From assembly GCA_000091205.1 (NCBI GenBank), contig AP006491.2: a stretch of DNA of 64,000 nt. The stretch is one strand, 5' to 3'. The DNA is from Cyanidioschyzon merolae. Lineage: Eukaryota. Positions 1 through 64,000 of the stretch are shown piece after piece (the first letter of the stretch is position 1; each line of letters opens with the position of its first letter). The notes beneath the pieces are model-generated. The model saw nothing but the letters and a program-made list of their open reading frames with translations. It did not search any database and had not been told where the DNA came from. Made by a program: the position numbers and the translations under genes.

Positions 1-452
1 AGGCTGCGCGCTCGCATCATTCACGGACGTCGCTGCAACGCACCAACGAGAGCAGCAGCTCGAACGAGGGCTCTGCGTCCACACCGATGATGGGTCTGCC
101 CTGGCCGGCAGACTCGAACCATTTACAAGGCCATGATCATGTCATGCAGCCACCGGAAATGTGGCGTGTGCAGGCGCACGGTTTTCTCGTCGGACACCAG
201 ATGCACACCAATGATCATGGCGGCTGGTGGGTCGAGCGCTGGGGCCAACGCCGGGTCAATGCGAGCGGGCCACTCACTGGCGATGAGCGAAACGACTACG
301 TACGATTCGGGGACAAGTTCGGCATTGATCCGGACGGCTGCAGATGGTCGGAGTGGTGGCTTGAGTTACCAGAACGGCCGGGGGTTGCTCGTGGCTACAA
401 ATGGGGTCGCAAAACCAACGGCTCCGAGTGGAATGATCAGTGGGAGCGTTAA
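1..452 (+). CDS. partial hypothetical Trp-rich protein (ORF open to window start; 5' end outside window)
   Basis: Frame 3 is open from base 3 to the stop at 452. The translation is charge-balanced and Trp-rich (GWWVERWG, RWSEWWLE, YKWGRK, SEWNDQWE), unlike the Ala/Gly/Ser/Arg-rich alternative frames. No recognisable family. Confidence 0.2.
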   Translation, partial: AARSHHSRTSLQRTNESSSSNEGSASTPMMGLPWPADSNHLQGHDHVMQPPEMWRVQAHGFLVGHQMHTNDHGGWWVERWGQRRVNASGPLTGDERNDYVRFGDKFGIDPDGCRWSEWWLELPERPGVARGYKWGRKTNGSEWNDQWER

Positions 453-1728
453 CCAATGTCGCTCGTGTCGTCGTTTACGCGTGTACCTTCCATCATCTCT
501 TTTTTGAGGCCGTGTATATTTTTCAATACAAGAAATAATGGGCTTAACTCGCATATCGTGCTTTTTTTGGGGCGCTCTCTACTTGAAAGAAGGGCGAATC
601 GCAGGAAACTTTAAAAGCCGTTGCGACTGCACCAACAGCTCTATCGGTCCGCGAACAGCGCCACCCAAGGAACTTCGAACTGCCCGACTGGTTGCGCATA
701 CACTATCTTGCCGCAATCAGGCTCACTGCGCAGCGCTCCTTTAACCAGGTCACTGCGGATCCCGTGTGTCCGAGCTAGGGCGTCACGAACCAGGCCCGCA
801 CGGCGTCAATCACCAGCGGAGTCGCTCGCAGCACCAGAAAGTACGCTCCGAGGGTTAGCGCGTTCTGACGCATCGCCGCGTGAAGTTGTTCTTTTGTTGG
901 TTGTGCACTTGGTAGAGTGGCGGGATCCATGACGTTCACGTGTTGGCGTGCAGAGCGCGTCCAGCGTCCAGAGACAGCGGGCCGGGTGGCGGCATGGCGT
1001 GCGGGTTGCACACGCTTCGCCTTCTGGATAGGTACATTTATGCATCTTTATGGATGATTACGGACGTACTGACTTGCTCGCCTGCACATCGCGTCCGCTT
1101 CATGCAGCTCCGTTGAATGGTACATCCCTATATATTTTGGAATATTTATGCCAAATCGGAATAAAATGAACAGTCTTCGGTTCGACTCGCTTCGAACCGG
1201 CACATGGCGAGCTCCACGAATGATTTGCTTCACGACCGCTATACACTGCGCTGGGTTCGAAACACGTCGCTTGCGCCCTGCGAGAAGCATCCGTAGCGCG
1301 GATACCGCCTCGCTTCGTGCCGCAAGAGACGCAACACGAGAGAGATATCATTGTCGCGCACTTTAACGCTCGCATGCGGCTTCTGTGTGCCCCACGGGTG
1401 TAGGGGAGCTGGCTGCATGCTAATCAGGTGGCTCTGGTGTTCGGCCTCGACTAGCGCCTTTTTGTCCGTGCAGCATCCGCACCTGTTTAAGCAGCGGTGG
1501 TTTCACGCCCAACAGCGAAGCTGGAGCCTTGTATCGCGCACGCGGCGCACGCTCTGCCTGGACTTGCGTTTGAGGAGGCTCTTGGAAGCGAACAGAACGC
1601 TTCGATTGGTCGGCTCTGTTCTCGGCGGGCTTGCGCTGGTGCTTCACACGGGTGCGCCCCCAGTGCTACGAGGAAGCGATCACCACGCAACTGGATCACT
1701 TGGCTTCGTTGTGAAACGGACTCGCAAC

Positions 1729-1900
1729 ATGGCTTGGCGTGCATCTGGGCACACGAACGCTGAACTTGTTCACAACCTGAAACGTTTGGGTCTTATTGAG
1801 TCGCCGGTGGTCGAAAAGGCTTTTCTGGCAGTCGACCGAAAATACTTTGTGCCAGTTGGGCGGCCAGCATCGGTCTCTTTATCAACGCCAAGCACCTCAG

Positions 1901-1934
<34 letters not shown>

Positions 1935-2724
1935 CATGGAGCCATCTGCCTCTGCTACTGCGCAAGTTCGTGATGCGAGTGCACCGCAGCCGCCCGCAGC
2001 CAATGCGCCGTTGGGCGTGTTTCCTGGACGACAGCATGAGGAACGCGACGAATTTGCACAGAACGATCCGTATGAAGATAGCCCCCAGTATATTGGATAC
2101 TACGCGACGATCTCGGCACCGCACATCCAGGCGATGTGCGCGGAGCTGCTGCGTTCACACATCGGTCGCCCCGGGGCGCGCGTATTGGATGTCGGCAGTG
2201 GGACCGGCTACCTGACGGCCATCTTTGCAAAATTAGGCGAGTTTACACTGCAGTTGTCGGACGCAACCGAGGATATTGCAGCACCGACGCCAGCGACAAC
2301 GAGAGCGCTGCTTCCTCGCGTCTTCGGCATCGATCACGTTCGTCCGCTTGTGGAGGCATCACTGCAGAACATTCGGCTGAGCAATCCAGAGCTAATCGAT
2401 GAGCAACGGGTTGCTTTCAAGGCCGATGATGGACGGCTAGGTTGGCCCGAATATGCTCCCTTTGATGCCATTCATGTTGGTGCAGCTGCGGACGTTGTGC
2501 CGCGAGCGCTGCTGGAGCAACTCAAGCCCGGAGGTCGAATGGTAATCCCCATTGGACCCGAGGGTGGCGATCAGAAACTCGTGGCGATTGATCGCGACGA
2601 AACAGATCCATCCAAGTACATTCAAAAAGATATAACGGGTGTTCGCTACGTTCCGTTATGCGATTTGGCGTATCAGTGGCAGGGCGCCCTTAATGCGGAC
2701 ACCGAAGAGGAAGAGAAACTGTGA
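1729..2724 (+). CDS. PCMT: protein-L-isoaspartate (D-aspartate) O-methyltransferase
   Basis: N-terminus MAWRASGHTNAELVHNLKRLGLI matches the eukaryotic PCMT N-terminus (MAWKSGG..SELIHNLRKNGII). AdoMet-binding motif VLDVGSGTGYLTAIFAKLG and C-terminal LKPGGRMVIPIG..QKL...RYVPL are present. The ORF-track start at 1351 is a TTG; the first conserved ATG is 1729. Single exon. Confidence 0.9.
1913..1934 (+). repeat. (CAG)n microsatellite encoding an 11-residue poly-Gln insert inside the PCMT CDS
   Basis: gcagcagcagcagcagcagcagcagcagcag read directly; translates to QQQQQQQQQQQ within ORF 1351..2724. Confidence 0.8.
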
Positions 2725-3580
2725 CGGGTCCTGGTGTTCGAGTTCGCGAACTGCAGTGAAGGCGCGTCATTTTACACGTGCTTTCGAAGGGATGCTTGGA
2801 TTGCTTCCGGAGGTTTCCAGCAACGCTAGGGAAAGCAACTTGGCGACCCGCGAGCGCCTCTGAGCCACAATACCACATGGCACGCTTCGCTGGGTGCTTT
2901 CGAATGCCATTTTCCGGCATCGAGCATTTGGACACCGGACCATGACATCAGGGATGCTTGAATTGATGTTCAGGGATACGTGGAGCGACAGCGTGCGCAT
3001 ACATTGTTCAGGTTTCTGTGCGGCGTACTGCAGAGGTTTGTACATGGGCGATGCCCTTGGTTGCTCACACCGAAGAGATAGCGCTTAGGATACGGCGCTC
3101 GCTTTCAATGGTGCCGTTCATATCATCGGTGATGTTTCGTAGTGCCGCTGGCTTTGGACCTGTCATGCGAGCCTGCGTGCGTTCGTCTTCTCGTATGATC
3201 TTTAGAGAGAGGTAGCGCCAGTGACCGCAGTATTGCTATGCGAGCTTGCATCGTTGCTTTCGGTATCGCTGGTATTCTCTAAATACGCTGGCGATTGCAG
3301 ATCGATTGTGCCAAGGAGATGATGCCGTGAACCTTGTGTTCATCCTGCGCTTTCGTTTTAGGGGCACCATCCGCTGCGTCCTCGCTGACGAAGCGGCCTC
3401 GTGTCCGTTCTGGTGACCGTACCGTCTTTAGGTCGCTGGGTCGCGGAAAGGATATCCCTGAACTGTGAAGGGTACTTCTGGGAAACATATATGTACAAAA
3501 AAGTTTTGATTTGTAAAACAAGTCACCCGTGCGCAACGCAGCGAAAATGTCTCGCGACGATAGGGGAAACGAATACCGTT

Positions 3581-4046
3581 GTGCAGACGCCTCCTATCCG
3601 GTTTTGACTGGACACCTCTTATCGGTTTCAGTTTTTCCTTGCAAACTTCGAGCCTCAGAGGCTGGCCCGCAAAACTTCGCTCGCTTCAGCTCCGCAGGGC
3701 TCGTCTTCAAGATCGGCACATCGCCTGATATTGATCGCAGCCTTAAAGCCTCGGTGTACGAGCTCCATGCGTTTATTGCCACTGGTTGCATACACCAATG
3801 CATGGAGTCCTCGAACTCGAACCCTGAGTGTCACTGCGGTCTCGTCATGGTCCCGTCGGGCACACACGGTTCCTCGCCTATCGCCCATCTTCTTCTTCAC
3901 CACGTGCTCTCCTTCGCTCGACAGTCGGTGAGGAGCGGATTTTTCCGTTTCTTGTCGAACCTCTGGATGGCAGGCCCCTGGGATCCTCGACTTCCACGTC
4001 CATACCATTCCCTTGAATTTTTTACGTCTTCAAATGAACGCACTTG
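3581..4046 (-). mobile_element. miniature Fanzor/TnpB-derived non-autonomous element, copy F1 (~466 bp)
   Basis: Minus-strand frame reads ..GNKRMELVHRGFKAAINIRRCADL.. (ORF 3655..4008), homologous to the C-terminus of the large element protein (KKRMEFVNRDFNAAINIRRCAV). 5' end cttcaaatgaacgcacttgg (4029-4048, rc ccaagtgcgttcatttgaag) matches the 5' terminus of copies A, C, F2 and F3. 3' end ...ggaggcgtctgcac (rc at 3581-3594) matches the shared right-end core. Flanks outside are unique. Confidence 0.7.
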
Positions 4047-4106
4047 GAACGAGTCTGCTGTACACCGTGAACAAGCATTTGTTTACACGCACCTGGGCGC
4101 GGCACG

Positions 4107-5240
4107 TCATTGACATGAAAGACCAAAAGAGATTCGACGCTCACCAGAGCAGACCCCTGACGAACTCGGTGGGTCGTCGGCTTGCGCCCGCTGGGTCGAA
4201 CGTTGACCAGTTAGCAAAGCAAGAGCCTGCTGCAGCTCCTTCACTGCGGTCTCGTCGTCGTCGAACTCTGCTGCGCTCAGCGCTGACCGCACATGTCGCC
4301 TAAAGGCGTGCCGCGTGCCCGCTGTGACCCCGTTCCCAGGCGAACCGAGCATATCATCTATGGATTCTCTGCGTTTCCTTTCCTGTGAGGTCTCATTCGG
4401 AGACTGCGCTGATAACGGCTGCAGCGAAGCCGGCGCCTGCCTCTCGCTGCCAGCCGCTCCGTCGAACGCTTCCTGGCTGCGGCTAGTGATGCACTGCTGG
4501 TGCGTCGACGTTGGAGGCGGGCTTTCATCGTCGTCCACAGACTGGGGCGAGGCATCAGATCCCTCCGGACTTACAACACCGGTACTGTTCTGTTTGCCAA
4601 GGCTCGAAGACGAGCCCTTGTCTGGCACCGGTGCAGTACGTACGCTTTGGGTGACTTCCACACACTCGACATTGTCTTGCGTTGACTCCCGAAGCGCTCT
4701 TCGAGTCATCACGCACTTGTATTGAGCATATCGAATCTGCTGGGAAAGCTGGTCCCAGAACTCAGCTGATACTGCTGCGCCAGTACCCCCAGTGCTTGTT
4801 TCCGAGTCCTCGCGCCCCCGGAACTGTTCCAGCGCTTGCAGGAAGATAGACGCGGCATAAAACTTCGCAGCTGTCTCTGGGGCGGGTTTTCGTGAGATGG
4901 ACTCCTTCTCAGCTCTTTCAAATATTCGCGACGCAAAGCGGTGCAAGTACTCCAGCGGAGTATGCCGAAAAATCGACGACCACTCCCTAGAGGAGAGGAT
5001 TCGTGCCTTCAATGCCTCCAGATCGTTCATTTCCTTTGAGAGAAAAGCAGCAATCCGCTTTTGTTCATTTGTATGGGTCAACTGCCGGCGAATGCCAAGG
5101 CCCTGCTCTACAGCATACAAACGAGTGAAGTACGAGACTACAGGTTCAATGTGGGCAACCTCGCGGCCCCGCGCAAAAAACGGGTACAGGCCCTGCAGCG
5201 CGTCAGGGACGTCTGCTATACCGTCGAGCTCGCTTTCCAT
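4107..5240 (-). CDS. VTA1: Vta1/LIP5-like protein (ESCRT-III/Vps4 cofactor family), tentative
   Basis: N-terminal region LYPFFARGREVAHIEPVVSYFTRLYAVEQGLGI...KEMNDLEALKARI resembles the Vta1 N-terminal domain (PVVAYYCRLYAMQTGMKI...LMDQLEALKKQL). A C-terminal ..AVKELQQALALLT resembles the Vta1 VSL tail. Start moved to the ATG at 5240-5238, because ORF-track residues 1-60 (from a TTG at 5420) are the 3' flank of Fanzor copy A. Confidence 0.5.
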   Translation of the reverse strand: MESELDGIADVPDALQGLYPFFARGREVAHIEPVVSYFTRLYAVEQGLGIRRQLTHTNEQKRIAAFLSKEMNDLEALKARILSSREWSSIFRHTPLEYLHRFASRIFERAEKESISRKPAPETAAKFYAASIFLQALEQFRGREDSETSTGGTGAAVSAEFWDQLSQQIRYAQYKCVMTRRALRESTQDNVECVEVTQSVRTAPVPDKGSSSSLGKQNSTGVVSPEGSDASPQSVDDDESPPPTSTHQQCITSRSQEAFDGAAGSERQAPASLQPLSAQSPNETSQERKRRESIDDMLGSPGNGVTAGTRHAFRRHVRSALSAAEFDDDETAVKELQQALALLTGQRSTQRAQADDPPSSSGVCSGERRISFGLSCQ

Positions 5241-5269
5241 GCTGCGACCACACTCCTGCAAACAAACGT

Positions 5270-7790
5270 CTTTCAAAACAAAAACGCTGTCGCCAGCGGT
5301 GTACCGTAGTGGCAGTGAACGCGCCCTAGACAAGGAGTCTCCAACTGACGTGCAGACGTCTCCCAGTTTTTTTCGACCGGCCACCTCATACAGGATACAA
5401 CTTTTTCTCATATAGTTCAACTTTCAGAGGTTGTCCAATAAAGTCCCTTCTTGTGGACTCTGGAGGTCTCGTCTCCAACACCGCACATCTCCTGATATTG
5501 ATAGCGGCGTTACAGTCTCGGTTCAAAAACTCCATACGTTTCTTGCCATTGATTGTACTTACGAATGGAAGTAGTCCCCGAACTTTCGCTCTCCTTTCCA
5601 TTTGTTCATCTGTCAGCGCTCTATACTTTTTTATATCCTCAGGGCTCCTCTGGAACTTTTCCATCTCGATCCTCTGGAGTGCACAGCCCAGTTCGTGGTG
5701 TGTGATTACGATGTCCGGAACTCATCTATCGGTATGGTCACGAAACCGTCTGCGCACTCCTTGCACGTTCTTGTCAACGGTGCTGGTATGCTCTCTCTTT
5801 GGGTCACCCGCCGTCCTGCTCCATACGTTACCACGAGCCTCTGACTCTTGTCCTCCTTGAGGATGCTCAACTCATTGAAAAAGCTGGTCAACGCATGCTC
5901 CCTTCCCACAATACAAGCTCAAACACAGACGAGCTCACGGAAGTTTGGTGTACGCTTTCCACAGCGCCTCGTCATGCGCAGCTTGAGTGTCCATGACCTC
6001 TGGAAAATCTTGAAAATCCGCATGTCGGATCGTCACCTCGCTCATAGCTTCCCTGTGATCCTTCATTCCTGCATTCCATGTCTCAATTTTCTTCCCTGCA
6101 TTCATGATTCCCGATTCTCGATAGTATCTCGCGCTCGAGAGCCTCAAAAGTCGCATATCTCTCTGACGTACTCTACCCTCAGTATCATCTTCCGCACGCT
6201 TGGGTACAGCGATGGTAATGATATTCGTGTTTCCGGGGTCCGCGCCGACGACAAAGTCGTTCTCCTGCACCTTGTTCGTCGTAGGACACGCCTTCTTGTT
6301 ATCTTCGTGCTCCGCCGACGGCGATATCGAGGACGAAACAGGACGAGCTGCCTTCAACTGCCGATCGTGAACACACTAGGATACTCCATCGGTTTCGATG
6401 ATGCCCGTGAATACCGTTTTCTTGCTCGTTTCGAGACGCTCGAAATCGAAGATATTCTTCCAGGGCTTCTCGTGGTTTTCACCGGTGAACCCTGTCTTCC
6501 TTACATCGAACCCCCGGACAGATCTCCTTCATGATGCCGTAGAGGACTCCGGCGTCGATCGTTCCAAAATCGAACTTGATGATGCATAATGGAACGACGT
6601 TGAAGCGCTTCCCCATTAGGGTCGCCCACCGCTTCAACGACTCTTCGTTTGCTTCCTCACCGTGCTCCATATCCGCCTCGGGATCGAGTTGTCGGTCCAG
6701 AAACACGAAATATCGCACGACGAGGCGATCGCATCTTTCCTTGATGTTTTTCAACTCTGATATCTTTTCTGCTGGATTCGGCATCCCCAGCACCGCACGG
6801 TGCTCTCCTATAACCGCACGGATGACAGAAGCTTCGTTCGTGCTCTCGTTCGACGCCTTCGCTCCGACGAATTCGATCTCATCTTCATTCTGACTATCGT
6901 TCGCGATGCCATTGATGCTGGCCTTTGTCGCTCTGCAAGACGGGCCCGCGTCCAGCGCAGACACGGCGCGTATCATGAAACGTTCGAGGTTCACGGTCAT
7001 GCGGTTCTTCAGGTTCTCGTGGTGCTTCATTGCCCCGTATTCGTAAATATCCGCGTCACCCTTGTATCGAGTACCGTTGGAGCGGTATTTCGCGAAGTTT
7101 TCGTGGAGGGCATACATTCGCGCATTTCTCCTCGACGTTTCCCGCGTGCCAATCACCAGATGACGAATACAGGTCTTGTCGAAAAATTCTTCCGGAACCT
7201 CGACTGTTTTGGTGTCCATCACGTCGCGATACATATCTCTCGCGATATGCATCAGTGCTACAGCAGCGTTACAAACACGCATAGAGTGCGACTCGAAACG
7301 GGGTCTGATGGCCTCTTGGAGCTTTTCCGTGTACGGATCCCTGATGTGTTTATGAAGACAGGCTTTCACCAGCATCTCGTGATATTATCGTCTTTCTCGC
7401 ATCCATCGACGTCGGGCCTCCCGCCGTAACTTCTCCTTCTTGTCTCGTTCCGCTTTGCTCGGCTCTGTTTTTCATTTTTCCCCGGCAGCCGGCAACACCA
7501 GGCCTCCAGGATCCTCCATTTCCATTACTTTCCATTTTTATGATAAGAATGCACTTTGAAAGCGTTTGCTATGAACCACGAAAAATCACTTGACCATAAT
7601 ACTGTAAGGGCTGAAACACGAATGAATCGCAAGACTATATTTTGCTATGACTTCAACGCAAATACACCTTTTTCCCGTAGAAAAACACGCTGCTGATCAG
7701 CATCGCGTTTCCTTTCAATGGCGGCATGCGCGTCGTTTCTCATGTCAACCAGATATGGTCATATGCTTGTGGACCGCGATGCGTAAAGGT
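5270..7790 (-). mobile_element. Fanzor (eukaryotic TnpB-like) element copy A, degraded; core 5350..7593 plus flanks shared with copy C
   Basis: Protein in ORFs 6479..7375, 5935..6357, 5706..5909, 5386..5664 (minus). Right-end core ctgggagacgtctgcac (rc at 5350-5364). 5'-end core tcaagtgatttttcg (rc at 7579-7593). About 190 nt upstream and ~85 nt downstream flank are ~80-85% identical to the flanks of copy C. Confidence 0.75.
5386..7375 (-). pseudogene. TnpB/Fanzor-like RuvC nuclease gene, disrupted (one frameshift near 6479, in-frame TAG near 6360, further frame breaks)
   Basis: Four ORF pieces in different frames. Motifs: [17 protein letters not shown] (RuvC-I-like), [54 protein letters not shown] (TnpB RuvC-III-like DxNAAxNI). 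Translating the minus strand across 6361-6480 gives [34 protein letters not shown] where copy C continues ..[14 protein letters not shown]..., i.e. TAG in place of ATG. Confidence 0.7.
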
Positions 7791-8529
7791 GTCCAGTTTG
7801 TGCATTACAGGAAAAGTCAATAACCGCGTTCTGTTTTATGTTCATCGCTCTCGTGTGCAGCGCAGTTGCGTTGCCTGTTCTCCGTCAAACAATGCTGGGC
7901 AGTGGACCGAACGCTTTTGTGCCGTCGACTGGTAGAAAAGGTTCGGAACGAGCTCGAGCAGCGGTTCTGGCTATAGCGCTTCAACGGATAGCTCTGCAAT
8001 GTCTGCATACGTTTCATCGAATGAGAGCACTGCCCCGCGGGACACGGCGCCGACGCTGGGTGGTGGTCTCTTCGCCGGCGTCCTGCCGAGTCCGAGTATG
8101 ATGCCCAGCCCCAGCATGACAGCCAGCCTAGGTGCTGGCGTTGTTATGATGACAGCCGGGTGAACTAGCATATGTTTGTGAGCAGGATTGCGACTCGCTT
8201 GAGTATTCGAGGCAATGCTCGGTCAAAATGCTCGCATCACGGTTCCCGTACTCATATCGATCTCACGTTCTTTGACCGGGAAATGGTACGGTACTGGTGT
8301 CAGCGGGCGCAGGAAGACCCACTCGTAGATTTTTATGGCGGCTCCAGTGACGTTCCAATCTCTGGACAATGTCATCATCACTAGCACGCCCGTGGGGACT
8401 GTATCACGGCAAGAAAACATGGAATGAAGAGGGAGCTTCCATGCGGAATCTGCTGTAAATGCTTTCCAGGTTTTCTAGCATCATCATTCAGCAGCATTCG
8501 CGCCAGGCTGAAAACCCTGTCCTTTACGT

Positions 8530-10092
8530 TCAACTGCCCAGAGATTGCGTTGATACCCGCTGCGGTGTATAGTAGAGAACGGCGCGCTCGTTCCGCGGTT
8601 GCAACGGGCGCACGTTTGGTTGGCCCCGCTGCGCTGCCAGGATGCGGTCCACAATTCGCTGTGGCAACGAGTCACGATGGGTCAACACAATCCACTTGAT
8701 GTTCTCGGAGCAAGGCGGGGTCGTCAGGCTGCCTCGGTAATAGAAGAAGCTGGGCCGTGCCTCAGGGTCCAGCTCCTCGGCGGCCAGCGCCACGCCTGAC
8801 TCGATTTCTCCGGCTGGCGATCGTGATGCCAATGAACGTGCAGTGCTTTCTCGCAAGAGCGTATCCGCAAAATTGAATTCCACGAAGCGTGTGGTTCTCA
8901 GTCTACCGGGCCGAGATGGTGCCGTTTGGCTGGTCGCTGTGCTCGATGGTGGTAGCGACGAGTTCGATGCATCGGCGACCAGAGACTCAACGGGGATACT
9001 GGCACGCGTAGCGCCGGCGGCTGCTGAGGTGTAGGTCAGCGAGGTCTCGCCATTCGTTGCGCCTGCATCCTTCTGTGCCGGAGGCTGACCAGCTGGTGCT
9101 TCATCCAGCAGTGAGAGCAGCTCATCAAGCCAGCGTGGAACCGGTGTATCAGGCGCGCCTACTGCCGCTGCGTCCGCACCGCTTCCGTCGCTCGCTGGGT
9201 TCGCCTCGGGAACCGCACGCCAGATGCGACCAATCACGGCAACATCGTTCTCATCCGCCACGTTCCGAAACACGGCGTGCATTTCGAGGTCACCACGGAA
9301 ACGTTCGATGACATGCTCGCTCTGAGGTGCGTGGAAGTGAATGTTCACCAGGCGGTACTGTTGCACTTGTGCGTCGCTGAGTTTGACTGGAGTCGGCGCC
9401 TCAGTTGCCGCGACCGATGTGCCATCGCCATCAGTCACCTTGGGGAGCTCTGGAGGGAGCTCTCGCAACGTCAAGGTCGCTGCTGGAAGCGGCGCTTCAA
9501 AGCCAGTGTCCTGTGGTAATTCACCGCCAACGGGCGGTGAAAGCGGAATATACTGCTCGAACGTCGCCGTCGGCGGGTGGATATCTAGTGGAGACGGCTC
9601 GAAGCGTTTCCACTGCGCAACTTGACTGGTTATGTCGAAGGGAGCGGCCGCAGTTGAGTATTCGAAACGCAACGCTTCTCGCTCCGAGAGCGCTATTGGC
9701 GACTGGAAACGTCCACAAGAGCACAGACGGTATGCATCAGCGAGACCACCCCACTTGGACGGCCCTCGCTCTGAACCGTAATCCCAGCAGAGGTTCTGGT
9801 TGGCTGCAGCAGCCTGCGGGCTCTGCACGTCAGGCACCTGCGCTTGCGTGTACGTTTGCATTGGACTAGCTCCGTCTTGGTTGCTCGGAGCGTTCACAGC
9901 ACCTGCCGATTGTGCAGTGTCGCACTGTGCGTGCACGAGTTCAGGTTTGCCTAGAAGAAGCGCCGTGGAAAGCAGCACTACGGCCGCTCCTCGATCCCGC
10001 GAGAGCGCTATTCGCAATAGTCTCTCGGAGCCGCTTCCGAAATGAGTTGTCTCTATGCAATGAAAGACAACGGCATGCGGCGATGCGTGCAC
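8530..10092 (-). CDS. alpha-carbonic anhydrase with N-terminal targeting-like extension (secretory or thylakoid-lumen type); start codon unresolved
   Basis: Alpha-CA signatures: NLCWDYG..GPSKWG, Zn ligands in VNIHFHAPQSEH and EMHAVF, YRGSLTTPPCSENIKWIVL, NVRPLQPRN. A Cys pair (NLCW / TPPC) is typical of disulfide-bearing extracytosolic alpha-CAs. Hydrophobic stretch AAVVLLSTALLLG then VHA-Q near the N-terminus. The ORF-track start at 10092 is GTG, and there is no in-frame ATG between it and the upstream stop at 10204-10206. Confidence 0.8.
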   Translation of the reverse strand: MHASPHAVVFHCIETTHFGSGSERLLRIALSRDRGAAVVLLSTALLLGKPELVHAQCDTAQSAGAVNAPSNQDGASPMQTYTQAQVPDVQSPQAAAANQNLCWDYGSERGPSKWGGLADAYRLCSCGRFQSPIALSEREALRFEYSTAAAPFDITSQVAQWKRFEPSPLDIHPPTATFEQYIPLSPPVGGELPQDTGFEAPLPAATLTLRELPPELPKVTDGDGTSVAATEAPTPVKLSDAQVQQYRLVNIHFHAPQSEHVIERFRGDLEMHAVFRNVADENDVAVIGRIWRAVPEANPASDGSGADAAAVGAPDTPVPRWLDELLSLLDEAPAGQPPAQKDAGATNGETSLTYTSAAAGATRASIPVESLVADASNSSLPPSSTATSQTAPSRPGRLRTTRFVEFNFADTLLRESTARSLASRSPAGEIESGVALAAEELDPEARPSFFYYRGSLTTPPCSENIKWIVLTHRDSLPQRIVDRILAAQRGQPNVRPLQPRNERAVLYYTPQRVSTQSLGS

Positions 10093-10967
10093 CGCGCGAG
10101 ACGCTACGCCGATCGACGAAGGACACGTGTCCGACGCCGCATTGGCACATGCGTGTTCGAACCTGCGTACTGCACTTGAAATCCGGTGTCCTATATCGGA
10201 AACTCACGTAGAATGCTCTCTTGCGCTAGGCGCTATCGCTGGTGTCGACGCTCCTGCCCATCTCAGTACCGCCCTGAAGCACAGTCGGTGTTGTGGCAGG
10301 CTTGGATCCCGATCATGCTTCCAGAAGACGCGTAGCGTTCGCAGCGGCGTTCGCTTGTGTGGATGAGGTATGCATCTCTCCACTCAACAGGAGTTTCGTT
10401 AGGTTTATTGATCGTAACCAAACTAGGCACGGTATGGCTCCTGAACTCGTATATACGTTTTTTGTGATGCTTGTAATGCATGCCGCACGGACGCTGCAAT
10501 GAGGAACTGATTTGAATTGTGCTTCTATCCGGCGTTATGCACTGTCGACAATGACATTGCTTATCGTTGGCATGCTGTCGTCGTGGTCAAAGTTATGATG
10601 GCCGCTACGTCCCCCGGATCCGGTGATCTTGCTAGAGGCATCGCGCATGCGGCGTCTAAATGTACCTTGACGTCTGAGCCTCGCATTTCGCCTGGCACGA
10701 TCGAGGCACATGACAAAATCACATACTGTATTCTGCTCTACTCTATCCGTTTACTGCCAATGGCGTTACTTATATGTAGTGGTGGAATCGCCAAACCGTA
10801 AACTTTCACGTACCACCGCCCGTTCCATATGCTCCCGGATACTCAGTGGCTACCCGTTGATTTTCCACTCGCATTAATCATATCGCGGAGCGTATGGATT
10901 TTCTTTCTTTTACTGCTCAACGGAGCCGAAAAGTTCATCGACCAAGAAGAGTATACATATCTACAAC

Positions 10968-11450
10968 GCGCAGACGCCTCCCAGCGGTTCTTTTTTAACT
11001 GACCACCTACTATCGACTTCAGCTTTTCCTTGTAAACTTTGAACCTGAGAGGCTGCCCCGCAAAGCTCGATCGCGTCAGCTCCTCGGACCTCGCCTCCAG
11101 CAACGCACATCATCTGATATTGATGGTTGCGTTAAAGTCTCGGTTCGCGAACTCCATGCTTTTGCTGCTTCTGGATGAACTCACCATTACGAGGATTGCT
11201 ATAGTTTGCGACCTCTGTATCACTCCAGTCTCGTCATCGCTCCGTCGTACAAACACGTTTTCTCGCCTATCTCCCATGTTCTTCCTCTTCCCTATGTGCT
11301 CCGTCACTTGCTCCTCTTCGCTCGATAGTCGGCGAGAAGAGGAGTTTTCGTTTTTCTCCGGCACTCGGCGATGACAACGCTCCAGGATCCTCGATTTGCA
11401 TATCCATATCATTCCCTTGGATTCCATATTTCTTCACCTGAACGCTTCTG
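10968..11450 (-). mobile_element. miniature Fanzor/TnpB-derived non-autonomous element, copy F2 (~483 bp)
   Basis: Minus-strand frames read ..KSMEFANRDFNATINIR (ORF 11110..11427) and ..FAGQPLRFKVYKEKLKSIVGGQLKKNRW (ORF 10843..11103), homologous to the last ~130 aa of the large-element protein. 5' end cagaagcgttcaggtgaag (rc at 11432-11450). Right-end core gggaggcgtctgcgc (rc at 10968-10982). Same internal-deletion architecture as F1, F3 and F4. Confidence 0.7.
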
Positions 11451-11694
11451 CTACGCACCGCGAACCAGCGTTTCATGACACGCACACGCGTGGGGAACTT
11501 CATGGAGGTGAAAGCCTCGACAAGCATTGTCCAATTTCATGCTGCATTGTACATATGCCGTTTTATACAGTTTCCGAATGCCACTGCTGGCTGCGCGCGC
11601 GCAGGCATCCAGCGAGCGATGCGTCGTGGCGTCCTACGAACGCATCCATGCGACTCGTCTCGCAACTGCGTTTCACGACGAAGGCTCAAACGCA

Positions 11695-12154
11695 ATGCGC
11701 ACCCTTCCGGCTTTCATTTTCCCTCTAAACCTAACGCTCGAGCAAGTATCCTCAAGCGAAACTCTCTCACAGCGGGAAACGCGACCGAGAACGGTTGTAC
11801 GTCGGGCAAGAGCGCGCCGTTCAGGGAACGGTGTCGAGTTGCCAGCAAACGCACTGAGCACCACTTGGCCTCTAGCCTCTGTTTACCCGAGTGTCTTGGA
11901 AATGCAGTGTGCTCAATCAAGACAACGAGACTCCATTCTACTGCAGAGGGCAACGGGCACCGGCAAAGGGCTCAAGTTCAGGTTCGTGAACAGCCACTCG
12001 GCTGATGCGAACGACGGTCTGCGTGCTGGTTCCGGTAAACCTGGTAGCTTGAACGCGCGTGGCTTTGCTGGTGGCTCCGGAGGCGACGGCGCTTCAGGAA
12101 TGAACGCAAGCGAAACGGTGCCCTTGCCACCGTGGTCCCCACTCAGCGCCTCAA

Positions 12155-12185
<31 letters not shown>

Positions 12186-13746
12186 CGACAGCAGTGCAGA
12201 GATGCCGGACGGGAGCGAGGCTGGCGAGGCTGCATCGCGCCCTCGACGCGCACTTCTGCTCATCTCGGATACCGGCGGTGGTCATCGTGCTTCCGCGTAT
12301 GCCATTCGCGATGCCATGAACGAACTCTATCCTGGAGCATTCGAATGGTTCATCGTCGACATGTGGGCCGAGTGGACGCTGTGGCCTTTCAGCTCCATGC
12401 CCCAGTCGTACCAGTTTCTGGCTAAGAATCCGCCTCTATGGCGAGCTACATATTGTTACGGGTCGTTTCCGCTCACGCGACGACTCACCGAGGAGGTCAC
12501 AAATGCGATCTTGCACGATCGCATCCGCGCAGCGATAAACTGCATCCGACCTGACCTGGTGATTTCGCTGCACCCCCTGACTCAGATGCTGCCTCTTCGG
12601 GTACTCAAGAAGATGGGCATTAGGGAACGAATCCCCTTTGTAACTGTGGTAACTGACCTGGGTGGTGCGCACGCAACCTGGTTCGATCCCGACGCGGACC
12701 TGGTGTTCGTGGCCTCGGATGCGGTGCGGCAGTTGGCGATCCGTTGTGGTGTGCATCCCGAGCGCATTCGACAACACGGTTTACCAGTTCGCCCCGAGTT
12801 TTGGGCCGATGCCGAGAGAAACTACGAGTCCGAGCTCGAATCCCTGAATCGAGCGCAACGCATCCTCGAGTCGCGACGTGCGTGGCGCCGGCGGCTCGGT
12901 TTCCTCGCGGAGCATCGGCGAACAGTTCTCATTGTTGGCGGTGGAGATGGCGTTGGCGGCCTCACGCGTATTGCACGAGCGGTCGTCGAACGACTAGACG
13001 CTCTGGCGACGGAGTTGCGTGCGCAGTCACCACCTGCATCGCCGCAGTTCCAGGTCATCGTTGTTTGCGGGCGCAACGAAAGAGCGCGCAACGAACTGAC
13101 GCGCTGGGCCCGCGAGCGGCAGTCCCGACACGGTGATAACGCGCACACCACGGAGACGCGTACGAACCTAACGGTATTCGGATTCGTTTCCAATATGGGT
13201 GAGTTGATGGCGGCCGCCGATGCCATTGTCACGAAAGCCGGACCCGGTACCATCGCCGAAGCATTGATTCGGGGCGTACCGATAATGCTGAGCGGCTTTC
13301 TCCCGGGCCAAGAGGAAGGCAATGTACCTTTTGTGGTCAATCATGGTGTGGGTGAATACCACCAGGGACCCGTTGCGATTGCGAATCGTCTCGCCGAGTG
13401 GCTCGCCGACGAGACACTCCTCCTGCGTATGGCGATTCGTGCACGGGATCTGGGCAAACCGCTGGCAACCTACGAGATCTGTCAGGATATAGCAGAGCTG
13501 GCGCAACGGTTTCCAGGTTACCCCGATACACCGAACGAGTCGGATACGATCATGGGGCAGGCTCCGGGGAACATGCGCGAGCTACGCAACGGCAACAGCG
13601 ATCGTGGTGATGTGGGTCTGGCGGCGCCCTCGGCGGCACGCCGTACAGACAGCACCGACGCTCAGCGCCGGCCGCTCGATGCCACTTGTCGAGCTGCACG
13701 ACAACCGCAAGCTACCTGGCATAGCAGAGTCGTTTCCGTATCCTAG
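11695..13746 (+). CDS. MGD1: monogalactosyldiacylglycerol synthase (MGDG synthase, GT28) with long N-terminal presequence/low-complexity region
   Basis: LISDTGGGHRASAYAIRDA (cf. plant MGD1 SDTGGGHRASAEAI), VISLHPL, VTVVTDLGGAHATWF, VLIVGGGDGVGG, VFGFVSNMGELMAAADAIVTKAGPGTIAEAL. Poly-Asp tract DDDDDDDDDDD from (GAC)n at ~12160-12195. The ORF-track start at 11527 is TTG; candidate ATGs are at 11539, 11578 and 11695 (MRTLPAFIFPL, Phe-containing presequence). The start choice is uncertain. Confidence 0.85.
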
Positions 13747-14367
13747 TGACAGCCGTGCTGGACTAGAATGCGAGGGGTCTTCCAGCTCGTGCATAAAAGT
13801 TAACGTTTGAGCCGCTTTCCACTGAGATCCATACAGGGTTTTTTCTGTGATTTCTTGCTTTTCCTCTGTCTTGTCTCAGGTTTGAAGTGCGCCGCTCTTT
13901 CCTGTTCCTCCAGCTCCGTAGTCAGCAGTTGACAGACGTTGGTGGCAGCGGTAAAGTGCCGATTTCGCTGTTACCAGTTCTTGTCAAAGCATAGCACGCC
14001 CAGACGGAAACTGGTATGCAGACATCGCTTGGCATGTTGATCGTGTTTTTTACATAGGCTCGATGCGCTTTTCGCAGCGATCGAACTCGGATGTGGTCAA
14101 GTGTTCCTGCGTATCCACCGTAGGTGCTGCGCTGAGCACCGCCAGGAGGCGAGTGACCGCTTGCTTCACTGCTCGGTACACGCAACGAATGGTAGCAGCA
14201 GGTACACCTCGATGCCCTGCTTTTCTCTGCCCAGTGCCGTACCGAAGAACTGCGAGCTTCTTGTTCTTCTGGGCGATTTCCCCGGTCGGGGGTACGCTCT
14301 CCGCAGCACGCGCCAGCGCAGCGTGTCACCTTCGATATAGAATCAGTAGTGTGTGATGTTGTCCTTG

Positions 14368-14465
14368 ATGCAACGAGACCCGGATACGAGAATCCGGGCT
14401 GGAGCACAAGTCGAGAAATTTCGATCCTTCTACGCGCCCTTCGTGCGAAACTGTAAGGCACTCGC
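14368..14465 (-). repeat. ~100-nt dispersed motif ending in a hairpin, copy H1 (inverted relative to H2 at 19089..19197)
   Basis: The reverse complement (agtggcgagtgccttacagtttcgcacgaagggcgcgtagaaggatcgaaatttctcgacttgtgctccagcccggattctcgtatccgggtctcgttgcatc) aligns at ~65-70% with 19089-19197. It ends in the hairpin cggattctcgtatccg. Confidence 0.45.
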
Positions 14466-15821
14466 CACTAGAAGCCATCGCTGAGACGACTGCATCCAAG
14501 GCCGGTTTCCGAGCGAGCGAAAGAGACGAGCGCCTCTCGGAGCGTGTCGCATGGGACGTATCGAGCTGCTGTGGACTGCCGTTTCGTCGATGACCACAGC
14601 GAGAGGAGTGTTTCTCTCTTCGAAGTGAATCTAATCTTTGGCTTGAGAAGGTTCGCGAAGTTTCCGAATAAGCTTCTGCACAAGTCGTCCAGAGACGGGA
14701 TCAAGTTTTGGTTTTCTGGTCGCTCCAGTGGCGCGAATGCTTGCGTCTACGTTTTGCCTTGAACCAGAAAAGTCGAAAAATTGAGGACTGCGTGATTTGA
14801 ACATGCCCCACGCAAAGAACGGACAAGAATCGAGCATTGCACATACGCACTGGATCTTGGAATCGCTTACTTTACGAAACCTAGTTCGAGGGTGTCGCAA
14901 GTCATCTGGATTCTGGTCAAACAGCGCATTCCAGGTGCAACGCGTCGAAGGACTCTGGACGTAAACGCAACCGAAATAGCCAAAGCTACGTATGCCTGCC
15001 TACGCCACCGTTGCCGTCATTCGACTACTACCAAGACGCTACATCTGGGACTGGGGCGGGAGGCTATTGAAACGCCCCCACAGAGCCAGCAGTTCAGTCG
15101 TGCATTCCTTTCCCTACGCCTGGATCACGCGTCAGCAGCTTCTCGTCGCGTGCGGTCTCGAACACGCCTCGTTTAAACGCCAACATCGGATCATGTTCCC
15201 GAGAACGCTTTGCTCAAGAGCTTGGGAGCCAGATCGACAATCGCGCACTTTACATCCGTCGCTCGACGTAGGATTCACAGGGCAACTTTGGCATGGCAGC
15301 CACTGCAGCCACGCCTCGAGCCATCGCGATACGCAGTTGAGGGGATGCAACCAGAGAAATCGTCGTCCTTGTGCCGTGGTATTTGGCGGTGCCCAGGCAT
15401 ATGCCGGAGTCCGTTGCGGAGACTTTAGCGCTGCTGATTTGCGTGTCTATTCAACGCTAGGAGTACGCTACTTTTCTGGGTAACCAGCGCGAGATTCGAA
15501 TGGACGCAATTCTCAACCGCATGAAGGCAAGCTGAGCGCCCCTGATGTTTGTTCGTGTTCGTGTGCTTCTGGACGAGCTTCTCGATCATTCAACGACACA
15601 AGACATCGACAGCCTTGCGCCAACAGCCGAAGAATCCGGGCGCATCTTCCGAAGATACCAACCGATCCAGCGCTATGCGCTGCTTTCTATCGATGCCCTG
15701 CTGCCGACTCGAGCAGCAACGCGCGCTACTCGTCAGCACCACGCCACCTGGTTCCGACCCGAGTTCACATCAAAACCATTGACGCATTCGGAAAACCCCC
15801 ATTCGTGCTTGAACGCGAACA

Positions 15822-17855
15822 CTATACCAACAACCATGACGGGCTTTCTATCAGTCGCTGCAGGTCCTGCAGAAACGCCAGACTCGCTGTTCGCTGCACG
15901 CGTCCTGCATCGTAGCTGAGAGTGAGCGTGGCAAAACGCAGTCGCTCGGTATCCAGCGGTTCCACGGATGACTGTGACGTCAAGTTTGCAGCTCTCGGAA
16001 CAAGACGCCTCTGAGGTGCTCCGATCGCCAAGATACCTGCCTGTGGTGGGTTGATAATCGCCGTGAAACGCGCGATCGCCGGTACCATCCCCAGGTTGCT
16101 GATGCTGAACGAGCCGCCCTGGAACTCGTGCAGTTTGAGCTTGTTCTGTCGAGCTCGTTGAACAAGATCCTGCGACTCCGCAGCTATGACACTGACGCTT
16201 TTGGTGTCCGCGTCGTGAATGATCGGGGTAATCAGACCGGTCGGCGTGGCGACGGCAAACGCCAGGTCGACTCGTTCTGCGTTGGTATTCAGCGATCGAT
16301 GCTCCCGCAGTGCAATCGCCACTGCACGAAGGAGCAAGTCGTTGACGGTGAGTTTTGGTGTTCGAAGCGCCTGCAACGAATTTGCTGCCAACATGTTGAT
16401 GGTCTGGCGAAGCTCGAGCAGTGCCTCGAAGTTCACCACAATGGACTGGTACGCGTGGGGTGCCTTTTGTTTGGACTCTAGCAGGCGTTCCGCAATCACA
16501 CGTCGTACCTGACTCAGGGGAATATCGCGAAACTGGGTTGTTGTTGTTGTTGGTGTTGCTGCTGCTGGCGATGGCGATGATGATGTTGGTACCTGCTGGT
16601 GTTCTCGCGACGGCAGCACCCTGGAGCCCTCAGCTGCCGTACCTGTTCCCGGCCCATGCGGTGTCGATGACACGAAAGAAGACGACGACCGCTGCACTTC
16701 AGCAGCGCTCTGTGAATCGCGACGCGTCGAAGCTGCCCCAGAACCCTTTGCTGCAGCCAGCACGCGCAGCAAGTCCCCCTTGAGGACATGACCGCGAGGT
16801 CCACTGGGTTGCAACCTTTGTACCAACGCCGCTGGTAGTTCGTGATTCGCCAACATGGTGGCCACTGCCGGTCCATACCGCCACGGCAGCGGCTCGGATT
16901 CCTGTTCAAGTTGCTGGGTCATTGACGTGTCTGCCTCTGTGGAGCCCGACGAGGCCTGCTGCTGCTGCTGCTGCTGCTGCATCTCCGTCGCCAGTGCATA
17001 CCTTTGGCGCTGAACAGAGGTGCTCTCCGGTTTCGTTGCAGAATTCCAGTCCATACGTTGCAACGCGGATACGTGTTCTTCATCTTCAGCCAGAACGGCA
17101 ATTAAGGTGCCCACGGGAACGTCCTGGGTGCCGTCGGGAACAAGAATTTTCGCTAAAATGCCCTCTTCCTGACTTTCAAACTCAATGGTGGCTTTATCGG
17201 TTTCGATCTCCGCCAACACATCCCCGGCGGTTACAGGTTCACCCTCCCGTCGCTTCCACGCCAAGAGGTTACCGGCTTTCATGGTAGGTGATAGCGCTGG
17301 CATCTTGATCGGAACGTGGGGCGGAAGCGAGTCCGCTGCCGCACTCGAACGCCTCCGAAGCGCACCTCGGGGGCGCCACCGGTCCACGCACGACAAACGG
17401 GTACCTGCAGCGACACATTCGGTTCTTTGTTGCTGGTCGACCACCTGACAGAGACGATGAACTAGACCCCAGGCTGGACGCTGCTGTACGTAGCGCCCAG
17501 CTGGGTCAGATCGCGGCTGCTCTGGACGTCGTAGCGCCCGGCTCCCGTCACCAGAACGAATGAGGTTGTGTCCACCGAACCAGGCTCCCACTGATCGTCG
17601 CTGTATACCGCATCGCCACCACCAGCTCTTGGTTTGCAGGCGAAGCATCGCTTTGGTTGCTTCCTCGACGCTCGTAGAGGCACGTGCTCCAAAGCGCTCC
17701 GGTCGCCGCGAGTTCGTATCGGACACAGTCGCTCCCGAGCGAGCTGCGCCAGCGATTCCCTCGAAGCGAAACGTCGGGCATCCTACGCCCCTGACGGAGG
17801 TTGTAGTGCTGATCGCCGCAGTCGAGGTCGGGGAACCGGTTCCGGGAGGTTCCAT
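15822..17855 (-). CDS. 2-oxoacid dehydrogenase E2-family protein (lipoyl domain + E3-binding domain + acyltransferase core lacking the catalytic His; E3BP-like)
   Basis: Lipoyl domain IKMPALSPTMKAGNLLAWKRREGEPVTAGDVLAEIETDKATIEFESQEEGILAKILV. PSBD-like segment PAVATMLANHELPAALVQRLQPSGPRGHVLKGDL. Core ...GGSFSISNLGMVP...LTLSYDAGRVQRTASLAFLQDLQRLIESP, where the canonical DHRxxDG reads DAGRVQR. A (CAG)n tract encodes poly-Gln. The long Arg-rich N-terminal extension makes the true start uncertain (ATG at 17855 or a later Met). Confidence 0.75.
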   Translation of the reverse strand: MEPPGTGSPTSTAAISTTTSVRGVGCPTFRFEGIAGAARSGATVSDTNSRRPERFGARASTSVEEATKAMLRLQTKSWWWRCGIQRRSVGAWFGGHNLIRSGDGSRALRRPEQPRSDPAGRYVQQRPAWGLVHRLCQVVDQQQRTECVAAGTRLSCVDRWRPRGALRRRSSAAADSLPPHVPIKMPALSPTMKAGNLLAWKRREGEPVTAGDVLAEIETDKATIEFESQEEGILAKILVPDGTQDVPVGTLIAVLAEDEEHVSALQRMDWNSATKPESTSVQRQRYALATEMQQQQQQQQASSGSTEADTSMTQQLEQESEPLPWRYGPAVATMLANHELPAALVQRLQPSGPRGHVLKGDLLRVLAAAKGSGAASTRRDSQSAAEVQRSSSSFVSSTPHGPGTGTAAEGSRVLPSREHQQVPTSSSPSPAAATPTTTTTQFRDIPLSQVRRVIAERLLESKQKAPHAYQSIVVNFEALLELRQTINMLAANSLQALRTPKLTVNDLLLRAVAIALREHRSLNTNAERVDLAFAVATPTGLITPIIHDADTKSVSVIAAESQDLVQRARQNKLKLHEFQGGSFSISNLGMVPAIARFTAIINPPQAGILAIGAPQRRLVPRAANLTSQSSVEPLDTERLRFATLTLSYDAGRVQRTASLAFLQDLQRLIESPSWLLV

Positions 17856-19088
17856 TGATGGACTAGGAGTGAATGATGCGTGCGACGGCGACGACAGGTT
17901 ATGTCATCAAGTTGAACGAAGCGGTTTTGGGGCACAACGTCACAGGCAGCGACCAGCGCCTCGCTGGGCATTCGGGTGCCAGCAAGTGCGCGTGAACTCG
18001 ACCAGACTCGGCATCGCTTAATTGGGCCGTATACGAGTGCCTGTAACTGAGCGGGGTACGCCCTCTATTTGAACACGCTTCAGGCAAGTCTCGTGTGGGG
18101 AGCGACAACGCCACCGTGTACCGCCCCAGGTGCGCCGCTGTACCAAAGGGACAGAGCCTCAGAAAATCGTGAAACCTCAAGAAAGCTTTCGCTTTGATGC
18201 AACACCAAGTCTTCATGAAGCGTGCTAGCGGATGCACAGACTCGGGTGCTGTTGGGGAACGCGGCTTGTTGGAAGCGTATGCCATCGGAGCCGGGAGAGC
18301 GGCGGGAAGCCTCGGGCCTGCGAACATCGCCGCACGCCATACATGATACTGCGTCGTTCTAGCAGTTCTCCAGTGCGGGATTTCAAGCAGGCTGCGAATG
18401 ATATCAGCAACGCGTCCTAGTAGGCGCCTCCTAGACCAACGTCAGGTGAACATGGAACACTGAAATGTCCGCGGTGTTCCTGCTATTCGTATGTCCCGAA
18501 CGTTTCTAGACGTGCAGCAGCGATATTCAAGGTGTGGCAATAAAGGCTTCCGGATTCATATTCATGTATGAGGATTCTGGCGCGTTGGTATCGGAGTGCG
18601 GACTTTGACGTTTTGCCGCTGGGATTCGTCACGTCACCGGAGTCAAGATCATAGGCGCAGCGCTCAAGCAAAGGCTCCCATATCTCGCTACACCGTGATC
18701 CGGTTTATACGTACAATGCGCCACGCCTCTCCTTTTCTCATGGGTAGTGCATGAAAAAATTACGCATGCTTCACGTTTTCGGCCTTTCTGGTTCCGGGCA
18801 ACCCGTACGTGCAGCCTGTCGTGCCGTTCGATTACAGAGATGAAACACCGACGTCGTTCTTTGACGACTAGTGTACAAGCGCATGCCGAACATTTCTTGA
18901 ACTTGTCACAAAAAACCGATTCCGTCCGAACGAGGAATCATCTTGTATTCCTGGCTATCAAAGCAACGACATTCCACAATAGCGGTGTGATACGGCGCAG
19001 GGGGTATGCTCCCCGAGGCGCTCCTCTCGTCTATTCCCATGGAAACGACGCTTGGGCACGGAAAGCAGTAAGCGCAGGGATCGCATCC

Positions 19089-19197
19089 AGTGGGGCGCTC
19101 TTCACCGCTTTGCTCGACGTGAGCGTGAACGGATGGAGATTTCGCGACTTGCTCCCCAAGCCGGGGTTTTTTCCAACAAAACCCAGCGAGGCACATC
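19089..19197 (+). repeat. ~100-nt dispersed motif ending in a hairpin, copy H2
   Basis: agtggggcgctcttcaccgctttgctcgacgtgagcgtgaacggatggagatttcgcgacttgctccccaagccggggttttttccaacaaaacccagcgaggcacatc. Primary sequence is similar to H1, but the terminal hairpin (ggggtttt..aaaaccc) has a different sequence at the same position. Confidence 0.45.
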
Positions 19198-19509
19198 GTT
19201 TGACGCTGGCACAGACGGTATCCCGTCCATGAACCTGAAAGCCGGTGCTAAGAGCGTCGGCTTCGCAATGGCCCCCGCGCTCGAGCGACCGTTCAACGCC
19301 CACCTGACCCAACGAGGTATGCTGCGCGCACGTCAAAAGGTCTTGCGGGTCTTGCGGGGACCACGGTTTCCCCGGAGCTCGCCAAGATGCGCCCTCCGCT
19401 GAACACAGCGCGCGCTCTGCATCCAGTTAGTTAGGTATGCAACGCGCCAAACAGGCTGACACAGCGAATGCCTGTCGTCGCATCTGCCGGGAACCGCTGC
19501 AGCAGACGC

Positions 19510-21963
19510 CTACGCTGCTCGTTCATGGTCCATGCGCTCCTCAATAGAGTGAGCGAGCGCAAAGAGACGTTGGGCGGCCTCACGGAGACCGCGTTCAGCG
19601 CACATTTCGGCGTTGAGATAGCCGCGGACCTCGGCAAGTGCCAGACCAATCGCTCGACTATTCTCGTCTTCGATTGATCGAGCCCAGGTGCGTTCCTGTA
19701 AGGCAGTGCGCCACTCATTCAAGAACTTGTCTATGGAATGGAGGACGTGCACGGCTTCCGCTTGGTTCAGGGTTTCGTCTGGGTCAGCGAGCAATACGGA
19801 GCGCTCCAATTCTTCGCATTGCTTGGAAGCACTATTCGCGAGGCTCGCACGACGATGATACCAGGTTGCTGCTGACGGTGTCGAGGTATCCAGGGCCTGG
19901 GGCGGCGCATCTTCACCGAAAGCCAGTTTTGACGGTAGCGGTGGCGCTGATAGAGACCCTTCTGGTTCATGCTTGGTTGCGTGTCGGGTTTTTGGCTGCG
20001 GTGTCTTGGTCAGTGCGGGCGGTGTGGTGCGCCCTGCATCGGACGCAGGCGCCGCGGGCGAGCGCTTCACGCGGCGCTTTGAATACGGCGTGTTTGGCAG
20101 TGCATTCGCGGATAGCGCTGCTCTGTGTCGCCCGGTACGCTCGAATGCCTCAGTGCGGGATCGTGCATCAGCGAGGGGTAGCTGCGCAGCGTCGCCCGGT
20201 GGTGGCATTGGTGCGCCTTGCCGGCAACCGTCGTGCCGGGGATCACCGCTGTCACTTTCCTGGGAGTCGGATTCGTGAGCTTTCGCTGGACGAATATCCG
20301 CCGCCTTTTCTGTATCAAGATTCGCGTAATGACCGGATGTGTGCTCGCGCGATGGTGAACGCGTCACTGTATGCACTTCCGCCGCGACCTGATGACCCGT
20401 TGCGGCATTGGAAACGGGCGTAATGCCCTCCCGATGCGTCAGCTGCATGAGTTGGCGCTGCAACGCCTCGAGTTCCCTGCACAGCGCATCCATCTCATCG
20501 CTGAACGCGGGCTGCTCACCTTGTTCATGGCAAGCGCTAGTCGGGCGGACGAGACGCTTTCCGGCTTCGGAAACGACGGATTCTGTCTGGGCTGACGGAG
20601 CTGCCTGACAGTCGGCATCAGCCTCGTGAGCCGGTGCCTGCACCGCTGCTTCTACCGCTGGAGCAGTGCCTTCTCGTGCATCACCCTGACTTGGTGGTGT
20701 TCGCAACGACAGTAAAAACGAGGAGTATTCGCGATTATTTGCGGACATACGTGCTTCGAGTGGCTCCAGGCGCTGACGCGTATCCAATAGGTCGCGTTCG
20801 AGACGCTCACCTCGTTCGTGGCATTGAGCCTCTATCCGTTTGAGCTCGACGCGGCATTGCTCGAGTTCGGCAGCGATGCCCGGCTCTCGGCTTATGCGCT
20901 GTAAAAGGCGATCCTCGAGTGCTCCCATCTCTGAGCGCATGGTATCGCGTAATTTTTGGAATGCTTGCAACACACTGGCCTTGCTTGGACGATTGACGAG
21001 TCGGGCGTCCAAGGCGTCCCGGTCTACCTTATCGACGAGGCACTGACGCATCTCGTCTCGAAGCGCTTGCACGGCTCGCGCAACACATCGCTCTACGGTA
21101 GTTTCCAGTGGCTCCACGAGACCGGCCGCTCGAAGCTGCTCGCGGACGATCTCCGGAATTCGGGTTTGCCAATCGATGCCGCTCGCCATACTGGGTTTCT
21201 CGGTCGAATTCTCTTGTCTCCGCTGGTCTTGGAGCAGTCCCGAGAGCTGCGCCTGCAACGAGCCAATGGTCTTATCTAGACGTGTAACGGCGAAGAGGGG
21301 GCTCGGCTCGACGGCTGCAGACGGCGTCGACTCGTTGCAGCCAGATCGCAAGAGGTTTCCGGCGTTCTCCTGCAGTTCCTTGACCTGCTGCTGGAGCGCT
21401 GCCAATGACTGAGCGATTTCCGCGATGCTCTGCTCGTTGTGCTCCGCAACATGTTCTTGATTCGCTCCCGAGCTTGTACTCCGACGCGCTTGCTCCAGAT
21501 GCCGCAAGCGCGTATCGAGGCTCCGCACCGATGCGGCGGTTTTGCATGCCAAGTTCAGAACGGCTTCGTGGAGGCTCTCAAACTGAGTCTTACTGTCTTG
21601 GTGGGTAACCGTTTCGGGTCCTGCACCACTTGGCTGACGCTGCTGCGCGGCTTGCTTGCGCTCGAGGCTGCGAATGCGCTGCTCACAAGCACGAACGCGT
21701 TCCTGCAGCGGAAGACACGTAAAAACCTCCTCCCAGTTGGACGGCAGAACTTGGTTTTCGAGTCTCGATACCCGAGAGAAGACGTGTCGGAGGTGCTGTC
21801 GCACAGCGAGTGGAACGCGCTTCCACTCGCCCTGACCGAGTGAGAGCGCTCGAATGAGGGCGCTGTCCGACAATAGCTCCTCGGAGACGTCATCGAGCTT
21901 TGATGCTTCCTTTTCCACAGTCTGAAGGTTTTCCTGCTGATGATCTCGCAAGATCCGACTCAT
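19510..21963 (-). CDS. hypothetical coiled-coil protein with proline-rich low-complexity C-terminal half
   Basis: The 2.6-kb open frame (19510..22134) in the track starts at GTG; the first ATG is at 21963. Long heptad-like Q/E/L/R-rich segments (..LQQQVKELQENAGNLL.., ..LEALQRQLMQLTHREG..). No recognisable catalytic domain. Confidence 0.5.
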   Translation of the reverse strand: MSRILRDHQQENLQTVEKEASKLDDVSEELLSDSALIRALSLGQGEWKRVPLAVRQHLRHVFSRVSRLENQVLPSNWEEVFTCLPLQERVRACEQRIRSLERKQAAQQRQPSGAGPETVTHQDSKTQFESLHEAVLNLACKTAASVRSLDTRLRHLEQARRSTSSGANQEHVAEHNEQSIAEIAQSLAALQQQVKELQENAGNLLRSGCNESTPSAAVEPSPLFAVTRLDKTIGSLQAQLSGLLQDQRRQENSTEKPSMASGIDWQTRIPEIVREQLRAAGLVEPLETTVERCVARAVQALRDEMRQCLVDKVDRDALDARLVNRPSKASVLQAFQKLRDTMRSEMGALEDRLLQRISREPGIAAELEQCRVELKRIEAQCHERGERLERDLLDTRQRLEPLEARMSANNREYSSFLLSLRTPPSQGDAREGTAPAVEAAVQAPAHEADADCQAAPSAQTESVVSEAGKRLVRPTSACHEQGEQPAFSDEMDALCRELEALQRQLMQLTHREGITPVSNAATGHQVAAEVHTVTRSPSREHTSGHYANLDTEKAADIRPAKAHESDSQESDSGDPRHDGCRQGAPMPPPGDAAQLPLADARSRTEAFERTGRHRAALSANALPNTPYSKRRVKRSPAAPASDAGRTTPPALTKTPQPKTRHATKHEPEGSLSAPPLPSKLAFGEDAPPQALDTSTPSAATWYHRRASLANSASKQCEELERSVLLADPDETLNQAEAVHVLHSIDKFLNEWRTALQERTWARSIEDENSRAIGLALAEVRGYLNAEMCAERGLREAAQRLFALAHSIEERMDHERAA

Positions 21964-23354
21964 GGACGGCAGACGAGTATCGTGAACAGTGGAGGCGTTC
22001 CTTGCCGGGAATCGCTTTGAAGCGAAAACGCTCCCGGCATTTGAAATGGATCGGTGCACTTGGTTTAGAAAGATACAGTTATGTACAGTTAAGTCGCATT
22101 CACGTCCAAGTTCAAAACGCTGGCGCTCCAACACATGCCCGCCACGCCTGCTCTATCCTGCTCTAGACGCTCACAGTACAACATACTTGTTCGAAGCGGT
22201 TCCCCTGTGGTCAGCCATGCCCGCGAATAACCCAGTAACTACCGACATCTGACTTTCACAGCAAATGCGTGGTGTGTTTATGGCTAGCGTCGGCCGCAGC
22301 CACGCGAAGCGGTACGAGCGTGCGCGTTGCAGACGCGGCGCTCGACTGTGGATGCTGCAGACGGCGTTTTTTCGGGGTGCAGGCTGCAGTGCTGTCTTCT
22401 GAACCGCGCTATGCATCGCGTCGCGTCGTTACGTGCACCAGCAGCGACCACATTGTACGTGTTGTGGGTCCAGGAGCGTGCCGGATCGGCGTACGCACAC
22501 ATGCGTTCATAACTTGCACCGGAAACCGCCTATGCAAGTCGACTTGCTGCTTGTTGACGCTGTACACAGGATGTATATCATGCGAGCGAGCGTAGACCAG
22601 CGTATACGCTATCCAAGTCGATATAAGGACGACGAGCGTTTCTACACGGGAGACAGAGCGGCGACGCTTCCGCGCCAGTGCGATGCGGCACGTGATCCCC
22701 TGAACGAAAAAAAAACCCTTCGGGAGCACCACATCCATCAACGTCTATTTCCGCTACGCGAGAATATGCATGAAAAGCGGGCCCAGTGACCATAGCGCTT
22801 CGGAGCTGGCCAATAAAGGCAGGATCCCGAAGCTGCCGCGCCGGTGCACAGCGCGCTGCATCGAAGCATGCTGCCTGCACGTTCGAACAACTGGACGCTT
22901 CGCTTCCGTCCACCGCGCAAGGACGTAGGACTGATCTGAAGGCACCTTCTTAGCGATGTTGGTACTGAAATCCCATAAAACAGAATCCGGGCACGATCTG
23001 CGGTGAACAGCAGGTACCAGGAACGTACGCTGAAGTGTCGCGTACGATCACGTATTATCCATGGAAGGCCAGTTGCCGACGTCCTTCGGAAGGCCCCGGC
23101 ATCGACCCAGAGGCCACGAAAACGCCCTGAACGCACCACGGACACTGTGAATGTATGTATGCACATGTGCTTACTTGCCTGCATGCTTAACAGGTCTCCA
23201 GCGGTGCGCTGCCGGTTCCCCGCTCCACGCTGCGGGCAAGCGATGCTTGCGGCCGCCTCGAACGCAACCGAGCGTCATCGAGAAACCGCTGTCATGTGCG
23301 ACTGCGACCTTGCTGCAGGCCGTTGTCGAGCGCCGCGAAATGACCCGCACTTGC

Positions 23355-23378
23355 CACACACACACACACACACACACA
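23355..23378. repeat. (CA)12 dinucleotide microsatellite
   Basis: cacacacacacacacacacacaca read directly. Confidence 0.9.
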
Positions 23379-23431
23379 GATGTCTCAATGAAGCTGCCCT
23401 GAAATGCTCATCCAGGTTGCCGCAATGCTAT

Positions 23432-26400
23432 TCAGAACTCAATCAAGTCGCGTTCCGCCTGAGCCGGCCGCGAGTTCGACTCGGTTGCGGCCAGCGATTC
23501 GTTGTTGGTCTCTCGTCCGAAACCGTCAGACACCAAGGCATCATCGAAGCGAGCCCAGTCTTCGGCAAGCGGGTCGGCAACGGCATCAGACGCATCGGCA
23601 TTCCAGGTTGGACGCAAGGCCGCAGAGTGACTGGCGTCGGCGGCAGCGGCCTTGCCCCCAGCCGTACGATCGCACTCAACCGACGAAACGCCCGAATGTC
23701 GCTGCTCTAATGTAGTTTGTTGCAGCAAATACTCCAGTGGAACTGCCGATGGGACCGCATGCTCCGTAACACTCCCCTGTGTTGGTCCAGCGGACGCGCC
23801 CGCTGACGCTGGCATCGAGAAGGTCCTCTCGGCGGCAACGCCTGGATCGTATCCAGCACCAGCACCAGCACCAGCACCAGCGCCTGCACCAGCTCCGCTA
23901 GCGTCAACATCGTCGCCCAGCACGGAAGCGCGGTCCGCTGTGGTGTAACTCGTCATCGAAAAGCGGGGTCCGCCAAACTTGGCAGTGCTCTCACGGCGCT
24001 CGCCACGAACCCAGTCCGCGAGCGTACCAACCAGACGCTTCACACGGCGTTTCTGTGAACGTCTCACCGCAGCGCTGCCAACAGGAAGCGCCAGACTCGG
24101 ATCCAAGGAGTCACCAGTAGATGAGCCACGTGCTGTGCTGTGCGCCCGCAGCGTCGCCTTCTCTGCTGCAGCGAGCGCAGATCGCGTCGTTTCACTCATG
24201 CCGGCAGAGAAGGGTCCCCAGGCAGCTTCGGGGATTTGCTGGAGCTGGGCAAAGCCAGCGAGGCGCCCAACCAGCTGTCCACTGCGAAATAGCGGCACCT
24301 GAAATGGATGCCGCTCCGCCAGCCCGCGCGCTGAGAGCACCAACGAGCCAGCGACCTGGTCGTCACCGACCGGTGACATCATCATCAACTGTGCGTAAAT
24401 GAGCTGCTCCTGAATTTCCGCAAGCTCGCTGGGCAGGTACGGCAGTGCAAATCGCCCTGTCCAACGCGGGGCACGATTCATCACCGGACCGGAGAGCGGC
24501 GTGCTAAAGATATCCGCTAGAATATCACCGGAAAAGCTCAGATAATACTGCAGCGGGGTATCTGCATGGTGGAGTTGTTGAGCGCTGCCAGCCGCTCCAG
24601 TCGCCATCACCACCGGTAACTGATGAAGCACCGCCTGTAACGAGTCCAGCACCAAACTGACCCGCACCGGGTGCAGGGGTATCTGGGGTCCAATGCGCGC
24701 TGCGTCGATGTACTCGTCAACCGCAACCGCAATATCCTGTGCTTCAATGCGTCCAGAAGCTGCCAAGCCGGAACTCTGACGTGCTCGATGAGGCGCGTTA
24801 CACGCCAAAACGGATCGTTGGTCGATCACCGTATACTCGGAGCTCGCGGTGGTCACATGAACTGCCCGTGCCGCAGCGCCCAGCATCGCGAGGCCGCTCA
24901 GGTCGCCCAGTGCCCCAGCAGCGTACCAGTAGTCCCACTGGAGCAGCGTATCCCGATCGGAGCGCCCGAGCTGGAGCGACTGCAGCGCCGGGAGCAACTC
25001 GCCGCGTCCACGCAAGCGACCTCCGACGAAACATACACTGGTGCCGTAGAGACGCAGACCAATCGCCACAAGGCCGCTCGGACCGTGCTCCGCGGCTACC
25101 GAGGACTCACTGACTTCGGCTACGGTGTCGGCGGCGTCGATGCGCACCAGCACGGCAAGTGCAGCGCCACCGCGCGGCAACGCTCTCGCCGCCGCACATC
25201 GGTACAGGCCGTGCGCCTCGATGTCCAGGGGTAGAGCGGCGAGCCCGAACCTCCTGCCCGAGGCACCAGAATCCGGGAGTACCAGCGCAATCACGGTTGG
25301 TGGCTGGTCGGCCGGGCCCGGCAAGCCCCAGTCTGCAGCCGTTGCAGGCCAGGTAGGCTTGCTGGCACTCGCAACTCGGATCTGAATTCGAAATGCCCCC
25401 GCTGGAGCATGCGGAAGCAACGATGCCGGCACCATGAGTCCGTAGTTGCCCGCCCAGGTGAGCAGTGCACGCAGGAAAACCTCTCGCAGGGCCGGGTGAG
25501 GAAACACGAGGTCCAGCGGCATCGGCTGCTGTTCACCGCGGAAGCGGAGACGCAACCGATATCGCCCTCGATGCTGTTCGGTGCGCTCGTACTGCACCAG
25601 GCTCTGGCGTGGATAACTGTACTCGATGTGCTCAGGGGTCCGAACGACGAGGTCTCGGTCTCGGAGCAGCACCATGACATGGACACGCTCGCCGCTTCCG
25701 GTGAGCCACTGCTGCTGGTCGAACATTGTCCAGACCGAATCGGAAGCAGCGCCAGTGCCGGCGTCTGGAAGCGGTACCCCAGAGGCGTCTGCGTCGCGAG
25801 CCACAGTCGCGTATCCTAGCATGAGGTCATAGGCGTCTTGGCGATCGTCATCGACAAAATGCTTATTGAAAATGCGCACTGCCGACTTGAGGCCATCCTG
25901 CAGGAGGCCCTTGGTGGAGCGTTTCCCACTACGTGCAATATCCGCCTTCATGGCTGCAGTGCCGGCGTACTGGTAGGAAAGCGCGTCTGCGTTATTGCCC
26001 CAGAGGCGCACGAACGTCGACTCACCGTCCGGGGAGAGCTGGATTGACCGCTGCGCTCGTCCGGTCGCGTCAGGGGATGGTCTGCTCGTGCTCGTGTCCC
26101 GCAAAATGAGGGCCAGCTGCTGCTGCAAAACCTGTTTCGCGAGTATACTCTGAACGACACCAGTTCGATCCAAACAATCCACACAATTGACTCGGAAAAT
26201 GCCAGTCTGCAGCTGTCGCGCATCCAAGAGAAAGCCGTACGCGTCCAGATCGTTCAGGAGGCGACTCAATAGCGCACAGATGCCGCGCTCGTACTCCTTC
26301 CCACTACAGTGACGATGAAAGTCGAACTCGACAAACCGAGGTGCCCAGCTGGGTCGAGCATCAGTGCCGCGACTCGCGGCCAACTCTACCTGTTGGGCGT

Positions 26401-27493
26401 ACGCTCGTGCCAGGGTCGACTCGGAGCCTTCGCTGTTCACGAGCGATACCGCAGTGCATCGTCCGTAGGAGCGGCTGAGATTCTTGAAGTGCTGCGTGAA
26501 CGCAGCCTGCGACTGCAACAGGGGAGCATCGAGCTCCGGCGCTGGTCGAAGTGCTCCCTTGGTTTGTCGCCAGAAGACGGGTATCGAACCTCGGAGCGTG
26601 ACAAACGAGGTACAGCGATGTTCATGGAAGACAATCTGTTCGGTTTCAACAAAATTCGCGACATGCCCGGACTGGTCGATCCCCCGAGAGTGGTAACGCG
26701 TGCCGGCACGCTTTCGACTCTTCCGGCTCACGACGGTGACGTAGACGCGCTCGATCCCGCCGAGGCCGTTCGCCATAGCAGAGCTGTAAATAGGGAGTTC
26801 GACGGTACCGACGTATCCCATGATCGCACGAACTGCCCAGGTGCTTGCAACCGGGCCCAGTGCTTCCACCATGGGCTTGTTCCACCAGAAGCTGGAGCCA
26901 CTGGCTCCAGTGAGCTGCTTCTGCTGCGTGCGCACCAGGTCAGCCTCGTAGCTGAAGAAGAGGAAACCCGACTCGAGCATCTTCAGCATCGAAACAGATA
27001 CGTCACGATCCGTCTTCACTGCTGGCTGTGGATGTAGTTTCACCAGTCGCACGCGGCTGGCAGTGTAGACCGGCGCTAGTCGATAGCTTGCCGAGGCTCG
27101 CGTCGACGCTTCGTTGCCTGGCGGTGAACTCGTCACTGGCAACGGGACAGAGCCAGCGCGCTTCACTTCGGTTACGGTGACCAAGTATGGACCTGAACTC
27201 AAGAAAGTGGCACCTAGAAGCGCTGCCGCAGCGTCAATACCGAGCACCTCTCGGGCGTTGTAGGCACTGGCCGGCGCCGGCAGCAGGTACGGCTCTGCGT
27301 GGAACGGGAGCGCCAGCTGTGGACCCGCCGTTCTCTCAAAACTCGCACTGTTTGCTGCGTCTATGACAGCATTTGGTGATGCTGCAGGATCCGGTGCCCA
27401 GCGAGAGCAATCCTGAAGCACGAGTCCGGTGGGCAGATGAATGACGCGCAACGCTCGAGGTGGCGGTGCTTCTGCTGGGCGCGCTGTTGCCAT
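23432..27493 (-). CDS. SAC-domain phosphoinositide phosphatase, synaptojanin/Inp5x-like (SAC domain plus degenerate inositol-5-phosphatase-like region)
   Basis: SAC catalytic CX5R(T/S) motif FRVNCVDCLDRTGVVQS (yeast Sac1 RTNCMDCLDRTN), with upstream ..GTRYHSRGID..GHVANFVETEQI... The downstream region has 5-phosphatase-like blocks (GLVAIGLRLYGTSVCFVGG, LGDLSG, NRAPRWTGRFAL) that are degenerate relative to consensus. The track start at 27508 is GTG; the first ATG is 27493 (MATAR...). Single 4-kb exon. Confidence 0.75.
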   Translation of the reverse strand: MATARPAEAPPPRALRVIHLPTGLVLQDCSRWAPDPAASPNAVIDAANSASFERTAGPQLALPFHAEPYLLPAPASAYNAREVLGIDAAAALLGATFLSSGPYLVTVTEVKRAGSVPLPVTSSPPGNEASTRASASYRLAPVYTASRVRLVKLHPQPAVKTDRDVSVSMLKMLESGFLFFSYEADLVRTQQKQLTGASGSSFWWNKPMVEALGPVASTWAVRAIMGYVGTVELPIYSSAMANGLGGIERVYVTVVSRKSRKRAGTRYHSRGIDQSGHVANFVETEQIVFHEHRCTSFVTLRGSIPVFWRQTKGALRPAPELDAPLLQSQAAFTQHFKNLSRSYGRCTAVSLVNSEGSESTLARAYAQQVELAASRGTDARPSWAPRFVEFDFHRHCSGKEYERGICALLSRLLNDLDAYGFLLDARQLQTGIFRVNCVDCLDRTGVVQSILAKQVLQQQLALILRDTSTSRPSPDATGRAQRSIQLSPDGESTFVRLWGNNADALSYQYAGTAAMKADIARSGKRSTKGLLQDGLKSAVRIFNKHFVDDDRQDAYDLMLGYATVARDADASGVPLPDAGTGAASDSVWTMFDQQQWLTGSGERVHVMVLLRDRDLVVRTPEHIEYSYPRQSLVQYERTEQHRGRYRLRLRFRGEQQPMPLDLVFPHPALREVFLRALLTWAGNYGLMVPASLLPHAPAGAFRIQIRVASASKPTWPATAADWGLPGPADQPPTVIALVLPDSGASGRRFGLAALPLDIEAHGLYRCAAARALPRGGAALAVLVRIDAADTVAEVSESSVAAEHGPSGLVAIGLRLYGTSVCFVGGRLRGRGELLPALQSLQLGRSDRDTLLQWDYWYAAGALGDLSGLAMLGAAARAVHVTTASSEYTVIDQRSVLACNAPHRARQSSGLAASGRIEAQDIAVAVDEYIDAARIGPQIPLHPVRVSLVLDSLQAVLHQLPVVMATGAAGSAQQLHHADTPLQYYLSFSGDILADIFSTPLSGPVMNRAPRWTGRFALPYLPSELAEIQEQLIYAQLMMMSPVGDDQVAGSLVLSARGLAERHPFQVPLFRSGQLVGRLAGFAQLQQIPEAAWGPFSAGMSETTRSALAAAEKATLRAHSTARGSSTGDSLDPSLALPVGSAAVRRSQKRRVKRLVGTLADWVRGERRESTAKFGGPRFSMTSYTTADRASVLGDDVDASGAGAGAGAGAGAGAGYDPGVAAERTFSMPASAGASAGPTQGSVTEHAVPSAVPLEYLLQQTTLEQRHSGVSSVECDRTAGGKAAAADASHSAALRPTWNADASDAVADPLAEDWARFDDALVSDGFGRETNNESLAATESNSRPAQAERDLIEF
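23855..23896 (-). repeat. (GCACCA)n hexanucleotide repeat encoding a Gly-Ala repeat near the C-terminus of the SAC phosphatase
   Basis: agcaccagcaccagcaccagcaccagcgcctgcaccagctcc on the plus strand; the minus-strand translation is GAGAGAGAGAGAGAG. Confidence 0.8.
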
Positions 27494-28050
27494 GTTGCTA
27501 ACCGGCACCAGGCTTGGGCCTATGCTTCGGATGTTCCGAACCCGAAAGCAACCTGTGCGCGATGTGGCACACAGTTGCCACGAACTCCGCCGCAGCAGCG
27601 GTACTGTTGCTGGAAACGCAACGTTCCGGGCGCTCCGCAGCCGCTCCGCCCGAAAAAGCGCCTGTCGCGAAGCGGCCTGGGCGGGACACGGGGGCAGCGT
27701 TTGATGTTCATTATTGTCTCATTTAATGCTGGTGGTGCATGGGGCGCGCTCCTCTGGAAACGTTCCCCCTACGTTTGTCCACTGGACGGTGTCGTTTCAT
27801 GGGGTACCAAGTTGCTTCGCAAGTTGCTCGGCGTACAAGTATGCCCCTGGTGCGTGGATGCATTGCTTGAGGCGTTGACAGGAATCGAACAGAATCGAAT
27901 CCTGCACTCAGTGTACGCTCCCGTCGACGGAGCGGGCGTGCACCCCTGGCGCTGCAGCTCGTCTGGCGTCGTCATCTACCAGCGAACGACGCGTCTTGCA
28001 GAACAGTTGCTTTCGCAACTCCTTTGGACAAGTTCGACGACGCACAAATC

Positions 28051-29237
28051 TTACCGCTGCACAAGCGATACAGGTGGCGAACGCTGCCCAGTCTCGTGGA
28101 ATCGATGGAAAGCGCGTTTGCATATGCTATATGGACGCGCACGTAGGCTCAGCATGAAGCGTACAGAGCGTTGTCCTCTGCTCAACACGGCTCTCAGCGC
28201 GTTCACGCGAGTCCCGATACCGTTACGCCCCTTGTTGGCATGCCTGCTGGTGTCCGTCATTTCGGATTGCCGTTCAGACGGAGCGATGGAAACGTTGTGC
28301 AGCTTCATCTGCTTCCCGTTCAGGTCTTTGGCGGTATCACCGTGATCTAGGGATTCGACAAGCGCCATGACGCGGTTCAACCGCAGATCCACGCGTACCA
28401 GAAGGTGTTTCTCTTCGTCTGCGTTGAACAGTTTGCATTGAGTCTCGGTGCTCGACACGGAATCAATTTTTACGAAATGAATGCAGATTGAGATTCCATC
28501 GAACGCCATCATCCCGGTCCATTGCTTTCCATTTTCTCCGAGTAAACCAGAAACCTTGGAGGAGCTCTGCCTGTGCTCTTCTCGAAGGTTTTCAAATACG
28601 TCGTAGTTGCTCGCTGAGACGGGCTCCTTCTTCGCCTTGTCTTCGATTTGGCGCGGTTGCATACACGCATGCATGCGCTCGCTATACTCCATGTATGTTT
28701 GTATCGCTTGGCATGCAGAGGCACTGGATGACGGACGGTGCTGAAACGCGCATGTTCTGTCTATTGATCGACGATTCCTCAAGAATCCTGGTCATCTTCT
28801 CTGTCGCAAGCACGCCCACACATCAAAGCGCCTTTGCACGCGCTTTTCCACGCACGAGCAGAGAAACAACAGCGTAGTTCAGGGCTGCTGTATGTACTAA
28901 AGCACAGTTTGTCAAAGCACGATTTACAGACACACGGGATCGTGGATGCGAACGACTCTTCTATTGATCGGGCAGCGCGACCGTGGCGTTTTCCAACCCG
29001 ATACGACGCCACTGACTGTATGCAAACAGGGAGAAAATCGGCCAGCGTAACCAGGAACGCAACGCCGATCTCAGCTGCAAACTCCTTCACCGCGTTTGAT
29101 CGATGGAAAGCGACGTCATTGAAGAGCACCACATAAGAATTCGGGAAAGCGAAGCCAAGAAAAGTGCTTGGATGAAAAACGTGGTGTGAAACGAGCCTGT
29201 CCTTGTTGGCGATTCGCAGGCGACCAAACGATAGCAT
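28051..29237 (-). CDS. hypothetical protein, possibly one gene split over two abutting ORFs (28779..29237 and 28051..28782) by a frameshift
   Basis: Two minus-strand ORFs meet within 3 nt in different frames. The upstream piece starts with an ATG at 29237. Both pieces contain similar segments (YVVLFNDVAFHRSNAVKEF / YDVFENLREEHRQSSSKV). No confident family assignment. Confidence 0.25.
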
Positions 29238-31014
29238 TGCGGCTTCAGTTCATGGTATCGGCGTGCTCGCACGTCTCCTCTTTGCGGAGAGCGGTTTGTC
29301 GCTCTTGGAGTGCCCACACACAGGTTTATGATTTTTCCGAATTCAATCTCATCGACTAAGACGGACATCTGTCCACCGTTGTTAAGGGCGCTCGGGTTTC
29401 CATACGTCGTCGATATTCTGTTGTTCGACGCGCGTCACTCTATCATAGAGATGATCGTTTCCCTTCATATATCCGTATCTTTTCGTTGCCGCTCGAATCA
29501 ACTGTGCGAAAAAGTCCTAACCCGGGGGTTGTCTCATGGTATTCCTTAGAACACGTGTTGTGTGGAATATGTTGACGAGGAAACAGTCGTGCGGATAGCG
29601 TTTAAAAAACGTTGTTTTTCGTCTGCGTGCTGTTCAGGACAATACACAACAGACAGTTGGATACTCTACCTGTACAAGTAAGACTGTTGTTCCGAAATCT
29701 AGCAGAGACAGCATCGAGTCTCCATGCAATTGTTCTCCTATCAACATGATGCGATCGTTTTTTGTTTCATATCTGCGAGAAAAACAAACGACAGTGCAGG
29801 TTGGAACGAGTATGCCGCAACGCACCGCTCTGCATGTAACGCACTTGCTGTCCATCCATGTAGAGTCTCGTGCGTTTTCACGATGTGTAAGGGACTGGAG
29901 GCCTCCGCACCAACTCCACATTGCTCTACAGGTTCGCTTTTGTTTTCGCAACATCCAGAATGAGAATCCAGAGCACTTGGTTCACTTTTCTTTGTTGGTC
30001 CATCATAAAACATAACCCGAACGCTGAAGCCCCAGCGCCACGACTGTAAAGCGGCTAACCAGAGGTCATCCCGCAAACGAAAGCGATGGTGCCCGACGCC
30101 GACGCCAGCGATGGATCGTCTTCGAGTCTCGGGCTCAGCGCACGTCGAGTGTTTCAGCGGGCTGCAGAGCACACGCAAGAACGTAAAGCAGTATTTTCGG
30201 GTTAGCGCATCGAGCGGTCTGGCGTGATATACCCAGAAACGACACCCACACCCAGACGCCTTCCAGGGAAGCACCGCATACAATGATCCCGCCGAACGAC
30301 ACGATGCAGGTGCTGTCGTCGACCTTGGTCCTTGCTCACTGTTTTCCAATCAGCACTTTGTGCGACATGTCGCGTTTTATCGGGGACTAGGGAATCAGAG
30401 GCGCCAAGCTGCTGAGCTAGTCGCTGTTCGGAAAGAGGAACAGCTCCAGGTAGCGTCGTCTGCTGCGCGTGACGCGCCCGCGCTCGGCCTGCTGCTGGGA
30501 ACAAGAGCCCTTGGCAGGTCGCGGAAAGCGTCCAAGTCCCTATTAGCACAGGCGTGAGCACAGCACACGCGAATGCATTGCCTCACGGAAAATACTGCCG
30601 TCCGACAGGTTCCCGGGTGCTGTCCTGTTGCTATACTGTCCATGCTGAAAGCCCCGCGGTGCCGTTCATGATGCTGCACACAGCCGACTATGACGATACC
30701 GAGCCAGGAAGCGTTGTCGTCGTCGTTGTCGTTGTCGTCTCCTGGGCACACTCGAGGTGCGCTGGTATACATCGCGCAGTTGCCAGCGTCATGGACTGAG
30801 CGTTACTGTCGCCACACAGGGTGCTCGCGACGGGCCTTGTATCTGAAAACATGAATGATTGGGGTTCGCGGGGGCCAGCGGCTACCAGCAGGAGCGCATT
30901 CTACATAGCTTCTCGACCTGAGCGATTCGATATACGGCACGTATCCGCGGCATGACTCGAGTGCCGGAGTTGCTGCCATTCACCTGGTTTTCATGAGCTA
31001 GAGGTGCGGCTACA

Positions 31015-32463
31015 TTACGCGCTGCGCATTGCCTCGGTCGCAACGGGTGTTTGCCGGGCCCCAGTTCGGACCACGAGACGACCATCTGCAGAGAGGGAGG
31101 CCAGCATGGCGTTTCGCGCAGCATCGTGCCATGCAAGCGCCACAATAAGGTCATCGTGGTCTCGAGCGCTCTCTTCAAATGTAAAACCTTCGCAAAAGAT
31201 CGTCGGGGCATCGTTGTCGCTGCGCACCTGATCGCCATCAACAGCGCCTGTCCTGTCTAATGATGAAATGGACGGCGTTGCTGCTGACACGGCTGTCTGT
31301 AGACGGCCTCGCCAAGTAGAGACCACTGGCTCTTCATTCGCACCGTACGCAGCAACCGCTACGCGTATGCTCGAATCTAACGCTTCTAGTGCGATTGCAG
31401 AGGCAAAGACGCTCCATGGTGCGCGATCACCAACGGCAGAACCAGCGAGCTGCTGAACTTGGCCTCGGAGGAGATCCAAAAACAGCAGGACGCCATCGTC
31501 CGTGGAGGCAACAATGCCCCCGGACTGCTGCGGCATGCGTGCGGCTGCCAGCACAGTGCTGCTCAAGCCGTGTGGAGTCGTCGACTGCAACGCATGGAGT
31601 CGCAGGGCCTCGTTGTCGGTATCGCACGGGAGGAGCTCGTAGGCTCTCTGGGCCAGGGACCCACATTCCGCGGCTTTCTTTCGTGATGATGTCGAGGAAG
31701 CAGCATGGAGCTCGAACTGGCCGGCGATCGACTGTTGTCTGCGGTCAAACAGTAGCAGCGCGCCGCTGGTGTGTGCAGCGAACACCAGCCCAGGCGCTTG
31801 CTCGTCGACAAAGCAGGCGCAGGTCCAGTGTAATGCGGCAAGCTGGTGTCGGCCCGTATAGATCATTCTAGGGATATGTGGTACGCTCCAGACACACTGG
31901 GTCTGCAGGGTGTTTGCGTCGAGTAGTTGTAGCGTGTGTGCCAGGCCTAGCACGACGCTTTCGCCGGTGAGCGCCACATCCATCGCTTGAAGCGTTTCCG
32001 GATGTGGAAGTTCCGCGTTCGGCACTGGCTCCGGATTGCTCACAATGACATGCTGTTTCGCAGCCTCTCCGAAGCAGCCGAGGGCATCTTCTAGTCGAGG
32101 TAGCCGAACGGCCTCCAAGGCCGGTTTTCCACGCTCGGCATCCTGGCCAGCGCAGTAGACAACGGGACCCAAGCCACGAGCCAACAACGCTATCTGTGCT
32201 GTTTGCTCGATCGGTAACGCTGCCACAAAGTGCAAGTCTTTCTTTTCAGGTGCAAACTCGACGAGTAACAGTTCACTGCGTGCACTCGAGGAGAGCCCGC
32301 TTCTGTACGCGGGTGTCTGTGTCGCGGGCCTGCCGCCCGACGCTACCACGAAACGCACTCTGTTCCGAGCCGCGTCAGACAGCTGCCCTGTACTCCCTGT
32401 GAAGACCGGAAGAATGCCGCGGGCGGGTTGTTTGATCCCGATCGCAGCCGAAGCTGTCTCCAT
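31015..32463 (-). CDS. hypothetical protein (482 aa), no recognisable domain
   Basis: ATG-initiated 1.45-kb ORF with ordinary amino-acid composition for this genome. Lies between neighbouring genes without overlap. Confidence 0.4.
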   Translation of the reverse strand: METASAAIGIKQPARGILPVFTGSTGQLSDAARNRVRFVVASGGRPATQTPAYRSGLSSSARSELLLVEFAPEKKDLHFVAALPIEQTAQIALLARGLGPVVYCAGQDAERGKPALEAVRLPRLEDALGCFGEAAKQHVIVSNPEPVPNAELPHPETLQAMDVALTGESVVLGLAHTLQLLDANTLQTQCVWSVPHIPRMIYTGRHQLAALHWTCACFVDEQAPGLVFAAHTSGALLLFDRRQQSIAGQFELHAASSTSSRKKAAECGSLAQRAYELLPCDTDNEALRLHALQSTTPHGLSSTVLAAARMPQQSGGIVASTDDGVLLFLDLLRGQVQQLAGSAVGDRAPWSVFASAIALEALDSSIRVAVAAYGANEEPVVSTWRGRLQTAVSAATPSISSLDRTGAVDGDQVRSDNDAPTIFCEGFTFEESARDHDDLIVALAWHDAARNAMLASLSADGRLVVRTGARQTPVATEAMRSA

Positions 32464-32856
32464 GGTGCACGAGGGAGAGGTTCCTGGTGTTCTCTCTGCA
32501 CTCAGGACACCAGCATGGTGCAGCTAGATCCTGTTGCTGGTGAAGCGTGCCACGAGCAGCGCACCGTTCAAGCGCAGCGTGCTCGATGCGAAAGCACTGG
32601 TAGCTCGCTGGGCGTGTCGGTCGTCCCAGTCGTAGCGTTTTCGCGCACCAGCGGATGAGTTGCAGTGAAGGAGTAGAGCGGCATAGGGTCGAGGCCAGCG
32701 GGTACGTCGAAGCTGTCCCAGTACGAATAGTCCATAAAAGTATAGCATCCAATCAACCCTCCGTTCGCCTGAAGCGTACCATGTCCGTTGCTACCCTCTG
32801 TCTTCCGTTTCGATGGTACTCCATCCCCAGGTATCGGTAACCAAATGCTTTTTCGC

Positions 32857-33171
32857 GGTTTATAGAAGAAGCGTTCCGAGCGCGTTGATTTTGAGAAATA
32901 AAGAATCTGAGGGAAAAGTATGAAGGCGTGGATTTCGGGTACCCGGTGTCGTCAGGCGCCGGAAATAAACGAACAAAACATCGTATTGCTGCCGACAATC
33001 GAGCGATGAAGAGCAATTGACGAAAAATAGAAGACGGTTGGAGATAGGGGAGAAAAGGTGTTTGTAAGACGGGACGATGACGAGAGTGTAGTGGTTCAGA
33101 AGGGCACGAATGCGAGGAATCCTTGCAGCAGTGCATTCAACAAGAGGCAACAAACGCAAGGAGTTTGTGAA
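32857..33171 (+). mobile_element. miniature Fanzor-derived element copy F4, 3'-truncated at a tail-to-tail junction with copy B
   Basis: 5' end agaagaagcgttccgagcgcgttgattttgag matches the mini/full 5' terminus. The internal sequence aligns with F3 across the mini-specific deletion junction (...ataggggagaaaaggtgtttgtaagacgggacgatgacgagag...). The sense frame reads RRARMRGILAAVHSTRGNKRKEFVN and then stops matching at 33171. Confidence 0.6.
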
Positions 33172-35165
33172 CTCGTGGCCTTCTTGCCATTTCCTTTTCG
33201 GTTAGCGCTACGTGCTTTCCTATCTCCCAAGCGGGTCGCTGGCAATTTCCCATCTCGATCCTCTGGAGTTTACAGCCCAGTTCGTGGTGTGTGATTACGA
33301 TGTCCGGAACTCATCTATCGGTATGGTCACGAAACCGTCTGCGCACTCCTTGCACGTTCTTGTCGACGGTGCTGGTATGCTCTCTCTTTGGGTCACCCGC
33401 CGTCCTGCTCCATACGTTACCACGAGCCTCTGACTCTTGTCCTCCTTGAGGACGCTCAACTCATTGAAAAAGCTGGTCAACGCATGCTCCCTTCCCACAA
33501 TACAAGCTCAAACACAGACGAGCTCACGGAAGTTTGGTGTACGCTTTCCACAGCGCCTCGTCATGCGCAGCTTGAGTGTCCATGACCTCTGGAAAATCTT
33601 GAAAATCCGCATGTCGGATCGTCACCTCGCTCATAGCTTCCCTGTGATCCTTCATTCCTGCATTCCATGTCTCAATTTTCTTCCCTGCATTCATGATTCC
33701 CGATTCTCGATAGTATCTCGCGCTCGAGAGCCTCAAAAGTCGCATATCTCTCTGACGTACTCTACCCTCAGTATCATCTTCCGCACGCTTGGGTACAGCG
33801 ATGGTAATGATGTTCGTGTTGCCGGGGTCCGCGCCGACGACAAAGTCGTTCTCCTGCACCTTGTTCGTCGTAGGACACGCCTTCTTGTTATCTTCGTGCT
33901 CCGCCGACGGCGATATCGAGGACGAAACAGGACGAGCTGCCTTCAACTGCCGATCGTGAACACACTAGGATACTCCATCGGTTTCGATGATGCCCGTGAA
34001 TACCGTTTTCTTGCTCGTTTCGAGACGCTCGAAATCGAAGATATTCTTCCAGGGCTTCTCGCGGTTTTCACCGGTGAACCCTGTCTTCCTTACATCGAAC
34101 CCCCGGACAGATCTCCTTCATGATGCCGTAGAGGACTCCGGCGTCGATCGTTCCAAAATCGAACTTGATGATGCATAATGGAACGACGTTGAAGCGCTTC
34201 CCCATTAGGGTCGCCCACCGTTTCAACGACTCTTCGTTTGCTTCCACACCGTGCTCCATATCCGCCTCGGGATCGAGTTGTCGGTCCAGAAACACGAAAT
34301 ATCGCACGACGAGGCGATCGTGTCTTTCCTTGATGTTTTTCAACTCTGATATCTTTTCTGCTGGATTCGGCATCCCCAGCACCGCACGGTGCTCTCCTAT
34401 AACCGCACGGATGACAGAAGCTTCGCTCGTGCTCTCGTTCGACGCCTTCGCTCCGACGAATTCGATCTCATCTTCATTCTGACTATCGTTCGCGATGCCA
34501 TTGATGATGGCCTTTGTCGCTCTGCAAGAGGGGCCCGCGTCCAGCGCAGACACGGCGCGTATCATGAAATGTTCGAGGTTCACGGTCATGCGGTTCTTCA
34601 GGTTCTCGTGGTGCTTCATTGCCCCGTATTCGTAAATATCCGCGTCACCCTTGTATCGAGTACCGTTGGAGCGGTATTTCGCGAAGTTTTCGTGGAGGGC
34701 ATACATTCGCGCATTTCTCCTCGACGTTTCCCGCGTGCCAATCATCAGATGACGAATACAGGTCTTGTCGAAAAATTCTTCCGGAACCTCGACTGTTTTG
34801 GTGTCCATCACGTCGCGATACATATCTCTCGCGATATGCATCAGTGCTACAGCAGCGAAAAGAACACGCATAGAGTGCGACTCGAAACGGGGTCTGATGG
34901 CGTCTCGCAACTTCTGCCTACGTGGATCCTCGATATGTTTGAGAAGACAGGCTTTCACCAGCATCTCGTGGTACTGTCGTCTTTCGTGCAGCTTTTGACG
35001 TAGGGCCTCGCCCTTTTGCTTCTTCGTCCTGTTTCGTTCCTATCCCATTAGCACTGTTTGTCGTTTTTCTCCGCCTGCCGGTAGCAAGGGCCCTTCAGGA
35101 TCCCCGACTTGCACCCGCATAGCTTTGCTTTGGCGTTTTTATTTCGTCAAAACGACCGCACGTCT
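33168..35165 (-). mobile_element. Fanzor element copy B, 3'-truncated; body ~99% identical to copy A, 5' end of a different sub-lineage
   Basis: 33245-34985 is near-identical to 5660-7400 (only a few aa differences in the paired ORFs). The 5'-UTR part 34985-35165 is only ~70% similar to A. 5' terminus aaaaagacgtgcggtcg (rc at 35154-35170) aligns with the F3 terminus. The 3' part ends at 33168-33180 (sense ..MARRPRV), ~45 nt upstream of the RuvC-III codons. Confidence 0.7.
33170..34964 (-). pseudogene. TnpB/Fanzor-like nuclease gene, truncated and carrying the same frame lesions as copy A
   Basis: ORFs 34068..34964, 33524..33946, 33295..33498 plus the MGNCQRPAWEIGKHVALTEKEMARRPRV piece mirror the ORF pieces of copy A, including the same TAG and frameshift. 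Confidence 0.7.
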
Positions 35166-36160
35166 TTTTGGCCTTAGATGAGGGCTTTCTCGGAGGGAGC
35201 GTGGCTTTCGCAAGAAAAACGACATGTGCCCCGATGTGTTACCGAGTAATGAACGCTCAGCGTTTCGCCCGGGGGAGCGATCATCACGTTTCACGATAGA
35301 AAACACTCCTACAATGCGCTTGAACCACGGAGCGCACAGACGAACAAAAATCACCCCTACCCCGATAGAATCGGCAAAAAGCTCGAACGCAAGCGATATG
35401 GTGATATGCCACGTTGCCCAATAGAAGGACGTCGCCAGACGTCCGGTAAAAGTCTTCAATGCTTGGACAAATTGGTTGGTGCTGTTGCATGTGTCTTTTC
35501 TACAAGTGAAACTGAGGCCACCAAATAAATCTTCTAAAGCTATAATAGATGATGATTTCGTCGTTCTCTTCGAGCTCGATCGAACGTACAACGGGCGTCC
35601 TTCACCTCGAATACCCATTGACGCTCCGAGCGTGCCTTGCGAAGCAAGTTTCATCAACTGAACAAACAAACTGACGATCCGGTGGTTCCTATCGATCGTG
35701 ACGTTCCAGGGACTCTGTTATTGCGATTTGGATGGAAGATGCCATTGCTTGAACGATGACTCTTTTTGAGATTGTATCCCAGTGTTTTCAGGATCATAGG
35801 CGCGACTTGGTGAGAAACAGAGACGCCTGTGGCGACTATGATCGTCGCTGTTGCTTTCCGAAAATGGTGATCAACGGATCGTTTTCTAAGATCGACTGCA
35901 AGCGACCTCTATGAATATCGATCTCTGGCACGGAGTGCATCTACATTTTTCTTATAGTTTTCGCCAACCATCTGAGTACGTCGGTATGACTGTCCTAAAC
36001 GAGGAATGCAGTCCTCCTTGGACTGTTCAGAAATGAATGTAAATGCTACATGCAAATCATCTACGATCTACACTATGCATTGCATTGCGATTTCGATCTC
36101 CTAGACATCGCAGCGGAAGTGAAACAGAATTTAGTACAAAGACTACAAGAACGGAAACCT
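35166..36160 (-). repeat. ~1-kb repeat S, copy 1, directly abutting the 5' end of Fanzor copy B
   Basis: Its reverse complement aligns block by block (~75-85%, with indels) to 52740-53753. Example: aagaaaaatgtagatgcactccgtgccagagatcgatattcatagaggtcgcttgcagtcgatcttagaaaacgatccgttgatcacc versus aagaaacaagtagatgcgctctgtgtcagaaattggtattcttaaagatcgcttgaagtcgatagtagaaaacgacctgttcagc. No conserved long ORF. Confidence 0.55.
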
Positions 36161-36781
36161 CGGGCCTCTTTGATGGTAGCGTTCACGCATCCGATAGATG
36201 CCAATATGACACATCTGGTGAAAAAGCAGCTAAACATTCGCGTCGATTCGTTTTCTGGGTCTGTTCAGGGCATGGTGCTGGCATGTGCGTGCTGGCACTC
36301 ACCAGCACTCACTGAACGTTGCTTTGCAGTCGCGAAATGCGAAAGCATCCCGCTCCAACGCGAGTTCGCGGTGATGAACTTGTCTTCAGCATCGCTTCCA
36401 AAGTCCGAATGCGACCAGCAAATGCCTCTTCATGGGAAGCTTGCGGCAAATACCATTTCAGTTTGACATGGATGAATTCGTGCTCGACATTTCACGAGTG
36501 CAGCGCAAGAGGTCAATTCACTGTCCGCTTACACCTGTGCATGCGACGGCAACATAGAAACCGCAAACGAGTGCTCTGCATTCATTGGAAATACCCTGCA
36601 GCATAGGCATCTGGATCCCATCCAATCGTTCAGAGCGCTTTTCCGCACGGCGCTGCTGAGGGCGCACTGATCCGTAAAACGCTTGGGATGTTTCGGAAGA
36701 CATCTCGCTGCCTTTCGAGTCGAGCTTGTTGCGAGAGGAAAACCCAGCAGCCGGGGGACGTGCACGAGTTGCGTTTTTGCT

Positions 36782-37039
36782 ATGAGCGCTGCGCGATCGT
36801 CATCGACGAGCATGGTGAGTCCGGCAGCGCCGGCGGACCCCTGTGCTAGGCTCAGGGAGGAGGCGCTGCGCTGCTTCGGGGAAGCCAAGCGCCAGCCTGG
36901 GGCACACGATACCTGTCGCGAAAAGAAAGAGTGCTATCGACGCTGTCGTGACCTTTGGCTGGCCGAAATACGCAAGGCACGACGTGGAGAGCGACTTCCG
37001 AACCCGGCGGTGACGGGCCAAACGCCGGACACCAGCTAA
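36782..37039 (+). CDS. small twin-Cx9C (CHCH-fold) protein, probably mitochondrial intermembrane-space type
   Basis: C-ARLREEALR-C ... C-REKKECYRR-C gives two Cx9C pairs separated by a short linker, as in Cmc1/Cox19/Mdm35-type proteins. Basic C-terminus. The ORF-track start at 36683 is TTG; in-frame ATGs are at 36782 and 36812. Confidence 0.4.
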   Translation: MSAARSSSTSMVSPAAPADPCARLREEALRCFGEAKRQPGAHDTCREKKECYRRCRDLWLAEIRKARRGERLPNPAVTGQTPDTS

Positions 37040-38025
37040 ACCTCGCTCTGGGTGGTAATCGTCCGCAACCTGTGCGGCCGACTGGGATGATTTCCACGTT
37101 GAAAGCACCTTTGGACTTTGTTGGCTTTTTGGGGAGTCTTCGCAGATCAGAGCTGTTGTCGTCGAGGTTACCCGCGGCCGCCTGCTCGCTGGTCGGCACT
37201 CGAGTCTGGGGCAGCCTGGTGCAGGCGACGTGCTGCGTTCGCTACAAGCAGCGCGTTCTGCGGTATCCGGAACTTTGTTATTCCAAGACCTCTTTTGGAG
37301 CGCAAGGCGCCACAAGCGGTAACGAGCATCCAGTAGCAAGCAAGCAAGCTGGCAGAGACGCGCCCCCGATAAAGTGCACGTGTGCAAGTATGCCTGCAGC
37401 GCTGCCGTCGACAACGGACTTGTCTCTGTGCAGCCAGTGCATGATACCGATATGCGTCCGTTCACGCTTCGTCTGCATCAGGCCAGCAACTGGTCTGATG
37501 ATATTCTCCAGGCAGCGATTGAGATGAACCTGTCGTGGGGCTGTCTGTTTATGGAAGCGCGCCATGTAGGTATACCTTGTCAAGAGTTGGTCGTGGGAAC
37601 AAGGACGCCTCTCCATTCCGTCGTTTTGCGTCTCGTGTAGTACTCGAATCCGATATCCACCGGTGCATCCAAGGCGCTACGTTCAATGCCGTGGAGCGTG
37701 ACCTCGAGACACTGCCGGGTTCCCGCTTCGTGCGTGCCCTTCCTGAGACTGTTTCGCACCGCGTTTCAACATGTATTCGGAAAGGACGCGTCTTTAGCGC
37801 TGCTCCTCGGTTCCATCCATCACAGTCTGGTCGTGAACAGACGCGTCGAACGTGCGCAGCAGAAACGGGAACCCCGAAAACGTCTCGTTACGAGGCCGTC
37901 TCCGCTGGCCCACAGGCCGTATGATCGCGCATTGCACTACGACCAAGTCAAGCTAAAAGCATGTCGTTTACCATTCGAGGTCTGTGCGACCGCGCGCTCC
38001 AACACGTTAGGTTTTTTAGAGAACA

Positions 38026-38739
38026 TCACTTCCACCACGGATTCTCACCAGTTCGAAAGTCGGTCTCCTTCCAGGGTTTGATCTCTACGAACCCGTCATC
38101 ATCCACTTCGGTATGTGCCAGAGCGAGCGACAGCGGAGCCGGACCGCGCACCACCTTCCCTGTACGATCGTACTGCGAACCATGGCACGGGCAAATGAAC
38201 TTGTTCTGTGCTGCGTTCCAAGGCACCACGCAGCCAAGGTGCGTGCAAACAGCATTCAGTGCGTAGGTTTCGAGCTCGCCGGCGTCGTTCACAACAAGAT
38301 ACGTGGGCTCCCCGTTTAGGCCCTGCACAAGGTCACGAGAGCCGGGGGGATGCGTCTTCAGATAATCCTCCTTCTTGATAGGCGTCCCGAGGGCGTCCTT
38401 TGCAATCACACCGCCTGAGCCTTTGTTCTTCAGTGGCGGCACGAAGAAGCTGGCGTACGTGCCAAGCATGATGCTTGCTGGGAGTCCAACTGAACCCACT
38501 AGAATGAGGTTCAGCAGCGTGCGCTTCCCCATATCTGGGATGTAGTCGTCATCGGATCCCGAGGAGCCGCCACCGCTGCCGCTCCCTCCACGCGCGTCAT
38601 CAACTGTACTCGGCCGCGCAAACGTCATGCGCAGCGCCACGCGCTTCCTGCCCAGCGTTGTAGGCTGGCGTTCGACTGCACCAGGATGACACCGAGACAC
38701 CGTTCTAAACGTAATGCTATTTGTTGTAAGCACGAACAT
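38026..38739 (-). CDS. petC: cytochrome b6-f complex Rieske iron-sulfur subunit (plastid PetC) with transit peptide
   Basis: Rieske boxes [11 protein letters not shown] and CPCHGSQYD; N-terminal membrane anchor [28 protein letters not shown]; Gly-rich linker. The presequence [18 protein letters not shown]... is non-hydrophobic with a Phe at position 2. ATG confirmed at 38739-38737. Confidence 0.9.
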
Positions 38740-40349
38740 TAGCCAGAGTTATAAACAAAAACGAACCTACAAGTTGAACTCGTAGAAGAACGCAAACGTT
38801 CACACACAACACGAACAAGCAACTCGCCTTGTGATCGTCGACGATGGACGGCAGCGTGCTCGCGATGCAGGGCTTCGGGGGCGCGCGGCGTTGGACGCTA
38901 CCGCCGCCGATGGCGACGCTATAGACGCTGCCGCGTTTTCGCTCGATGTGCCTGCGCTGGAAAAAAGGAACGCTGCTATCGCTTTGAGAGACAGCAACAT
39001 CTGGGTATCACTGTGGTAAATGAAGGCCAGCCACTTACTTTGAGTGTAGTACTAGCAACGAATGGTCCCGTAGCTGAGCCCCAGTGCTCGCGAGTGGCCA
39101 GTGAACTCATACTCTACCTTCTAGGTGGAAGGTCCAGTGAACGAGATGCGCACACGGGACCAGTGTTACGCGCACCTACTCACTGGTGGGTGGCAAGCAC
39201 AAGCCCGAGTCGCCAACCGAGGGCGACGCTTTCCGTGTACGATCACGCAGGAGAGAGGCGGCTCCCAGGATTCATCGTAACAGCCAAGTTTCTCCAACGT
39301 GTTGTGCAGCGAAAGCAAGTTTTGCATCCGCAGGCTGTCCGAGCGCAAACTGACGACGAGACCCGATTCTTTGTCGAGTGAAGCACGCCTCGAGCAGACG
39401 CCGTCTGTGGTACGGCAACGCCGTTCTGTTTCTGTGCTACGACAGCACCGGCGCTACAAGCGCTATTGAGGCGGATGTTCACGGGCAGGCACTCGGCGCC
39501 CGATAGCACGTCTGAAACGCCAGTACATCCGAGACGAAGTATGGATTATGAAACTTGGACGTAAGGCGTGGAATGACGAAAGTTTCACCGCGCGCAGGCT
39601 CCAAGCGCACAGAGTCGCGGCACGCTCGCCTGTGTGAGAAGTTTTCACATGGAACAAAATCCGCTGCCTTTGCTGTTGCCGCTGATTGTTCTCCAATGAC
39701 AAAACATTTACATGGTATTTGGATTCCAGATAGCGAGATGGATAGGTACTGGTGATCGAAAAAGTGTCCATCGTGATGCACTCTACCTCCATGCCCCATT
39801 ACTTATACTTACTTTCGGATGTACTGATCGTTTTGTGCGTTCTGTAGTGCGCCGAGTGCCTGCTTTGAGCAACCGCCTTAGCGCCTAAACTGCTGAAGCA
39901 GATACTGCACGGAGATAGAACGGCGTTGCCATACCACTGAGGGCGCCGGATCGATGAACGCTTCACCTGATACAGCGTTGGAATGCACAATAATTCTGGG
40001 AGCCTGTAGGCTAAACAGACACAACTACTGCCTGCGAAAGCGCGAACCGATATATTAGGAGTCTACTGCGATCCGGGCGACGACCAAACACAGCATCCCG
40101 CGTCTAGTCCCAGAATGAACTGCGTTGCGGACGAGCTGCTCAGGTCTCGCCACAGCGCCCGCTACTGGGGGGAGCACGAAGCACGAGTCTGGGAGACTCG
40201 TCCTGCTCGCGGGACTTTTCGCCTAGAGGGAGGATTCTTCAGAATATGGAAACCTTTTTCCCCGTTTTCAAAGTTTATCGTAGAACGGGAGAGAAATTGC
40301 TGTATCGTTGCTCGCTAGTCGTGAGTCTCTCTTCTTTGTTCTACATAGT

Positions 40350-42945
40350 GCTGTCGATTTGCGCACCAGGGAGATCTGTCAGTTTCGAGTCACGACGCGT
40401 ATGCTGCCGTTGAAGGGAAACGCGATCCTGATCAATAGCGTGCTGCTCTAATGTGCAAGTTGTACTTGCGTTAAAGACGTAGCAAAGTACAGTTCTTCAG
40501 TTCATTTGTGTCTCAAACCTCAAACAAGTGTATTCAACTGTTTTTTCGCAGTATATAACTGAAGCGTTCAAAGTCCGTTACAAAAGATAAAAAAGGAAAG
40601 TTATGGAAAAGGAAGTGGAGGATCCTGGAGGCCCAGTGTGGCTGGCCGCCAGAAAAAAAAACAAAAAAATAGTGCCGAGTCCAGAAGAAAACGAAGCGAG
40701 AAAGAAGCAAAATGGGGGCCCTACGTCGAAGGCTGCAAGAAAGACGTCTGTACAACGAGACGGTGGTGAAAGCCTGTCTTCGTAAACATACCAAGGATCC
40801 GTACAAGGCAAAGTTGCGAGGCGCTATCAGAAACCGTGTCGGGTTGTAATCCATAACGATTATAAAGGGGTCGTCAGTACGAATGCATTTGGCGAGGGAG
40901 ATGTACGAAGACGTGACGCACGTGGAAACAGTCGAGGTTCTGGTCGAGTTTTTCGACAAGACCTCTATTCGTCACCTGATGCTTGGTACGGGGGAATCGT
41001 CGACAAAGAAAGAGCTAGTGCATGCCCTCCACGAAAACTTCGCAGAATTCCGCTTCGAGGGAACTCGATACAAGGGTGACGGAAATATTTACACATGCGG
41101 GGTGATGAAGTACATCACGAACCTGAGGAACCATTTGACTATGAACCCGGAGCGTTTCATGATACGCACCGTCTTTGCGCTGTACTCGGGCCTGTCTCGC
41201 AAAGGAGTATGGGCGATTACCAATGGCATCACGAACGATCGCAAGCATGATGAGATCGAATTCGTCGACAGGAAGGCGTCACGCAGGAGAAGGTTTAAAA
41301 CTTCTGTCATCCGTGCGGTTATACAAGAGCACCGCGCAGTCTTGGGGTTGGCGAATTCAATAGAAAACATATCAGAGTTGGAAAAAGATAAGGAAAGATA
41401 CGATCGCCTCATTCTGCGCTATTTAGTGTTCTTAGACCGAGAACTCGAACGCAAGGCAGAGGTGAAGCTGAGTGAGGAAAAAATGAAGAGTGGAGGAGAC
41501 GGAAGGCTGACCTAATGGGGAAGCGCTTTAACGGCGTTCCGTTGTGCAACACCAAGTCACATTTCGTGAGTATCGACTCCAGACTCTTTTACGGCATCAC
41601 GAAGGAGATCAGTCCCGACTTCAATGTTAGCAGGGAGGACTTCACCGGCGAAAACCGGGAGACGTGCGGTAAGAAAAGTATCTTCTATTTCAAACGTCTG
41701 AAAGTGAGCAAACAAAAGATATTCACTGGGATGATCGAAACCGATGGAGTAGCCATGTGTGCACACTATCGGCGCTTGACGACAGATCGTCCAGTTCCGC
41801 CCGTGACGAAGCATGAAGAGAAGAAGGATGCGGGTCCTGCGATGCAGGAGGTGGAGGATAACGACCTGGTCGTTGACGCGACGAAGCATGAAGATAACAA
41901 CAAGGCGGCTCCTGCGACGCAGAAAGTGCAAGATATCGACTTTGTCGTTGGCGCGGACCCCGGAAACACAAATATCATCACCATCGCAGCACCGAAGTGT
42001 GCGGAAGATGGTACTGACGGTAGTTTACGTCAGAAAGACATGCGTCTATTGAGGTTCTCGAGAGCTAGATACTACCGAGAATCGGGAATCATGAATGCGG
42101 GGAAGAAAATCGAGAGCTGGAATTCAGGAATGAAGGATCACCTAGAAGCTTTGAGCGAGGTGACGAGCCGCGGAGCCGACATTGAAGCTTTTCGGGAGTC
42201 CATGGAAGGTCCGCGTTGCTCATTGGGATACGCTGTGGGAAGAGTACACCAAGCGCCGGTGGGCTCGTCTGCGTAAGAATCTGTATTGTGGTAAGCAACG
42301 TGCATTTGCCAACTTTTTCAATGCGTTGAGCGCCCTCAAGGAGAATGAAAGTCAGAGGCTCGTCGTAGCGTACGGAGCAGAGCGCTGGGCGTCCAAAAAA
42401 GGGACTACACCAGCTCCGTCGACAAGAACGTACAAGGAGTGCGCACGGCGTTTCGCTACGATACCTGTAGACGAGTTCCGAACATCGTATACACACCACG
42501 AACTGGGGTGTACGCATCACAGAGTGGAGATGGAAACGTGCCAGAGGAGTCCTGAGGATATAAAAAAATACGGAGCGCTGATGGAGGGGCAAATGGAAAG
42601 GAGGGCGAAATTTAGCGGATTGCTTGCATTAGTAAGTACACTCAATGATGGCAAGAAACGGATGGAATTCGTGAACAGAGACTTTCACGCAGTGATCAAT
42701 GTAAGATGTGCGGTAATGGAGAAAAGGCCTCGATACTGGACACGAGAGAACTTTGTTGGACAACCTCTCAAAGTGGAACTATATAAGAAAAAGCTGGAAG
42801 CAGTAATGGGTGGCCGGTCCAAAAAAACTGGGAGGCGTCAGCACATCAGTTAGAGACGATTTGTCTAGGGCGCGTTCGCCGCCACTGCTGAACACCGTCG
42901 GCGTCGTTCGACTTTTGCAAAGTGTTCGGTATCGGTGTCGGTGAC
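40350..42945 (+). mobile_element. Fanzor (eukaryotic TnpB-like) element copy C, degraded; core 40524..42844 plus flanks shared with copy A
   Basis: 5' terminus caaacaagtgtattc (40521-40535). 5' leader with ggaggatcctggaggcc. Right-end core gggaggcgtcagcac (42830-42844), followed by atcagttagagacgatttgtctagggcgcgttcgcc, which matches copy A downstream. Confidence 0.75.
40711..42853 (+). pseudogene. TnpB/Fanzor-like RuvC nuclease gene, disrupted by an in-frame stop near 40790 and frameshifts near 41515 and 42200
   Basis: ORFs 40883..41515, 41515..42276, 42182..42853 are homologous along their length to the copy A pieces. Motifs: [48 protein letters not shown] then HHELGCTHHRVEMETC, KKRMEFVNRDFHAVINVRCAVM. 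N-terminus MGALRRRLQERRLYNETVVKACLRKH then stop. Confidence 0.7.
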
Positions 42946-43029
42946 GGTGTCGGTGCGGTGTGCGTTTCAGTTGCTGCCCTGCGCTTTCGAGCATCAGCTT
43001 ATATAACTCTGTGCACACGTGAACTGCCA

Positions 43030-43971
43030 ATGGCTGAGACTTGCTCATTTCGCGGATACTTGAAGGGCCATGGAAACTGGGTAACGGCACTCGCCACGCC
43101 TCCGGACTCCGTAGACACACTGGTTTCGGTTTCTCGCGATAAGACCCTGATCTGGTGGGAACTCACCGGCGAGGAGGGCGACTACGGGCGCCCGCGGAAG
43201 GCCCTACACGGCCATAACCACTTCATAAGCGATGTGTGTCTCAGCTCAGATGGCCAGTTTGCGTTGACGTCTTCTTGGGACAAGGAGTTGCGGCTCTGGG
43301 ATCTGCAGCTTGGTGAGTCGGTCCGACGTTTCGTCGGGCACCGCAAAGATGTGCTCTCTGTGGCGTTCAGCCCGGACAACCGCCAAATAGTTTCGGCTTC
43401 ACGTGATCGCACGATAAAGATGTGGAACATTTTGGGCCAGTGCAAGTATGAGATCGTGGAAGACTCGCATACCGCATGGATTAGTTGCGTGCGGCTATCG
43501 CCGTCTCCGGCGGTTCCGTGTTTTGTTTCGTGCGGCTGGGATAAGCTGGTGAAGGTCTGGGATCTGGCCACCTGCCAGTTAAAGTTTAATCTGGTCGGTC
43601 ATACTGGCTACCTCAACTGCGTCACCATCTCACCAGACGGAAGTTTGTGCGCCAGCGGCGGACGTGACGGCTCGGTGATGCTCTGGGACCTACAGCAGGG
43701 GCAGCACCTGCACACACTCGAGGGAACCGAGGAGATCTATGCGCTCTGCTTCTCTCCGAGCCGCTACTGGCTATGTGCTGCAACTAGCAGCTCCGTGAAG
43801 ATCTGGGATCTCGAAACCAAGTCCGTGGTGGAGAACCTGCGTGATGAATCGTTCTTCGGCCCAAAGACGGCCCAAGCGCCACCGTGTATCTGCATGGCGT
43901 GGTCTTCGGATGGTGCAACGCTGTTCTGTGGACACACCGATAATCTCATTCGCGTTTGGGCTGTCATCTAG
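43030..43971 (+). CDS. RACK1: RACK1 (receptor for activated C kinase 1 / Gbeta-like WD40 protein)
   Basis: [24 protein letters not shown]...[10 protein letters not shown]...[33 protein letters not shown]...[12 protein letters not shown]...[11 protein letters not shown]...[30 protein letters not shown] is the canonical seven-blade RACK1 sequence. ATG at 43030. Uninterrupted single exon. Confidence 0.9.
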
Positions 43972-45068
43972 AGGAATGCGTATCGACGGATGGGTGTACC
44001 GTGCACGAGAGGCGGCGCTGATGGCATTCACACGACCGCGGGTGCGAGCATAGCAGCCGTTCTGACGACGACATGCGAGGGCTGACGCCCAGCATGGCAG
44101 CCTGCTCAAGCACGGGCCGCTAGGAGCCATGGAGCATTCGCCGGCCGGCCTTGTAACTTAGAGGCACCGGACAAGCCGATGCTTAGCGACGACTGCGGTC
44201 GAAAAGCGTGAAACCGCGTGAGTTCTGTGCCATGAGTGCGTGACGCTTTGATGGAGTAGCTTCGAGTAGCGACTCGTCACTATGAGAAAGAGGTGATCAT
44301 CACATCATGGCGCGTTGGTGTTCCCTGGTTGTACGGAATGTGGATACTGTCTGGGGTCCGGCGCAGCGAGTTGCCACTTGAGCGTCTCGATATTGCTCCT
44401 TTGGAGCGCGCACGCAAGCAGCCTACGAGAACGTTCGTTTGACGTATTTGTCTTCCGTATCAGCGCTGCTGCTTCACTGGAAAGCGATCGGTTCGCTTTG
44501 GTGTAACGAAGCGAGTGATGCACGAGCTCTGAACGCCCGACGGAACGAGGCTGTTGTGCGAACGCTGGCGGCGCCTGTGCGTCGCATGTCGGCTAACCAG
44601 GAGAACACCCATCGTGGAGCGCTTCTTCTTCTTCTTTTGCGCATGCGTTTCATTCATGTATGTCAAGGTACGCTGTGTCTGTTCAAGTGCACGGATTGTG
44701 CTTGTCGTGGAGGATGGCGTACCCGGGTCTTCAGCGTCCGCAGCACGACGCACGAGTATTAGATTTTTGTTTTGTTATCAGCTTGCGGGGAAGGTGATGA
44801 ATAGCACGGCACCCTTACAGGAAGCATCATCCTGAGCAAGCACTGGTGCCAAGGAATGCAAGTCTTCAGTTCCACGTAAACGGAAATGTTTTACTGGTTC
44901 CGCGGACGGAGCGCGAGTCACCCGAGAGATCTGACTGTATCTAGCGCGGAGCATAACACTCAAGTGGCGCCTGCCCACTGGTCGTTGCTGAAGCTTCCTC
45001 TCAATTCGTGACTTGTTCTTCGCTGCAACCGCCACCGCCGCGGCATAGCGCACGCAGCGATCCCGCAC

Positions 45069-45214
45069 CATAGGTAATGTAACTTGGAAGTCGGGGATTT
45101 GATGGATACCTCACCGTGCACTGAAAAAAAACACACAAAAAAAGTCAGAAAAGAAAAAGCGCACCATCGGAGAACGCCGGCCTAAGCAAACGTCTCGTCC
45201 GTGGAAGCGAAATC
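45069..45214 (+). repeat. ~145-bp dispersed repeat R, copy 1 (A-rich core)
   Basis: ataggtaatgtaacttggaagtcggggatttgatggatacctcaccgtgcactgaaaaaaaacacacaaaaaaagtcagaaaagaaaaagcgcaccatcggagaacgccgg... aligns at ~80% with 51165-51306 in the same orientation. Flanks are unrelated. Confidence 0.5.
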
Positions 45215-45634
45215 GATCCCGCACCAGCGTCCATCTGCTGCGAGATTGAGATGTCCGTTATAGCCAGATTCGTGTCCTAGCCCAGTGCGTCGTTTCGCGC
45301 CTAAATCGCCACCAGAGGCGCGAAACGACGCACTGCATCCGGATGCCGCACTGCGGCCTGTACGGCTGACGGTGCGTTGCGCACGTTGCGCGCGTTGCAG
45401 CTACAAAACGTTGGCAGTGTCCGTTTGGAAACAGCGTTCCTGGACGTACGTAGCTCGCTAGCTCGCTAGCAAGCAAGGTATATTTTCTCAAGCGGTTGAA
45501 TACACTCCCTGAATCCAGGGAGTCGCACGCTTCAAGCGACAGGTCGCTGCTACAGGTGCGGACACTACTGAGCTGCGCACCGTGGACACGTCTGCGTTGC
45601 GCTAGCGTGGCCTCTACTCGTCAAAGAAACCCCC

Positions 45635-47185
45635 ATGGGTGCCTCGTCGGATATGGTTACGGATAGGAGCACAGTCACTGCTACGGAAGCGGAGGTTGGT
45701 CGTCAGGGTCGGGCGGGGCGGGCGCTCTTCGTTGCTGGGTCACCTCCGGTGTACAGCACGTTTCACCACAACGGTGGTGCGGTGTCCATTGTAAGCGCAC
45801 CGACCGGGAGTCGCGGCCTTTCGACAACGATAGCGGCCTCGTCGAGCGGCGCTTACCCCACAGCGAGTCCGTTTACGCCAACAGCGTCGCCGAGTGCGGG
45901 CACAGAGGGGCTTGGGCGCCCGTCGTCGGCGCCTGCGGGCGCCAGCGTCCTGAATGGAAGTTTTTTCGGGCGCTCTGTGGGCTTTAAGCTGCCTACGAAT
46001 AAACAGAGCGCGATTTCGTCGGCGCGGGGAGGCAGCGGTGCCATCAGCGATAGCAATGCCGTCAACGGTATGCTGGCGCTGGACGTCAAGGAGGGAAGCC
46101 GAGTCTCACCGCCGCGACGCGGCTCGACGACAGACGCCAGAAGTTGCCTGGAGTGTCCGTCAGACTGGACTGTAAGCGAGCTCGCCGCGCGGCTTGTCTC
46201 GGAACCTGATGGATGCAAAGCGACGGAGTGTGCCTGGAGTCCGCAGGTATCGGGTAGCATACCGCCGCGCTCGCCAGCGGCCTATCGGCATACGCAGACA
46301 GGCGCTGTTCCAGAACGAGGCCGAGACCATCCAGCAGGCACGAACCTGCTGGACTCGCATCGGATGTCGAGTCCTGGTATCGACCCGTCGCAGGAGTTGA
46401 TATCCGTCGACAGCGACTGGATACCTGCTTCTGCTTCCTATTCAGCTGTTAGCGTGATGTCATTCTCGCCGAGCGGCAACGAGGTGGCCCGAATGGATCT
46501 GGGCCGCTCGTCCCCGTTCCGAGGGCTCTCGTTCGATGATCTGAGTATTATTGAGCGTTCACCGCGCAAAGAACGTTTAGCGCAAATGCTGCTGTCCACA
46601 CGTGGCAACAACGTGCGACGTTTCTCGCGTTCACCGCTCGGCGCGACGCCCCTGTTTAGCACCAATCCCGGGTCTCTAGCCGATGCCTCGGCGAGCGAAG
46701 ACACGCGTTCGTGTCGCGTCTGTGGTGGACGACGCATACGGCCTTGTTTCGACTGCAACGGACGTGGTCAATTTCAGCGCATTGAAGTCCAAAACCATGT
46801 TGTAGGCGGTGAAACGTGTCGCGCATGCCGCGGCACAGGTATGATCGACTGCCCCGCCTGTGCTCGAGAGTTGTATAGAAAAGCGCGTGCAGCAGCCGAA
46901 ATCAAGCTTGAAACCGCCACCCGTGATCAAGCGGCACCAGTCTCGCTGCCCGCTGCATTGACATCACGACAACATGAACCAGCGGCTGCCACGCCTCATG
47001 CCATGGGAACGGAAACCGCGTCGGCGCACAGCGTGCAGGATTCGCTTGCCGCTGCCGCGACAGAGCATGTGGTATCCAGCGTCTCTGCGAATGCTGAATG
47101 GGAACCCCAAACCTCAAACGTTGCGGTTGGAAAGCTGACAACATGTACAACAGACGGCCATGGTCTGATTCCGCTCTCCTCGTGA
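45635..47185 (+). CDS. hypothetical Ser/Ala/Pro-rich protein with DnaJ-type CxxCxGxG zinc-finger domain
   Basis: Four consecutive CxxC-type repeats: CRVCGGRR, CFDCNGRG, CRACRGTG, CPAC. This resembles the DnaJ-like Zn-finger domain of small plastid assembly factors (BSD2/PSA2/LQY1-like). The rest is low complexity. ATG at 45635. Confidence 0.45.
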   Translation: MGASSDMVTDRSTVTATEAEVGRQGRAGRALFVAGSPPVYSTFHHNGGAVSIVSAPTGSRGLSTTIAASSSGAYPTASPFTPTASPSAGTEGLGRPSSAPAGASVLNGSFFGRSVGFKLPTNKQSAISSARGGSGAISDSNAVNGMLALDVKEGSRVSPPRRGSTTDARSCLECPSDWTVSELAARLVSEPDGCKATECAWSPQVSGSIPPRSPAAYRHTQTGAVPERGRDHPAGTNLLDSHRMSSPGIDPSQELISVDSDWIPASASYSAVSVMSFSPSGNEVARMDLGRSSPFRGLSFDDLSIIERSPRKERLAQMLLSTRGNNVRRFSRSPLGATPLFSTNPGSLADASASEDTRSCRVCGGRRIRPCFDCNGRGQFQRIEVQNHVVGGETCRACRGTGMIDCPACARELYRKARAAAEIKLETATRDQAAPVSLPAALTSRQHEPAAATPHAMGTETASAHSVQDSLAAAATEHVVSSVSANAEWEPQTSNVAVGKLTTCTTDGHGLIPLSS

Positions 47186-47722
47186 CTCGCTGGCCAGGCG
47201 TTGAGACATCTCCGCATGCTCAATGCGTATCATACGGACCGGTGATACAGTGCAAGCACGCTGGCGCTACATACCTTTCACAGGGCAGCAGGCTGAAATG
47301 GACAACGTATCCTACGCAAGACAATCGAGTTTACAGTGGTTCCTCTGGGTGGCTCGTAGTACGAGAAGCCTCCGCTCGCCATGAGCTATGAGCGCGCGTT
47401 CACGCGGCGAGCACGTCCTCCTCCTCCTCCTCCATGCACACAGGTCCGCCGCAGCCCTGTGCTCAATCATCCCCATATCCATGAGCGCTGGCGACGAGGC
47501 ACCTCCTATCTCATTGGAAATCGCTACGAGTCGCTTTGCAGACAGTTTGCATCACGAGCTGCACAGGAGCGATCGCGTGCGTCGGTCGCACGACGCATCT
47601 CATCTACCGACCGTATGGATAATTGTGTGTCGATACAGTCCCACGAATGTATCGTTGTGTTCTAGTCATGTAAAGATTACGCGAAACATCGTGAGCGCAC
47701 TGATCAGTGGCGTTGCCGGTGC

Positions 47723-50509
47723 TTATTCCAACCAGAGCATCGGCTCTAGCGTGACATTCGGCGTCGCCTGTTCCAGCAGCGCCTGTGAGGCAGATCCCGG
47801 GATACCGCTTCGATCGCAGGCGAGCAGCGTCGCCAGGACTTCGACATGATCCGAGGCGCTCGGCTGCGATGGTGTTGTCGAGCGCTGCGTCAGCAGTTGC
47901 AGACGCAATCCCTCGAGGCGGGCAGCCGCGGTTTCCCGCCAGCCTGCGCGCAAGCCCGCCGCTAGAAACTCGGACGTGCGCAAAAACTGCAACAGACGCC
48001 CGACGCAAATCACCGGGATGGAAGGCATCGCTTGTTCCGATGCCGATTGCGCTGACGCGTTTCCGTTGCCAGCGGCTGGAGTGTGGACAGGGAGCTCCAG
48101 CGGTGCCTGGGAAAACGCGGCCGCCAGATGGCGACCGAGCGCGTGCCCGGCGCGATACAGCGCTCGCTGGGCGATGCGGTTCCCGGTTGGCGCCCGCATG
48201 TTCGTGCCAGCCTGCTCGGCAACTAGGTAGCCGAACTCTACCATCCGGCAGCGAGGCAGTGGTCCGCGATACAGGCAATGCAGCAGCGTTTCCAGATCTG
48301 CGCACGCAAAATGTGTCAAGGCGAGCGCGAGCAGTTCATCGGCAGCTGCCTTGCAGGCCGCACGATCCCACGGCTCACTCGAGCACTCAAAGCGCATGCC
48401 GTCGAGGGCACACAGCGCATACCGCAGCGCATCCAGACCGAGTACAAAGGGGGAACCCTCGTCTCCAAGTAGTGGACCATAGCCTCCGATTCGAATATCT
48501 AGGCCACCGGCGATGTCAGCGGAGACACGAAGATCCTTGCGCATGCGCGGATCGGCGACCAAGCGACACAGACAGCCGCGCTCGCTGGAAAGCAGCAGTA
48601 GCGCGATACCTTGGCGCGATGCGACTGGGTCAGCGGGCGCACTGTGGCCGCGGATGGTGCCTCCGCTGCCTGCGAGCATGCTCAGCGGTGACGGCCGCAG
48701 CACGCTGATAAGCGGGAGGTTCACTTCATCCCAGCAGACGACCGTTACAGGGCAATGAAAGCGCCACTCGAGACGCTCGGCTACTGCACGTTGATCCGCG
48801 CTTGATCGTAGACTATCGATGACGAGGCCAATCCCAGCGAGGCGATAGTCCGCAGCGATCGCTCGTCGTCGTCGTGATTTGCGTCCACAACGCTGAGCGA
48901 TTTGGCAGAGCACACTGCCCAGGTTGAACGCGTCGAAGGTGTCGTGCCAGTCGCCATCCAAGCTCGCATCATTAGCGGGCCCGAGATGCGAGCCCTCTCT
49001 ATCGCTTGCCTGCAGACAGCAACGAATCCAGTCCGAAAGACGGCGCTGATAGGCTTGCATCGTACCATCCCGGTGGTGCAGCGGTGCCTGCCCGGAGCCA
49101 GTGCGACTGCAACAGCACGCCCGCGGCTCCATGCCGCCGTCGCCGTCGCCGCTGCTGTTTGTTGTCACCGTGCAGCTGCGACTCGGGGAAACGCGACGGC
49201 ACCGTGTGCGATAAATGTTTGCTAACGCATACGCTTCTAGCAAAAGTATTTCCACTGCCTGGAGCAGGCGTTCCATCGGCGTTGCGTCCTGTTGTCGCTT
49301 TTGTTCTGAACTGAACGACAAAGCTTTTTCAGTGAACTGGGCCAAGAAGCGACATGCTGGCATATGCAGCCTCGGCGTGCTCGCGTGCGCCGGCGCTTCG
49401 GATATCTCAGCCACACCTGGGCGCGTAGGGTATTCCTCATTCGCACTAGACTCGGCGACTGCACCCAGCTGGGGTTCGCCAGCCTCGTCGCCGCCTAAAA
49501 GGTCATCGTGTGCGTCCGCACCAAACGAAGATGACGTAACTGCAGTTAATGGATTCGCGAGTAGCGCCGACGATGCCGTCATGTACGGTACTACGAGCAG
49601 GTCGACGTCGTCGACGTCGAAATTCGCGTCCACCGGCTCCAGGAAATCCGTTCCCTCGCCAGCAACCGATTCAAACCAATGCGGTTCGGTGTCCTGCACA
49701 CGACTTGCAATGGCATCGTTCCCGCGTTTCCGGCGCTGGCCAGTCCCGGTTGTCGCCAGAAATCCATCCGATTGCGTTGGCGCTTGTGTTCGGCGTTGGT
49801 TCGCTGATTCACTAGATGGGCGCTCCTCGAGCGGCCCTGTACTTGGCGAGGACGGAATCGTGCACGTCGACGAAGACGAGGCCTTGGTCGGCCTCCCGCA
49901 GCAATCGAGACCACGAGCGACCCTAGCAGGCTCCGATGCCGGTGGCGGTGTTGCGTAACTGCAGAAGCTGCGCACGCCATCCTGAGGTAGCGTGCTCGAC
50001 AACCCTGTCGCAACGTTGCCAAGCTCTTCGTATGCCTCGTACTGGTCCAGCTCCCGCGGTAGCGATACTTGCTCATAGAACCAGGGATGCGTCACGCTAT
50101 CCGGGTTTTGAAGCTGCACATAAAACGAGTCACCCCGGGATTGCATCGCGCACGACGGGTATCTCGAGCTGCTGTTACGACCTACAGTCCGACCGGAACG
50201 CTGACTCGCGCAGGCGCCAGCGACTGCAGCGCCGATCCCTGGTCCAGTGCTGCAGGAACAACGCGCGTGCTGCTCCCGCAGTGCGAGCGTTCCCTTCGTG
50301 CTTTTCCCCCCGGAACCAGGGTCCACACCAGTTTCGCGGCTATGTGCACAGTTACAACGCAGCGCGTCTGTAACGTCTACGAGCGCCACATGACACTCGC
50401 GGCCGCGTATCGCCAAGCCCAGCACCACGACGCACGTGTCAGTTTTCCCTCCTAATTCGTCATCATCCCTGCCCACTTGATTTCGCAGCCCCGGTGCTTT
50501 CTTCGTCAT
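47723..50509 (-). CDS. protein with C-terminal N-acetylglucosamine-kinase-like domain (BadF/BadG/BcrA/BcrD ATPase family) and long low-complexity N-terminal region
   Basis: C-terminal ~350 aa: GIALLLLSSERGCLCRLV (cf. NAGK VLISGTGSNCRLI); GGYGPLLGDEGSPFVLGLDALRYAL (cf. [21 protein letters not shown]); RIAQRALYRAGHALGRHLAAAF...IPVICVGRLL (cf. IFRKAGEMLGRHIVAV...LPILCVGSVW). The N-terminal 600 aa has no recognisable domain and may be over-extension of the ORF. The track start is GTG; the first ATG is 50509. Confidence 0.45.
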   Translation of the reverse strand: MTKKAPGLRNQVGRDDDELGGKTDTCVVVLGLAIRGRECHVALVDVTDALRCNCAHSRETGVDPGSGGKSTKGTLALREQHARCSCSTGPGIGAAVAGACASQRSGRTVGRNSSSRYPSCAMQSRGDSFYVQLQNPDSVTHPWFYEQVSLPRELDQYEAYEELGNVATGLSSTLPQDGVRSFCSYATPPPASEPARVARGLDCCGRPTKASSSSTCTIPSSPSTGPLEERPSSESANQRRTQAPTQSDGFLATTGTGQRRKRGNDAIASRVQDTEPHWFESVAGEGTDFLEPVDANFDVDDVDLLVVPYMTASSALLANPLTAVTSSSFGADAHDDLLGGDEAGEPQLGAVAESSANEEYPTRPGVAEISEAPAHASTPRLHMPACRFLAQFTEKALSFSSEQKRQQDATPMERLLQAVEILLLEAYALANIYRTRCRRVSPSRSCTVTTNSSGDGDGGMEPRACCCSRTGSGQAPLHHRDGTMQAYQRRLSDWIRCCLQASDREGSHLGPANDASLDGDWHDTFDAFNLGSVLCQIAQRCGRKSRRRRAIAADYRLAGIGLVIDSLRSSADQRAVAERLEWRFHCPVTVVCWDEVNLPLISVLRPSPLSMLAGSGGTIRGHSAPADPVASRQGIALLLLSSERGCLCRLVADPRMRKDLRVSADIAGGLDIRIGGYGPLLGDEGSPFVLGLDALRYALCALDGMRFECSSEPWDRAACKAAADELLALALTHFACADLETLLHCLYRGPLPRCRMVEFGYLVAEQAGTNMRAPTGNRIAQRALYRAGHALGRHLAAAFSQAPLELPVHTPAAGNGNASAQSASEQAMPSIPVICVGRLLQFLRTSEFLAAGLRAGWRETAAARLEGLRLQLLTQRSTTPSQPSASDHVEVLATLLACDRSGIPGSASQALLEQATPNVTLEPMLWLE

Positions 50510-51164
50510 AATAAGCACAAGCAACCTAGAAATAACGAATAACGGCTCTCTTACAGGCACCGTCACGAGTTGTATGGCACCACTTGTCGAGGCGGTACCT
50601 GCGCAGCGCGCCCGCCATACCACTCCCACTCGACGACCGTACCAGCGCACGACGGTGCCATCGGTCAGCCCGTACCGTTCACCGTATCGAAGCTATTCAT
50701 ATCCATTCAAACCGGCGGCTTACCTTCCTATGCATCCCAGCGCTTCATATCTCTGCAAGTGTCAGTTTTAGCGACCGGTTGTCACATGCAGAAATTTTGC
50801 AAAGCACCTTTGGCGTCATGTAGATGCAGCGGCGGCGGCGGCGGCGGTGGTAATGCATGCACGCATCTGCGTGTCCGCTACGTGTGCAGCGCATCGCGAT
50901 GCGTGCGATCGGAGACGCAGGCGCGCGCGCCCCGTGCGGATCGGTGCGAAGGGTCGCGATCTGGCGACGCACAGCATCGCCGCTGCGCTGCGCGTTTGCA
51001 TCGGGTGCTGATCCTCGAGCCGACGCCCTCTGTGGTATAGAAAAGCTGTTCTTGCTCAATGAAGTATCTGCTCCAGCGGCTAAGTTCCCAAGGCGGATGA
51101 TTAGGTTAGGTACTAGGCACACACGACAGGACGTACGAAACGACCAGAATATCCGAGAAGAAGT

Positions 51165-51306
51165 ATAGGTAATGGAACTTGGAGGTAGGGCGTTTGATAG
51201 ATACTCCACCTCGCACTGAAAAAATAACACAAAAAAGTTTGAAAAGAAAAATGCGCATCATCGGAGAACGCTGGCACAAGTAAACGTTTTGTCCATGAAA
51301 AACATC
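51165..51306 (+). repeat. ~145-bp dispersed repeat R, copy 2
   Basis: ataggtaatggaacttggaggtagggcgtttgatagatactccacctcgcactgaaaaaataacacaaaaaagtttgaaaagaaaaatgcgcatcatcggagaacgctgg... See copy 1. Confidence 0.5.
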
Positions 51307-52739
51307 CGGTGCTGATGCGCGTCGCCACGTGCGCCAATGCATGCATGCGGGCGCCGCGGGAGGCTCTCGCCAGGCTCGGGAGCGCGCCCCCATGTGTCAG
51401 GTGTTGGCGCTGATCGGATCGAGTCACCGGCGTATGCGTGGGTGCGTGCGTGTGCGTGTCTGTATGTGGATGAGTATGGAGGTTGCAGATGGTGCCGCTT
51501 GCTGCCGATGAAGCATTCGCTGGAATATCCTTGTGGCGTCGTTGCAGCTGACGTGTTATTTTCGCTACTTATCAGTTAGCGCACGGCAGCGTAGAACGTG
51601 GTCATTTTGGCGTTCGAGAGCCCGCTCGAAGCGGTGTACAGGAAGCGCAGTTGAGCTTGTGAGACGGGAACGTCTATGTTAGTCCAATGTTGCTGACCTG
51701 GTTGTCGTTCTGGATGCGGTTGTGCTGTGCGGGAAGCGCTTCGTGCCATTGCCGGCTCATCCCGAATTCGGCTGGGACCGGTGCGTGGTACGTGGATGTA
51801 TGCTTTGCATGCCATCAAGACTGAAGGATTTCGCACTTGCCATCTCCTGTCGAGGCTTTTTTAGGTCGTCTGCAACCAGCTGAACGTTGACTGTGTGTAG
51901 GCGTCTCAGCGCGGATGGTTTTTTTTGATCCGTTATGCGCAATCTCATGGCCAAGTTGTTCGGGCGCTGGGCAGGCGCCGACACATCAGCGTGTCCAGCA
52001 TGGGGACAGGCGCCTGGAGCAGGTTCGCCATCCGATTGGTCACCCGTTGGACTGCTGCACCCTATGGTTTCTACAGGAAGATGAATCCAGGGCTGAATGA
52101 ACGTAGAGTCCATCGAAGCTGACCAGCGGTCTCTCGCCCGACTTCAGACTCCAATCCTGTATCCGAAGATAATATCTGGATCGATGGAGCGATCTTGCAG
52201 CCTCGGAAAACTCAGCGCAGACCGTGAACACTCGCGGTATACCTGCATTGCCCCGCAGCAGCATGCGCATCCCGCGCTCGGGCAGTGCAAATGAAGTAGA
52301 CTCGGTATTCAGTGGGAACATGGTTGTCGCCAGACATTTGTGCAACGCCGCCCGTATGCATACCTGGACGGTAGGATTGCCCGAGCAGTTTCCGTCGCAG
52401 GAAGCGTGCGAGGCATACGTGCAGCGTGGCTGGACAGGGTCCCGGGCGGGCGGCCTCTGCTGCAGGGTGAGTCTGGAACGACGCTTCTCGTAACGCTCAA
52501 GCGCATCGTGCTGTCGATTCGCGTCAGGGATCAGACGATCGCATGAAGCATATGAACAGTGGGAGTCTTGGAAGCGTTTGTGGGCGCACGACCTCCGAAT
52601 TGAGCCCTGCTGCTGCTATCCTTTGTATTGAACGCTGTACTGTCCGGGATTTCAGGCCTTTTTCGTGCGCCGCGTCATGTGCTGGGTGTAGCCGTGCGCG
52701 ACGCGTACGCGGCGGTCCTGACGCGCTGCAGCACTACGA

Positions 52740-53753
52740 GGTTAGAGGCGCTCGACTTTATTGTGTTTCACTTTCGCTGCGTCGATGCGAATGGTACTGC
52801 GCATTGCGTAGGAGGAGATCGAATTCACGATGCAGTGTACCGTATAGATTGTGGACGCATCGCCTATAGGATATATATACTTGTCTGAGCAATGCACGGA
52901 GGACCGCATTCTTCATTTAGGTCAGTCATACCATACTAGTCAGATTGATGAGGAACACTGAAAGAAACAAGTAGATGCGCTCTGTGTCAGAAATTGGTAT
53001 TCTTAAAGATCGCTTGAAGTCGATAGTAGAAAACGACCTGTTCAGCAAGTCATGAAGAGCAAAAGCGACAATAATAGCCATCATGGGCGTCTCTGTTTCT
53101 CAACTGCTCTTTCGTGTCGTCCTGTAAACACTGGGATACAGTCGCAAAAAGCGAGTCCAGTTACATGTACGACCATCTTCCACCGAAATCGCAACTAGCA
53201 CAGAGTCTCTGGAACTCAGCGATCGGTACGAGGCACCGCATCGTCTGTTTGTTTCTCCAGTGGATGAGACTTGTTTCGGAAGGCACGGTCGGAGTGTATA
53301 ACGATATTCCCGGAGAAGGGAGCCCGTTGTACGTACGATCCAAGTCGAAGAGAACGACCACATCATCATTTGTTCTGGATGGAGTGGATTCATGTGTTGG
53401 CATCCGTTTCACTCGAACAGGAGGCGCATACAACAGCATCAATCGCTTTGCTGAATGATTGAAGACGTTTCCCTGACACCTGGCGAGGTCCTTCTATTCG
53501 ACAACGTGGCACTTCACCATTCCCTTTGCGGTCGAGCTTTTTTCTCTTCTATCTGGTAGAACTGCTTTTCATTCCTCCGTACGCTGCATGATTCAATCCC
53601 ATCGAATAAGTGTTTTTCTATCGTGAAACGTAGTGATCGCTCCAGTGGGCGAATCCCTGAAGAGTGTTTACCACGGTGACAAAATGAGGAACGTTTCGTC
53701 TTTCTTCCGCAAGCCCTTCTCGCTCAGGGAAGGTCCTCACCTAATGCCATAAA
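52740..53753 (+). repeat. ~1-kb repeat S, copy 2, directly abutting the 5' end of mini element F3
   Basis: Aligns with the reverse complement of 35166-36160 over its whole length and continues seamlessly into the F3 5' terminus (..cctcacctaatgccataaacaagtgcgttcg..), exactly as S copy 1 continues into copy B. Confidence 0.55.
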
Positions 53754-54217
53754 CAAGTGCGTTCGTTTTTGAAGGACAAAAACCCAAGGGAAAGGCATGC
53801 ACATGTTAGTCAGGGATCCTGGCGGGTCGATGTCGCGGGCTACCAGGAAAAACGACAAAATTCTCTTCTCGCCTACCATCGAGCGAAGATGCGCAAGTAT
53901 CCGAGAAGAATAGGGGATATAGGCAATGAAACGTACTTGCCCGAAAGTATGACGACGAGACTGCAGTGGCACAGAGGGCACGAATTCGAGGACTCCTTTC
54001 ATCGGTGAGTTCCACCAGCGGCAATAAACGCATGGAGTTCGTGAACCGAGACTTTAACACCGCCATCAATATCAGACGATGTGTGGTGCTGAAAATTAGG
54101 ACCGACCGGCTGACGAGAGCGAATCTCCTGGGCTAGCCCCTCAGATTCGAAGTGCACACGGCGAAGCTGCAGCCGAGAGCAGGCGACCGGTTCGAAAAGG
54201 CTGGTGACGCGTCTGCG
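53754..54217 (+). mobile_element. miniature Fanzor/TnpB-derived non-autonomous element, copy F3 (~464 bp)
   Basis: 5' end caagtgcgttcgtttttgaaggacaaaaacccaagggaaaggcatg...cagggatcctggcggg. Sense frame: LARKYDDETAVAQRARIRGLLSSVSSTSGNKRMEFVNRDFNTAINIRRCVVLKIRTDRLTRANLLG*. Right-end core gctggtgacgcgtctgcgt (54199-54217). The ORF body between the 5' leader and the last ~95 codons is absent. Confidence 0.7.
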
Positions 54218-54525
54218 TATCGGTGGATACATGCGCATTCAATATTTGTACAGCTTTGTGCTTTTTTAGGACGATCTGAACAATTAGATATCCTAAATGG
54301 GCCGCAAAGCATCCATTGCGAGTGATGGAAACAGCATCAGCGACAAAACTACATCTAATGATTTCTAAATAGATCTTATCAAACTAAACGAACAAAACGA
54401 TCCTTGGCCTCATCAGGTTCCTAGATGCATCATGGACGCCCCCCGCCACGCGCAATCTTTCCCGCGTTTTTCCGCTTCGCATTGGAGCTGCAGAGACGGC
54501 ACCGAGTACTTGCACAGAGGAAGCC

Positions 54526-56445
54526 ATGTCACTCTCCGTGCAGCGCATCCACGAGCTATGGTTAGAGGAGTTGCAGGGATTGGGCGCCGCCCCGGACCAT
54601 CCTACAGAACCGGTAAAATTCTTGCACAGCATCCAACTCCCTAATCGAGCGACGATTCCGCGCCTGGTCTGCCGCAACGGGCGCTGGCTGCTGCTTAGTC
54701 AGGAGAGGCAGCGTCTGCAGCTATTGGCCGGAACTCTTGTTCGCATTCGTGGTATGGTGCAGCACCACGGTGAAGAACAATACTGCCCTTGGGGCACCGT
54801 CAACGAGTACACCGCGACGTTTTCCTGTGGTTTCGCCCCAGAACTGGGGCCACTCGAAACCGTGACGCATGACCAGCTCGCGTCCGAGACGCCTGAAACG
54901 AACTGCTGGGTGGCGCGACGCCCGCTTTTTCTCGAGCCCGTGCCGGGCGATCGCTTCTATTCGTTCGACGAGTTTCTGGTCAGTTCGTCAAAGGGCGTCG
55001 GCGACGAGGCGGCACTCATCGACATTCTCGCAGATGATACTGCTAACAGCAACGAAAGCGGTAATGAAAGCGTTGAGCGCACCGAATGTCGTCAGTGCCC
55101 AAATGCGACACACGGAGGCCAAGTGCAGTTCAGCAGCAACGGCTGCAGTCGCGCTAGCGGCATGCCGAGTGAGGCGACGACCTTGGCGGCCCAGAGTAGG
55201 CAGGCCGCGTCCGTTGTCGTGTACACATATGGCAACATGTCTGAGCACTCCAAGCTGAATGAGATCGTGGAGGCCATTGGTTTCTTGGAACTCCGCGACG
55301 GTTCCCAGCTTTCCGGATGCCTGGATGATCGTCGCGATACTGCAGACTCGGACATTTGCACTGACATAGAGCAGCAGCTCGTTGTTCACGCGCTTCGAGT
55401 CGAATCCGCGGCTCGAGTACGTGTCGAAACGGGTGACGGATCCACGATGAACCAGATAGCTGTGTCCCGTGTTGACGAAGGAAAACTCGCAGATCCGTAC
55501 TGGCGCCTGCAGTCCTTCTTGAACAAGTTCCTCTTCCGTGACCGTGATCATCTCGCGGCGTCGTATCTTGTCTATACCTTGATCGGATCGCGAGGACCCC
55601 GACCAGCCACACGAATTGTGCTCCAACTGAGCTTGCCGCGAGACACGGACTCCATAGCGGCAAAGCGCTTCGCTCGGCGCCTGTATCGCGTGCTGGCGAT
55701 GCTGAACGTATGCTGCCAACGTCTACGCGTCTCGGTGGCGGCACTCAATGGGAGCTCCTGGACGCCGCACCAGCGTGCCGGGGAAGACCGACTGGAGCCT
55801 ACGGTGTTGCAATTGCCCCGCGAAGCTGCCTTGGTCGTTGATGAAACCTATCTCGAGTCCAGCGGTGGAAGCTTGAACCAAACAGGTGTACAGAATATGC
55901 GAACACTCGCTGATGTACTCGGTAGCGGGACCATTCGGTATCCCTACGCTTACACGGAGGGGCTGCTTTTCGAGGTTGACTGGTCCATAGTCCTGCTTAC
56001 GATTGGACGCGGCCTGGTTCCTCAGGCTATGCTGCACGCTGCGCACACCATCAAGCGTGTGCAGCTGGATGCATCCGTCTTGGATGCAGACGACGCCGGG
56101 CTCGAGAGCAATGCGCATTCGCTGCGCGACCTGCTCCCAGTGTCGGATATTGTTGCGTCCCGCGAGGCGCTGGCGTGCATACGGCATCGTGCATGGCCGA
56201 CTATTCCCGATGATGTGGCTTCTTTCATCGAGAGCGATTTCGTCCGTTTGCGCCAAGAAGCGAGAACCCGATGCCTGCAAAACATTGATGGTCCGGCAGC
56301 ACCAGACGCCGAAGCCCTCGACACCATGCTGCGCCTGGCTATCTTGGAGTCTCGAGCCCGCGGGGAGCACCAAGTCTCTAGGGAGCGTTGGGAACAGATC
56401 AGGGCTATTGAGCAGGAGCGACACCAACGTGTTTCTGGCTCATAA
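54526..56445 (+). CDS. MCMBP: MCM-binding protein (MCMBP) homolog
   Basis: Collinear blocks with metazoan MCMBP: LVRIRGMVQHHGEEQYCPWGTVNEY (cf. [26 protein letters not shown]), LFLEPVPGDR (cf. FYCVPVPGES), LVVDETYLESSGGSLNQTGVQNMRTLADVL (cf. [28 protein letters not shown]), SRERWEQIRAIEQERHQRV (cf. SRERWLRAKQLESLRRTRL). ATG at 54526. Single exon. Confidence 0.65.
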   Translation: MSLSVQRIHELWLEELQGLGAAPDHPTEPVKFLHSIQLPNRATIPRLVCRNGRWLLLSQERQRLQLLAGTLVRIRGMVQHHGEEQYCPWGTVNEYTATFSCGFAPELGPLETVTHDQLASETPETNCWVARRPLFLEPVPGDRFYSFDEFLVSSSKGVGDEAALIDILADDTANSNESGNESVERTECRQCPNATHGGQVQFSSNGCSRASGMPSEATTLAAQSRQAASVVVYTYGNMSEHSKLNEIVEAIGFLELRDGSQLSGCLDDRRDTADSDICTDIEQQLVVHALRVESAARVRVETGDGSTMNQIAVSRVDEGKLADPYWRLQSFLNKFLFRDRDHLAASYLVYTLIGSRGPRPATRIVLQLSLPRDTDSIAAKRFARRLYRVLAMLNVCCQRLRVSVAALNGSSWTPHQRAGEDRLEPTVLQLPREAALVVDETYLESSGGSLNQTGVQNMRTLADVLGSGTIRYPYAYTEGLLFEVDWSIVLLTIGRGLVPQAMLHAAHTIKRVQLDASVLDADDAGLESNAHSLRDLLPVSDIVASREALACIRHRAWPTIPDDVASFIESDFVRLRQEARTRCLQNIDGPAAPDAEALDTMLRLAILESRARGEHQVSRERWEQIRAIEQERHQRVSGS

Positions 56446-58885
56446 GTCTGGACCTCGGCAGGTCTTTGCTGGGTAGCACGTGGTGCAAGGCGTCCGCTGT
56501 CAGGCCTGCGGCGGAATGGAGCGCGGACCCAGTCCGTAGCATACCAGAGGACTTTTGAACGGCTGGCCGTAAGCAGCACATGATGCGCATCCCTTCATTC
56601 CCTGCAAGGTCAAGGTTTTCATCGTTCAGAATCAGGGACGCCAACCAGATTCCGCCCGAGCAGGCACAGCATCCATGATGGAGGCAGATGCGAGTGGCGG
56701 CGAGACGTCGAGAGCAATGCGCTACCATGCGTTGGTGCTTGGACAGCCACGTGGTGCGTTCCTCTCAAGACACTGGATGCGCCTTGCATACGGGTATCCC
56801 TGGAGCAGCTACCTAATCCCCAGATGTGGTCGACCGGCGATCAGTCGTTTTCATAGAGCCTTCGGGTCGATGCCGCGCTTCTCAGAGACAGAAATGGGCG
56901 AAGGGCACCAGAACGCGTCCGGATGCCGGCACCTCGCTTGCCGCTGCCAGGTCTTGGATGCTGCTCACAGCATAGCGCATGCTCGGGTCTTTTCAGACGA
57001 TACAGCGTCGAGACTCCCACTTCCATATCCGTTTACTGAAGCACATAGCCGGCCTTGATGACCAAAGTTCGATTCTCTGCACACCGCGGCGTCCTTGGGG
57101 AACCTTTCGCACAAGTGCCGCTGATGGCGTCTGCGATTCTCGCAGACGCCAATCCCGGTGTGCACAAGTCTGCACCAGCCACGACGCCTAGTCGTTCGAT
57201 AGAGAACTGTGTTCGATTCAAGAGCCGCACTGAACTGCTTGCTCTGTTCCTGAATTTCAATATTTTTCCGGACTTGAGATATCCAGCCTCGAGCATCGAT
57301 GTGCAGCGATAACGGATGACGGATTCATACATGGGTTAAGGATCCTCGGTCGTTTTTTTCTCAAGTGGCTGCTTCGACGCTCTGCCGCCGGCATTCCTTC
57401 CATCATCGGTATCGAGATGATTCGCCAAGGCCTCGAGCAAGCCTTCATAAAGTAACCGATATCGTGAACCAAATGAGGTATACAAGCCTCCACGCTTCTC
57501 CTTTGCTTACTTTTGGCGTGTTCAAAGCACACAAGCTTCAAGATTCGGACCTCTCTATTCCAGTACAATGCATGGGCATAACAACTCGCAAGGATGGATT
57601 GACGAGCGAACATACTCGATGCCGCCGCCTGACTTCCTGGTCACAAGCTCAGGCCGGCGCCTCGTCGATCTTGCCCAGCCAACGAATCGATTCTGTCCGA
57701 TACATACATGCACCTCTCTATATGGCCATTTACGAAACGGTATCCAACATGGCGTGATCCCTCCTCGGGAATCTGCTCCAAGAGGCTTCAGTCTGTCATG
57801 GTTGCAGGGTAAGGAGTCATGTACTCGAACTTCTATCATTGCAGCGATCGCTTCCACCGGAGCTTGCATCATCGTTTTACGCAAAGAGAGCGTGTACGGA
57901 CCCAGGTTTCTCGACTTGATCTTCAGGCCGGAATTCGCTTTCAATAGTTGTTCTATCATGGAAAAATTCGCGTTCCACAAATCCTCCGTCGAATGGGAGG
58001 GCGCGCTTCTGCGCATCCAGCCGATAGAGTACTCGCTAACGAGTTCACCTAGAAAGAGCCCGAGATCGTAGGGTACGACACTGGGCGCGAAAACGGAGGA
58101 AGGCGTCGTGCAGCGCCTTTCGTATGACACGGAAACGAGACCCAAACTTTGCCTCGTAAATTCGTGTTAGCTAGGCGGGATCCGTCCCATTAAAGTCAGA
58201 CTTGGATGTTTGAAGAAACGAGTAGGTGAGCGTGTGAGCGCTGGTCCAATAGCATGCGTTCGCTTCGCGCTCCCGCAGGCAGTAGGTCTGTCTGCGCAAC
58301 TCGCAGGCTCCCAGAATGACAATGAATCCCGACCCTGTGCCGAATAAGGCACGCCTCCAGCCGACACCCTCTATGGTATGAGAGAGCCGCTCTGCTGCCG
58401 TGCCACACCTGCACCAGCGATAAAAGCGCTCTGGTGGATACTAGCGACAGGCACTCGGCCTCAGAACAGCACCTATAAAACGACCAGTACACCCGCAAGC
58501 AGGTCCAAGTCAACGCTCTTTAAAATAGAGCGAAGCATGATGGGCGCGCTCAGTGCTTTCGATGTCCATCCCGCACAATCTGGGATCTATGGTTCATAGG
58601 AACGTTGAATCAAAATAGAACAAAAAGACTAAAACTGCCCACGATGAACGCTCCGATCTCGTCGGAGGCACGGCCGGGTGTCGTGCCGCGAGGTGCGTGC
58701 TCGCGGCGCCGCGCCGTGCGCTCGCGGCTCGACGCGGCCTGGATCTGCAGCCGCTGGATTCGCGGAAGACTTTGCACTGTAGGCGTGTGCAGCCGCAGGG
58801 AGTTGTGTGTGTGTGCTTGTGTCTGCGCGTGCGAACACCTTCTTGTTCAGACTTTGACACTTACTTAGCTTGAGCGTTTTCCAGC

Positions 58886-59875
58886 ATGCTAGGCTTTGTA
58901 TCCGGAACTGCTTCCTTGACGAAGAAACGAGGCGGCCGCTCGGCGCAAGCCTGCGGGTCGGCGGTGACGCGTCTGCGGCTGCAAGCGGGTGAGCCGCAGC
59001 CAGTTTTGGCGAAGGGCCGTCTACCCAGTGTGACAGCGTTTGCTGCTGCGGTGCTGCTGGCGGCAGCGACTCACAGCGCAGTTCTAGAGCCGGTGCAAGC
59101 GCTCACTGCTCAGGACGTGCGGCAGCTCTCGTACGAGCAGGTGAAAGGAACGGGCCTTGCCAATCGCTGCCCCGAGGTGGTTTCATCGAAGGGCAAGATA
59201 TCCCTTGACAAGACTAAGAAGTACAAGGTTGTGGATTTGTGCCTGGAACCGAAGCAGTTTCTAGTGGAGGAGGAGGTCGGCCGGCGACGTGGCGAGAGCA
59301 AGCGCGAGTTTGTGGACACCAAGCTGATGACGCGAGCAACCTACACGCTTGCGAATATCGAAGGGGAACTGGTCAATGAGAACGGAACCTGGAAGTTTAT
59401 CGAGAAGGACGGCATGGATTACGCTGCAACAACAGTCCAGATTCCGGGTGGTGAGCGTGTGCCCTTCCTCTTCTCCATCAAGAAACTTGTTGCTTCTCTC
59501 AACAACGCGGACGATGGCATCTCAACGAGTACTGAGCTTGGTGGCGAGTTCAAGGTTCCCAGCTACCGCACCGGTATGTTTCTGGATCCCAAGGGCCGAG
59601 GCATGGCCAATGGCTACGACATGGCTGTTGCGCTTCCGGCACTCGAGGCTGACGGCGCCGTGGGCCAAGAAGTCTTGCGCAAGGAGAATGACAAGGTGTT
59701 CCAGGAAACCTCGGGGCGCATCGAGCTTGCTGTGAACAAGGTTGACCCCACGAGTAACGAGATTGGAGGCGTGTTCGTGAGCGAGCAGCTCTCGGACACG
59801 GACATGGGGGCCAAGGAGCCGAAGAAGCTCCTTCTCAAGGGCGTTTTCTATGCCCGTATCCTGCCGTCAGACTAG
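58886..59875 (+). CDS. psbO: photosystem II oxygen-evolving enhancer protein 1 (PsbO, 33-kDa Mn-stabilising protein) precursor
   Basis: Mature region LSYEQVKGTGLANRCPEV...KKYKVVDLCLEP...FLDPKGRGMANGYDMAVALPA...GGVFVSEQLSDTDMGAKEPKKLLLKGVFYARI matches PsbO throughout. Bipartite presequence: non-hydrophobic Phe-containing MLGFVSGTASLTKKRGGRS..., then hydrophobic AAAVLLAAATHSAVL and VQA-L (AxA-type lumenal cleavage site). ATG at 58886. Confidence 0.9.
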   Translation: MLGFVSGTASLTKKRGGRSAQACGSAVTRLRLQAGEPQPVLAKGRLPSVTAFAAAVLLAAATHSAVLEPVQALTAQDVRQLSYEQVKGTGLANRCPEVVSSKGKISLDKTKKYKVVDLCLEPKQFLVEEEVGRRRGESKREFVDTKLMTRATYTLANIEGELVNENGTWKFIEKDGMDYAATTVQIPGGERVPFLFSIKKLVASLNNADDGISTSTELGGEFKVPSYRTGMFLDPKGRGMANGYDMAVALPALEADGAVGQEVLRKENDKVFQETSGRIELAVNKVDPTSNEIGGVFVSEQLSDTDMGAKEPKKLLLKGVFYARILPSD

Positions 59876-62800
59876 TTTCCAGGATCTCTTGCGCAAGTAT
59901 TCTAAGGATAAGGTGTGACCTGGCACGAATCCGTGCCCGCTCAGGGTCGCGGTTGCATCGGCGGGGACTTGGCGTCTTGTAGTAGTTACAACGTAAAGCA
60001 GTGAATTCTGGAATACCCGTACCAGCACGCCCTAACTGCTTTCAGGTAGGTATTCATCAAAACAAATGTTTCCTGTAGATACGAGACAGGTCGCCGGACG
60101 ACTGAATAATGACCATGCTGGCTGGCGAAAAGCGCCATGCTTGAAAAATGCAGTCATTCTACGGTCAGCGGATGGATAAGCCACGTCTCTCCTGCTCCTC
60201 ATTCTTAACGTCGTGCACCTGAAACGGTTTTTGTCAAACTCTATTGCAGGACGCTCTCCTCGTCAATCGATGCGTTGTTTAGGAAATACCACGAGAAGAG
60301 CCACAAGCAGTGCATTCTCCATTCCGTTGGTACGAGCGTTGATCAAGAGACCCGAATGGATGCAGAAAACAGCGCGCGTCTATGGGAGCGAATCCCGTGT
60401 TGATCAACGCACTGTCGACTCGAGACTGTTACGCGAACGTGCACGACATGAGGACAGACATTCGTCTCACTCGACGAAACCTCGTTCGGGGGAAACGTCA
60501 GACCTTTGTATGGGCACTCAGAGAGGAGCAATTCGGTGTTCTTTAGAAAGAGAAAAGGGATAAGACGAGAATGTCAGCCCTGGTGACGATTCGTTCGTAT
60601 GGTAGGCCCCACAAAAAGCCCACTGGACAAGAGCTTCGAAAATCCATTTTTCGTTGAAACGCTCCGAGCATATACCTATTGATATTCTTTCGCCCTGCTC
60701 GTGGATTACGTCATTTCGTATCATTCAAAAGTGGTCAAGTGGTAAGCGACTGAGATTCATGTTGAGCTGCTCTTCGCGCCAGTCAGTTCTCCCAGGTTTC
60801 ATGGAGTCCTGGACGTCTTTCCCTTTTGTCCAACGCGACTTGGACGCTCACATATCTGTAGACGGGTCACTTGCATCCGTGACACTGTTCTTCAGCACGT
60901 TACTCTCTAGTTTCAACAATTCTGGAACACACTGCTCCTCCTCTGCTCATGCTGGGCAAGGTGCTGTTCGTTTCGTGGGCGCGCTCGCGACCGAGAACAT
61001 GACAAAAAAGTACCCGAAAGATAGTAGATATCCACATGCATGGGAAAGGCGAGCCTCTGTGCTACCGTTCACCCAGTACACCTGAATCCCCTGGAAGAAA
61101 AAGATATGATGTAGAGTGACCACATCCATGGCATCCTGCCGATTAAAGAGAACGAAGAAGGCTATTGAGAAGGAACCACGAGACAATGAATTGAAAGATC
61201 CTTCCGTAAATGGAACCTGGAAGCTCAGGAAGGAGAAACTGTTGAAGCGGAAACATTGGACCAAAAAACCTGTCGAATCCTCTGCCTTGAAAATCATCAA
61301 CAGGAAGCATCTGTCGTTAGGATCTGGGACGTCGTTAGAGATCGTGTAGCCTCTCACTCGAGGAAGGAGTCGCGCATAGTTTCCCTCGTCATGAAACACC
61401 GCGTCAAGCAGTTGTTCGAGGGAGTTCCGCATGCATAGCTGCCGTCTGCCCACAATTCTACCGGAATTTCTCGATCAGATCTCTGTACGATATTCAAACC
61501 ATTGCTCGTGACAGATCATCCAACAAGGCCTGATCATTGGATCAGAGATTTCCGCAGAGAAACACATACATACATACATCCACAAACGCTTCCCAGAAAA
61601 ACTTGACGTGTTGCCGCGCTTCAAAAACGTCGGCAGGGCAAGTACCAAAAAAGAATCAAACTATCCAACTTCAAAACCCACATGTAGGTCCAGCGCTTCG
61701 CAATCTGCACTCGGTAAGCCTTGTATACTGAACTCTGTGGTCAACGAGAGTGGAGACCGATGGAAGGAATTTTTGAGGTGCCGCGGGAGGCGGATGACAA
61801 GCCCCTGGCCGAGGAGATTGAAAAGGTCGTGCGTTCGGAGCTTATGTCGCAAGGAGAGCAAGACTAAACCCAGATTGTCCCAGCTCGTTGTATTGCCATT
61901 GGCGTCGGACTAGTCGACGTCGAATCCGAAAGATGGCCGGGGACACCAGGCTGCATTCCTTGCATCTTGCGCGAAGACGATTCCCTGAACAGCACCCTCA
62001 GGAACAGAGCAGACGTTCTCTCCGAATCGGGCGCCCTGGCCTCCTCAAAAAAGCGTATGCGATGCAGTCTCCATAGGTGACATTCTGGCCTATCCCATCA
62101 GGGTCGTGAGTCATGCGCTGTCCTGTATGGTGTCTCTAGTGAGCTACGGCTGCTCTCCGCACGCAAGTGTGAAGTATTCGAACCAGCGCACGAAGCGCAC
62201 TGGCGTTGTTCGTACATGTTCTCCCGTTTTATTCATCGACAAACTGGAAAGAATATTTCGGGGACTCTACAGACAGACGGAATACCGAGGTGCAGGTACA
62301 CCACGAAACCTACGCCGCACTCGAGTAACGAGACACATTTTCAACCGGCCCAAGTGGATACAGATAAAAACGGTAGAATATTCGTGGATTCCGCTTTGCA
62401 GGGCGTTGTCGTCATCGCTGTATCTCTGAATGAAGAGCACAGAGCCAAAGTCGTGGACAGGAAGCGGTTGAACCTGATCAGTTTTTTGAAGGCTCAGTAT
62501 CATCGGAATTCGGGCATGCTAGGTGCCAGGACACCAACGAACAAGTGGAATGGAGTGACGGGGTCAGGACCGAAATCGACGCACTAAGCACCGTATTGAG
62601 CAGAAGGGGATGCTTTCGAAGCGTCGTTCAGAGACTATTGGAGCGTCCAAATGACTCATATGGATGACGTTTGGCAGAGGTACACGAAAGTCACGCTGAT
62701 GACGCCAACTGTTCCGGTTGTTTGGAGCTCCGCGACGTGCTTTCAGCAACTGGGTCAGTACGTTGGAAATAGAAACGGCGTACAAGTCGGGTATTTGGAT

Positions 62801-64000
62801 TTATTCCATGGCGATAAATACGCAGTTCAGCGCATAGCTGCGCTTATACTCCTTCAACGTGAGCGCACAACGAGTAACCGATTCCATTCTATACAATTCC
62901 CATCGAAGCAATCAGGAAGACATCCACACGTCACGAGCACGGGTGCCTGCTGAAACTGGTAGACAAGTCGCGCATGAAACAGAGCAGAACGTACGATATG
63001 GAGTCCGACCAGTTGACCAAACATCAGATGACGGTACAATCGAAAGTGAGAGGTTCGCTATGGTATGGTTCCAACGGCGAAAAGGCGCGCAAACTCTTTC
63101 CCCACCCGGTCTTGAAGGTCTCGATCGACATCCGCAAATCTGGACTACACCCGAAGGTTCCAGCGGTAAAGTTCCGCGCGAACCTGCAAGCGAATCATCT
63201 TGTACTCCATATGGACATCGTGCTGAAACGCTGAAGAATTCCACTGAGATAAAGCGTTGACCTGGGGGCTGCGGGCACTGGATTCCCATCTGGAGCAACG
63301 CACTCATATGGTACAGTTCAGCAATTCATCAAGGTAAGTGCGCCGAATGGATCTGCTTCTGGGACGGTTTCCACGGGCAACTGGTGATCCATCATTGTGT
63401 TCCAGTATTCAGTATGATTGAGAATACGACGTAAACACTGTTGGAGCACAACGCTTGAGGGCGCTCGCTGCTCCACGTGCCCAAACGCCACCAAGGAGTA
63501 GCGAGCAGCAGCAAGCATCATGCCCGTACGAGTGTGGTGTGCAGGGCACTCCTTTTGTCTGCGGATATAGCGCTTTTCATGGTTGTGGACAGGAAAATCT
63601 CACTAGATTTGTACGCCGGAGCAATGACCGGGGAAGAGAACTCAGCTTCTCCGAAGATGGGGTCCCGTTCCAATACCACCACCACCACCACCACCAGTAC
63701 GGAAGGCATGCTGCCGAGGCGTCCAGTCTTGATCCAGCGACCCTGCAGCTACTGATCCTCCCACAGACGTTTGCTGATGTGTCGCATACGCTGTGATCAA
63801 CGCGCGCTACTACTACCACTGGCAAAGCTGCGAGCTCCACCCAAAAGCAGCATGGCGTTGCAATGTCTCTGAAACGAGTGTCAGCTCGCGGCAATGTATG
63901 CAGCGTACCAAGGTGCAACTCGAGGCGTTGCTCGTCAATGCGTATCGGGCGCGCGCTCTCTCTTTCTCTCTTTCGCTTCAAATCAGCAGCCCTTGCACTT

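Follow-up and report, generated by a model that had tools for sequence, protein, structure and literature searches.

Short Fanzor1-derived elements on chromosome 9 of Cyanidioschyzon merolae are probably relics of an ancient, internally deleted transposon family

Four short Fanzor-derived copies on chromosome 9 of Cyanidioschyzon merolae 10D are probably relics of deletion derivatives that were amplified long ago and that arose in a Fanzor1-carrying DNA transposon lineage related to the published CMe-1A family (Repbase). These four copies (F1, F2, F3 and F4, here termed minis) lie together with three longer ones (A, B and C, termed full copies) in the window, that is, the whole 64,000-nucleotide stretch analysed. 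Exact protein matches place it on chromosome 9 of strain 10D. CMe-1A was described by Bao & Jurka (2013) as a family of ~150 copies, some of them intact, with a 3169-bp consensus and neither TIR nor TSD (PMC3627910). To this family the present comparison appears to add an internal deletion family with a tail of its own and, in half of its members, a DDE_3 remnant.

The positions and strands originally predicted for F1–F4 were correct, and all four proved mutually homologous by BLAST and nhmmer. The features, as now delimited, are as follows:

3530..4121, minus strand: F1, a type I mini of ~0.6 kb (nhmmer, left-end and tail alignments, orthologues; right boundary ±15 nt)
4121–~4047, minus strand: F1 left end, common to the other types (alignment with other types)
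to 3840, minus strand: F1 leader and ~55 N-terminal codons (nhmmer m5 match 4120–3840)
3839–3575, minus strand: last ~85 Fanzor codons of F1 (nhmmer m3 match 3839–3575)
to ~3530, minus strand: mini-specific tail of F1 (tail alignment)
5245..7779, minus strand: copy A, a CMe-1A-type Fanzor1 pseudogene with the full-copy tail of ~95 nt and without the TE-N2-like 5' module
10912..11514, minus strand: F2, a type I mini (alignments, nhmmer, orthologues)
32812..33176, plus strand: F4, a type I mini truncated within the retained 3' ORF part (m5 32808–33085, m3 33088–33182)
33180..36143, minus strand: copy B, 3'-truncated at 33180 (left end, DDE_3 pseudogene and Fanzor1 pseudogene)
36143–35202, minus strand: DDE_3 pseudogene of copy B (X HMM)
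39685..42945, plus strand: copy C, a complete CMe-1A-type element, colinear with the published 3169-bp consensus
52742..54272, plus strand: whole F3, a type II element of ~1.5 kb (X HMM match, homology to the B flank)
52742–53717, plus strand: F3 left end and decayed DDE_3 transposase gene X (X HMM match)
53754–54224, plus strand: internally deleted Fanzor of F3, the segment originally predicted as F3, followed by a tail to ~54272

The minis lie in short intergenic regions. F1 follows a Vta1-like gene, F2 precedes MGDG synthase and F3 precedes the gene for an MCM-binding protein.

Each mini contains a 5' leader, after which the Fanzor ORF is represented by its first ~55 and its last ~85 codons. 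The jump towards the end of the ORF had been predicted, but the 5' part does not stop near the ORF start: it runs on through ~55 codons from the N-terminus of the published protein (734 aa). On the CMe-1A consensus the mini body corresponds to nt 869–1070 and ~2833–3088 (75–78% identity), and the minis are missing ~775 nt at the start of this consensus and 81 nt at its end. The deletion removes ~1.8 kb (codons ~55–650), and its breakpoints, mapped on the published consensus, lie in two ~25-nt similar stretches ('..GACGAG..(A/G)TGG'). It is identical in 13/13 distinct loci, a count that combines the window, a metagenome scan and neighbouring loci; in all of these dispersed loci, which have unrelated flanks, the 5' part runs directly into the 3' part. 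Alignment of these copies revealed no heterogeneity of breakpoints, and the window minis are indeed colinear across one junction; F4, as claimed, is truncated, and it is the 3' end that it lacks. No mini keeps an intact ORF, the frames being broken in all window copies, again as predicted.

The presence of the same junction at 13 loci shows that the minis are one propagated family and not independent decay products, as had been proposed. In addition, the minis have in common derived substitutions, a 3' tail of their own and a mini-specific leader segment that could not be aligned to the full copies by nhmmer. The window minis are 69–71% identical over 458–479 nt (BLAST, E 1e-47 to 1e-63), with nhmmer E-values of 1e-65 to 1e-83 between minis. 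Identity is 71–72% between minis and 78–86% between full copies, but 63–67% between a mini and a full copy; judged by sequence, the minis are an older clade separate from the full copies. Individual copies carry further changes. In F2 the leader contains a 15-nt insertion and one copy of the GCGTTC..GCGTTC duplication is missing, and the m3 match of F4 (33088–33182) covers model positions 3–95 only. The truncated 3' end of F4 abuts, in inverted orientation (3'-to-3'), the truncated 3' end of copy B, homology to which stops at 33180.

A left end of ~80 nt is common to type I, type II, copy B and the CMe-1A copies in an end alignment. In copy B it is joined to an IS630/Tc1-mariner-like DDE_3 transposase gene and Fanzor1; in type II elements of ~1.5 kb (F3 and six other loci) to the transposase gene, the deleted Fanzor and a ~50–65-nt tail; and in type I elements of ~0.6 kb (F1, F2, F4 and three other loci) to the deleted Fanzor and the tail. 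The remaining arrangement, seen in A, C and nine others, is the Fanzor-only CMe-1A form, which is longer at the 5' side and ends in another tail, of ~95 nt. The termini had been placed too far inward: upstream of the supposed 5' terminus 'caagtgcgttc', ~75–95 nt more are common to F1, F2 and F4, and upstream of the supposed F3 start 'aagtgcgttc', ~950 nt more are common to copy B and six other loci. Similarly, the minis continue for another ~50–65 nt of common tail beyond ggnggcgtctgcnc (ends "ggcgtctgc"), which had been taken as their right end. This right end is not common to minis and full copies, since all 11 tailed full copies carry the different ~95-nt tail. The label 'miniature' suits the type I elements F1, F2 and F4 but not F3, which is part of a ~1.5-kb element.

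Copies A, B and C bear Fanzor as described, but none is full in the sense of intact: all three are pseudogenes and B is truncated, whereas A and C extend further on the 5' side than predicted, to 7779 and 39685. Copy A begins at Y position ~663, as do five other copies. Copy C consists of a TE-N2-like stretch of ~650 bp, the leader, a Fanzor1 pseudogene with two frameshifts and the ~95-nt tail. The sequence upstream in F3 is 73% identical to the flank of B across 1055 nt, and the body of B, starting at 35103, matches A at 94.7% identity, so that B is chimeric. The right end of B, the only transposase-bearing full copy, is truncated, and the CMe-1A right tail differs from the mini tail. No terminal inverted repeats were found in F3 and none were evident in the end alignments, a search limited by the age of the copies and by boundaries accurate to ±15 nt.

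Gene X occupies the first ~930 bp (5') of the F3 element and is also present in copy B. When the consensus of X is translated with its frameshifts stitched, the product scores 64.8 bits with Pfam DDE_3 (E 1e-17; cut-off 28.6 bits) and weakly with HTH_Tnp_Tc3_2, and relatives of ~300 aa bear both PF13358 (DDE_3) and PF01498 (HTH_Tnp_Tc3_2). These profile matches identify X as the decayed transposase gene (DDE_3 type) of an IS630/Tc1-mariner-like element, and all copies seen are pseudogenes (longest ORF 234 aa). No HUH gene was seen in any locus, and the mini tails folded as DNA showed no excess of subterminal hairpins (z -2.3 to +1.3, mean ~0). A Fanzor is not a transposase, and so the idea that the minis are 'dependent on a full-length copy in trans' mixes two things; the type II elements, which make up half of the family and include F3, have a decayed DDE_3 transposase gene of their own. 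A search of type II elements and B for CAGT-like TIRs with a TA duplication gave only a possible 5-nt TCAGT/ACTGA in some copies, and the end comparisons gave no consistent TA flanks. As both features are expected of IS630/Tc1-mariner elements, this weighs against the account preferred below, and the mobilising chemistry in it is putative.

In the account regarded here as probable, one deletion would have hit a lineage that had by then separated from present-day CMe-1A, and retention of the final ~85 codons would be a by-product of its position. Transposition would then have dispersed the deleted element, with type II using its own transposase or that of a sister copy and type I moved in trans, and the 2×2 module combinations may stem from a second deletion or from recombination between GCGTTC repeats. 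Since then the copies would have decayed neutrally (15–20% from consensus), to become fixed and inert in present populations. The presumed parent, full-length with mini-type leader and tail, was absent from the 12 full copies.

The protein of the full copies is a Fanzor1. The Fanzor1 catalytic motifs GADPGNTN, (V/I)DEFRTS and NRDFNAAINI are found in A, B, C and in P0001, an intact Fanzor1 gene of the lineage (752 aa), and all four have the RuvC-like D...E...D in TnpB order, D-x(125-275)-[TS][TS]-...-RD, as defined for Fanzor/TnpB in PMC3627910. The C4 zinc finger of the full copies is degenerate (HH..C..C). A profile of 41 relatives matches the solved structure of P. parasitica Fz1 (9cf0, E 1.2e-22), S. 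punctatus Fz1 (8gkh, E 1.1e-14) and G. theta Fz1 (9cer, E 1.4e-10); a single Fanzor sequence or a narrow profile gave no match to characterised Fanzor1 proteins.

The presence of this intact gene, together with the intact CMe-1A copies of the published account (PMC3627910), speaks for the original reading of the minis as omega-RNA cassettes. In its ghost-type form, this reading holds that the minis expressed a guide scaffold used in trans by the Fanzor1 proteins of full copies, which is unlikely; equally doubtful is its further element, that Fanzor1 cut vacated or empty sites and so, for example, promoted the retention or copying of minis. The concept itself is already known from Spizellomyces, where ghost omega-RNAs work with SpuFz1 (PMC10432273), and from bacterial PATEs, whose often encoded omega-RNAs are used in trans (PMC10055086). 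In favour of the cassette reading, the minis resemble ghosts in size and in having ends that are like the Fanzor-copy ends yet differ from them, and their best conserved blocks lie within the ORF-derived 3' part.

No test that was run supported the cassette reading; folds, tail conservation and SNPs were against it. The 3' end of the full-copy consensus folds at -55.9 kcal/mol (z = -2.9), with a 14-bp stem, GCAGTAGTAGGTGGC/GCCGCCACTACTGT, joining the ORF end with the ~95-nt tail. Across 11 copies 82% of this fold is paired, with 9 double-changed pairs against 3.4 in shuffles (0/500), although the RNAalifold covariation term of the full-copy alignment is unfavourable. This is the only statistically supported 3' fold and it needs the ~95-nt tail, to which nhmmer (--max, E ≤ 100) found no match in the flanks of F1–F3. 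By contrast, the 3' end of the mini consensus folds like shuffled sequence (z = -0.1), RNAalifold on the minis gave -13 kcal/mol over 368 columns with an unfavourable covariation term of +1.2, and Rfam gave no match. Covariation is weakly informative for dead copies, in which mutations after insertion need not keep a structure. Minis are not, as a rule, neighbours of full copies: the ~120 kb surrounding nine other full copies contained none. A single deletion event accounts for the retained ORF tail, which therefore says nothing about need.

The pattern of decay bears on both readings. Minis diverge from their consensus by 15–20% in the body and by 18–51% in the tail. Their right-end tail is thus the least conserved part, whereas in ghost loci this region, where the omega-RNAs of SpuFz1 lie, is the most conserved. 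The better conservation of the body is likewise not predicted by uniform neutral decay and weighs against the preferred account; it could reflect poor tail alignment, tail subfamilies, gene conversion of the body or past constraint on the ORF part. Variability by codon position is 0.31/0.30/0.34 and reveals no coding bias in the minis. In the mini consensus one frame stays open through the junction for ~170 codons, so a short protein product of the mini master copy is possible, a further point against the preferred account. Per kb, 26 sites segregate within the mini part of F3, 35 within X, 15–27 in intergenic DNA and 5–13 in coding DNA. F3 gathers population SNPs like intergenic DNA and evolves neutrally today.

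Domestication of the minis as promoters or non-coding RNA genes for the host is very improbable. Orthologous sites of metagenome strains (~99% identical) carry all four window minis: F1 in four contigs, F2 in L020, L030 and L039, the F4/B arrangement in L017 and L036, and F3 in 10/10 population contigs. The minis are thus fixed in all sampled strains, and the stop codon of the Vta1-like ORF falls within the left end of F1, as might be expected of domesticated elements; however, the SNP density of F3 is as high as, or above, that of other intergenic DNA, and copies differ by 28–30%, with frequent indels and no structure signal.

Least credible is recurrent loss of the same 1.8 kb between the ~25-nt similar stretches, with the minis as products of parallel decay in situ: the similarity of the breakpoints and the homologous 5' flank of B (full) and F3 (deleted) would fit, but that 'flank' is part of the element, present at seven other loci, the minis are more similar among themselves than to any full copy, their leader segment could not be aligned to full copies by nhmmer, and their tail is seen in no full copy.

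Ancient amplification of a deleted element can be set beside several known systems. Like PATEs, the minis are protein-less and would need both a nuclease and a transposase supplied from other loci; PATEs, however, are prokaryotic, belong to IS200/IS605 and move as single strands by Y1 HUH TnpA with subterminal hairpins, whereas the mini tails have no hairpin excess and the transposase remnant found with them is of DDE_3 type. Among mariner/Tc1-type elements that took up Fanzor1, Pythium ultimum PUl-1 and PUl-2 combine a DDE transposase gene and then Fanzor1, on the same strand, in one element, as does copy B, and type II elements correspond to a transposase plus a deleted Fanzor. According to PMC3627910, PUl elements have 24–33-bp TIRs and TA duplications, neither of which was detected here, where all transposase copies are pseudogenes.

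The closest relatives are CMe-1A and TE-N2_CMe. A and C are colinear with the CMe-1A consensus including, in the latter, its TE-N2-like 5' ~650 bp, and the minis, as the published elements, lack TIRs and TSDs. In the sections available, that account covers full copies and TE-N2_CMe, mentions no internally deleted family and gives the transposon class as unknown (PMC3627910); the 3' tail of the minis differs, and half of them, together with B, carry a DDE_3 remnant that the consensus does not. The ghost Spu-1 loci (134 ORF-less loci of ~550 nt, with 75-nt omega-RNAs; PMC10432273) are likewise short, multicopy relatives of Fanzor1 with similar-but-distinct ends. They differ in having 30-nt inverted repeats and a strongly conserved right-end omega-RNA region that resembles the one in the Fanzor loci. 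The minis have instead a tail without homology to the full-copy tail; the ORF-derived part upstream of it, which is coding sequence, is homologous (63–67%). Ghosts are expressed and guide SpuFz1. That the DDE transposon kept the deleted Fanzor because the remnant supplied a guide-RNA scaffold for CMe-1A Fanzor1 proteins is a long shot. If true, a eukaryotic DDE transposon and its ~0.6-kb transposase-less derivative would exploit RNA-guided cutting in trans, as a red-algal counterpart of the fungal ghost loci built from coding sequence.

The four short Fanzor-derived copies of the window (the minis F1-F4) are real: they share 69-71% pairwise identity over 458-479 nt (E 1e-47 to 1e-63), with one junction aligned unbroken. 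A scan of the metagenome collection with one pattern taken from the mini-specific leader gave 31 stretches, which HMM mapping and clustering reduced to 12 distinct mini loci (the four of the window and eight new); a 13th was found after the pattern scan. Three of the 13 loci fail the pattern, and so the family is larger than the recovered set. The original prediction of one propagated family was borne out, the 5' part being followed directly by the 3' part in all 13 loci. Many metagenomes hold contigs ~99% identical to the window, and F3 was present in all ten contigs spanning the F3 site. Minis do not generally lie near full Fanzor copies, none being found in ~120 kb around nine further Fanzor copies, and no full-length copy with a mini-type leader was found among the recovered loci. 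One 4.3-kb metagenome contig (L034) carries mini cluster M1 inverted at its two ends (1-361 and 3952-4310), through either misassembly or inverted duplication.

The minis were compared with the longer Fanzor1 copies of the window:

7779-5245, minus strand: copy A, longer Fanzor copy
36143-33180, minus strand: copy B, longer Fanzor copy
39685-42945, plus strand: copy C, longer Fanzor copy

All three contain frameshifts and stops, and NRDFNAAINI is among the motifs that long copies bear. Over 1.9 kb (A 5591-7514 against B 33180-35103), A and B share 94.7% identity; A and C share 73-79%, and full-copy pairs other than A and B only 73-86%. Homologues were almost exclusively hot-spring metagenome sequences, among them an intact protein of 752 aa (P0001). 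Neither the window ORF pieces nor P0001 matched Pfam, searches of the PDB by phmmer with a single sequence or with a narrow profile gave no match, and an AlphaFold2 model of the Fanzor protein (46 homologues; mean pLDDT 38) was too poor for a fold search. Of the PDB searches tried, only a broad profile, made from 41 diverse relatives out of 2139 found in a representative library, matched solved Fanzor1 proteins (Parasitella, E 1.2e-22; Spizellomyces, 1.1e-14; Guillardia, 1.4e-10). The long copies are the already published C. merolae family CMe-1A, whose consensus is colinear with copy C. The family comprises ~150 copies with ~80% identity to their 3169-bp consensus, is of unknown class with neither TIR nor TSD, and has as its first 635 bp (5') another repeat, TE-N2_CMe (Bao & Jurka, 2013, PMC3627910).

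Two further features of the Fanzor ORF were observed. The linker before RuvC-I contains a 75-bp (25-codon) tandem repeat (C 41805-41955; P0001 residues ~395-470), with two copies in C and about four in P0001; the published consensus has fewer. A conserved upstream ATG (MEKEVEDPGG..) is off-frame to the main ORF, with an A-rich tract between them, both in C (40603-40790) and in the otherwise intact copy of metagenome contig L001 (~9925-10010); in the published consensus protein it is in frame. An error in a homopolymer run, frameshifting or another true start site could explain the off-frame ATG.

On the published consensus, the mini consensus corresponds to nt 869-1070 (75%) joined to ~2833-3088 (78%), and ~25 nt can be aligned to both breakpoints ('..GACGAG..(A/G)TGG'). 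Such similarity would be the expected trace of a single slippage or microhomology deletion. Since all minis stem from one deletion, the ORF tail was kept in a single event, which cannot count as a sign of need. The mini consensus has a single open frame of ~170 codons running across the junction; variability is unbiased over the three codon positions (0.31/0.30/0.34), and the copies contain stops and frameshifts. An origin of the minis as retrocopies of a spliced, polyadenylated transcript was ruled out, poly(A) being absent and the junction lacking GT..AG.

Over the shared 3' 250 nt, identity is 78-86% between full copies, 71-72% between minis and 63-67% between minis and full copies. Moreover, mini leader positions ~172-272 are conserved among minis and could not be aligned to full copies by nhmmer; as protein, the N-terminal basic region is still recognisable there. 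Together, the identity levels and the mini-specific leader indicate that the minis are a separate, older, single-origin lineage. They did not arise recently from the full copies around them.

The termini originally assigned to the elements were incorrect, as both sides extend further in minis and full copies alike, with boundaries known to about +/-15 nt. On the right side, ~95 nt past 'GGCGTCTGCAC' are common to 11 of 11 full copies (..GTTGGAGACGTTTTGTCTAGGGCGCG..GCCGCCACTACTGTACACCG.TGGCGACGTTCGACTTTCGAACGGCGTT), and the minis have in common a different, looser tail of ~50-65 nt (..GGGTATTAATTTACCCT..ATGGTCGTAGAACATTTTTTGTT..CTGA). With an HMM of the full-copy tail, the flanks of F1-F3 gave no match at a threshold as loose as E <= 100, and alignment of the two tail types by eye was unconvincing. 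In mini M3 a (CA)n-rich insertion of ~22 nt directly follows the GTCTGG core (L046 ~3545-3500).

On the left side, ~80 nt upstream of 'AAGTGCGTTC' are common to all forms. In six minis (type I: F1, F2, F4, M7, M8 and M11) they are the entire left end, and the elements are ~0.6 kb. In the seven type II minis (F3, M1, M3, M5, M9, M10 and L053) and in copy B, ~850 nt, the decayed insert X, lie between the left end and 'AAGTGCGTTC'. CMe-1A copies have extra 5' sequence; six have the same start, ~165 nt 5' of the shared left end, which rules out random 5' truncation, and four have ~650 bp of TE-N2-like sequence ahead of the common start point. The CMe-1 copies make up a tidy series of module losses. 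TE-N2_CMe-like solo copies or fragments were also seen in the window (58260-58622, 39346-39582 and 51008-51193, all minus) and at L045 7197-7828. In L045, L028 and L042 a TE-N2-like copy of ~640 bp adjoins the tail of mini M5, which is cut short. The start of type II elements and the end of the mini tail are alike in direct orientation over ~20 T-rich nt (GAACTCAGTTTTGTTTCAAC and GAACGTTTTTTGTTTTACTG; e.g. L031 ~4125-4105 on the left, L016 ~7085-7105 on the right), which could be chance in T-rich sequence or a genuine terminal direct repeat. Over the F3 element, inverted repeats were limited to chance-level pairs, none terminal.

When translated across frameshifts, the X consensus gave a Pfam DDE_3 match that passes the curated cut-off (E 1e-17) and a weak HTH_Tnp_Tc3_2 match; its database relatives are IS630/Tc1-like transposases of ~300 aa. 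F3 is therefore the 3' portion of an element of ~1.5 kb, which formerly had a transposase gene of its own, and the description of F3 as a ~470-bp non-autonomous derivative was mistaken. The 'flank' shared by F3 and B is ruled out as a duplicated host locus or homing target, as its ~930 bp occur at seven other loci and encode the transposase. On sequence grounds, the CMe-1 lineage, of published class unknown, is linked to a DDE_3 (IS630/Tc1-mariner-like) transposase remnant, and this link may be new. It fits the observation, in the published account of other hosts, that Mariner-type elements have captured Fanzor1 (Bao & Jurka, 2013, PMC3627910). Upstream of 35103, copy B changes to F3-like sequence; with the high identity of A and B, this points to a fairly recent exchange, by gene conversion or recombination, of an A-like copy with a type II element. 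F4 (plus) and B (minus) meet 3'-to-3' at 33172-33182, both truncated within the 3' ORF part, and do so likewise in other strains (L017, L036); the junction resembles the product of a deletion or palindromic rearrangement that involved two inverted elements.

The minis had been proposed to be mobilisable omega-RNA cassettes. In Guillardia Fanzor1 the omega-RNA overlaps 17 codons, and in CMe-1A copies the matching region covers the final ~45 nt of the ORF and the 95-nt tail. The consensus of this 3' region has a folding energy of -55.9 kcal/mol (z = -2.9; matched by 2 of 200 shuffles), and a 14-bp stem pairs the ORF end with the tail. Over 11 copies, 82% of cells are paired and nine pairs are changed on both sides, against 3.4 in shuffles (0/500), for a structure derived from the consensus; RNAalifold on 11 full copies gave weak structure with an unfavourable covariation term. 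The full-copy 3' end is a reasonable omega-RNA candidate on this modelled fold, which could equally be a DNA-level end structure.

Of the 14-bp stem the minis retain the 5' strand; the full-copy tail is absent. The consensus of their 3' end gives a fold no more stable than shuffled sequence (z = -0.1), and RNAalifold on 11 minis gave a weak structure (-13 kcal/mol) with an unfavourable covariation term (+1.2). No excess of DNA hairpins was found in ten mini tails, and Rfam gave no match over the whole window. The tail is also the minis' least conserved segment, 18-51% from consensus compared with 15-20% for the body. With the full-copy tail absent, a shuffle-like fold and a poorly conserved mini tail, the cassette reading is unsupported. 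Dead transposon copies make covariation a weak test either way, and so the reading of the minis as ghost-type omega-RNA loci (ORF-less guide-RNA loci) is only lowered.

In the population comparison, segregating sites number 26 per kb in F3 and 35 per kb in X, compared with 15-27 in other intergenic DNA and 5-13 in coding sequence. The minis look like old neutral relics: a real, single-origin, old family of deletion derivatives, apparently inert. They lie in a compact, intron-poor genome, near genes for a Vta1-like protein, carbonic anhydrase, MGDG synthase, a RACK1-like WD40 protein, an MCM-binding protein and PsbO; six ORFs of the window match annotated C. merolae 10D proteins exactly (CMI genes, chromosome 9). 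The last codons and stop codon of the Vta1-like ORF (4107-5420, minus) are inside the F1 left end (4107-4121), and the F1 insertion appears to supply the end of this reading frame. Outside the assigned elements, 45070-45206 and 51165-51300 form a direct repeat pair (137 bp, 82% identity), the second copy adjoining a TE-N2-like fragment. A retroelement shares the repeat-rich neighbourhood of one Fanzor copy, with a reverse-transcriptase (RVT_1) ORF located 1.4 kb upstream of it (L047 814-2710, minus).

The useful results are modest, namely the DDE_3 link, the module-loss series and the full-copy 3' fold as an omega-RNA candidate. The C. merolae genome (16.5 Mb) is fully finished and homologous recombination is efficient, so that genetic tests of Fanzor's natural role could be made in this host. 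The internally deleted Fanzor family may be new; the Fanzor family itself and the concept of an ORF-less guide-RNA locus are already published. In bacteria, the protein-less PATEs often encode omega-RNAs that are used in trans (Meers et al., 2023, PMC10055086), and Spizellomyces punctatus has 134 ghost Spu-1 loci that lack an ORF and produce omega-RNAs functional with SpuFz1 (Saito et al., 2023, PMC10432273). If the minis had carried working guide RNAs, the ghost locus phenomenon would extend from a chytrid fungus to a red alga. The pattern of tail conservation in the ghost loci is the opposite of that in the minis.

What the first reader, a model, noticed from the sequence alone, without database searches (positions are those of the whole stretch)
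5270..42945. Family of eukaryotic TnpB-like (Fanzor-like) RuvC nuclease elements: three degraded full-length copies
Copies A (5270-7790, minus), B (33168-35165, minus) and C (40350-42945, plus) encode the same ~800-aa protein. Its C-terminal third has the defining architecture of IS200/IS605 TnpB and eukaryotic Fanzor: a RuvC-I-like [17 protein letters not shown], a KEC..F.TIPVDEFRTS segment followed by a Cys-rich region in the position of the TnpB zinc finger, and a RuvC-III-like block KKRMEFVNRDFNAAINIRRCAVL (TnpB consensus DADxNAAxNI). The ~300-aa N-terminal region has no obvious TnpB counterpart. All three copies are pseudogenised, so the family is probably decaying here. If this is a red-algal genome, I am not aware of Fanzor having been characterised there, and this may be an undescribed family.
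Basis: partly seen in the sequence, partly recalled or inferred. Interest (0 to 1): 0.9.

Follow-up and report, generated by a model that had tools for sequence, protein, structure and literature searches.

The report
Dead copies of a known Fanzor transposon

Summary
Three related copies lie at about 5267-7760 (-), 33150-35161 (-) and 39692-42930 (+). Each carries the DPG, DEFRTS and NRDxNAAINI motifs that its extent allows, and all three are pseudogenes.

The Fanzor interpretation is right. A 67-sequence family profile matches only three PDB sequences, all Fanzor1 (E 2e-24 to 5e-12). A confident AlphaFold model (pLDDT 83) has Fanzor1 structures as its seven best hits.

The novelty suggestion is wrong.
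- The flanking RACK1 protein is identical to that of C. merolae 10D.
- The copies are 81-88% identical in DNA to the CMe-1A consensus published by Bao & Jurka (Mob DNA 2013).
- The frame-corrected proteins are 70-76% identical to their 734-aa CMe-1 Fanzor1.
- Jiang et al. 2023 also list rhodophyta among Fanzor hosts.

- Copy C starts about 650 bp earlier, because it includes the TE-N2_CMe-like 5' module.
- Copy B is truncated at both ends.
- The protein is 734 aa, not about 800.
- The N-terminal region is homologous to the Fanzor1 REC region.
- The CCCC zinc finger is lost rather than present.

No guide RNA (omegaRNA) could be demonstrated. Minor extras are a 3'-terminal hairpin in two variants and two much older Fanzor-like relics.

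Verdict: already known, low interest.

The parts
5267..7760 (-). Copy A: CMe-1A core, consensus positions ~666-3169, without the TE-N2_CMe-like 5' module. It may extend 6-25 nt further at the 3' end, to about 5245.
   Evidence: blastn and MAFFT against the published consensus give 82.3-82.6% identity. The copy has 3 frameshifts (+1 at 6515, +1 at 5902, +2 at 5706) and 5 stops in the consensus frame.
5386..7535 (-). Copy A: disrupted Fanzor1 ORF. The original start is ME..EDPGG, followed by a K/R-rich N-terminus. The frame-corrected product is 712 aa.
   Evidence: Three-frame translation. The frame-corrected protein is 70% identical to published CMe-1 over 712 aa.
6223..6258 (-). Copy A: RuvC-I motif [12 protein letters not shown]. 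The catalytic Asp codon is at 6238-6240.
   Evidence: The Asp is invariant in 67/67 family members and aligns with the IDP/MDPG/CDPG motifs of the solved Fanzor1 proteins.
5709..5735 (-). Copy A: IPIDEFRTS, carrying the Fanzor-type alternative (rearranged) RuvC-II Glu. The canonical RuvC-II position upstream is Gly, in VVTYGAG.
   Evidence: E656 and G623 are invariant in 67/67 members. The rearranged site is described in PMC10530073.
5485..5523 (-). Copy A: RuvC-III motif NRDCNAAINIRRC.
   Evidence: R, D, N, A and N are each conserved in 65-66 of 67 members, and the motif aligns with NRD in PpFz1 and SpuFz1.
5265..5288 (-). Copy A: 3'-terminal hairpin, type 1 (AGCGTTTTT-gttttg-AAAGACGTT), with a 9-bp stem that includes 2 G-T pairs.
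   Evidence: Hairpin scan of independent copies and the alignment of 3' ends.
33150..35161 (-). Copy B: CMe-1A fragment, consensus ~871-2872, truncated at both ends. It has no RuvC-III motif and no 3' end.
   Evidence: 80.6-81.2% identity to the consensus and 94.7% to copy A. It shares with A all 3 frameshifts and the stops at aa 385 and 532.
39692..42930 (+). Copy C: full-length CMe-1A, consensus 1-3169 plus about 6 nt. The interval 39692-40330 is the TE-N2_CMe-like 5' module.
   Evidence: 83.6-87.9% identity to the consensus. The right boundary is fixed by locus L003, whose 99.7% identity to the window starts exactly at 42931.
40603..42853 (+). Copy C: disrupted Fanzor1 ORF with 3 frameshifts (at 40713, 41478 and 42208) and 2 stops.
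   Evidence: The frame-corrected protein is 76% identical to CMe-1 over its full length.
41802..41951 (+). Copy C: in-frame tandem duplication of a 75-nt (25-aa) unit just upstream of RuvC-I.
   Evidence: the repeat finder family D1, two copies at 79% identity, also seen. The copy number varies among relatives. The insert is disordered in the model at residues 388-470.
41938..41973 (+). Copy C: RuvC-I motif [12 protein letters not shown].
42461..42487 (+). Copy C: IPVDEFRTS, carrying the alternative RuvC-II Glu.
42674..42709 (+). Copy C: RuvC-III motif NRDFHAVINVRC, with a 3-nt deletion relative to the consensus.
10966..11418 (-). Internally deleted CMe-1 remnant. Consensus 895-968 lies at 11345-11418 and consensus 2871-3088 lies at 10966-11184. 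It is adjacent to another repeat at 10085-10647.
3581..3817 (-). Fragment of about 240 bp that matches CMe-1A consensus 2849-3086, the RuvC-III/C-terminal coding part.
   Evidence: 72.5% nucleotide identity; tblastn aa 646-731.
53957..54205 (+). Fragment that matches CMe-1 aa 640-723 (consensus ~2840-3075).
32842..32976 (+). Short fragment that matches CMe-1A consensus 833-969, inverted relative to the adjacent copy B.

Best explanation
The three loci are decayed copies of CMe-1A. This is a published, transposase-less repeat family of Cyanidioschyzon merolae whose only gene encodes a Fanzor1 protein, the eukaryotic relative of the bacterial IS200/IS605 protein TnpB.

Shown here:
- The window comes from C. 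merolae 10D, or a sequence identical to it in the flanking gene.
- The copies match the published consensus and protein.
- Intact relatives fold like solved Fanzor1 nucleases.
- Those relatives keep the Fanzor-type catalytic set: Asp in DPG, Gly at the canonical RuvC-II position with the alternative Glu in DEFRTS, and Asp in NRDxNAAxNI.
- Codon-position conservation shows the family diversified under purifying selection on the protein.
- All three window copies are dead.
- A and B descend from a copy that was already dead.

Inferred from SpuFz1, PpFz1 and GtFz1, not shown here: an intact CMe-1 protein enters the nucleus through its K/R-rich N-terminus, binds an omegaRNA transcribed from the 3' end of the element, and cuts DNA that carries a transposon-adjacent motif (TAM) and matches the guide. 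This would help the element persist or spread.

In this window the copies have no enzymatic function. At most they act as repeats for ectopic recombination.
For: - Organism: the adjacent RACK1 protein is identical to BAM80140.1/XP_005536426.1 of C. merolae 10D.
- Family: the published CMe-1A consensus (3169 bp) and CMe-1 protein (734 aa) were retrieved from the supplements of PMC3627910. Consensus against window gives A 82.3%, B 80.6% and C 83.6/87.9%. The frame-corrected proteins are 70% (A) and 76% (C) identical to CMe-1. This fits the published description of about 150 copies, each about 80% identical to the consensus.
- No terminal inverted repeats, as published.
- Fanzor1 homology: a 67-member family profile hits only PpFz1 (2.2e-24), SpuFz1 (1.3e-17) and GtFz1 (4.9e-12) in the PDB, with the three motifs aligned. 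The AlphaFold model has pLDDT 83.3 and pTM 0.81. The top 7 Foldseek hits are all Fanzor1, at E 1.8e-16 to 7.2e-14 and target-normalised TM up to 0.73; Cas12 and TnpB follow far behind.
- Catalytic residues are invariant or nearly so: D484, G623 and E656 in 67/67, D725 in 65/67.
- Selection: identity by codon position is pos2 > pos1 > pos3, for example 0.95/0.92/0.79.
- Decay: frameshifts and stops in each copy, with shared lesions in A and B. Only 2 of 39 non-redundant environmental copies are intact.
Against: - Single-sequence searches find nothing significant in Pfam or the PDB. A shallow 14-sequence profile also finds nothing. Homology becomes visible only with a deep profile.
- The modelled protein, P0001, is an environmental relative that is 71% identical to CMe-1. 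It is not a window copy.
- The CCCC zinc finger shared by SpuFz1 and TnpB is absent, so biochemical activity cannot be assumed.
- No omegaRNA could be demonstrated. There is no Rfam hit, no covariation, and no excess third-position conservation at the 3' end.
- No CMe-1 protein has been tested biochemically in any paper I could find.
Confidence: 0.95

Rival explanations
1. The copies belong to a previously undescribed red-algal Fanzor family.
For: Pfam does not recognise the protein. The large protein database holds only unnamed environmental homologues and no annotated C. merolae protein.
Against: Bao & Jurka 2013 list Cyanidioschyzon merolae under Rhodophyta with family CMe-1A and give its consensus and protein. 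The window copies match these at 81-88% in DNA and 70-76% in protein over the full length. The organism is the same. Rhodophyta are also named in Jiang et al. 2023.
Confidence: 0.02
2. The copies are dead as protein genes but still active as RNA or DNA elements. They would either supply omegaRNA guides to, or be mobilised in trans by, intact CMe-1 copies or an unknown transposase elsewhere in the genome.
For: Copy A keeps its complete 3' end, including a 9-bp terminal hairpin. A and B share three frameshifts and two stops, so a copy that was already dead was duplicated. Bao & Jurka report that some genomic copies remain intact.
Against: B has lost its 3' end, and C's terminal hairpin is degraded to 5 bp. 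There is no covariation support for a conserved 3' RNA fold and no extra synonymous-site constraint there. B is truncated at both ends and shares no flanks with A, which fits ectopic recombination or partial duplication as well as it fits transposition.
Confidence: 0.15
3. The resemblance to RuvC motifs is accidental, and the repeats encode an unrelated protein or none at all.
For: Only short motifs were visible by eye. Single-sequence Pfam and PDB searches found nothing.
Against: Profile-to-PDB E-values down to 2e-24, exclusively to Fanzor1. The fold match covers the full length at probability 1.00. The motif residues are invariant across 67 diverse members. The codon-position pattern shows protein-level selection.
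Confidence: 0.01
4. These are functional host genes whose apparent frameshifts are introns or programmed frameshifts.
For: A and B share identical frame breaks.
Against: The breaks are 1-2-nt indels relative to an uninterrupted consensus ORF. They come with in-frame stop codons at different positions in each copy. C has a different set of lesions. Intact relatives read straight through the same positions.
Confidence: 0.01

Closest known systems
CMe-1A element / CMe-1 Fanzor1 protein of Cyanidioschyzon merolae (Bao & Jurka, Mob DNA 2013; PMC3627910)
   Same: Same organism. DNA identity to the 3169-bp consensus is 81-88% across the element, and protein identity to the 734-aa protein is 70-76%. 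It shares the single-ORF layout and the TE-N2_CMe-like 5' 635 bp (copy C), and it has no TIRs. The divergence from the consensus is the ~80% the paper reports.
   Different: Nothing at family level. These particular copies are pseudogenes. Copy A lacks the TE-N2-like module, B is a fragment, and C carries an extra 75-nt tandem unit. Comparison of many copies suggests the real 3' end lies at least 6-9 nt beyond the published consensus end.
Experimentally characterised Fanzor1 nucleases: SpuFz1 (8GKH, 9CEU-9CEZ), PpFz1 (9CF0-3), GtFz1 (9CER-T)
   Same: Full-length fold (target-normalised TM up to 0.73). They also share profile homology, the Asp/alternative-Glu/Asp RuvC set with Gly at the canonical RuvC-II position, and a basic N-terminus.
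   Different: Only 12-15% sequence identity. The CCCC zinc finger of the NUC domain is lost in CMe-1 and largely lost in its clade. CMe-1 has a variable, disordered 25-aa tandem-repeat insert before RuvC-I. Its omegaRNA, TAM and activity are unknown.
Bacterial IS200/IS605 TnpB (e.g. ISDra2, 8H1J)
   Same: Distant RuvC-core similarity (Foldseek probability 1.00, E 0.046, 273 columns). The element has no TIRs and has a hairpin next to its 3' end.
   Different: No TnpA. The protein is about twice as long. The canonical RuvC-II Glu is replaced. The window protein has no Pfam OrfB match. The host is a eukaryote.
Fanzor1-carrying Helitrons of Chlamydomonas (CRe-1/2/3; Bao & Jurka 2013)
   Same: An algal Fanzor1 in an element without TIRs or clear TSDs. 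A hairpin close to the 3' terminus is a Helitron-like trait.
   Different: No Rep/helicase gene is present in or next to CMe-1A. Helitron terminal signatures were not examined. The Replitron survey found no Rep-type proteins in red algae.

Membership tests
CMe-1A (C. merolae Fanzor1 element, Bao & Jurka 2013) | Nucleotide similarity to the published 3169-bp consensus along the element | tested here: met
   A 82.3% (consensus 672-3169), B 80.6% (871-2872), C 83.6/87.9% (3-3145). MAFFT gives 81-86%.
CMe-1A (C. merolae Fanzor1 element, Bao & Jurka 2013) | Host genome is Cyanidioschyzon merolae | tested here: met
   The flanking RACK1 protein is identical to BAM80140.1/XP_005536426.1 of strain 10D.
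CMe-1A (C. merolae Fanzor1 element, Bao & Jurka 2013) | Encodes the 734-aa CMe-1 protein as its only ORF | tested here: met
   The frame-corrected A and C proteins are 70% and 76% identical to CMe-1 over 712-752 aligned residues. The consensus ORF spans 906-3110.
CMe-1A (C. merolae Fanzor1 element, Bao & Jurka 2013) | No terminal inverted repeats | tested here: met
   The repeat finder on copies A and C found only weak internal inverted pairs and none at the termini.
CMe-1A (C. merolae Fanzor1 element, Bao & Jurka 2013) | 5' 635 bp corresponds to TE-N2_CMe | tested here: met
   Met for copy C (consensus 3-635 present) and absent from A and B. In environmental relatives the core is preceded by at least 4 different repeats.
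Fanzor1 | Significant sequence-profile similarity to experimentally defined Fanzor1 proteins | tested here: met
   Profile A3 against the PDB gives only PpFz1 2.2e-24, SpuFz1 1.3e-17 and GtFz1 4.9e-12. It was not met with a single sequence or a shallow profile.
Fanzor1 | Fanzor1 fold (REC/WED plus split RuvC plus NUC) | tested here: met
   The model has pLDDT 83.3. The top 7 Foldseek PDB hits are all Fanzor1, at E down to 1.8e-16 and target-normalised TM 0.71-0.73 to SpuFz. The model is of relative P0001, which is 71% identical to CMe-1.
Fanzor1 | RuvC Asp...Glu...Asp with a rearranged RuvC-II (canonical Glu replaced by Gly or Pro, alternative Glu downstream) | tested here: met
   D484, G623 and E656 are invariant in 67/67 and D725 in 65/67. 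The feature is defined in PMC10530073. The residues are present in A and C.
Fanzor1 | CCCC zinc finger in the NUC domain (shared by SpuFz1 and ISDra2 TnpB) | tested here: not met
   CMe-1 and P0001 have HH..C...C and Leu at the one Cys position that is kept in 46/67 clade members. The other Cys positions are not conserved. The feature is described in PMC10432273.
Fanzor1 | N-terminal nuclear localisation signal | tested here: inconclusive
   A K/R-rich N-terminal segment is present in CMe-1, P0025, P0031, P0049 and P0054. No predictor or experiment was available.
Fanzor1 | omegaRNA encoded at the 3' end / right end of the element | tested here: inconclusive
   No Rfam match. The RNAalifold covariation term is -0.01 on 22 3' ends. 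There is no extra third-position constraint. A terminal hairpin is present.
Fanzor1 | RNA-guided, TAM-dependent DNA cleavage | not testable with these tools
   This needs biochemistry. No published test of CMe-1 was found.
IS200/IS605 TnpB (Pfam OrfB_IS605 / Cas12f1-like_TNB) | Pfam match above the gathering threshold | tested here: not met
   No families at E<=1 for the window proteins. P0001 matches PF07282 at E 0.23, 12.1 bits against a cut-off of 26.3. In the wider clade 13/67 members match, with a best E of 3e-5.
IS200/IS605 TnpB (Pfam OrfB_IS605 / Cas12f1-like_TNB) | Association with a TnpA (Y1 HUH or serine) transposase | tested here: not met
   The element holds a single ORF. The paper lists no transposase for CMe-1A.

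The most novel reading that the evidence does not exclude
The CMe-1 core (consensus ~645 to the 3' end) could be mobilised as single-stranded DNA in the manner of IS200/IS605 or Helitrons. The cis signal would be a conserved 3'-terminal hairpin that exists in two sequence versions with compensating changes. The element would carry a Fanzor1 lineage that works without the CCCC zinc finger. The mobilising enzyme in red algae would then be unknown, and the published consensus would be a composite of the core and an unrelated repeat (TE-N2_CMe).
Probability: 0.15. Interest if true: 0.45.

Novelty: already known. Interest (0 to 1): 0.1.

Why it matters
It matters little as a discovery. The family, its host and its Fanzor1 assignment were published in 2013, and red algae are listed among Fanzor hosts in 2023.

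The useful results are small:
- The first-stage reader recognised a Fanzor from raw sequence alone, which is a good sign for the scan.
- The element boundaries in this window are now corrected.
- CMe-1 belongs to a large clade (2240 clusters at 50% identity) that mostly lacks the canonical zinc finger. This would matter to anyone choosing Fanzors for biochemistry or genome editing.
- The mobilisation mechanism and guide RNA of CMe-1A are still unknown 13 years after its description.

Tried and rejected
- Single-sequence Pfam scans of the frame-corrected proteins and of intact relatives found nothing significant.
- phmmer and a 14-sequence profile against the PDB found nothing.
- AlphaFold with a 13-sequence alignment gave pLDDT 38.8. 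I discarded it and ran no fold search on it.
- Rfam at gathering threshold found 0 hits over the whole window.
- RNAalifold on 22 independent 3' ends gave a covariation term of -0.01, so there is no support for a conserved omegaRNA fold. The copies are only about 15% diverged, so the test is weak.
- Third-codon-position conservation, used as a proxy for an overlapping RNA, showed no distinct rise at the 3' end.
- L003 as a clean empty site for copy C: the right junction is exact (42930/42931), but the left flank of L003 (TMA7 and another gene) is nowhere in the window. This is a rearrangement, not a simple insertion polymorphism, and it gives no target-site information.
- The idea that distinct 5' 'heads' define CMe-1 subfamilies: the heads are independent repeats that occur in both orientations and also alone.
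- A link to Replitrons: none were reported in red algae.
- Taxonomic labelling of the wider clade: the members are almost all unnamed environmental sequences, plus one Haematococcus protein.

Full report
OBSERVATION

ORF listings and three-frame translations show the same protein, broken into pieces, at three places. blastn of each copy against the window gives A-B 94.7% and A-C 73-79% identity. A three-way alignment shows shared sequence from about 7740 to 5263 in A and from 40388 to 42930 in C, with B truncated at both ends.

FIRST TESTS FAILED

Frame-corrected proteins gave no Pfam family at E<=1 and no PDB sequence match.

HOMOLOGUES

A protein search found 57 relatives, all from environmental assemblies. 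They include the intact P0001 (752 aa) and two distant intact proteins, P0049 and P0054, at 35-38% identity. In copy A this stretch contains two in-frame stops, and in C a 2-nt deletion. A 14-sequence profile still found nothing in the PDB, and AlphaFold on 13 sequences was unusable at pLDDT 38.8.

THE DECISIVE LITERATURE RESULT

Bao & Jurka (Mob DNA 2013, PMC3627910) list Cyanidioschyzon merolae under Rhodophyta with one Fanzor1 family, CMe-1A. They describe about 150 copies, each about 80% identical to the consensus. The consensus is 3169 bp, with no TIRs and undetermined TSDs, and the protein is 734 aa. The 5' 635 bp equal another repeat, TE-N2_CMe. Some copies are still intact.

I retrieved the consensus DNA and the protein from the supplements.
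- The consensus matches the window at 82.3% (A, consensus 672-3169), 80.6% (B, 871-2872) and 83.6/87.9% (C, 3-3145).
- The frame-corrected proteins are 70% (A) and 76% (C) identical to CMe-1 over the full length.
- The adjacent RACK1 protein is identical to the C. merolae 10D entry BAM80140.1.
- Jiang et al. 2023 also name rhodophyta among Fanzor-bearing taxa.

The family is therefore already described, in this organism.

IS IT REALLY A FANZOR?

I tested this independently of the paper. An exhaustive profile search found 2240 clusters at E<=1e-3 and 346 at E<=1e-30. In an alignment of 67 full-length members, D484, G486, G623 and E656 are invariant, and R724, D725, N727, A729 and N731 are nearly so.

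This profile matches only three PDB sequences, all Fanzor1: PpFz1 at 2.2e-24, SpuFz1 at 1.3e-17 and GtFz1 at 4.9e-12. The DPG, DEFRT and NRDxNAAxNI motifs align with their counterparts. Pfam PF07282 is matched by 13 of the 67 members.

AlphaFold with the deep alignment gave pLDDT 83.3 and pTM 0.81. Its seven best Foldseek matches in the PDB are all Fanzor1 structures, at E 1.8e-16 to 7.2e-14 and target-normalised TM 0.71-0.73 for SpuFz. Cas12 variants and TnpB follow far behind.

The invariant Gly in VVAYG, together with the invariant Glu in DEFRTS, matches the rearranged RuvC-II site described for Fanzors.

One defining-looking feature is not met. The CCCC zinc finger shared by SpuFz1 and ISDra2 TnpB is absent from CMe-1, and only one of its Cys positions survives in 46 of 67 clade members.

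STATE OF THE COPIES

Measured against the consensus ORF (906-3110):
- A has three frameshifts and five stops.
- B has the same three frameshifts and shares two of the stops with A.
- C has three different frameshifts, two stops and an in-frame 75-nt tandem duplication.

The shared lesions mean that A and B derive from a copy that was already dead. Their flanks are unrelated. No TIRs are present.

WIDER SAMPLE

Eighty related loci from hot-spring metagenomes all match the consensus at 81-88%. Among 55 non-redundant copies, identity by codon position follows pos2 > pos1 > pos3, the mark of purifying selection during diversification. Only 2 of the 39 copies that cover the whole ORF are intact.

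ENDS OF THE ELEMENT

At the 3' end, most copies carry a terminal hairpin in one of two versions:
- CGTTTTTC-TTTT-GAAAGGCG
- CGTCGTTCGA-CTT-TCGAACGGCG

There is at least one compensating T-A/G-C exchange between the versions, and another within the second type. In two loci the stem reaches 19 bp and includes bases beyond the published consensus end. The mean score is 13.7, against 8.1 +/- 3.9 for shuffles. Because the copies are related by descent, this is suggestive only.

At the 5' end, all copies share a core that starts near consensus position 645. Upstream lie at least four different repeats, and these also occur alone in the window, so this is a nested-repeat landscape.

GUIDE RNA

Nothing could be shown. 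There is no Rfam hit, no covariation and no excess synonymous-site constraint at the 3' end. The RNA-guided mechanism therefore rests on homology to SpuFz1, PpFz1 and GtFz1.

VERDICT

The three copies are non-functional relics. Interest is low.

Noticed in passing
window 61172-63231 (+) and 27802-28674 (-): Two much older, heavily degraded Fanzor-like relics. They are only 24-31% identical in protein to CMe-1, P0049 and P0054, and they still show FxGTxQTDG- and YHRNSG-type motifs. They point to at least one further, more ancient Fanzor1 lineage in this genome, and they coincide with dips in GC content.
   Followed up: partly
window 42930/42931 versus L003:1180/1181: An environmental contig is 99.7% identical to the window from 42931 onward (the RACK1 gene). 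Upstream it carries TMA7 and another gene instead of copy C, and that upstream sequence is nowhere in the 64-kb window. A rearrangement breakpoint therefore coincides exactly with the 3' end of a CMe-1A copy.
   Followed up: partly
window 5702-6515 and 33295-34104: Copies A and B share all three frameshifts (consensus 1922, 2534 and 2729) and two stop codons, so a copy that was already inactive was duplicated. Their flanks are unrelated, and B is cut at both ends.
   Followed up: yes
window 41802-41951; P0001 residues ~388-470; P0010: A 25-aa (75-nt) unit just before the RuvC-I strand is tandemly repeated, with variable copy number: 1 in the consensus, A and B; 2 in C; and several in the environmental proteins P0001 and P0010. 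Each unit repeats a DNDxVV(D/G)A string that resembles the strand leading into the catalytic Asp. The model predicts the insert to be disordered.
   Followed up: partly
window 10085-10647 (-), 38948-39572 (+), 45070-45200 (+), 51013-51296 (+); also 39362-39563 (-), 51012-51189 (-), 58260-58606 (-): Other repeat families that sit directly upstream of CMe-1 cores in many environmental loci also occur on their own in the window. They include TE-N2_CMe-like pieces. One of them embeds the ~240-bp CMe-1 3' fragment that recurs at 3581-3817, 10966-11184 and 53957-54205.
   Followed up: partly
window 5238-5267 and 42930-43032: The 3' ends of copies A and C each lie just upstream of a host gene on the same strand. 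The first ATG (MESELDG...) is about 27 nt after the end of A, and the RACK1 ATG is about 100 nt after the end of C. I did not examine whether the element supplies promoter or 5'-UTR sequence.
   Followed up: no
window 5265-5288 (-); L023:4571-4665 and other loci: The 3'-terminal hairpin of the element exists in two sequence versions with compensating changes. The G-T pairs fall on the sense strand only, which would fit an RNA or top-strand DNA structure. Conserved bases (TTTGTT or TTGATGGTG) continue past the published end of the consensus.
   Followed up: partly
family alignment A3, P0001 positions 660-712: The large clade that contains CMe-1 (2240 clusters at 50% identity; one named member is from the green alga Haematococcus lacustris) has largely lost the CCCC zinc finger of the NUC domain. 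It keeps the RuvC residues invariant.
   Followed up: partly

What the first reader, a model, noticed from the sequence alone, without database searches (positions are those of the whole stretch)
8530..10210. Alpha-carbonic anhydrase of the disulfide-bearing extracytosolic type with a bipartite-looking presequence but no in-frame ATG
The enzyme domain keeps the Cys pair (NLCWDY / TTPPC) typical of secreted or lumenal alpha-CAs. The upstream sequence has a hydrophobic segment followed by VHA-Q, parallel to the AxA-type lumenal site in PsbO of this same window (VQA-L), so a thylakoid-lumen CA of the Chlamydomonas Cah3 type is a possibility. However, the open frame begins at a GTG (10092) and there is no in-frame ATG before the stop at 10204-10206. 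This leaves three options: a non-AUG start, a rare intron with an upstream exon, or a frameshift in the 5' region. The enzyme also has a ~150-aa low-complexity insertion (..SDGSGADAAAVGAPDTP...SSLPPSSTATSQ..).
Basis: partly seen in the sequence, partly recalled or inferred. Interest (0 to 1): 0.5.

Follow-up and report, generated by a model that had tools for sequence, protein, structure and literature searches.

The report
Truncated carbonic anhydrase duplicate, vestigial presequence

Summary
An alpha-carbonic anhydrase (CA) ORF lies on the minus strand at 8530-10092. A hydrophobic segment plus VHA|Q sits in frame upstream, and there is no in-frame ATG back to the stop at 10204-10206.

The gene is known. 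It is C. merolae 10D CMI270C (BAM80133.1, 443 aa), annotated from the internal Met (ATG 9859-9861) and reported in the literature as cytosolic.

The "presequence" is a relic:
- Homology to the paralogue CMT416C runs only from 10043 to 7810. CMT416C has an intact MGF... transit peptide plus hydrophobic/VHA|Q bipartite presequence.
- The break falls inside that presequence, so the transit-peptide part and both paralogue ATGs are missing here.
- The Cyanidiococcus orthologue is syntenic with CMT416C and keeps the MGF start, so CMI270C is the derived, 5'-truncated duplicate.

Eight of nine natural alleles share the ATG-less state. One metagenome allele (L004) lacks the T at 10055, which puts an upstream ATG (10150) in frame. 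Another allele lacks that ATG altogether. This is therefore not a 10D sequencing error or private lesion. No plausible intron model exists.

The catalytic residues are intact, but a subfamily-invariant Pro-rich motif has decayed only in this copy.

Verdict: known gene, ordinary relocalised duplicate, low interest. Non-AUG initiation is not excluded.

The parts
8530..9861 (-). Annotated CDS of CMI270C (443 aa plus stop), alpha-carbonic anhydrase
   Evidence: The translation is an exact match to BAM80133.1/XP_005536419.1 of C. merolae 10D. Pfam PF00194.
9859..9861 (-). Met77 ATG, the annotated and most likely start codon. It is the first ATG in any frame downstream of 10074.
   Evidence: ATG inventory. 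This Met is present in all CMI270C-type alleles and is Arg in CMT416C.
9862..10043 (-). Vestigial presequence, in frame and without an ATG. It is homologous to CMT416C codons about 50-110 and most likely now serves as 5' leader.
   Evidence: BLAST homology boundary at 10043. Alignments.
9949..9987 (-). Hydrophobic core AAVVLLSTALLLG of the relic signal domain
   Evidence: The paralogue has AVMALLSAALLLG.
9928..9936 (-). VHA, an AxA-type processing motif. The predicted cut lies before Gln (9925-9927).
   Evidence: Identical VHA|Q in CMT416C. PsbO of this window has VQA|L.
10044..10203 (-). Upstream stretch that is open in the CA frame but unrelated to the paralogue. It contains the GTG at 10090-10092. 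Most likely non-coding.
   Evidence: No BLAST homology beyond 10043. This stretch falls inside the interval 10044-10452, which carries 12 of the 14 variable sites among the 9 alleles.
10204..10206 (-). In-frame TGA that closes the frame upstream
9941..10150 (-). Out-of-frame ORF (69 codons) from ATG 10148-10150. This ATG is fused in frame to the CA only in environmental allele L004 (539-aa P0014).
10055..10055 (-). Polymorphic T. It is present in 10D and in 7 of 8 metagenome alleles, and absent in L004. Its absence puts ATG 10150 in frame.
7810..8529 (-). 3' flank duplicated together with the gene. It ends without a poly(A) tract.
8575..9786 (-). Alpha-CA catalytic domain, from WDYG to VLYY, with two insertions
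9313..9339 (-). HFHAPQSEH: two zinc-ligand His residues (hCA II His94/His96 equivalents) and the Glu106 equivalent
   Evidence: Aligned to HFHAPSEH of PDB 6eki and 6im0. Invariant in alignment A3.
9268..9288 (-). LEMHAVF: Glu117 and the third zinc ligand, His119 equivalent
8710..8733 (-). GSLTTPPC: Thr199/Thr200 equivalents and the second Cys of the conserved pair
9697..9732 (-). YRLCSCGRFQSP: holds the conserved first Cys of the pair (Cys23 equivalent)
   Evidence: Aligned with the Cys of YIMCKIGKNQSP in 6eki. Invariant in A3.
9478..9552 (-). Degenerate copy (YIPLSPPVGGELPQD...) of the subfamily motif YIPPPPPIVGDVPPV
8749..9213 (-). Ala/Ser/Pro-rich low-complexity region (155 aa), with conserved alpha-CA elements embedded in it

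Best explanation
The locus is CMI270C of Cyanidioschyzon merolae 10D, one of two paralogous alpha-carbonic anhydrase genes.

Origin. It arose as a segmental DNA duplicate of about 2.3 kb of the ancestral CMT416C-type gene. The parent encodes a precursor with a PsbO-like bipartite presequence: an MGF... transit peptide, then a hydrophobic domain, then VHA|Q. The 5' breakpoint of the duplicate (window 10043) lies inside that presequence. The copy therefore lost the parental promoter, start codon and transit peptide, and kept only the hydrophobic/VHA|Q part.

Start codon. The kept part has no initiation codon and is most likely now 5' leader. Translation most likely starts at the first AUG, Met77 (9859-9861). 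That Met exists in every CMI270C allele and not in the parent. The product would be a 443-aa enzyme with no targeting signal that stays in the cytosol.

Enzyme. The catalytic machinery is intact, so the protein is most likely an active CO2/HCO3- interconverting enzyme.

Shown here: the gene's identity, the breakpoint, the polarity of the duplication, the population-wide lack of an in-frame ATG, and the intact catalytic residues.

Inferred, or taken from annotation and literature: use of Met77, cytosolic location, and enzymatic activity.
For: - Identity: exact match of 8533-9861(-) to BAM80133.1 of strain 10D.
- Breakpoint: homology to the CMT416C locus runs only from window 10043 to 7810, at 86.6% over 2275 nt (alignments).
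- Parental presequence: CMT416C (P0031) begins MGFLLCRACF...MANFGNGSKRLLRIALSWDRGAVMALLSAALLLGQPVLVHA|QGG, the same architecture as PsbO of this window.
- Polarity: the Cyanidiococcus locus L016 encodes MGFRVGL...LCSFSAVK...LSWEQAARILFFSTAIVLGQPSWALA|QGG. Its flanks match the CMT416C locus and not the window.
- Population: 8 of 9 alleles from 8 metagenome samples plus 10D carry the T at 10055, which keeps ATG 10150 out of frame. L011 has GTG instead of that ATG.
- First AUG: no ATG in any frame lies between 10074 and 9861.
- Met77: present in all CMI270C-type proteins, Arg in CMT416C.
- Function retained: catalytic His/Glu/Thr residues conserved. dN/dS is 0.07 in the N-terminal CA core.
- Literature: no predicted targeting sequence, fluorescence-localised to the cytosol, and 0.5-fold expression at low CO2 against 65-fold induction for CMT416C. 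The expression difference fits loss of the parental promoter (PMC10154280, PMC11836721).
Against: - There are no transcript-start or N-terminal protein data for this gene in what I could reach.
- I could not read the paper behind the cytosolic localisation. If its construct was built from the annotated CDS, it could not reveal a longer isoform.
- The relic stays open in frame and free of indels in all alleles, and shows low polymorphism (1 variable site in 183 nt, against 12 in 409 nt further upstream). Its dN/dS of 0.47 against the paralogue is not that of free decay. Gene conversion with CMT416C, or constraint on the 5' UTR, could also explain this.
- The retained Cys pair is typical of extracytosolic alpha-CAs.
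- One environmental allele (L004) does encode an ATG-started 539-aa precursor.
Confidence: 0.72

Rival explanations
1. Non-AUG initiation. Translation starts, at least in part, at an in-frame near-cognate codon upstream of the hydrophobic core. Candidates are GTG 10092, ATA about 10054, the TTG and ATA in RLLRIAL, and GTG/CTG at 9978-9973. This would give a signal-peptide-bearing isoform that enters the secretory pathway or thylakoid, alongside or instead of the cytosolic form.
For: - The frame is open for 114 codons upstream of Met77, and the h-region plus VHA|Q is intact in all alleles.
- The relic has low polymorphism and a dN/dS of 0.47.
- The Cys pair is retained.
Against: - The stromal transit-peptide part that the parent and the Cyanidiococcus orthologue use is missing.
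- Alleles carry non-conservative changes in the c-region (ELVHA to ERVHA, KPE to KTE).
- The relic staying open is not statistically unusual. My rough estimate, not computed with a tool, is P of about 0.1.
- Literature reports the protein as cytosolic.
Confidence: 0.1
2. Frameshift lesion or sequencing error in 10D. The true start is the ATG at 10150, as in allele L004 (539-aa precursor MCQCGVGHVSFVDRRSVSRGARIAACRCLSLQERAHFGSGSERLL...). On this view the reference carries a 1-nt insertion at 10055.
For: L004 differs from 10D by one missing T at 10055 plus two substitutions, and then reads through in frame from that ATG.
Against: - The T is present in 10D and in 7 other independent metagenome contigs.
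- L004 sits on the L014-type haplotype (shared G at 10049), so its deletion looks derived.
- L011 has lost the ATG itself.
- The sequence upstream of 10043 is not homologous to the conserved parental transit peptide.
Confidence: 0.04
3. A rare intron joins an upstream ATG-containing exon to the presequence.
For: - A GTGAGT lies at 10207-10202.
- A pyrimidine-rich ...ttgtctttcattgcatAG lies at about 10053.
Against: - No ATG-started ORF reaches the donor at 10207.
- The only models that close the frame use a donor inside a dispersed repeat at 11184 and need introns longer than 1.1 kb.
- The paralogue and the Cyanidiococcus orthologue encode the presequence without an intron.
Confidence: 0.02
4. 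CMI270C is a decaying copy on its way to becoming a pseudogene, and it makes little or no functional enzyme.
For: - It lacks the parental promoter and start.
- Protein evolution is faster on the CMI270C branch: 21 against 7 lineage-specific changes with P0003 as outgroup, p = 0.013.
- Eight of those changes destroy the otherwise invariant PPPPPIVGDVPPV motif.
- Possible uORFs if the transcript starts upstream.
Against: - The ORF is intact in 10D and all 13 environmental CMI270C-type sequences read.
- Catalytic residues are intact, and the canonical Thr-Thr is kept where CMT416C has Thr-Met.
- dN/dS is 0.07 in the CA N-core.
- The transcript responds to CO2 according to the literature.
- With Cyanidium as outgroup the rate asymmetry is not significant (16 against 10).
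Confidence: 0.1

Closest known systems
CMT416C (BAM83359.1), the paralogous alpha-CA of C. merolae 10D
   Same: - 86.6% nucleotide identity over 2.27 kb, with the 3' two-thirds nearly identical (dS 0.04-0.1).
- The same two insertions, the same catalytic residues and Cys pair, and the same hydrophobic/VHA|Q segment.
   Different: - CMT416C has an ATG-started MGF... transit peptide conserved in Cyanidiococcus, and the intact PPPPPIVGDVPPV motif.
- It is syntenic with the outgroup locus.
- It is 65-fold induced at low CO2 and predicted to be plastid or lumen targeted.
- CMI270C has none of these features and starts at a Met that CMT416C lacks.
Chlamydomonas reinhardtii CAH3, a thylakoid-lumen alpha-CA
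   Same: - Alpha-CA fold family.
- The parental lineage of this gene carries a bipartite, lumen-type presequence.
- Distant subfamily members (P0006, P0007, P0110) carry RRxFL twin-arginine-like motifs, as expected of Tat substrates.
- Steensma 2023 lists CAH3 as the reciprocal best hit.
   Different: - CMI270C has no start codon in front of its presequence remnant and no transit peptide.
- It is reported as cytosolic.
- Similarity to CAH3 is weak: 44-46% over short stretches, E about 1e-5 according to PMC10154280.
- The Cyanidiales presequences lack an RR pair next to the hydrophobic core.
Bacterial periplasmic alpha-CAs (for example PDB 6eki, 6im0, 1kop)
   Same: These are the best solved-structure matches. 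They share W-x-Y...GP..W, C..G..QSP, HFHxPSEH, E-x-H and GSLTTPPC-E-x-x-W.
   Different: - CMI270C has an extra Pro-rich insertion of about 70 aa and low-complexity insertions of about 116 aa.
- No His64-type proton shuttle could be identified.
- It has no functional signal peptide.
Protein relocalisation after gene duplication through loss of an N-terminal targeting sequence (a general evolutionary pattern; from my own knowledge)
   Same: A duplicate truncated at the 5' end loses its targeting peptide, adopts a downstream Met and a new promoter, and diverges in both expression and location.
   Different: Here the distal half of the old presequence is still readable in frame in the leader. A natural 1-nt indel allele can re-attach an unrelated upstream ATG to it.

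Membership tests
Alpha-carbonic anhydrase (Pfam PF00194, EC 4.2.1.1) | Significant match to the family profile | tested here: met
   PF00194 at 79.1 bits against a cut-off of 27, E = 5e-22. 59 PDB alpha-CA sequences with E up to 0.001.
Alpha-carbonic anhydrase (Pfam PF00194, EC 4.2.1.1) | Three zinc-ligand histidines (hCA II His94, His96, His119) | tested here: met
   HFH (within 9313-9339) and E-M-H (within 9268-9288) align with HFH and E-A-H of 6eki and 6im0. They are invariant in A3.
Alpha-carbonic anhydrase (Pfam PF00194, EC 4.2.1.1) | Glu106 / Thr199 hydrogen-bond network | tested here: met
   SEH and GSLTTPPC are conserved.
Alpha-carbonic anhydrase (Pfam PF00194, EC 4.2.1.1) | His64-type proton shuttle | tested here: inconclusive
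   The region where NNGH would lie is replaced by the Pro-rich insertion. The AF2 model was too poor to decide (mean pLDDT 48).
Alpha-carbonic anhydrase (Pfam PF00194, EC 4.2.1.1) | CO2 hydration activity | not testable with these tools
   Needs an enzyme assay.
Extracytosolic, disulfide-bearing alpha-CAs | Cys23-Cys203 pair present | tested here: met
   The Cys in YRLCSCG and the Cys in TTPPC are both present. Whether the disulfide bond forms cannot be tested here.
Extracytosolic, disulfide-bearing alpha-CAs | Functional N-terminal signal or presequence with an initiation codon | tested here: not met
   No in-frame ATG lies between the stop at 10204-10206 and Met77. The same holds in 8 of 9 alleles.
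CAH3-type thylakoid-lumen CA | Bipartite presequence: stromal transit peptide plus lumen-targeting domain | tested here: not met
   Only the distal domain is present. Homology to the parental presequence stops at 10043, so the MGF... transit part is absent.
CAH3-type thylakoid-lumen CA | Lumenal location | not testable with these tools
   Literature reports a cytosolic fluorescence signal. I could not read the primary paper.
Relocalised, 5'-truncated segmental duplicate | A parent copy with a full presequence at a locus syntenic with an outgroup | tested here: met
   The flanks of the Cyanidiococcus locus L016 match the CMT416C locus and not the window. The MGF start is conserved.
Relocalised, 5'-truncated segmental duplicate | A sharp homology breakpoint inside the presequence, and a new downstream start codon | tested here: met
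   Breakpoint at 10043. Met77 is present in all CMI270C alleles and is Arg in the parent. Actual use of Met77 was not tested.

The most novel reading that the evidence does not exclude
The relic is not dead. One reading is that a minor isoform is made from a near-cognate codon upstream of the hydrophobic core, so that one gene supplies CA to both the cytosol and a membrane-bounded compartment. The other reading is that natural populations carry a 1-nt on/off switch, the T at 10055. Its absence, as in allele L004, fuses an unrelated upstream ATG and 31 new codons to the old lumen-targeting domain and creates a newly targeted CA.
Probability: 0.1. Interest if true: 0.5.

Novelty: already known. 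Interest (0 to 1): 0.25.

Why it matters
CMI270C and CMT416C are the two CA candidates in current models of the unusual pyrenoid-less carbon-concentrating mechanism of C. merolae. Those models need a cytosolic CA and debate a lumenal or stromal one.

A 5'-truncated duplication removed the transit peptide, start codon and promoter from one copy. That gives a simple genomic reason why the two near-identical enzymes differ in predicted targeting, reported location and CO2 response.

It also raises a caveat. Localisation done with the annotated CDS cannot exclude an N-terminally extended isoform.

Beyond that, this is a textbook case of relocalisation after duplication and not a new kind of system.

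Tried and rejected
- **Intron models.** I enumerated every ATG, GTRAGT-like donor and AG acceptor upstream that would join the CA frame. Only introns longer than 1.1 kb from a donor inside a repeat survive, so I rejected this.
- **10D-specific frameshift or sequencing error.** Rejected by 8 metagenome alleles.
- **Retrocopy origin.** The 720-nt 3' flank duplicated with the gene ends without a poly(A) tract. With the 5' break inside the parent CDS, a DNA segmental duplication fits better.
- **Transcript 5' end.**
  - Exact-sequence look-ups of the 10D 443-, 482- and 520-aa products found no further contigs beyond the NCBI reference record.
  - One Logan contig (L010, SRR29605875, 99.5% identical) has a TruSeq adapter joined at about window 10044. 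That would fit a transcript 5' end just downstream of all upstream ATGs. I could not establish the type of run, so I do not use it as evidence.
- **Structure.** The AF2 model on a 6-sequence alignment had a mean pLDDT of 48 and pTM of 0.54. It was too poor for fold search or for placing the insertions, so I did not pursue it.
- **Selection tests on the relic.**
  - dN/dS of the relic against the paralogue (0.47) is uninformative for 38 codons with gene conversion going on.
  - By my hand count from the sequences (no tool run), a relative-rate count on the relic with Cyanidiococcus as outgroup gave 6 against 3, which is not significant.
- **Primary literature.** Rademacher 2017 is not held in the paper library.
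- **Repeats.** Pfam found nothing for the ORFs of the dispersed repeats.
- **Genome collection.** The GTDB genome collection holds no eukaryotes, so I did not scan it.
Full report
**What is there.** The minus strand of window 8530-10092 holds a 520-codon ORF that the ORF listing starts at a GTG. Translated further back, the frame stays open to a TGA at 10204-10206. It contains no Met until ...GASPMQTYTQ, whose ATG is at 9859-9861. The product matches Pfam PF00194 (79.1 bits, cut-off 27) and solved bacterial alpha-carbonic anhydrases (CAs).

**Identity.** The translation of 8533-9861(-) is, residue for residue, BAM80133.1/XP_005536419.1, "similar to carbonic anhydrase precursor", of Cyanidioschyzon merolae strain 10D, on an 810,151-bp record. 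This is locus CMI270C. The literature treats CMI270C and its paralogue CMT416C as the two CA candidates of the alga's carbon-concentrating mechanism.
- CMI270C: no predicted targeting sequence, fluorescence-localised to the cytosol, 0.5-fold at low CO2.
- CMT416C: predicted chloroplast or thylakoid-lumen, 65-fold induced.

These points come from PMC10154280 and PMC11836721, both citing Rademacher et al. 2017.

**Where the "presequence" comes from.** CMT416C (P0031, 552 aa) begins MGFLLCRACFRRNSKRFLSTKLQRCALTRDLHLRRHSKLCSFSALKMANFGNGSKRLLRIALSWDRGAVMALLSAALLLGQPVLVHA|QGG. That is a basic transit-peptide-like region with Phe near the N-terminus, then a hydrophobic core and an AxA-type site. PsbO encoded in this same window has the same layout: MLGFVSGT...KGRLPSVTAFAAAVLLAAATHSAVLEPVQA|LTAQ.

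BLAST of the window against a metagenome copy of the CMT416C locus (L006) gives one collinear block, window 10043 to 7810, at 86.6% over 2275 nt. Nothing matches upstream. The 5' end of the block falls at the codons for FGSGS, about codon 49 of the paralogue. The 3' end lies 720 nt past the stop and has no poly(A) tract. CMI270C thus shares with its paralogue only the distal part of the presequence, the enzyme and a 3' flank. Both ATGs that the paralogue has in the shared part are different codons here: MANF corresponds to TTHF, and VMALL to VVLLS.

**Which copy is derived.** The Cyanidiococcus yangmingshanensis locus (L016) carries two frameshifts in the assembly. Its N-terminal frame nevertheless reads MGFRVGLRRFRGKKWTQCPLTNDLHLRRHRRLCSFSAVKLAHLNKTSLRMSRTTLSWEQAARILFFSTAIVLGQPSWALA|QGGPSES. 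This conserves the MGF start and the DLHLRRH..LCSFSA.K block of CMT416C. Its flanks match the CMT416C locus and not the window. CMT416C is therefore the ancestral, syntenic gene. CMI270C is a 5'-truncated segmental duplicate inserted between an MGDG synthase gene (11527-13746, plus strand) and a Vta1-like gene (4107-5420, minus strand), with a dispersed repeat (5291-7736) lying between the duplicate and Vta1. Loss of the parental promoter fits the very different CO2 response of the two genes. That last link is my inference.

**Is the missing ATG real?** An ATG at 10148-10150 opens a 69-codon ORF in another frame. One metagenome allele (L004, protein P0014, 539 aa) has that ATG in frame with the CA because it lacks one T, at window 10055. 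I compared nine alleles that include the CMI270C-specific upstream sequence: 10D plus contigs from eight different samples.
- The T is present in eight of nine.
- L004 shares a substitution with the L014 haplotype, so its deletion looks derived.
- L011 has GTG instead of the ATG.

The ATG-less state is the population norm, not an error or private lesion of the reference. An exhaustive search for exon-intron models found nothing plausible. Between 10074 and 9861 there is no ATG in any frame, so any transcript starting in that interval has Met77 as its first AUG. Met77 is present in every CMI270C-type sequence and is Arg in CMT416C.

**The enzyme.** The zinc ligands (HFH, E-x-H), the Glu106 and Thr199-Thr200 equivalents and the QSP and W motifs are conserved.

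The conserved partner of the TTPPC Cys is the Cys in YRLCSCG, not the one in NLCWDY. The NLCWDY Cys is missing from relatives.

Compared with bacterial alpha-CAs there are two insertions. One is Pro-rich and about 70 aa long. The other consists of low-complexity loops of about 116 aa net. Both are shared with CMT416C and, in part, with Cyanidium.

The first insertion carries a motif, [EQ]xY[IV]PPPPP[IL]VGD[AV]PPV. This motif marks a wider alpha-CA subfamily of about 16 further 50%-identity clusters, several of which have RRxFL twin-arginine-like N-termini. In CMI270C alone the motif has decayed to YIPLSPPVGGELPQD. Eight of the 21 CMI270C-specific replacements fall in it, against 7 CMT416C-specific replacements overall (p = 0.013 with P0003 as outgroup; not significant with Cyanidium, 16 against 10).

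Otherwise the copy looks functional:
- The ORF is intact in all alleles.
- dN/dS is 0.07 in the N-terminal core.
- The 3' two-thirds are kept nearly identical to the paralogue (dS 0.04-0.1 against 0.3-0.5 in the 5' part), which points to ongoing gene conversion.

**Explanation and rivals.** The best-supported reading (confidence about 0.7) is a relocalised duplicate. The remnant of the lumen-type targeting domain is now leader sequence, translation starts at Met77, and the enzyme is cytosolic.

Not excluded:
- Non-AUG initiation upstream of the hydrophobic core (about 0.1). The relic is still open, indel-free and little polymorphic. The published localisation may have used the annotated CDS, and I could not read the primary paper.
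- A decaying copy (about 0.1).

Largely excluded:
- A reference frameshift.
- An intron.

**What failed.** The AF2 model was too poor to use (pLDDT 48). Look-ups for 10D transcript contigs found nothing. A Logan contig with an adapter joined at about 10044 could mark a transcript 5' end, but I could not verify the type of run.

**Verdict.** This is a known, annotated and partly characterised gene. The ATG-less presequence is a vestige explained by a 5'-truncated duplication. It is useful as a caveat and an explanation for models of the C. merolae carbon-concentrating mechanism, but it is not a new kind of feature.

Noticed in passing
window 5291-7736, 33180-35103, 40392-42903 (inverted): A dispersed repeat family of about 1.9-2.5 kb. 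Two copies are 94.7% identical and the third is 73-79% identical. Its ORFs of 298, 228 and 253 aa have no Pfam match. One copy lies directly 3' of the duplicated CA segment.
   Followed up: partly
window 3575-4121, 10969-11514, 53754-54224 (inverted), 32958-33172; also L006 7492-7996: A second repeat family of about 550 bp at 67-71% identity. One copy lies about 0.9 kb upstream of the CA ORF and another lies 3' of the paralogue CMT416C. The ORF at 11110-11427(-) ends ...ANRDFNATINIR, which from memory resembles a TnpB/Fanzor RuvC-III motif. Pfam found nothing, so this is only a lead.
   Followed up: partly
window 8530-9500 versus CMT416C (L006); L001: The 3' two-thirds of the two CA paralogues are nearly identical (dS 0.04-0.1) while the 5' third has dS 0.3-0.5. 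This suggests ongoing gene conversion. Many metagenome proteins are mosaics of the two (TMPPC/TTPPC, QQGQ/QRGQ, PQPAST/PQRVST). L001 has CMT416C flanks with a CMI270C-like 5' CDS, which is either real conversion or an assembly chimera.
   Followed up: partly
L016 2700-4800 (Cyanidiococcus yangmingshanensis, VWRR01000001.1): The orthologous CA gene is split over three frames in the assembly. It is annotated only as a 253-aa C-terminal fragment (F1559_004593). This is either an assembly indel error or a pseudogene.
   Followed up: partly
L010 1-30 (Logan SRR29605875): A contig 99.5% identical to the gene starts with a TruSeq adapter joined at about window 10044, one base from the paralogue homology breakpoint. 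It may be a transcript 5' end or a library artefact.
   Followed up: no
P0006, P0007, P0110 and about 13 further clusters: An alpha-CA subfamily defined by the invariant Pro-rich motif PPPPP[IL]VGD[AV]PPV. Several members carry AFV-type transit-peptide starts followed by RRxFL twin-arginine-like signals. The organisms are unnamed in the databases reached, and I do not know what the motif does.
   Followed up: partly
CMT416C (P0031) residue in GSLTMPPC versus window 8710-8733: The CO2-induced paralogue and P0003 have Met at the Thr200-equivalent position (LTMPPC). CMI270C keeps the canonical LTTPPC.
   Followed up: no
window 38026-38739 (-) and 58886-59875 (+): Nuclear genes for Rieske PetC and for PsbO, both with N-terminal presequences starting M-x-(x)-F. 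They are useful internal references for C. merolae plastid and thylakoid targeting signals.
   Followed up: partly

Follow-up and report, generated by a model that had tools for sequence, protein, structure and literature searches.

Two Fanzor1 elements are fused tail to tail at positions 33169–33172 of the window, the 64,000-nt stretch of Cyanidioschyzon merolae DNA analyzed here, and each has lost its 3' end at the fusion point. The arrangement is best explained, with a probability of roughly 0.7, by one old joining event between neighboring, convergent and decaying CMe-1 Fanzor1 copies, the short copy F4 on the plus strand and the long copy B on the minus strand. Only these two of the ~10 copies in the window are without the RuvC-III end, and each lacks it against the other, which argues for one joining event and not for recurrent cutting.

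Fanzor1 copies in the window

The repeated elements in the window belong to CMe-1A, the single Fanzor1 family of C. merolae (Bao & Jurka 2013, PMC3627910). This family comprises ~150 copies, each ~80% identical to a ~3-kb consensus; terminal inverted repeats and target-site duplications were not found, and the transposon class was left unknown (PMC3627910). The window copies occur in the same organism, encode a Fanzor1/TnpB-like protein with D...E...RD RuvC motifs, and are likewise numerous, old, ~75–80% alike and devoid of evident terminal inverted repeats. The 2013 paper describes the family and not the F4/B junction. Self-blastn and tblastn searches identify ~10 copies in the 64-kb window, listed here together with the junction and with genes of the same stretch; copies A and F1–F3 were delimited by self-blastn, translation and alignment.

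3575–4121, minus strand: F1, F-type short copy with a complete 3' part
5291–7736, minus strand: copy A, full length with frameshifts, 3' end intact (..RGLLPFVSTINGKKRMEFLNRDCNAAINI..)
10969–11514, minus strand: F2, F-type short copy with a complete 3' part
27832–28620, minus strand: copy D, an older copy
31015–32463, minus strand: CMI278C
32800–33172, plus strand: F4, F-type copy, 3'-truncated before the RuvC-III Arg-Asp codons (5' boundary ±50 nt)
33169–33172: junction microhomology, GAAC (GTTC on the minus strand)
33173–35103, minus strand: copy B overall, a long copy
33173–33249, minus strand: native 3' tail of copy B (..QRPAWEIGKHVALTEKEMARRPRV)
33250–34857, minus strand: core of copy B, ~99% identical to copy A 5661–7268, with sharp edges
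34858–35103, minus strand: leader and N-terminal codons of copy B, a diverged 5' part, 64–84% identical to copy A
40392–42915, plus strand: copy C, full length with two frameshifts, ~78% identical to A and B
45635–47185: CMI284C
53754–54224, plus strand: F3, F-type short copy with a complete 3' part
58886–59875: PsbO
61316–63231, plus strand: copy E, an older copy

Copies A and C serve as comparators, and the element coordinates of both breakpoints are taken from copy A. By translation, all copies in the window prove to be pseudogenes; the two junction partners, B and F4, both contain stops and frameshifts and are long-dead pseudogenes.

The four short copies share one architecture, in which a 5' leader and the first ~55 codons are fused to a C-terminal part and the 3' end. 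The F-type 5' part runs to ..YHEMLVK (after divergence, ..DDETAV), the C-terminal part reads ..RRA(K/R)xRGLL..STSGNKRMEFVNRDFNAAINI.., and the two ends meet at a short stretch that is ambiguous in the alignment. F4 accordingly carries a 5' end region, with an ATG at 32921, joined to the C-terminal ..RGILAAVHSTRGNKRKEFVN. Judged by their alignments, F1–F4 are an internally deleted derivative family. Internally deleted, non-autonomous derivatives of cut-and-paste transposons, such as Ds from Ac, and deleted P and mariner elements, arise via abortive gap repair. The F-type copies resemble them in keeping the putative 5' and 3' ends and in being present in several copies. The F4/B junction is of a different kind: no internal deletion, it connects the tails of two separate elements.

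Several observations support the assignment of the window elements to the Fanzor1/TnpB type. Translations of copies A and C, and P0001, contain the RuvC motifs in the order D ... E (xDEFRTS) ... RD(xNAAxNI), with the last as NRDFNAAINI. The core of copy B encodes RuvC-I (GADPGNTNI) and RuvC-II (IDEFRTS), with frameshifts common to copies A and B; F4 and B are without the RD motif, which was lost by truncation. Single-sequence Pfam and PDB searches return no match for the family, and a distant relative, P0047, has a weak PF07282 match below the cutoff (E = 0.0012). A profile built from 10 homologues matches the structure of the Spizellomyces punctatus Fanzor SpuFz1 (PDB 8GKH) with E = 9.6e-11, aligning RuvC-I, RuvC-II and RuvC-III. 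The two differ in that the second zinc-finger Cys pair is lost in the C. merolae family (RGLLALVST for HGLLGCTNPNC), that the N-terminal halves have no sequence relation, and that all window copies are pseudogenes. The C4 zinc finger of the Bao & Jurka motif, between RuvC-II and RuvC-III, is thus not found as such; the copies have HH..C..C and then RGLLALVST. The zinc finger is degenerate in the CMe family, which is still the published CMe-1A Fanzor1. Beyond the stop codon, ~110 nt are conserved across copies and include a terminal hairpin.

Structure and age of the junction

On the plus strand, F4 reads ..RGILAAVHSTRGNKRKEFVN (DNA ..GGCAACAAACGCAAGGAGTTTGTGAAC) and matches its family up to 33172. 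Past this position, F1–F3, A and C have CGAGAC, encoding the Arg-Asp of RuvC-III, whereas the window has TCGTGGCC; other family members go on with RD(F)NAAINI where F4 stops. On the minus strand, copy B reads ..ALTEKEMARRPRV, and its DNA homology to copy A (5591–7514) and to copy C stops at 33179/33180, within the range given in the preliminary description of this locus. The minus-strand end of B, ..GGCAAGAAGGCCACGAGTTC, encodes ..EMARRPRV and aligns with ..MERRAKV of A and C, which go on with RGLL; copy B itself ends at 33169–33173, 20 codons upstream of the expected RuvC-III. Translations and family alignments confirm that both elements are 3'-truncated upstream of the RuvC-III codons, as had been described. 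The tail-to-tail reading also stands, with the F4 match ending at 33172 instead of 33171.

The bases GAAC at the junction fit both F4 (GTGAAC) and B (GAGTTC), and no filler is present. In the family alignments, with a slash at the breakpoint, F-type copies read GTGAAC/CGAGAC and A-type copies AAAGTTC/GGGGAC. The microhomology is therefore real and 4 nt long, where ~4–6 nt had been given, and the last retained bases of F4 and B lie 59 nt apart in the aligned element coordinates, which replaces the earlier figure of ~45 nt. By the standard chance formula, blunt joins would exhibit a microhomology of at least 4 nt in ~1.4% of cases. Breakpoints no more than 59 nt apart in an element of ~2.4–3 kb would be expected by chance in ~4–5% of cases, for a coincidence that was chosen after the fact.

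Two other readings of the junction sequence were rejected. The minus-strand reading of B appears to continue into the family (HK-LLAFV for RG-LLPFV), a by-product of a 3' arm that is complementary to a 5' arm (the arms are described below). A derivation of TTTGTG from B would need four changes in invariant Arg-Gly codons, and TTTGTG matches the F-type consensus exactly. A nested insertion would leave an F-type 3' part beyond the insert, and none is present past segment X, a stretch upstream of B (36102 onward), or elsewhere near the junction.

The junction is older than ~0.7–0.9% sequence divergence. Its 24-mer is present in the metagenome contig Ga0080006_1176861 (L002), which aligns to window positions 18645–33370 with 99.30% identity and has SNPs on the F4 side. 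Three contigs with a close CMI278C variant (L016, L017 and L018) also cross the junction: L016 extends over it to 33376, with SNPs at 33176, 33181 and 33183, and L017 and L018 continue for 8 nt and 3 nt past it. These four contigs derive from different metagenomes, are 99.1–99.3% identical to the window and show distinct SNPs to either side of the junction, which itself is the same in 4/4; at least three haplotypes have ...GTGAAC/TCG....

The same contigs bear on whether the junction is an assembly artefact, a collapse or chimeric join, an alternative already entertained in the preliminary description. The region is rich in repeats, and several contigs end inside it or close by (L001 at 32749, L017 at 33180, L018 at 33175, and L002 and L016 at ~33370). 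However, the window is C. merolae 10D sequence, and the 10D genome is a finished Sanger assembly; the four contigs, from different samples and with SNPs of their own, cross the junction; and both sides of it are unique and diverged from all other copies. The finished sequence and the four independent contigs, with at least three haplotypes, refute a collapse, and the likelihood of any artefact is negligible.

Exact look-up of the 298-aa ORF of copy B and of a neighboring ORF yielded no contigs. All related contigs already have the junction, and an orthologous locus without it was not found, so deletion, inversion and template switch are not told apart.

The inverted repeat at the breakpoints

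Intact copies contain an imperfect 13-nt inverted repeat, GTTCGAGGACTCC, followed after ~33 nt by GGAGTTCGTGAAC. Its outer bases are GTTC (in the Val-Arg codons of ..KVRGLL) and GAAC (in ..FVN). Both arms can be placed in F4 by alignment.

33110–33122, plus strand: 5' arm in F4 (ATGCGAGGAATCC), V/M-R-G-I/L-L codons
33160–33172, plus strand: 3' arm in F4 (GGAGTTTGTGAAC), codons (K)EFVN, the last F4 sequence before the junction

In copy B the cut falls directly behind base 4 of the 5' arm, and in F4 exactly at the end of the 3' arm. As far as alignment can tell, the inverted repeat is a real sequence feature of conserved coding DNA: across 11 aligned sequences, the stem pairs in 71% of cells in register, compared with 21–53% in slid registers. 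Covariation of the stem in this alignment is not above that of shuffles, and RNAalifold finds no consensus structure for the stem region; these two results give no support to a conserved functional hairpin. Strong single-sequence hairpins are found only in F1, L020 and L021, and are inconsistent in single CMe copies. In L020 and L021, at 30–37% amino-acid identity, the hairpins span homologous codons and reach -31 and -33 kcal/mol. The earlier suggestion of a structured region at the break is thus matched by a potentially structured sequence, the imperfect inverted repeat exactly at the breakpoints, and not by a consensus fold or by covariation.

The inverted repeat may have guided the join. 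When two copies converge, one copy's 3' arm and the other's 5' arm, reverse-complemented, would make up short direct repeats on the same strand; alternatively, two nascent sense strands could anneal only at the arms of the inverted repeat. A microhomology-mediated deletion, or a nascent strand that switched from F4 onto the sense strand of B, would produce both the junction and the 59-nt offset, and arm-to-arm joining would leave one copy with the whole stem-loop and the other cut at its 5' foot, hence offset by 59 nt. The 5' arm of B is lost, and the 13-nt pairing is taken from relatives of B. With the F1 5' arm as a proxy, the match to the F4 3' arm as a direct repeat is 9/13 (GGAGT....GAAC); chance alone should yield many matches as good as this among all position pairs in ~600 nt, so this weak homology alone does not fix the join site.

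The proposed join would have occurred through the 4-nt match GAAC/GTTC, either by deletion with microhomology-mediated end joining or by a template switch during replication or repair. It would have removed both 3' ends, meaning the RuvC-III codons and the 3' non-coding end (the putative omega-RNA site), together with anything between the copies. The junction agrees with microhomology-mediated joining as commonly delimited (2–20 nt of common identity and no filler), with GAAC at 33169–33172. It also resembles MMEJ and FoSTeS/MMBIR-type junctions in its 4-nt microhomology, the lack of filler, the joining of non-allelic repeat copies and its inverted orientation relative to the homology between the copies. 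It differs from these in that its mechanism is deduced from one scar. The earlier proposal of a break or template switch followed by end joining keeps its second half, as the microhomology is typical of either route; the site-specific break is not supported.

The result of this event would be a scar without function, fixed in natural populations. Left by two dead members of a family published in 2013, it represents ordinary transposon decay and matters little in itself. It does provide a clean, population-confirmed example of a constraint on such joins: between convergent repeat copies, direct microhomology exists only at palindromic segments, and joins are therefore expected at the two arms of one inverted repeat, with an offset equal to the length of the stem-loop.

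The same arms could also have served an inversion, if the 3' arm in one copy had engaged the 5' arm of another copy in direct orientation. Exactly such a junction would be predicted from recombination, or from a template switch, at short inverted repeats. The inversion would also create a reciprocal head-to-head junction elsewhere, with the F-type 3' part from CGAGACTTTAAC, reverse-complemented, abutting B-type GAGGACTCC...3' end. No such junction is present in the 64-kb window, where every A- or F-type 3' part belongs to a complete 3' end, and an imperfect 13-nt repeat is very short for recombination. An inversion is accordingly improbable. Fold-back and inverted duplication of one element, with priming by the hairpin, would account for the tail-to-tail geometry centered on the stem-loop. 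The two arms should then be copies of one another, but F4 has the family-wide internal deletion and B does not, and by eye the aligned sequences beside the junction are roughly half identical, which makes a fold-back scarcely credible.

It had further been suggested that the break was site-specific, for example by self-targeting, in which an omega-RNA-guided Fanzor nuclease cut sister copies internally and the ends were then joined. Little distance indeed separates the two breaks, and both lie near the 3' region of an RNA-guided nuclease element. Across nine copies, the 3' flanks, at the putative guide position, have at most 10 nt in common with the break region, and shuffled flanks have 9–11 nt. 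Moreover, the copies in the window are pseudogenes without exception, a cut at this site is seen in no other copy, and RuvC-III is retained by the other copies in the window and by those in the loci compared. The guide in known TnpB and Fanzor systems targets the flank of the element and not its interior, with which an interior target is at odds. Taken with the flank comparison, these points give site-specific cleavage no support, and self-targeting is very unlikely.

RuvC-III and the 3' end are still present in copies A, C and F1–F3, copy D keeps a recognizable ..LNETIMNIKRC.., and copy E a decayed C-terminus. No other copy ends at this breakpoint in the window or in loci L003–L015 and L020–L023, a small sample relative to ~150 genomic copies; the P0016 family (L005–L014) has a 1-nt frameshift in the 3' arm and is not truncated here. 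A search for other convergent pairs with a common breakpoint, the check that had been proposed, finds no further tail-to-tail pairs in the compared loci with CMe-type copies.

These counts also bear on the idea that the inverted repeat is a fragile or polymerase-stalling site, possibly the start of an omega-RNA or another structured region, with recurrent truncations and internal deletions as its outcome. Within ~85 nt of element coordinates lie three edges of rearrangements: the F-type internal deletion ends on its right side ~20–30 nt upstream of the B breakpoint, the B breakpoint (GTTC) itself follows, and then the F4 breakpoint (+59). The strong hairpins over homologous codons in the distant relatives L020 and L021 and the 1-nt frameshift inside the 3' arm of the L005–L014 family point in the same direction. 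However, the F4 break depends on the F-type deletion, which left only ~590 nt to break in, and selection to retain cis sequences, or the needs of a mobilizable derivative, may account for the F-type edge. The absence of other truncated copies ending here, in the window and ~20 loci, likewise speaks against a fragile site, as do the lack of covariation and of an RNAalifold consensus and the inconsistency of hairpins in single CMe copies. A fragile site is thus a doubtful explanation, and a true hotspot at the inverted repeat is unlikely. There is little reason to favor a broader version, in which the inverted repeat straddles the degenerate zinc-finger/pre-RuvC-III codons and marks the structure-prone boundary of a 3' cis-module, perhaps an omega-RNA gene, that repeatedly seeded template switches giving rise to F-type derivatives and F4/B-like fusions.

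Probable gene conversion in copy B and transposase remnants

Comparison of copies A and B reveals a mosaic. Positions 33272–34857 of copy B contain 15 mismatches to copy A (~99% identical), whereas the last 77 nt before the junction (33173–33249) are ~60% identical to it. The identity profile drops to ~60–68% beyond two sharp edges, at ~33249 and at ~34858–34902. The sharp edges and the ~99% identity suggest a 1.6-kb gene-conversion tract between the two copies, which lie 27.6 kb apart, and the drop outside them indicates that the 77 nt beside the junction are B's own old sequence. The core of B would then have been homogenized with A after the joining event, or the reverse.

Segment X lies upstream of copy B:

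35057–36102, minus strand: segment X, 73% identical to 52813–53859 upstream of F3 (self-blastn)

Segment X contains a decayed remnant of a Tc1/mariner DDE_3 transposase at ~35175–36030, and a DDE_3 remnant is found upstream of F3 at 52885–53746. A composite element with two 5' ends and terminal inverted repeats was considered and rejected; no inverted repeats exist between 32700–32900 and 35900–36400. In tblastn searches with Tc1/mariner DDE_3 proteins from L020 and L023, both Pfam-checked, DDE_3 remnants were detected upstream of B, D, E and F3, always on the strand of the Fanzor copy. Carriage by a transposon is supported by these remnants and by the presence of ~10 copies in 64 kb.

The window copies thereby add to the CMe-1A description the decayed Tc1/mariner DDE_3 remnants upstream of four copies and the short internally deleted subfamily F1–F4. 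Such side observations may serve the annotation of C. merolae repeats more than the junction itself: Tc1/mariner remnants adjoin a Fanzor1 family whose transposon class stayed open in 2013, the short subfamily retains only the two element ends, and the putative 1.6-kb conversion tract between distant copies would be recent. Just upstream of P0044 and P0045, two distant Fanzor relatives, the DDE_3 genes are intact.

Density of copies and the short subfamily

The 64-kb window carries ~10 copies of Fanzor1. The published total of ~150 copies (PMC3627910), spread over a genome of ~16.5 Mb, corresponds to a mean of ~0.6 per 64 kb, and thus the CMe-1A family is strongly enriched in this part of the CMI chromosome. 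Besides the long or older copies (A–E), it holds four short, internally deleted ones (F1–F4) of ~550–600 bp.

Short internally deleted copies (window coordinates)
3575–4121, F1
10969–11514, F2
about 32800–33172, F4
53754–54224, F3

The subfamily retains solely the 5’ leader with ~55 codons and the final ~390 nt, which run from the codons ahead of RuvC-III through RuvC-III itself to the 3’ non-coding end. The deletion junction is identical in all four, indicating that amplification came after the deletion. F1–F4 are candidate non-autonomous derivatives that keep the presumed omega-RNA region.

Probable exchange between copies A and B, and contig ends at the F4/B junction

Copies B (33250–34857) and A (5661–7268), 27.6 kb apart, have in common a core of ~1.6 kb with ~99% identity (15 mismatches) and the same frameshifts. 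The core edges are sharp, and the flanks outside fall to ~60–68% identity; this is the pattern expected of a tract of recent gene conversion linking two diverged copies of Fanzor. Several metagenome contigs end close to the tail-to-tail join of F4 and B: position 1 of L017 and of L018 corresponds to window 33180 and 33175, respectively, such that both terminate 3–8 nt beyond the junction, and L001 ends at 32749, shortly before F4. The tail of B is probably repeated elsewhere in those samples, breaking the assembly graph; alternatively, some strains may be structurally polymorphic at this junction.

Flanking and 3’ segments

Decayed remnants of Tc1/mariner-type DDE_3 (PF13358) transposases sit a short way upstream of F3, E, B and D, in each case on the strand of the Fanzor copy.

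DDE_3 remnants (window coordinates, strand)
28875–29315, minus, upstream of D
35175–36030, minus, upstream of B
52885–53746, plus, upstream of F3
60122–60859, plus, upstream of E

Intact DDE_3 genes occupy the equivalent position in distant relatives with 30–37% amino-acid identity (L020, 852–1265; L023, 22–864). The upstream region differs in copies A and C, with no DDE_3 match there. The class of CMe-1A was left unassigned in its 2013 description (PMC3627910).

Downstream of the Fanzor stop codon, ~110 nt are conserved across copies (GGAGGCGTCTGCACGTC.GTTGGAGACG..., as judged by eye).

Conserved post-stop segment
window 5291–5440
window 42853–42915
L003, about 12260–12410
L011, about 2470–2600

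A hairpin, also identified by eye, closes the segment; its arms vary in sequence among copies with pairing retained (CACTGCTGCC/GGCAGTGGTG in L003, CGCCGTT/AACGGCG in L011). Together, the segment and its terminal hairpin are a candidate for the omega-RNA scaffold or for the right end of the element.

Variation within the coding region

A single element family on 11 contigs of different samples (L005–L014) bears a 1-nt deletion precisely within the 3’ arm of the inverted repeat preceding RuvC-III (GGAGTT-GTGAAC; for example, L005 position 3490), which frameshifts the ORF ahead of RuvC-III. In L011 the same element has another downstream neighbor, a DAO gene rather than IF-2.

Directly upstream of RuvC-I lies a 75-nt tandem repeat that encodes an acidic 25-residue unit, present in copy C (window 41802–41951) and in the homologous proteins P0001, P0009, P0011 and P0027. 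The number of units differs by copy, from 2 in copy C up to ~5–6 in some metagenome homologues.

Follow-up and report, generated by a model that had tools for sequence, protein, structure and literature searches.

A decayed Tc1/mariner-type transposase gene as the probable identity of a repeat adjoining Fanzor1 elements in Cyanidioschyzon merolae

Mariner elements that carry a transposase gene together with a Fanzor1 gene, including PUl-1 of Pythium ultimum and PGv-1, have been described (Bao & Jurka 2013, PMC3627910, section 7). In these elements, a DDE transposase gene of ~300 aa lies upstream of a co-oriented Fanzor1 gene, and PUl-1 is bounded by 24-bp terminal inverted repeats (TIRs) and TA target-site duplications (TSDs). 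A second precedent is provided by the Fanzor1 elements MCi-2A to MCi-2D of Mucor circinelloides, which have alternative 5′ regions (PMC3627910, section 12); they share a 3′ Fanzor-coding part and differ in 5′ regions of 1-3 kb, that of MCi-2A bearing a partial transposase of the Crypton type. The bacterial IS200/IS605 and IS607 elements similarly place a transposase gene (tnpA) upstream of the gene of a TnpB-family RNA-guided nuclease (tnpB) within one mobile unit. The guides of TnpB and Fanzor come from the 3′ flank of the element and not from its 5′ flank.

C. merolae, an alga amenable to genetics, has almost no introns or transposable elements, and to our knowledge only one Fanzor1 family, CMe-1A, has been reported from it. 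CMe-1A, with a 3169-bp consensus and ~150 copies, was described as having “no TIRs, classification unknown”; it was left unclassified in 2013 for want of TIRs, TSDs or a transposase, and no transposase is listed for it in Additional file 1 of the survey (Bao & Jurka 2013, PMC3627910). Here, we describe copies of this family in which the 5′ region is formed by a repeat of about 1 kb, termed S, and which we call S-type CMe-1 elements. We consider it highly probable that S forms the 5′ half of a DNA transposon with two genes, a dead DDE transposase gene being followed by Fanzor1. As judged from homology, the S-type copies show that the CMe-1 Fanzor1 would once have travelled with a Tc1/mariner-type DDE transposase, which places the CMe-1 family with PUl-1 and PGv-1. 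The S-type element is thus a known kind of element, whose closest known counterparts are PUl-1, PGv-1 and, with their exchangeable 5′ regions, the MCi-2 subfamilies, and the novelty is modest; it consists of a transposase-bearing CMe-1 subfamily that classifies a family left unclassified in 2013, of a clear strain-polymorphic gene-conversion event and, probably, of a second, ancient family that joins a transposase to Fanzor1.

The window, that is, the whole stretch of 64,000 nucleotides analysed, belongs to chromosome 9 (810,151 bp) of C. merolae 10D and spans genes CMI278C to CMI288C; its long ORFs are those of eukaryotic genes such as SacI, MGDG synthase and MCM-binding protein. The elements within it match the published Fanzor1 family CMe-1A at 80-88% in blastn against the 3169-bp consensus, which was taken from Additional file 2 of Bao & Jurka 2013 (PMC3627910). 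Copy A (5267..7754, minus strand; consensus 672-3169) and the near-complete copy C (39696..42903, plus strand; consensus 3-3145), which includes the TE-N2_CMe-like 5′ 635 bp, are both A-type and lack S. Copy B (33180..35161, minus strand) is a 3′-truncated Fanzor1 pseudogene that matches consensus 871-2872 (blastn, 80.6% over 2012 nt) and to which residues 1-658 of the CMe-1 protein can be aligned by tblastn. Four minis, made up of a 5′ piece (consensus ~787/826-969) and a 3′ piece (~2780-3088), were delineated by blastn and alignments. F1 (3581..4121, minus strand), whose leader starts at consensus ~787/826 and which lacks S, is A-type, as are F2 (10968..11514, minus strand) and F4 (32826..33172, plus strand), the last being 3′-truncated and tail-to-tail with B. 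F3 (53755..54217, plus strand) is an internally deleted Fanzor1 remnant consisting of consensus ~869-969 and ~2780-3088.

The Fanzor1 ATG is located at consensus 906 and the ORF starts with MEKEVEDPGG, so that the conserved GGATCC “terminus core” is the ORF start. Split RuvC-like D...E...D motifs, namely an 18-residue motif and NRDFNAAINI, are present in the C-terminal half of the consensus protein and its homologs. The CMe-1 protein aligns with another published Fanzor1 in BLASTP across RuvC-I to RuvC-II (E 3e-4) and shows a weak Pfam match to Cas12f1-like_TNB at the RD motif (E 0.51). A sequence search of the PDB with the Fanzor protein gave no match, and the AlphaFold2 model of the family protein P0074 has a mean pLDDT of 33, too low for a comparison of the RuvC fold. 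RNAalifold on 11 CMe-1 3′ tails, in which an omegaRNA would be encoded, gave -7.9 kcal/mol with no covariation support.

An earlier note on this DNA had reported S next to the 5′ terminus of both copy B and F3, and the repeat is real. Self-blastn of the window aligns 35057-36102 with 53859-52813 in inverted orientation at 73.3% over 1055 columns (E 7.6e-167; 1.75e-168 in a second run), far above chance expectation. The alignment of ~1.05 kb extends ~110 nt past S into the common Fanzor 5′ coding region; indels are few, and identity stays even throughout the repeat (66-82% per 50 columns). With the limits given in the earlier note, the identity is 73.7% (723/981), slightly lower than the 75-85% claimed there. 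The first copy, S1, forms the 5′ module of copy B and occupies 35162..36129 on the minus strand. Homology to the second copy and to two further copies found in metagenomes (S3 in locus L006 and S4 in locus L005) begins at 36129, from which the 5′ terminus reads TTCTGTTTCAC... inward, and the flanks outside this position are unrelated. The second copy, S2, delimited likewise by homology, occupies 52761..53754 on the plus strand and is the 5′ module of an S-type mini with a decayed transposase gene, S2+F3. The boundaries with the CMe-1A consensus lie at 35161/35162 and 53754/53755, respectively. S has a GC content of 47.5%, and a more sensitive search found no third S body within the window.

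The coding nature of S is not apparent from the comparison of S1 and S2. Mismatches between the two copies show no codon periodicity (104/97/94), the transition/transversion counts are 133/162, and ORFs above 110 codons are absent from S even when a consensus of three copies is taken; the earlier statement that S carries no conserved long ORF is literally correct. No Pfam match was obtained with single ORFs, whether from S or from the elements, and a word-indexed protein search with the S1 ORF returned only the S1 orthologues and S3. The periodicity, transition/transversion and consensus-ORF tests pointed to a non-coding S and were misleading, since the copies decay neutrally; the missing periodicity is due to the neutral decay of both copies since their divergence. 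The idea that S serves a CMe-1 subfamily as a leader or promoter module without coding function, or as a structured RNA, agrees with the ORF lengths, the absence of periodicity and the GC content, and we give it almost no credence. Rfam gave no match to S at the gathering threshold or at E<=1, no tRNAs were found, RNAalifold on S returned a covariation term of +8.4 (positive values being unfavourable) and thus no support for a conserved fold, and homology to DDE_3 transposases covers all of S.

This homology was revealed by an exhaustive HMMER (phmmer) search with the 176-aa S1 ORF against 1.84 billion representative proteins, which gave 57 matches. The majority are short ORF fragments of other S-like relics; in related metagenomes, ~50 diverged S-like ORF fragments occur besides the S copies described here. 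Four of the 57 are intact proteins of 215-302 aa (P0205, P0222, P0223, and P0226), which match Pfam DDE_3 at E 1e-22 to 1e-25 and also contain Tc3-type HTH domains (HTH_Tnp_Tc3_2 and HTH_23). In tblastn, the intact proteins align with S over nearly their full length (~290 of 300 aa) in shifting frames, P0205 residues 1-294 covering nt 58-948 of the S consensus. The best E values are 2e-30 for the S consensus, 1e-22 for S4, 3e-18 for S2, and 3e-10 for S1, and no alignment was obtained with the A-type 5′ region. The translated majority consensus of S1, S2, and S4 matches Pfam DDE_3 (PF13358) at E 1.7e-9 with 38.1 bits (gathering cutoff 28.6), whereas single-frame translations of S1 and S2 alone stay below Pfam significance. 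The HTH region of S is aligned with P0222 residues 12-110 (“SHT..RWL”), with no direct Pfam match on S itself. A practical lesson is that a dead pair of copies 73% identical shows no coding signal, and yet the gene can be recovered by exhaustive profile searching together with a consensus of three copies.

The relics DET.., ..DNVAFHH, and ..P(W)F.(P)IEG.. follow one another along S in the order expected for such a transposase. The pseudogene in S1 occupies 35175..36042 on the minus strand (tblastn with P0205 residues 13-234 and 152-293 and P0223 residues 3-241) and includes an HTH relic, RRTAFLVxDSHTDVLRWL, at 36018-35965. The first catalytic D is preserved within VDETCF at 35658-35632, the position of the second D has changed to G in LLLGNVAYHH at 35427-35398, and the third catalytic position, in the shifted frame, has changed from E to V in APWFKRIVGVFSIVKR at 35333-35286. 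In S2, the pseudogene occupies 52870..53661 on the plus strand (tblastn with P0222 residues 12-232 and 240-259 at E 3e-17 to 3e-18, and also with P0205, P0223, and P0226), with an HTH relic at 52897-52947, VDETCFGRH at 53260-53286, LLFDNVALHH with the second D kept at 53491-53520, and ...CFSIVKR at 53587-53631; the ..FSIVKR relic of S follows the position of the catalytic E. Both genes are heavily damaged: the single-frame segments carry 6-8 stops and at least one frameshift each, with 8 stops plus a frameshift in the 224-codon frame-2 segment of S1 and 6 stops in 224 codons of S2. The relic lies on the same strand as Fanzor1, begins ~57 nt from the outer end of S and ends ~20 nt before the junction with CMe-1. 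From these homologies, S would be a decayed transposase gene of the Tc1/mariner-IS630 type upstream of Fanzor1, a part of the mobile element rather than its landing site. This answers in the affirmative the earlier question of whether S itself belongs to a transposable element, S being its transposase module by DDE_3 homology. Every S copy seen is a pseudogene and no intact S-type transposase was found among them, so that we infer transposase activity from homology alone.

Both S copies meet the element at one identical point, as had been noted before: the junction lies at CMe-1A consensus 869-871 in B and in F3, ~35 nt upstream of the Fanzor1 ATG, and S takes the place of everything upstream of consensus ~870. 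The minis F1, F2, and F4 had been thought to have unique sequence at this point; they carry instead ~40-80 nt of A-type CMe-1A leader (consensus ~787/826/833-869) followed by unique flank, the leader starting at consensus 826-833 by blastn (F1 and F4) and at ~787 by alignment (F1 and F2). The 190-nt upstream flank common to A and C corresponds to consensus 672-870, and copy C reaches consensus 3 at window position 39696. A weak similarity suggested earlier between this flank and S is at chance level, because the Smith-Waterman scores are 19-26, compared with a mean of 19-21 and a maximum of 26-29 for shuffled sequences. S has no significant similarity to consensus 1-870 either. The one exception is a motif of 12-13 nt, (A)ATTGTGTTTCA(AC), at the very 5′ end of S, which recurs at consensus 801-815 with shuffle counts of 89/500, 15/500, and 6/500; it is suggestive and unexplained.

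The identical junction in a full-length copy and a mini had led to the proposal that S is a repeated target for independent insertions of CMe-1 elements at one and the same point, whether by site-specific integration or by homing, which would be Fanzor-guided. The CMe-1 sequence that follows S has no 5′ leader of its own, consensus 1-868 (787-868 in the case of the minis) being absent, and therefore no intact element was inserted next to S and no intact element terminus adjoins it. Moreover, the sequence beyond the element 3′ end is not S-like and differs among copies, the relic is co-oriented and positioned as in PUl-1 and other known elements with a transposase and a Fanzor1 gene, and guides of this protein family are taken from 3′ flanking sequence. 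It is thus extremely improbable that the elements inserted into an S-type target. With S as a part of the element, a repeat that abuts the element terminus is explained without targeted insertion. The alternative offered earlier, a composite unit of S and element that was duplicated and later converted, is supported: S and Fanzor form one unit, and copy B holds a ~1.65-kb tract derived from A.

S-type copies were also found outside the window. The census consisted of one exact 27-nt pattern scan of metagenomes, using the best-conserved block of S, together with called ORFs. The scan yielded five loci (L005-L009), three of which (L007-L009) are orthologous to the S1 locus. L006, whose sequence is the same as that of L003 and L004, contains S3 within a full-length S-type element covering consensus 868-3169, and L005, which contains S4, consists of S and a mini. 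All four S copies examined at sequence level (S1-S4) are joined to CMe-1 at consensus ~870, and the same scan and ORFs showed no S copy without a CMe-1 part; one more relic ORF, P0180, extends from S into sequence specific to the minis. From ~870 to the 3′ end, the S-type copies are 80-83% identical to the CMe-1A consensus. Since B and L006 match the consensus only from 871 and 868, respectively, to the 3′ end, with the 5′ 870 nt replaced by S, the S-type copies are treated as a separate CMe-1 subfamily. Copy B, together with S1, and L006 represent full-length relics of the S-type, and S2+F3 and L005 are S-type copies of ~1.45 kb that keep the transposase relic and have lost most of Fanzor1 by internal deletion.

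The genes flanking S4 and S3 have their 10D orthologues on the 536,163-bp and the 902,900-bp chromosomes, respectively. S-type units therefore occur on at least two chromosomes and probably on a third one; S3, instead of marking a locus of its own, may be the element that other strains have at the S1 locus, because L007 and L008 carry S3-type sequence at the S1 flank. Contigs on the side of the GLTP gene all end inside the element. The sampled full-length loci comprise seven of the A-type and two of the S-type. The A-type copies, which form the majority, have a different 5′ end and no S.

The outer limits of the S-type units coincide between copies. The outer boundary, TT[CG]TGTTTCA, is the same in S1, S2, and S4, whose flanks are unrelated, and S-type copies end at the same 3′ end as CMe-1A. 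S2+F3 is a discrete mini of 1457 bp (52761-54217); the second S-type mini, at L005 2289-3733 (1445 bp), has unrelated flanks, and both of its ends coincide with those of S2+F3. The S terminus that had been sought can accordingly be placed by homology, and a consistent duplication of the target site was not found: TA is found on both sides only for S2+F3, lies 2-3 nt upstream of the delineated end in S1 and S4, and is absent from the 3′ flank of L005. Local alignments of S 5′ ends with the reverse complement of eight 3′ ends were no better than those of shuffled sequences, and a repeat-finding search detected no inverted terminal repeats; the power of the TIR comparison is low because the copies are old (~73% identical). 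The S2 locus offers no empty site, as the orthologous contig, 99.1% identical, also contains S2+F3. Collectively, a co-oriented transposase relic and a Fanzor1 gene are found in one unit with common ends at independent loci.

These limits also bear on whether S and the element are an ordinary segmental duplication, spread by recombination without ever having moved as a transposing unit. Such an origin would suit both the ectopic gene conversion that clearly takes place between copies and the distance of only ~17 kb between S1 and S2. It is nevertheless very unlikely, given the sharp coincident ends, the unrelated flanks and the neighbouring genes of different chromosomes, as well as the transposase relic encoded by S and the numerous diverged S-like fragments in related metagenomes.

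The S-type unit, which is favoured here, can be reconstructed as an element of ~3.3 kb with a 5′ end of ~50-75 nt, a DDE_3 transposase gene of ~300 aa, a gap of ~60 nt, and a co-oriented Fanzor1 gene. By analogy with the respective families, the DDE transposase would have cut and pasted the whole unit, and Fanzor1 would have been its cargo, either a passenger or a retention nuclease. The A-type majority may have lost the transposase, or never had it, and gained another 5′ region that includes TE-N2_CMe. The S-type may represent either the ancestral autonomous CMe-1 form or the product of a later union between a Mariner-like element and the Fanzor gene. The layout suggests where to seek the ends, the target site and the TAM of CMe-1.

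Compared to the described systems, the S-type unit is most similar to PUl-1 and PGv-1 in the order and orientation of its two genes. The transposase starts 60 nt from the element end in PUl-1 (ATG at nt 61) and ~57 nt from it in S, and unit sizes are similar, about 3.3-3.6 kb. The PUl-1 Mariner transposase matches the intact relatives P0205-P0226 at E 1e-16 to 1e-18 and the S consensus at E 6e-5. The differences are that the S-type has no detectable TIRs and has TA flanks in one copy, that all S copies are pseudogenes, and that the D-to-E spacing is ~43 residues in PUl-1 and 34 in the intact relatives and the S consensus, the latter value having been counted by eye and not by script. With CMe-1A, the S-type shares the part from consensus ~870 to the 3′ end, whereas the first ~870 nt, including the TE-N2_CMe part, are replaced by the unrelated S of ~970 nt. 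The MCi-2 subfamilies resemble it in combining a common 3′ Fanzor part with different 5′ regions, but they involve another transposase superfamily, far younger copies (99% identical), and TSDs of 11-12 bp. IS200/IS605 and IS607 use an HUH enzyme or a serine recombinase, in contrast to the DDE enzyme of the Tc1/mariner-IS630 type and the eukaryotic host of the S-type.

Copy B is a mosaic, in which the S-type element has been overwritten by a tract of ~1.65 kb from copy A, a co-oriented copy at a distance of 28 kb. Identities taken window by window and a track of informative sites place the tract at 33246..34900 on the minus strand. Within it (from ~34900 to 33246), B is 98-100% identical to A, whereas outside it the two copies are ~70-75% identical. 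From 36143 to ~34950, B is 92-100% identical to L006. L007, the orthologue of the S1 locus in another strain (5.8 kb of unique flank homology), lacks the tract, and its element matches L006 at 97-100% over the whole length and copy A at only ~75%. It follows that A converted B in the 10D lineage; the tract is also present in strain L002. The conversion thus appears clearly strain-polymorphic and recent from these alignments. C. merolae recombines homologous DNA very efficiently, and for the S copies seen the only remaining sources of change are neutral decay and ectopic gene conversion. The tract also accounts for an observation that might otherwise favour independent insertions into S as a target, namely that S1 and S3 are 96-100% identical while the attached Fanzor parts, in 10D, are only ~75% identical; this 75%/97% discontinuity results from the A-derived tract, which is absent in L007. 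A more far-reaching reading would make the S-type copies the lost autonomous founders, of the Tc1/mariner type, of all CMe-1 elements and would ascribe the A-to-B conversion to Fanzor1/omegaRNA-guided breaks repaired from other copies. We regard this combination as unlikely; if true, it would represent RNA-guided “homing” in a eukaryote.

A last alternative is that S is an unrelated Mariner-like relic brought next to some CMe-1 copies by nested or adjacent insertion, so that the two never formed one mobile unit. No TIRs or consistent TSDs define the composite, and most sampled CMe-1 copies are without S, both of which favour this alternative. It is nonetheless very improbable, because four S copies have one and the same junction, two S-type minis at unrelated loci agree in their outer ends and in unit length, orientation and spacing are those of the published bipartite elements, and the window contains two more relic pairs in which a transposase precedes Fanzor1. 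The older pairs were detected by tblastn. One DDE_3 relic lies at 28875-29315 on the minus strand, with a divergent, co-oriented Fanzor1 relic downstream at 27832-28674; the other lies at 60122-60820 on the plus strand, with its co-oriented Fanzor1 relic downstream at 61661-62689 and 62848-63213. Pfam gave no match for either of the older DDE_3 relics, for which tblastn is the sole support, and the divergent Fanzor1 relics are 24-29% identical to CMe-1 (E 7e-10 to 4e-13). All four DDE_3 relics found in the window lie directly upstream of a Fanzor1 relic, and the two older pairs probably represent a second, ancient family that combines a transposase with Fanzor1 and is new here.

The internally deleted minis of the Fanzor1 family CMe-1 terminate at the same point whichever 5' module they carry. 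The four minis whose 3' end is intact, namely the A-type F1 and F2 and the S-type F3 and L005 (the latter from outside the window), stop at ...GGCGTCTGC(A/G), near position 3088 of the published CMe-1A consensus (3' ends at 3581, 10968, 54217, and L005 3733, respectively); F4 was left out of this comparison as it is 3'-truncated. This point precedes the Fanzor1 stop codon by ~25 nt, and full-length elements continue for ~80 nt past it. One internal deletion junction is also common to F1, F2, F3, and L005. Because A-type and S-type minis have the same 3' stop and deletion junction, an exchange of 5' modules between the two lineages is implied. The first 12-13 nt of S, the ~1-kb 5' module of S-type elements, read (A)ATTGTGTTTCA(AC) (36117-36129 and 52761-52773) and are found again in the A-type leader at consensus 801-815, 14 nt in from the 5' terminus of the A-type minis. 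They could represent an end-recognition motif common to both types or be left over from a transposase deletion.

Full-length copies A and B are 98-100% identical within a ~1.65-kb tract (B 33246-34900; A approximately 5657-7310), compared to ~70-75% beyond it, and this tract is a recent ectopic gene conversion. It is missing at L007, the orthologous locus of another strain, and found in strain L002; the conversion is therefore polymorphic among natural strains. Copy B (minus strand) also meets mini F4 (plus, 32826-33172) tail-to-tail. The truncation point of each falls in consensus ~2850-2920, where the sequence is palindromic over a short distance. Their joining and the truncation of both therefore indicate a rearrangement junction at 33150-33180.

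The 5' side of copy C extends ~700 nt beyond the limit set in the earlier note, taking in the TE-N2_CMe-like part of the consensus (39696-40330). A separate, inverted TE-N2 fragment lies just upstream (39362-39563) and gives rise to an inverted repeat pairing 39378-39542 with 39805-39966. TE-N2 fragments occur at two other places in the window (51012-51189 and 58260-58606), and the CMe-1 copies of L010, L013, and L018 are also flanked by them. Within the Fanzor1 ORF, a 77-nt unit (consensus 2117-2196, encoding the HEDEKEA...VEDNDFVVGA repeat) is tandemly duplicated, with two units in copy C (41802-41955) and five in L013-L015 (L013 3086-3465).

Two older bipartite relics (27832-29315, minus; 60122-63213, plus) each have a DDE_3-like transposase relic directly upstream of a co-oriented Fanzor1-like relic, the latter only 24-29% identical to CMe-1. 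These pairs look like a second, ancient transposase-Fanzor1 family in C. merolae, for which the 2013 survey (PMC3627910) listed one Fanzor1 family. Both are housed in low-GC (~50%) patches. In another genome, the predicted protein P0172 (4633 aa; NCBI/ENA contig of 1,583,133 bp) contains eight stretches resembling the S1 ORF translation (E 1.9e-26), and this giant protein is probably a gene model spanning many S-like relics.

CMe-1 elements are located in gene-proximal intergenic DNA (L006 10569-10612; window 54217-54526). By blastn alignment, the L006 element reaches consensus 3169, its 3' end, at L006 10612, ~40 nt upstream of where a GLTP-like gene has its start codon, and F3 ends 309 nt upstream of an MCM-binding-protein gene.
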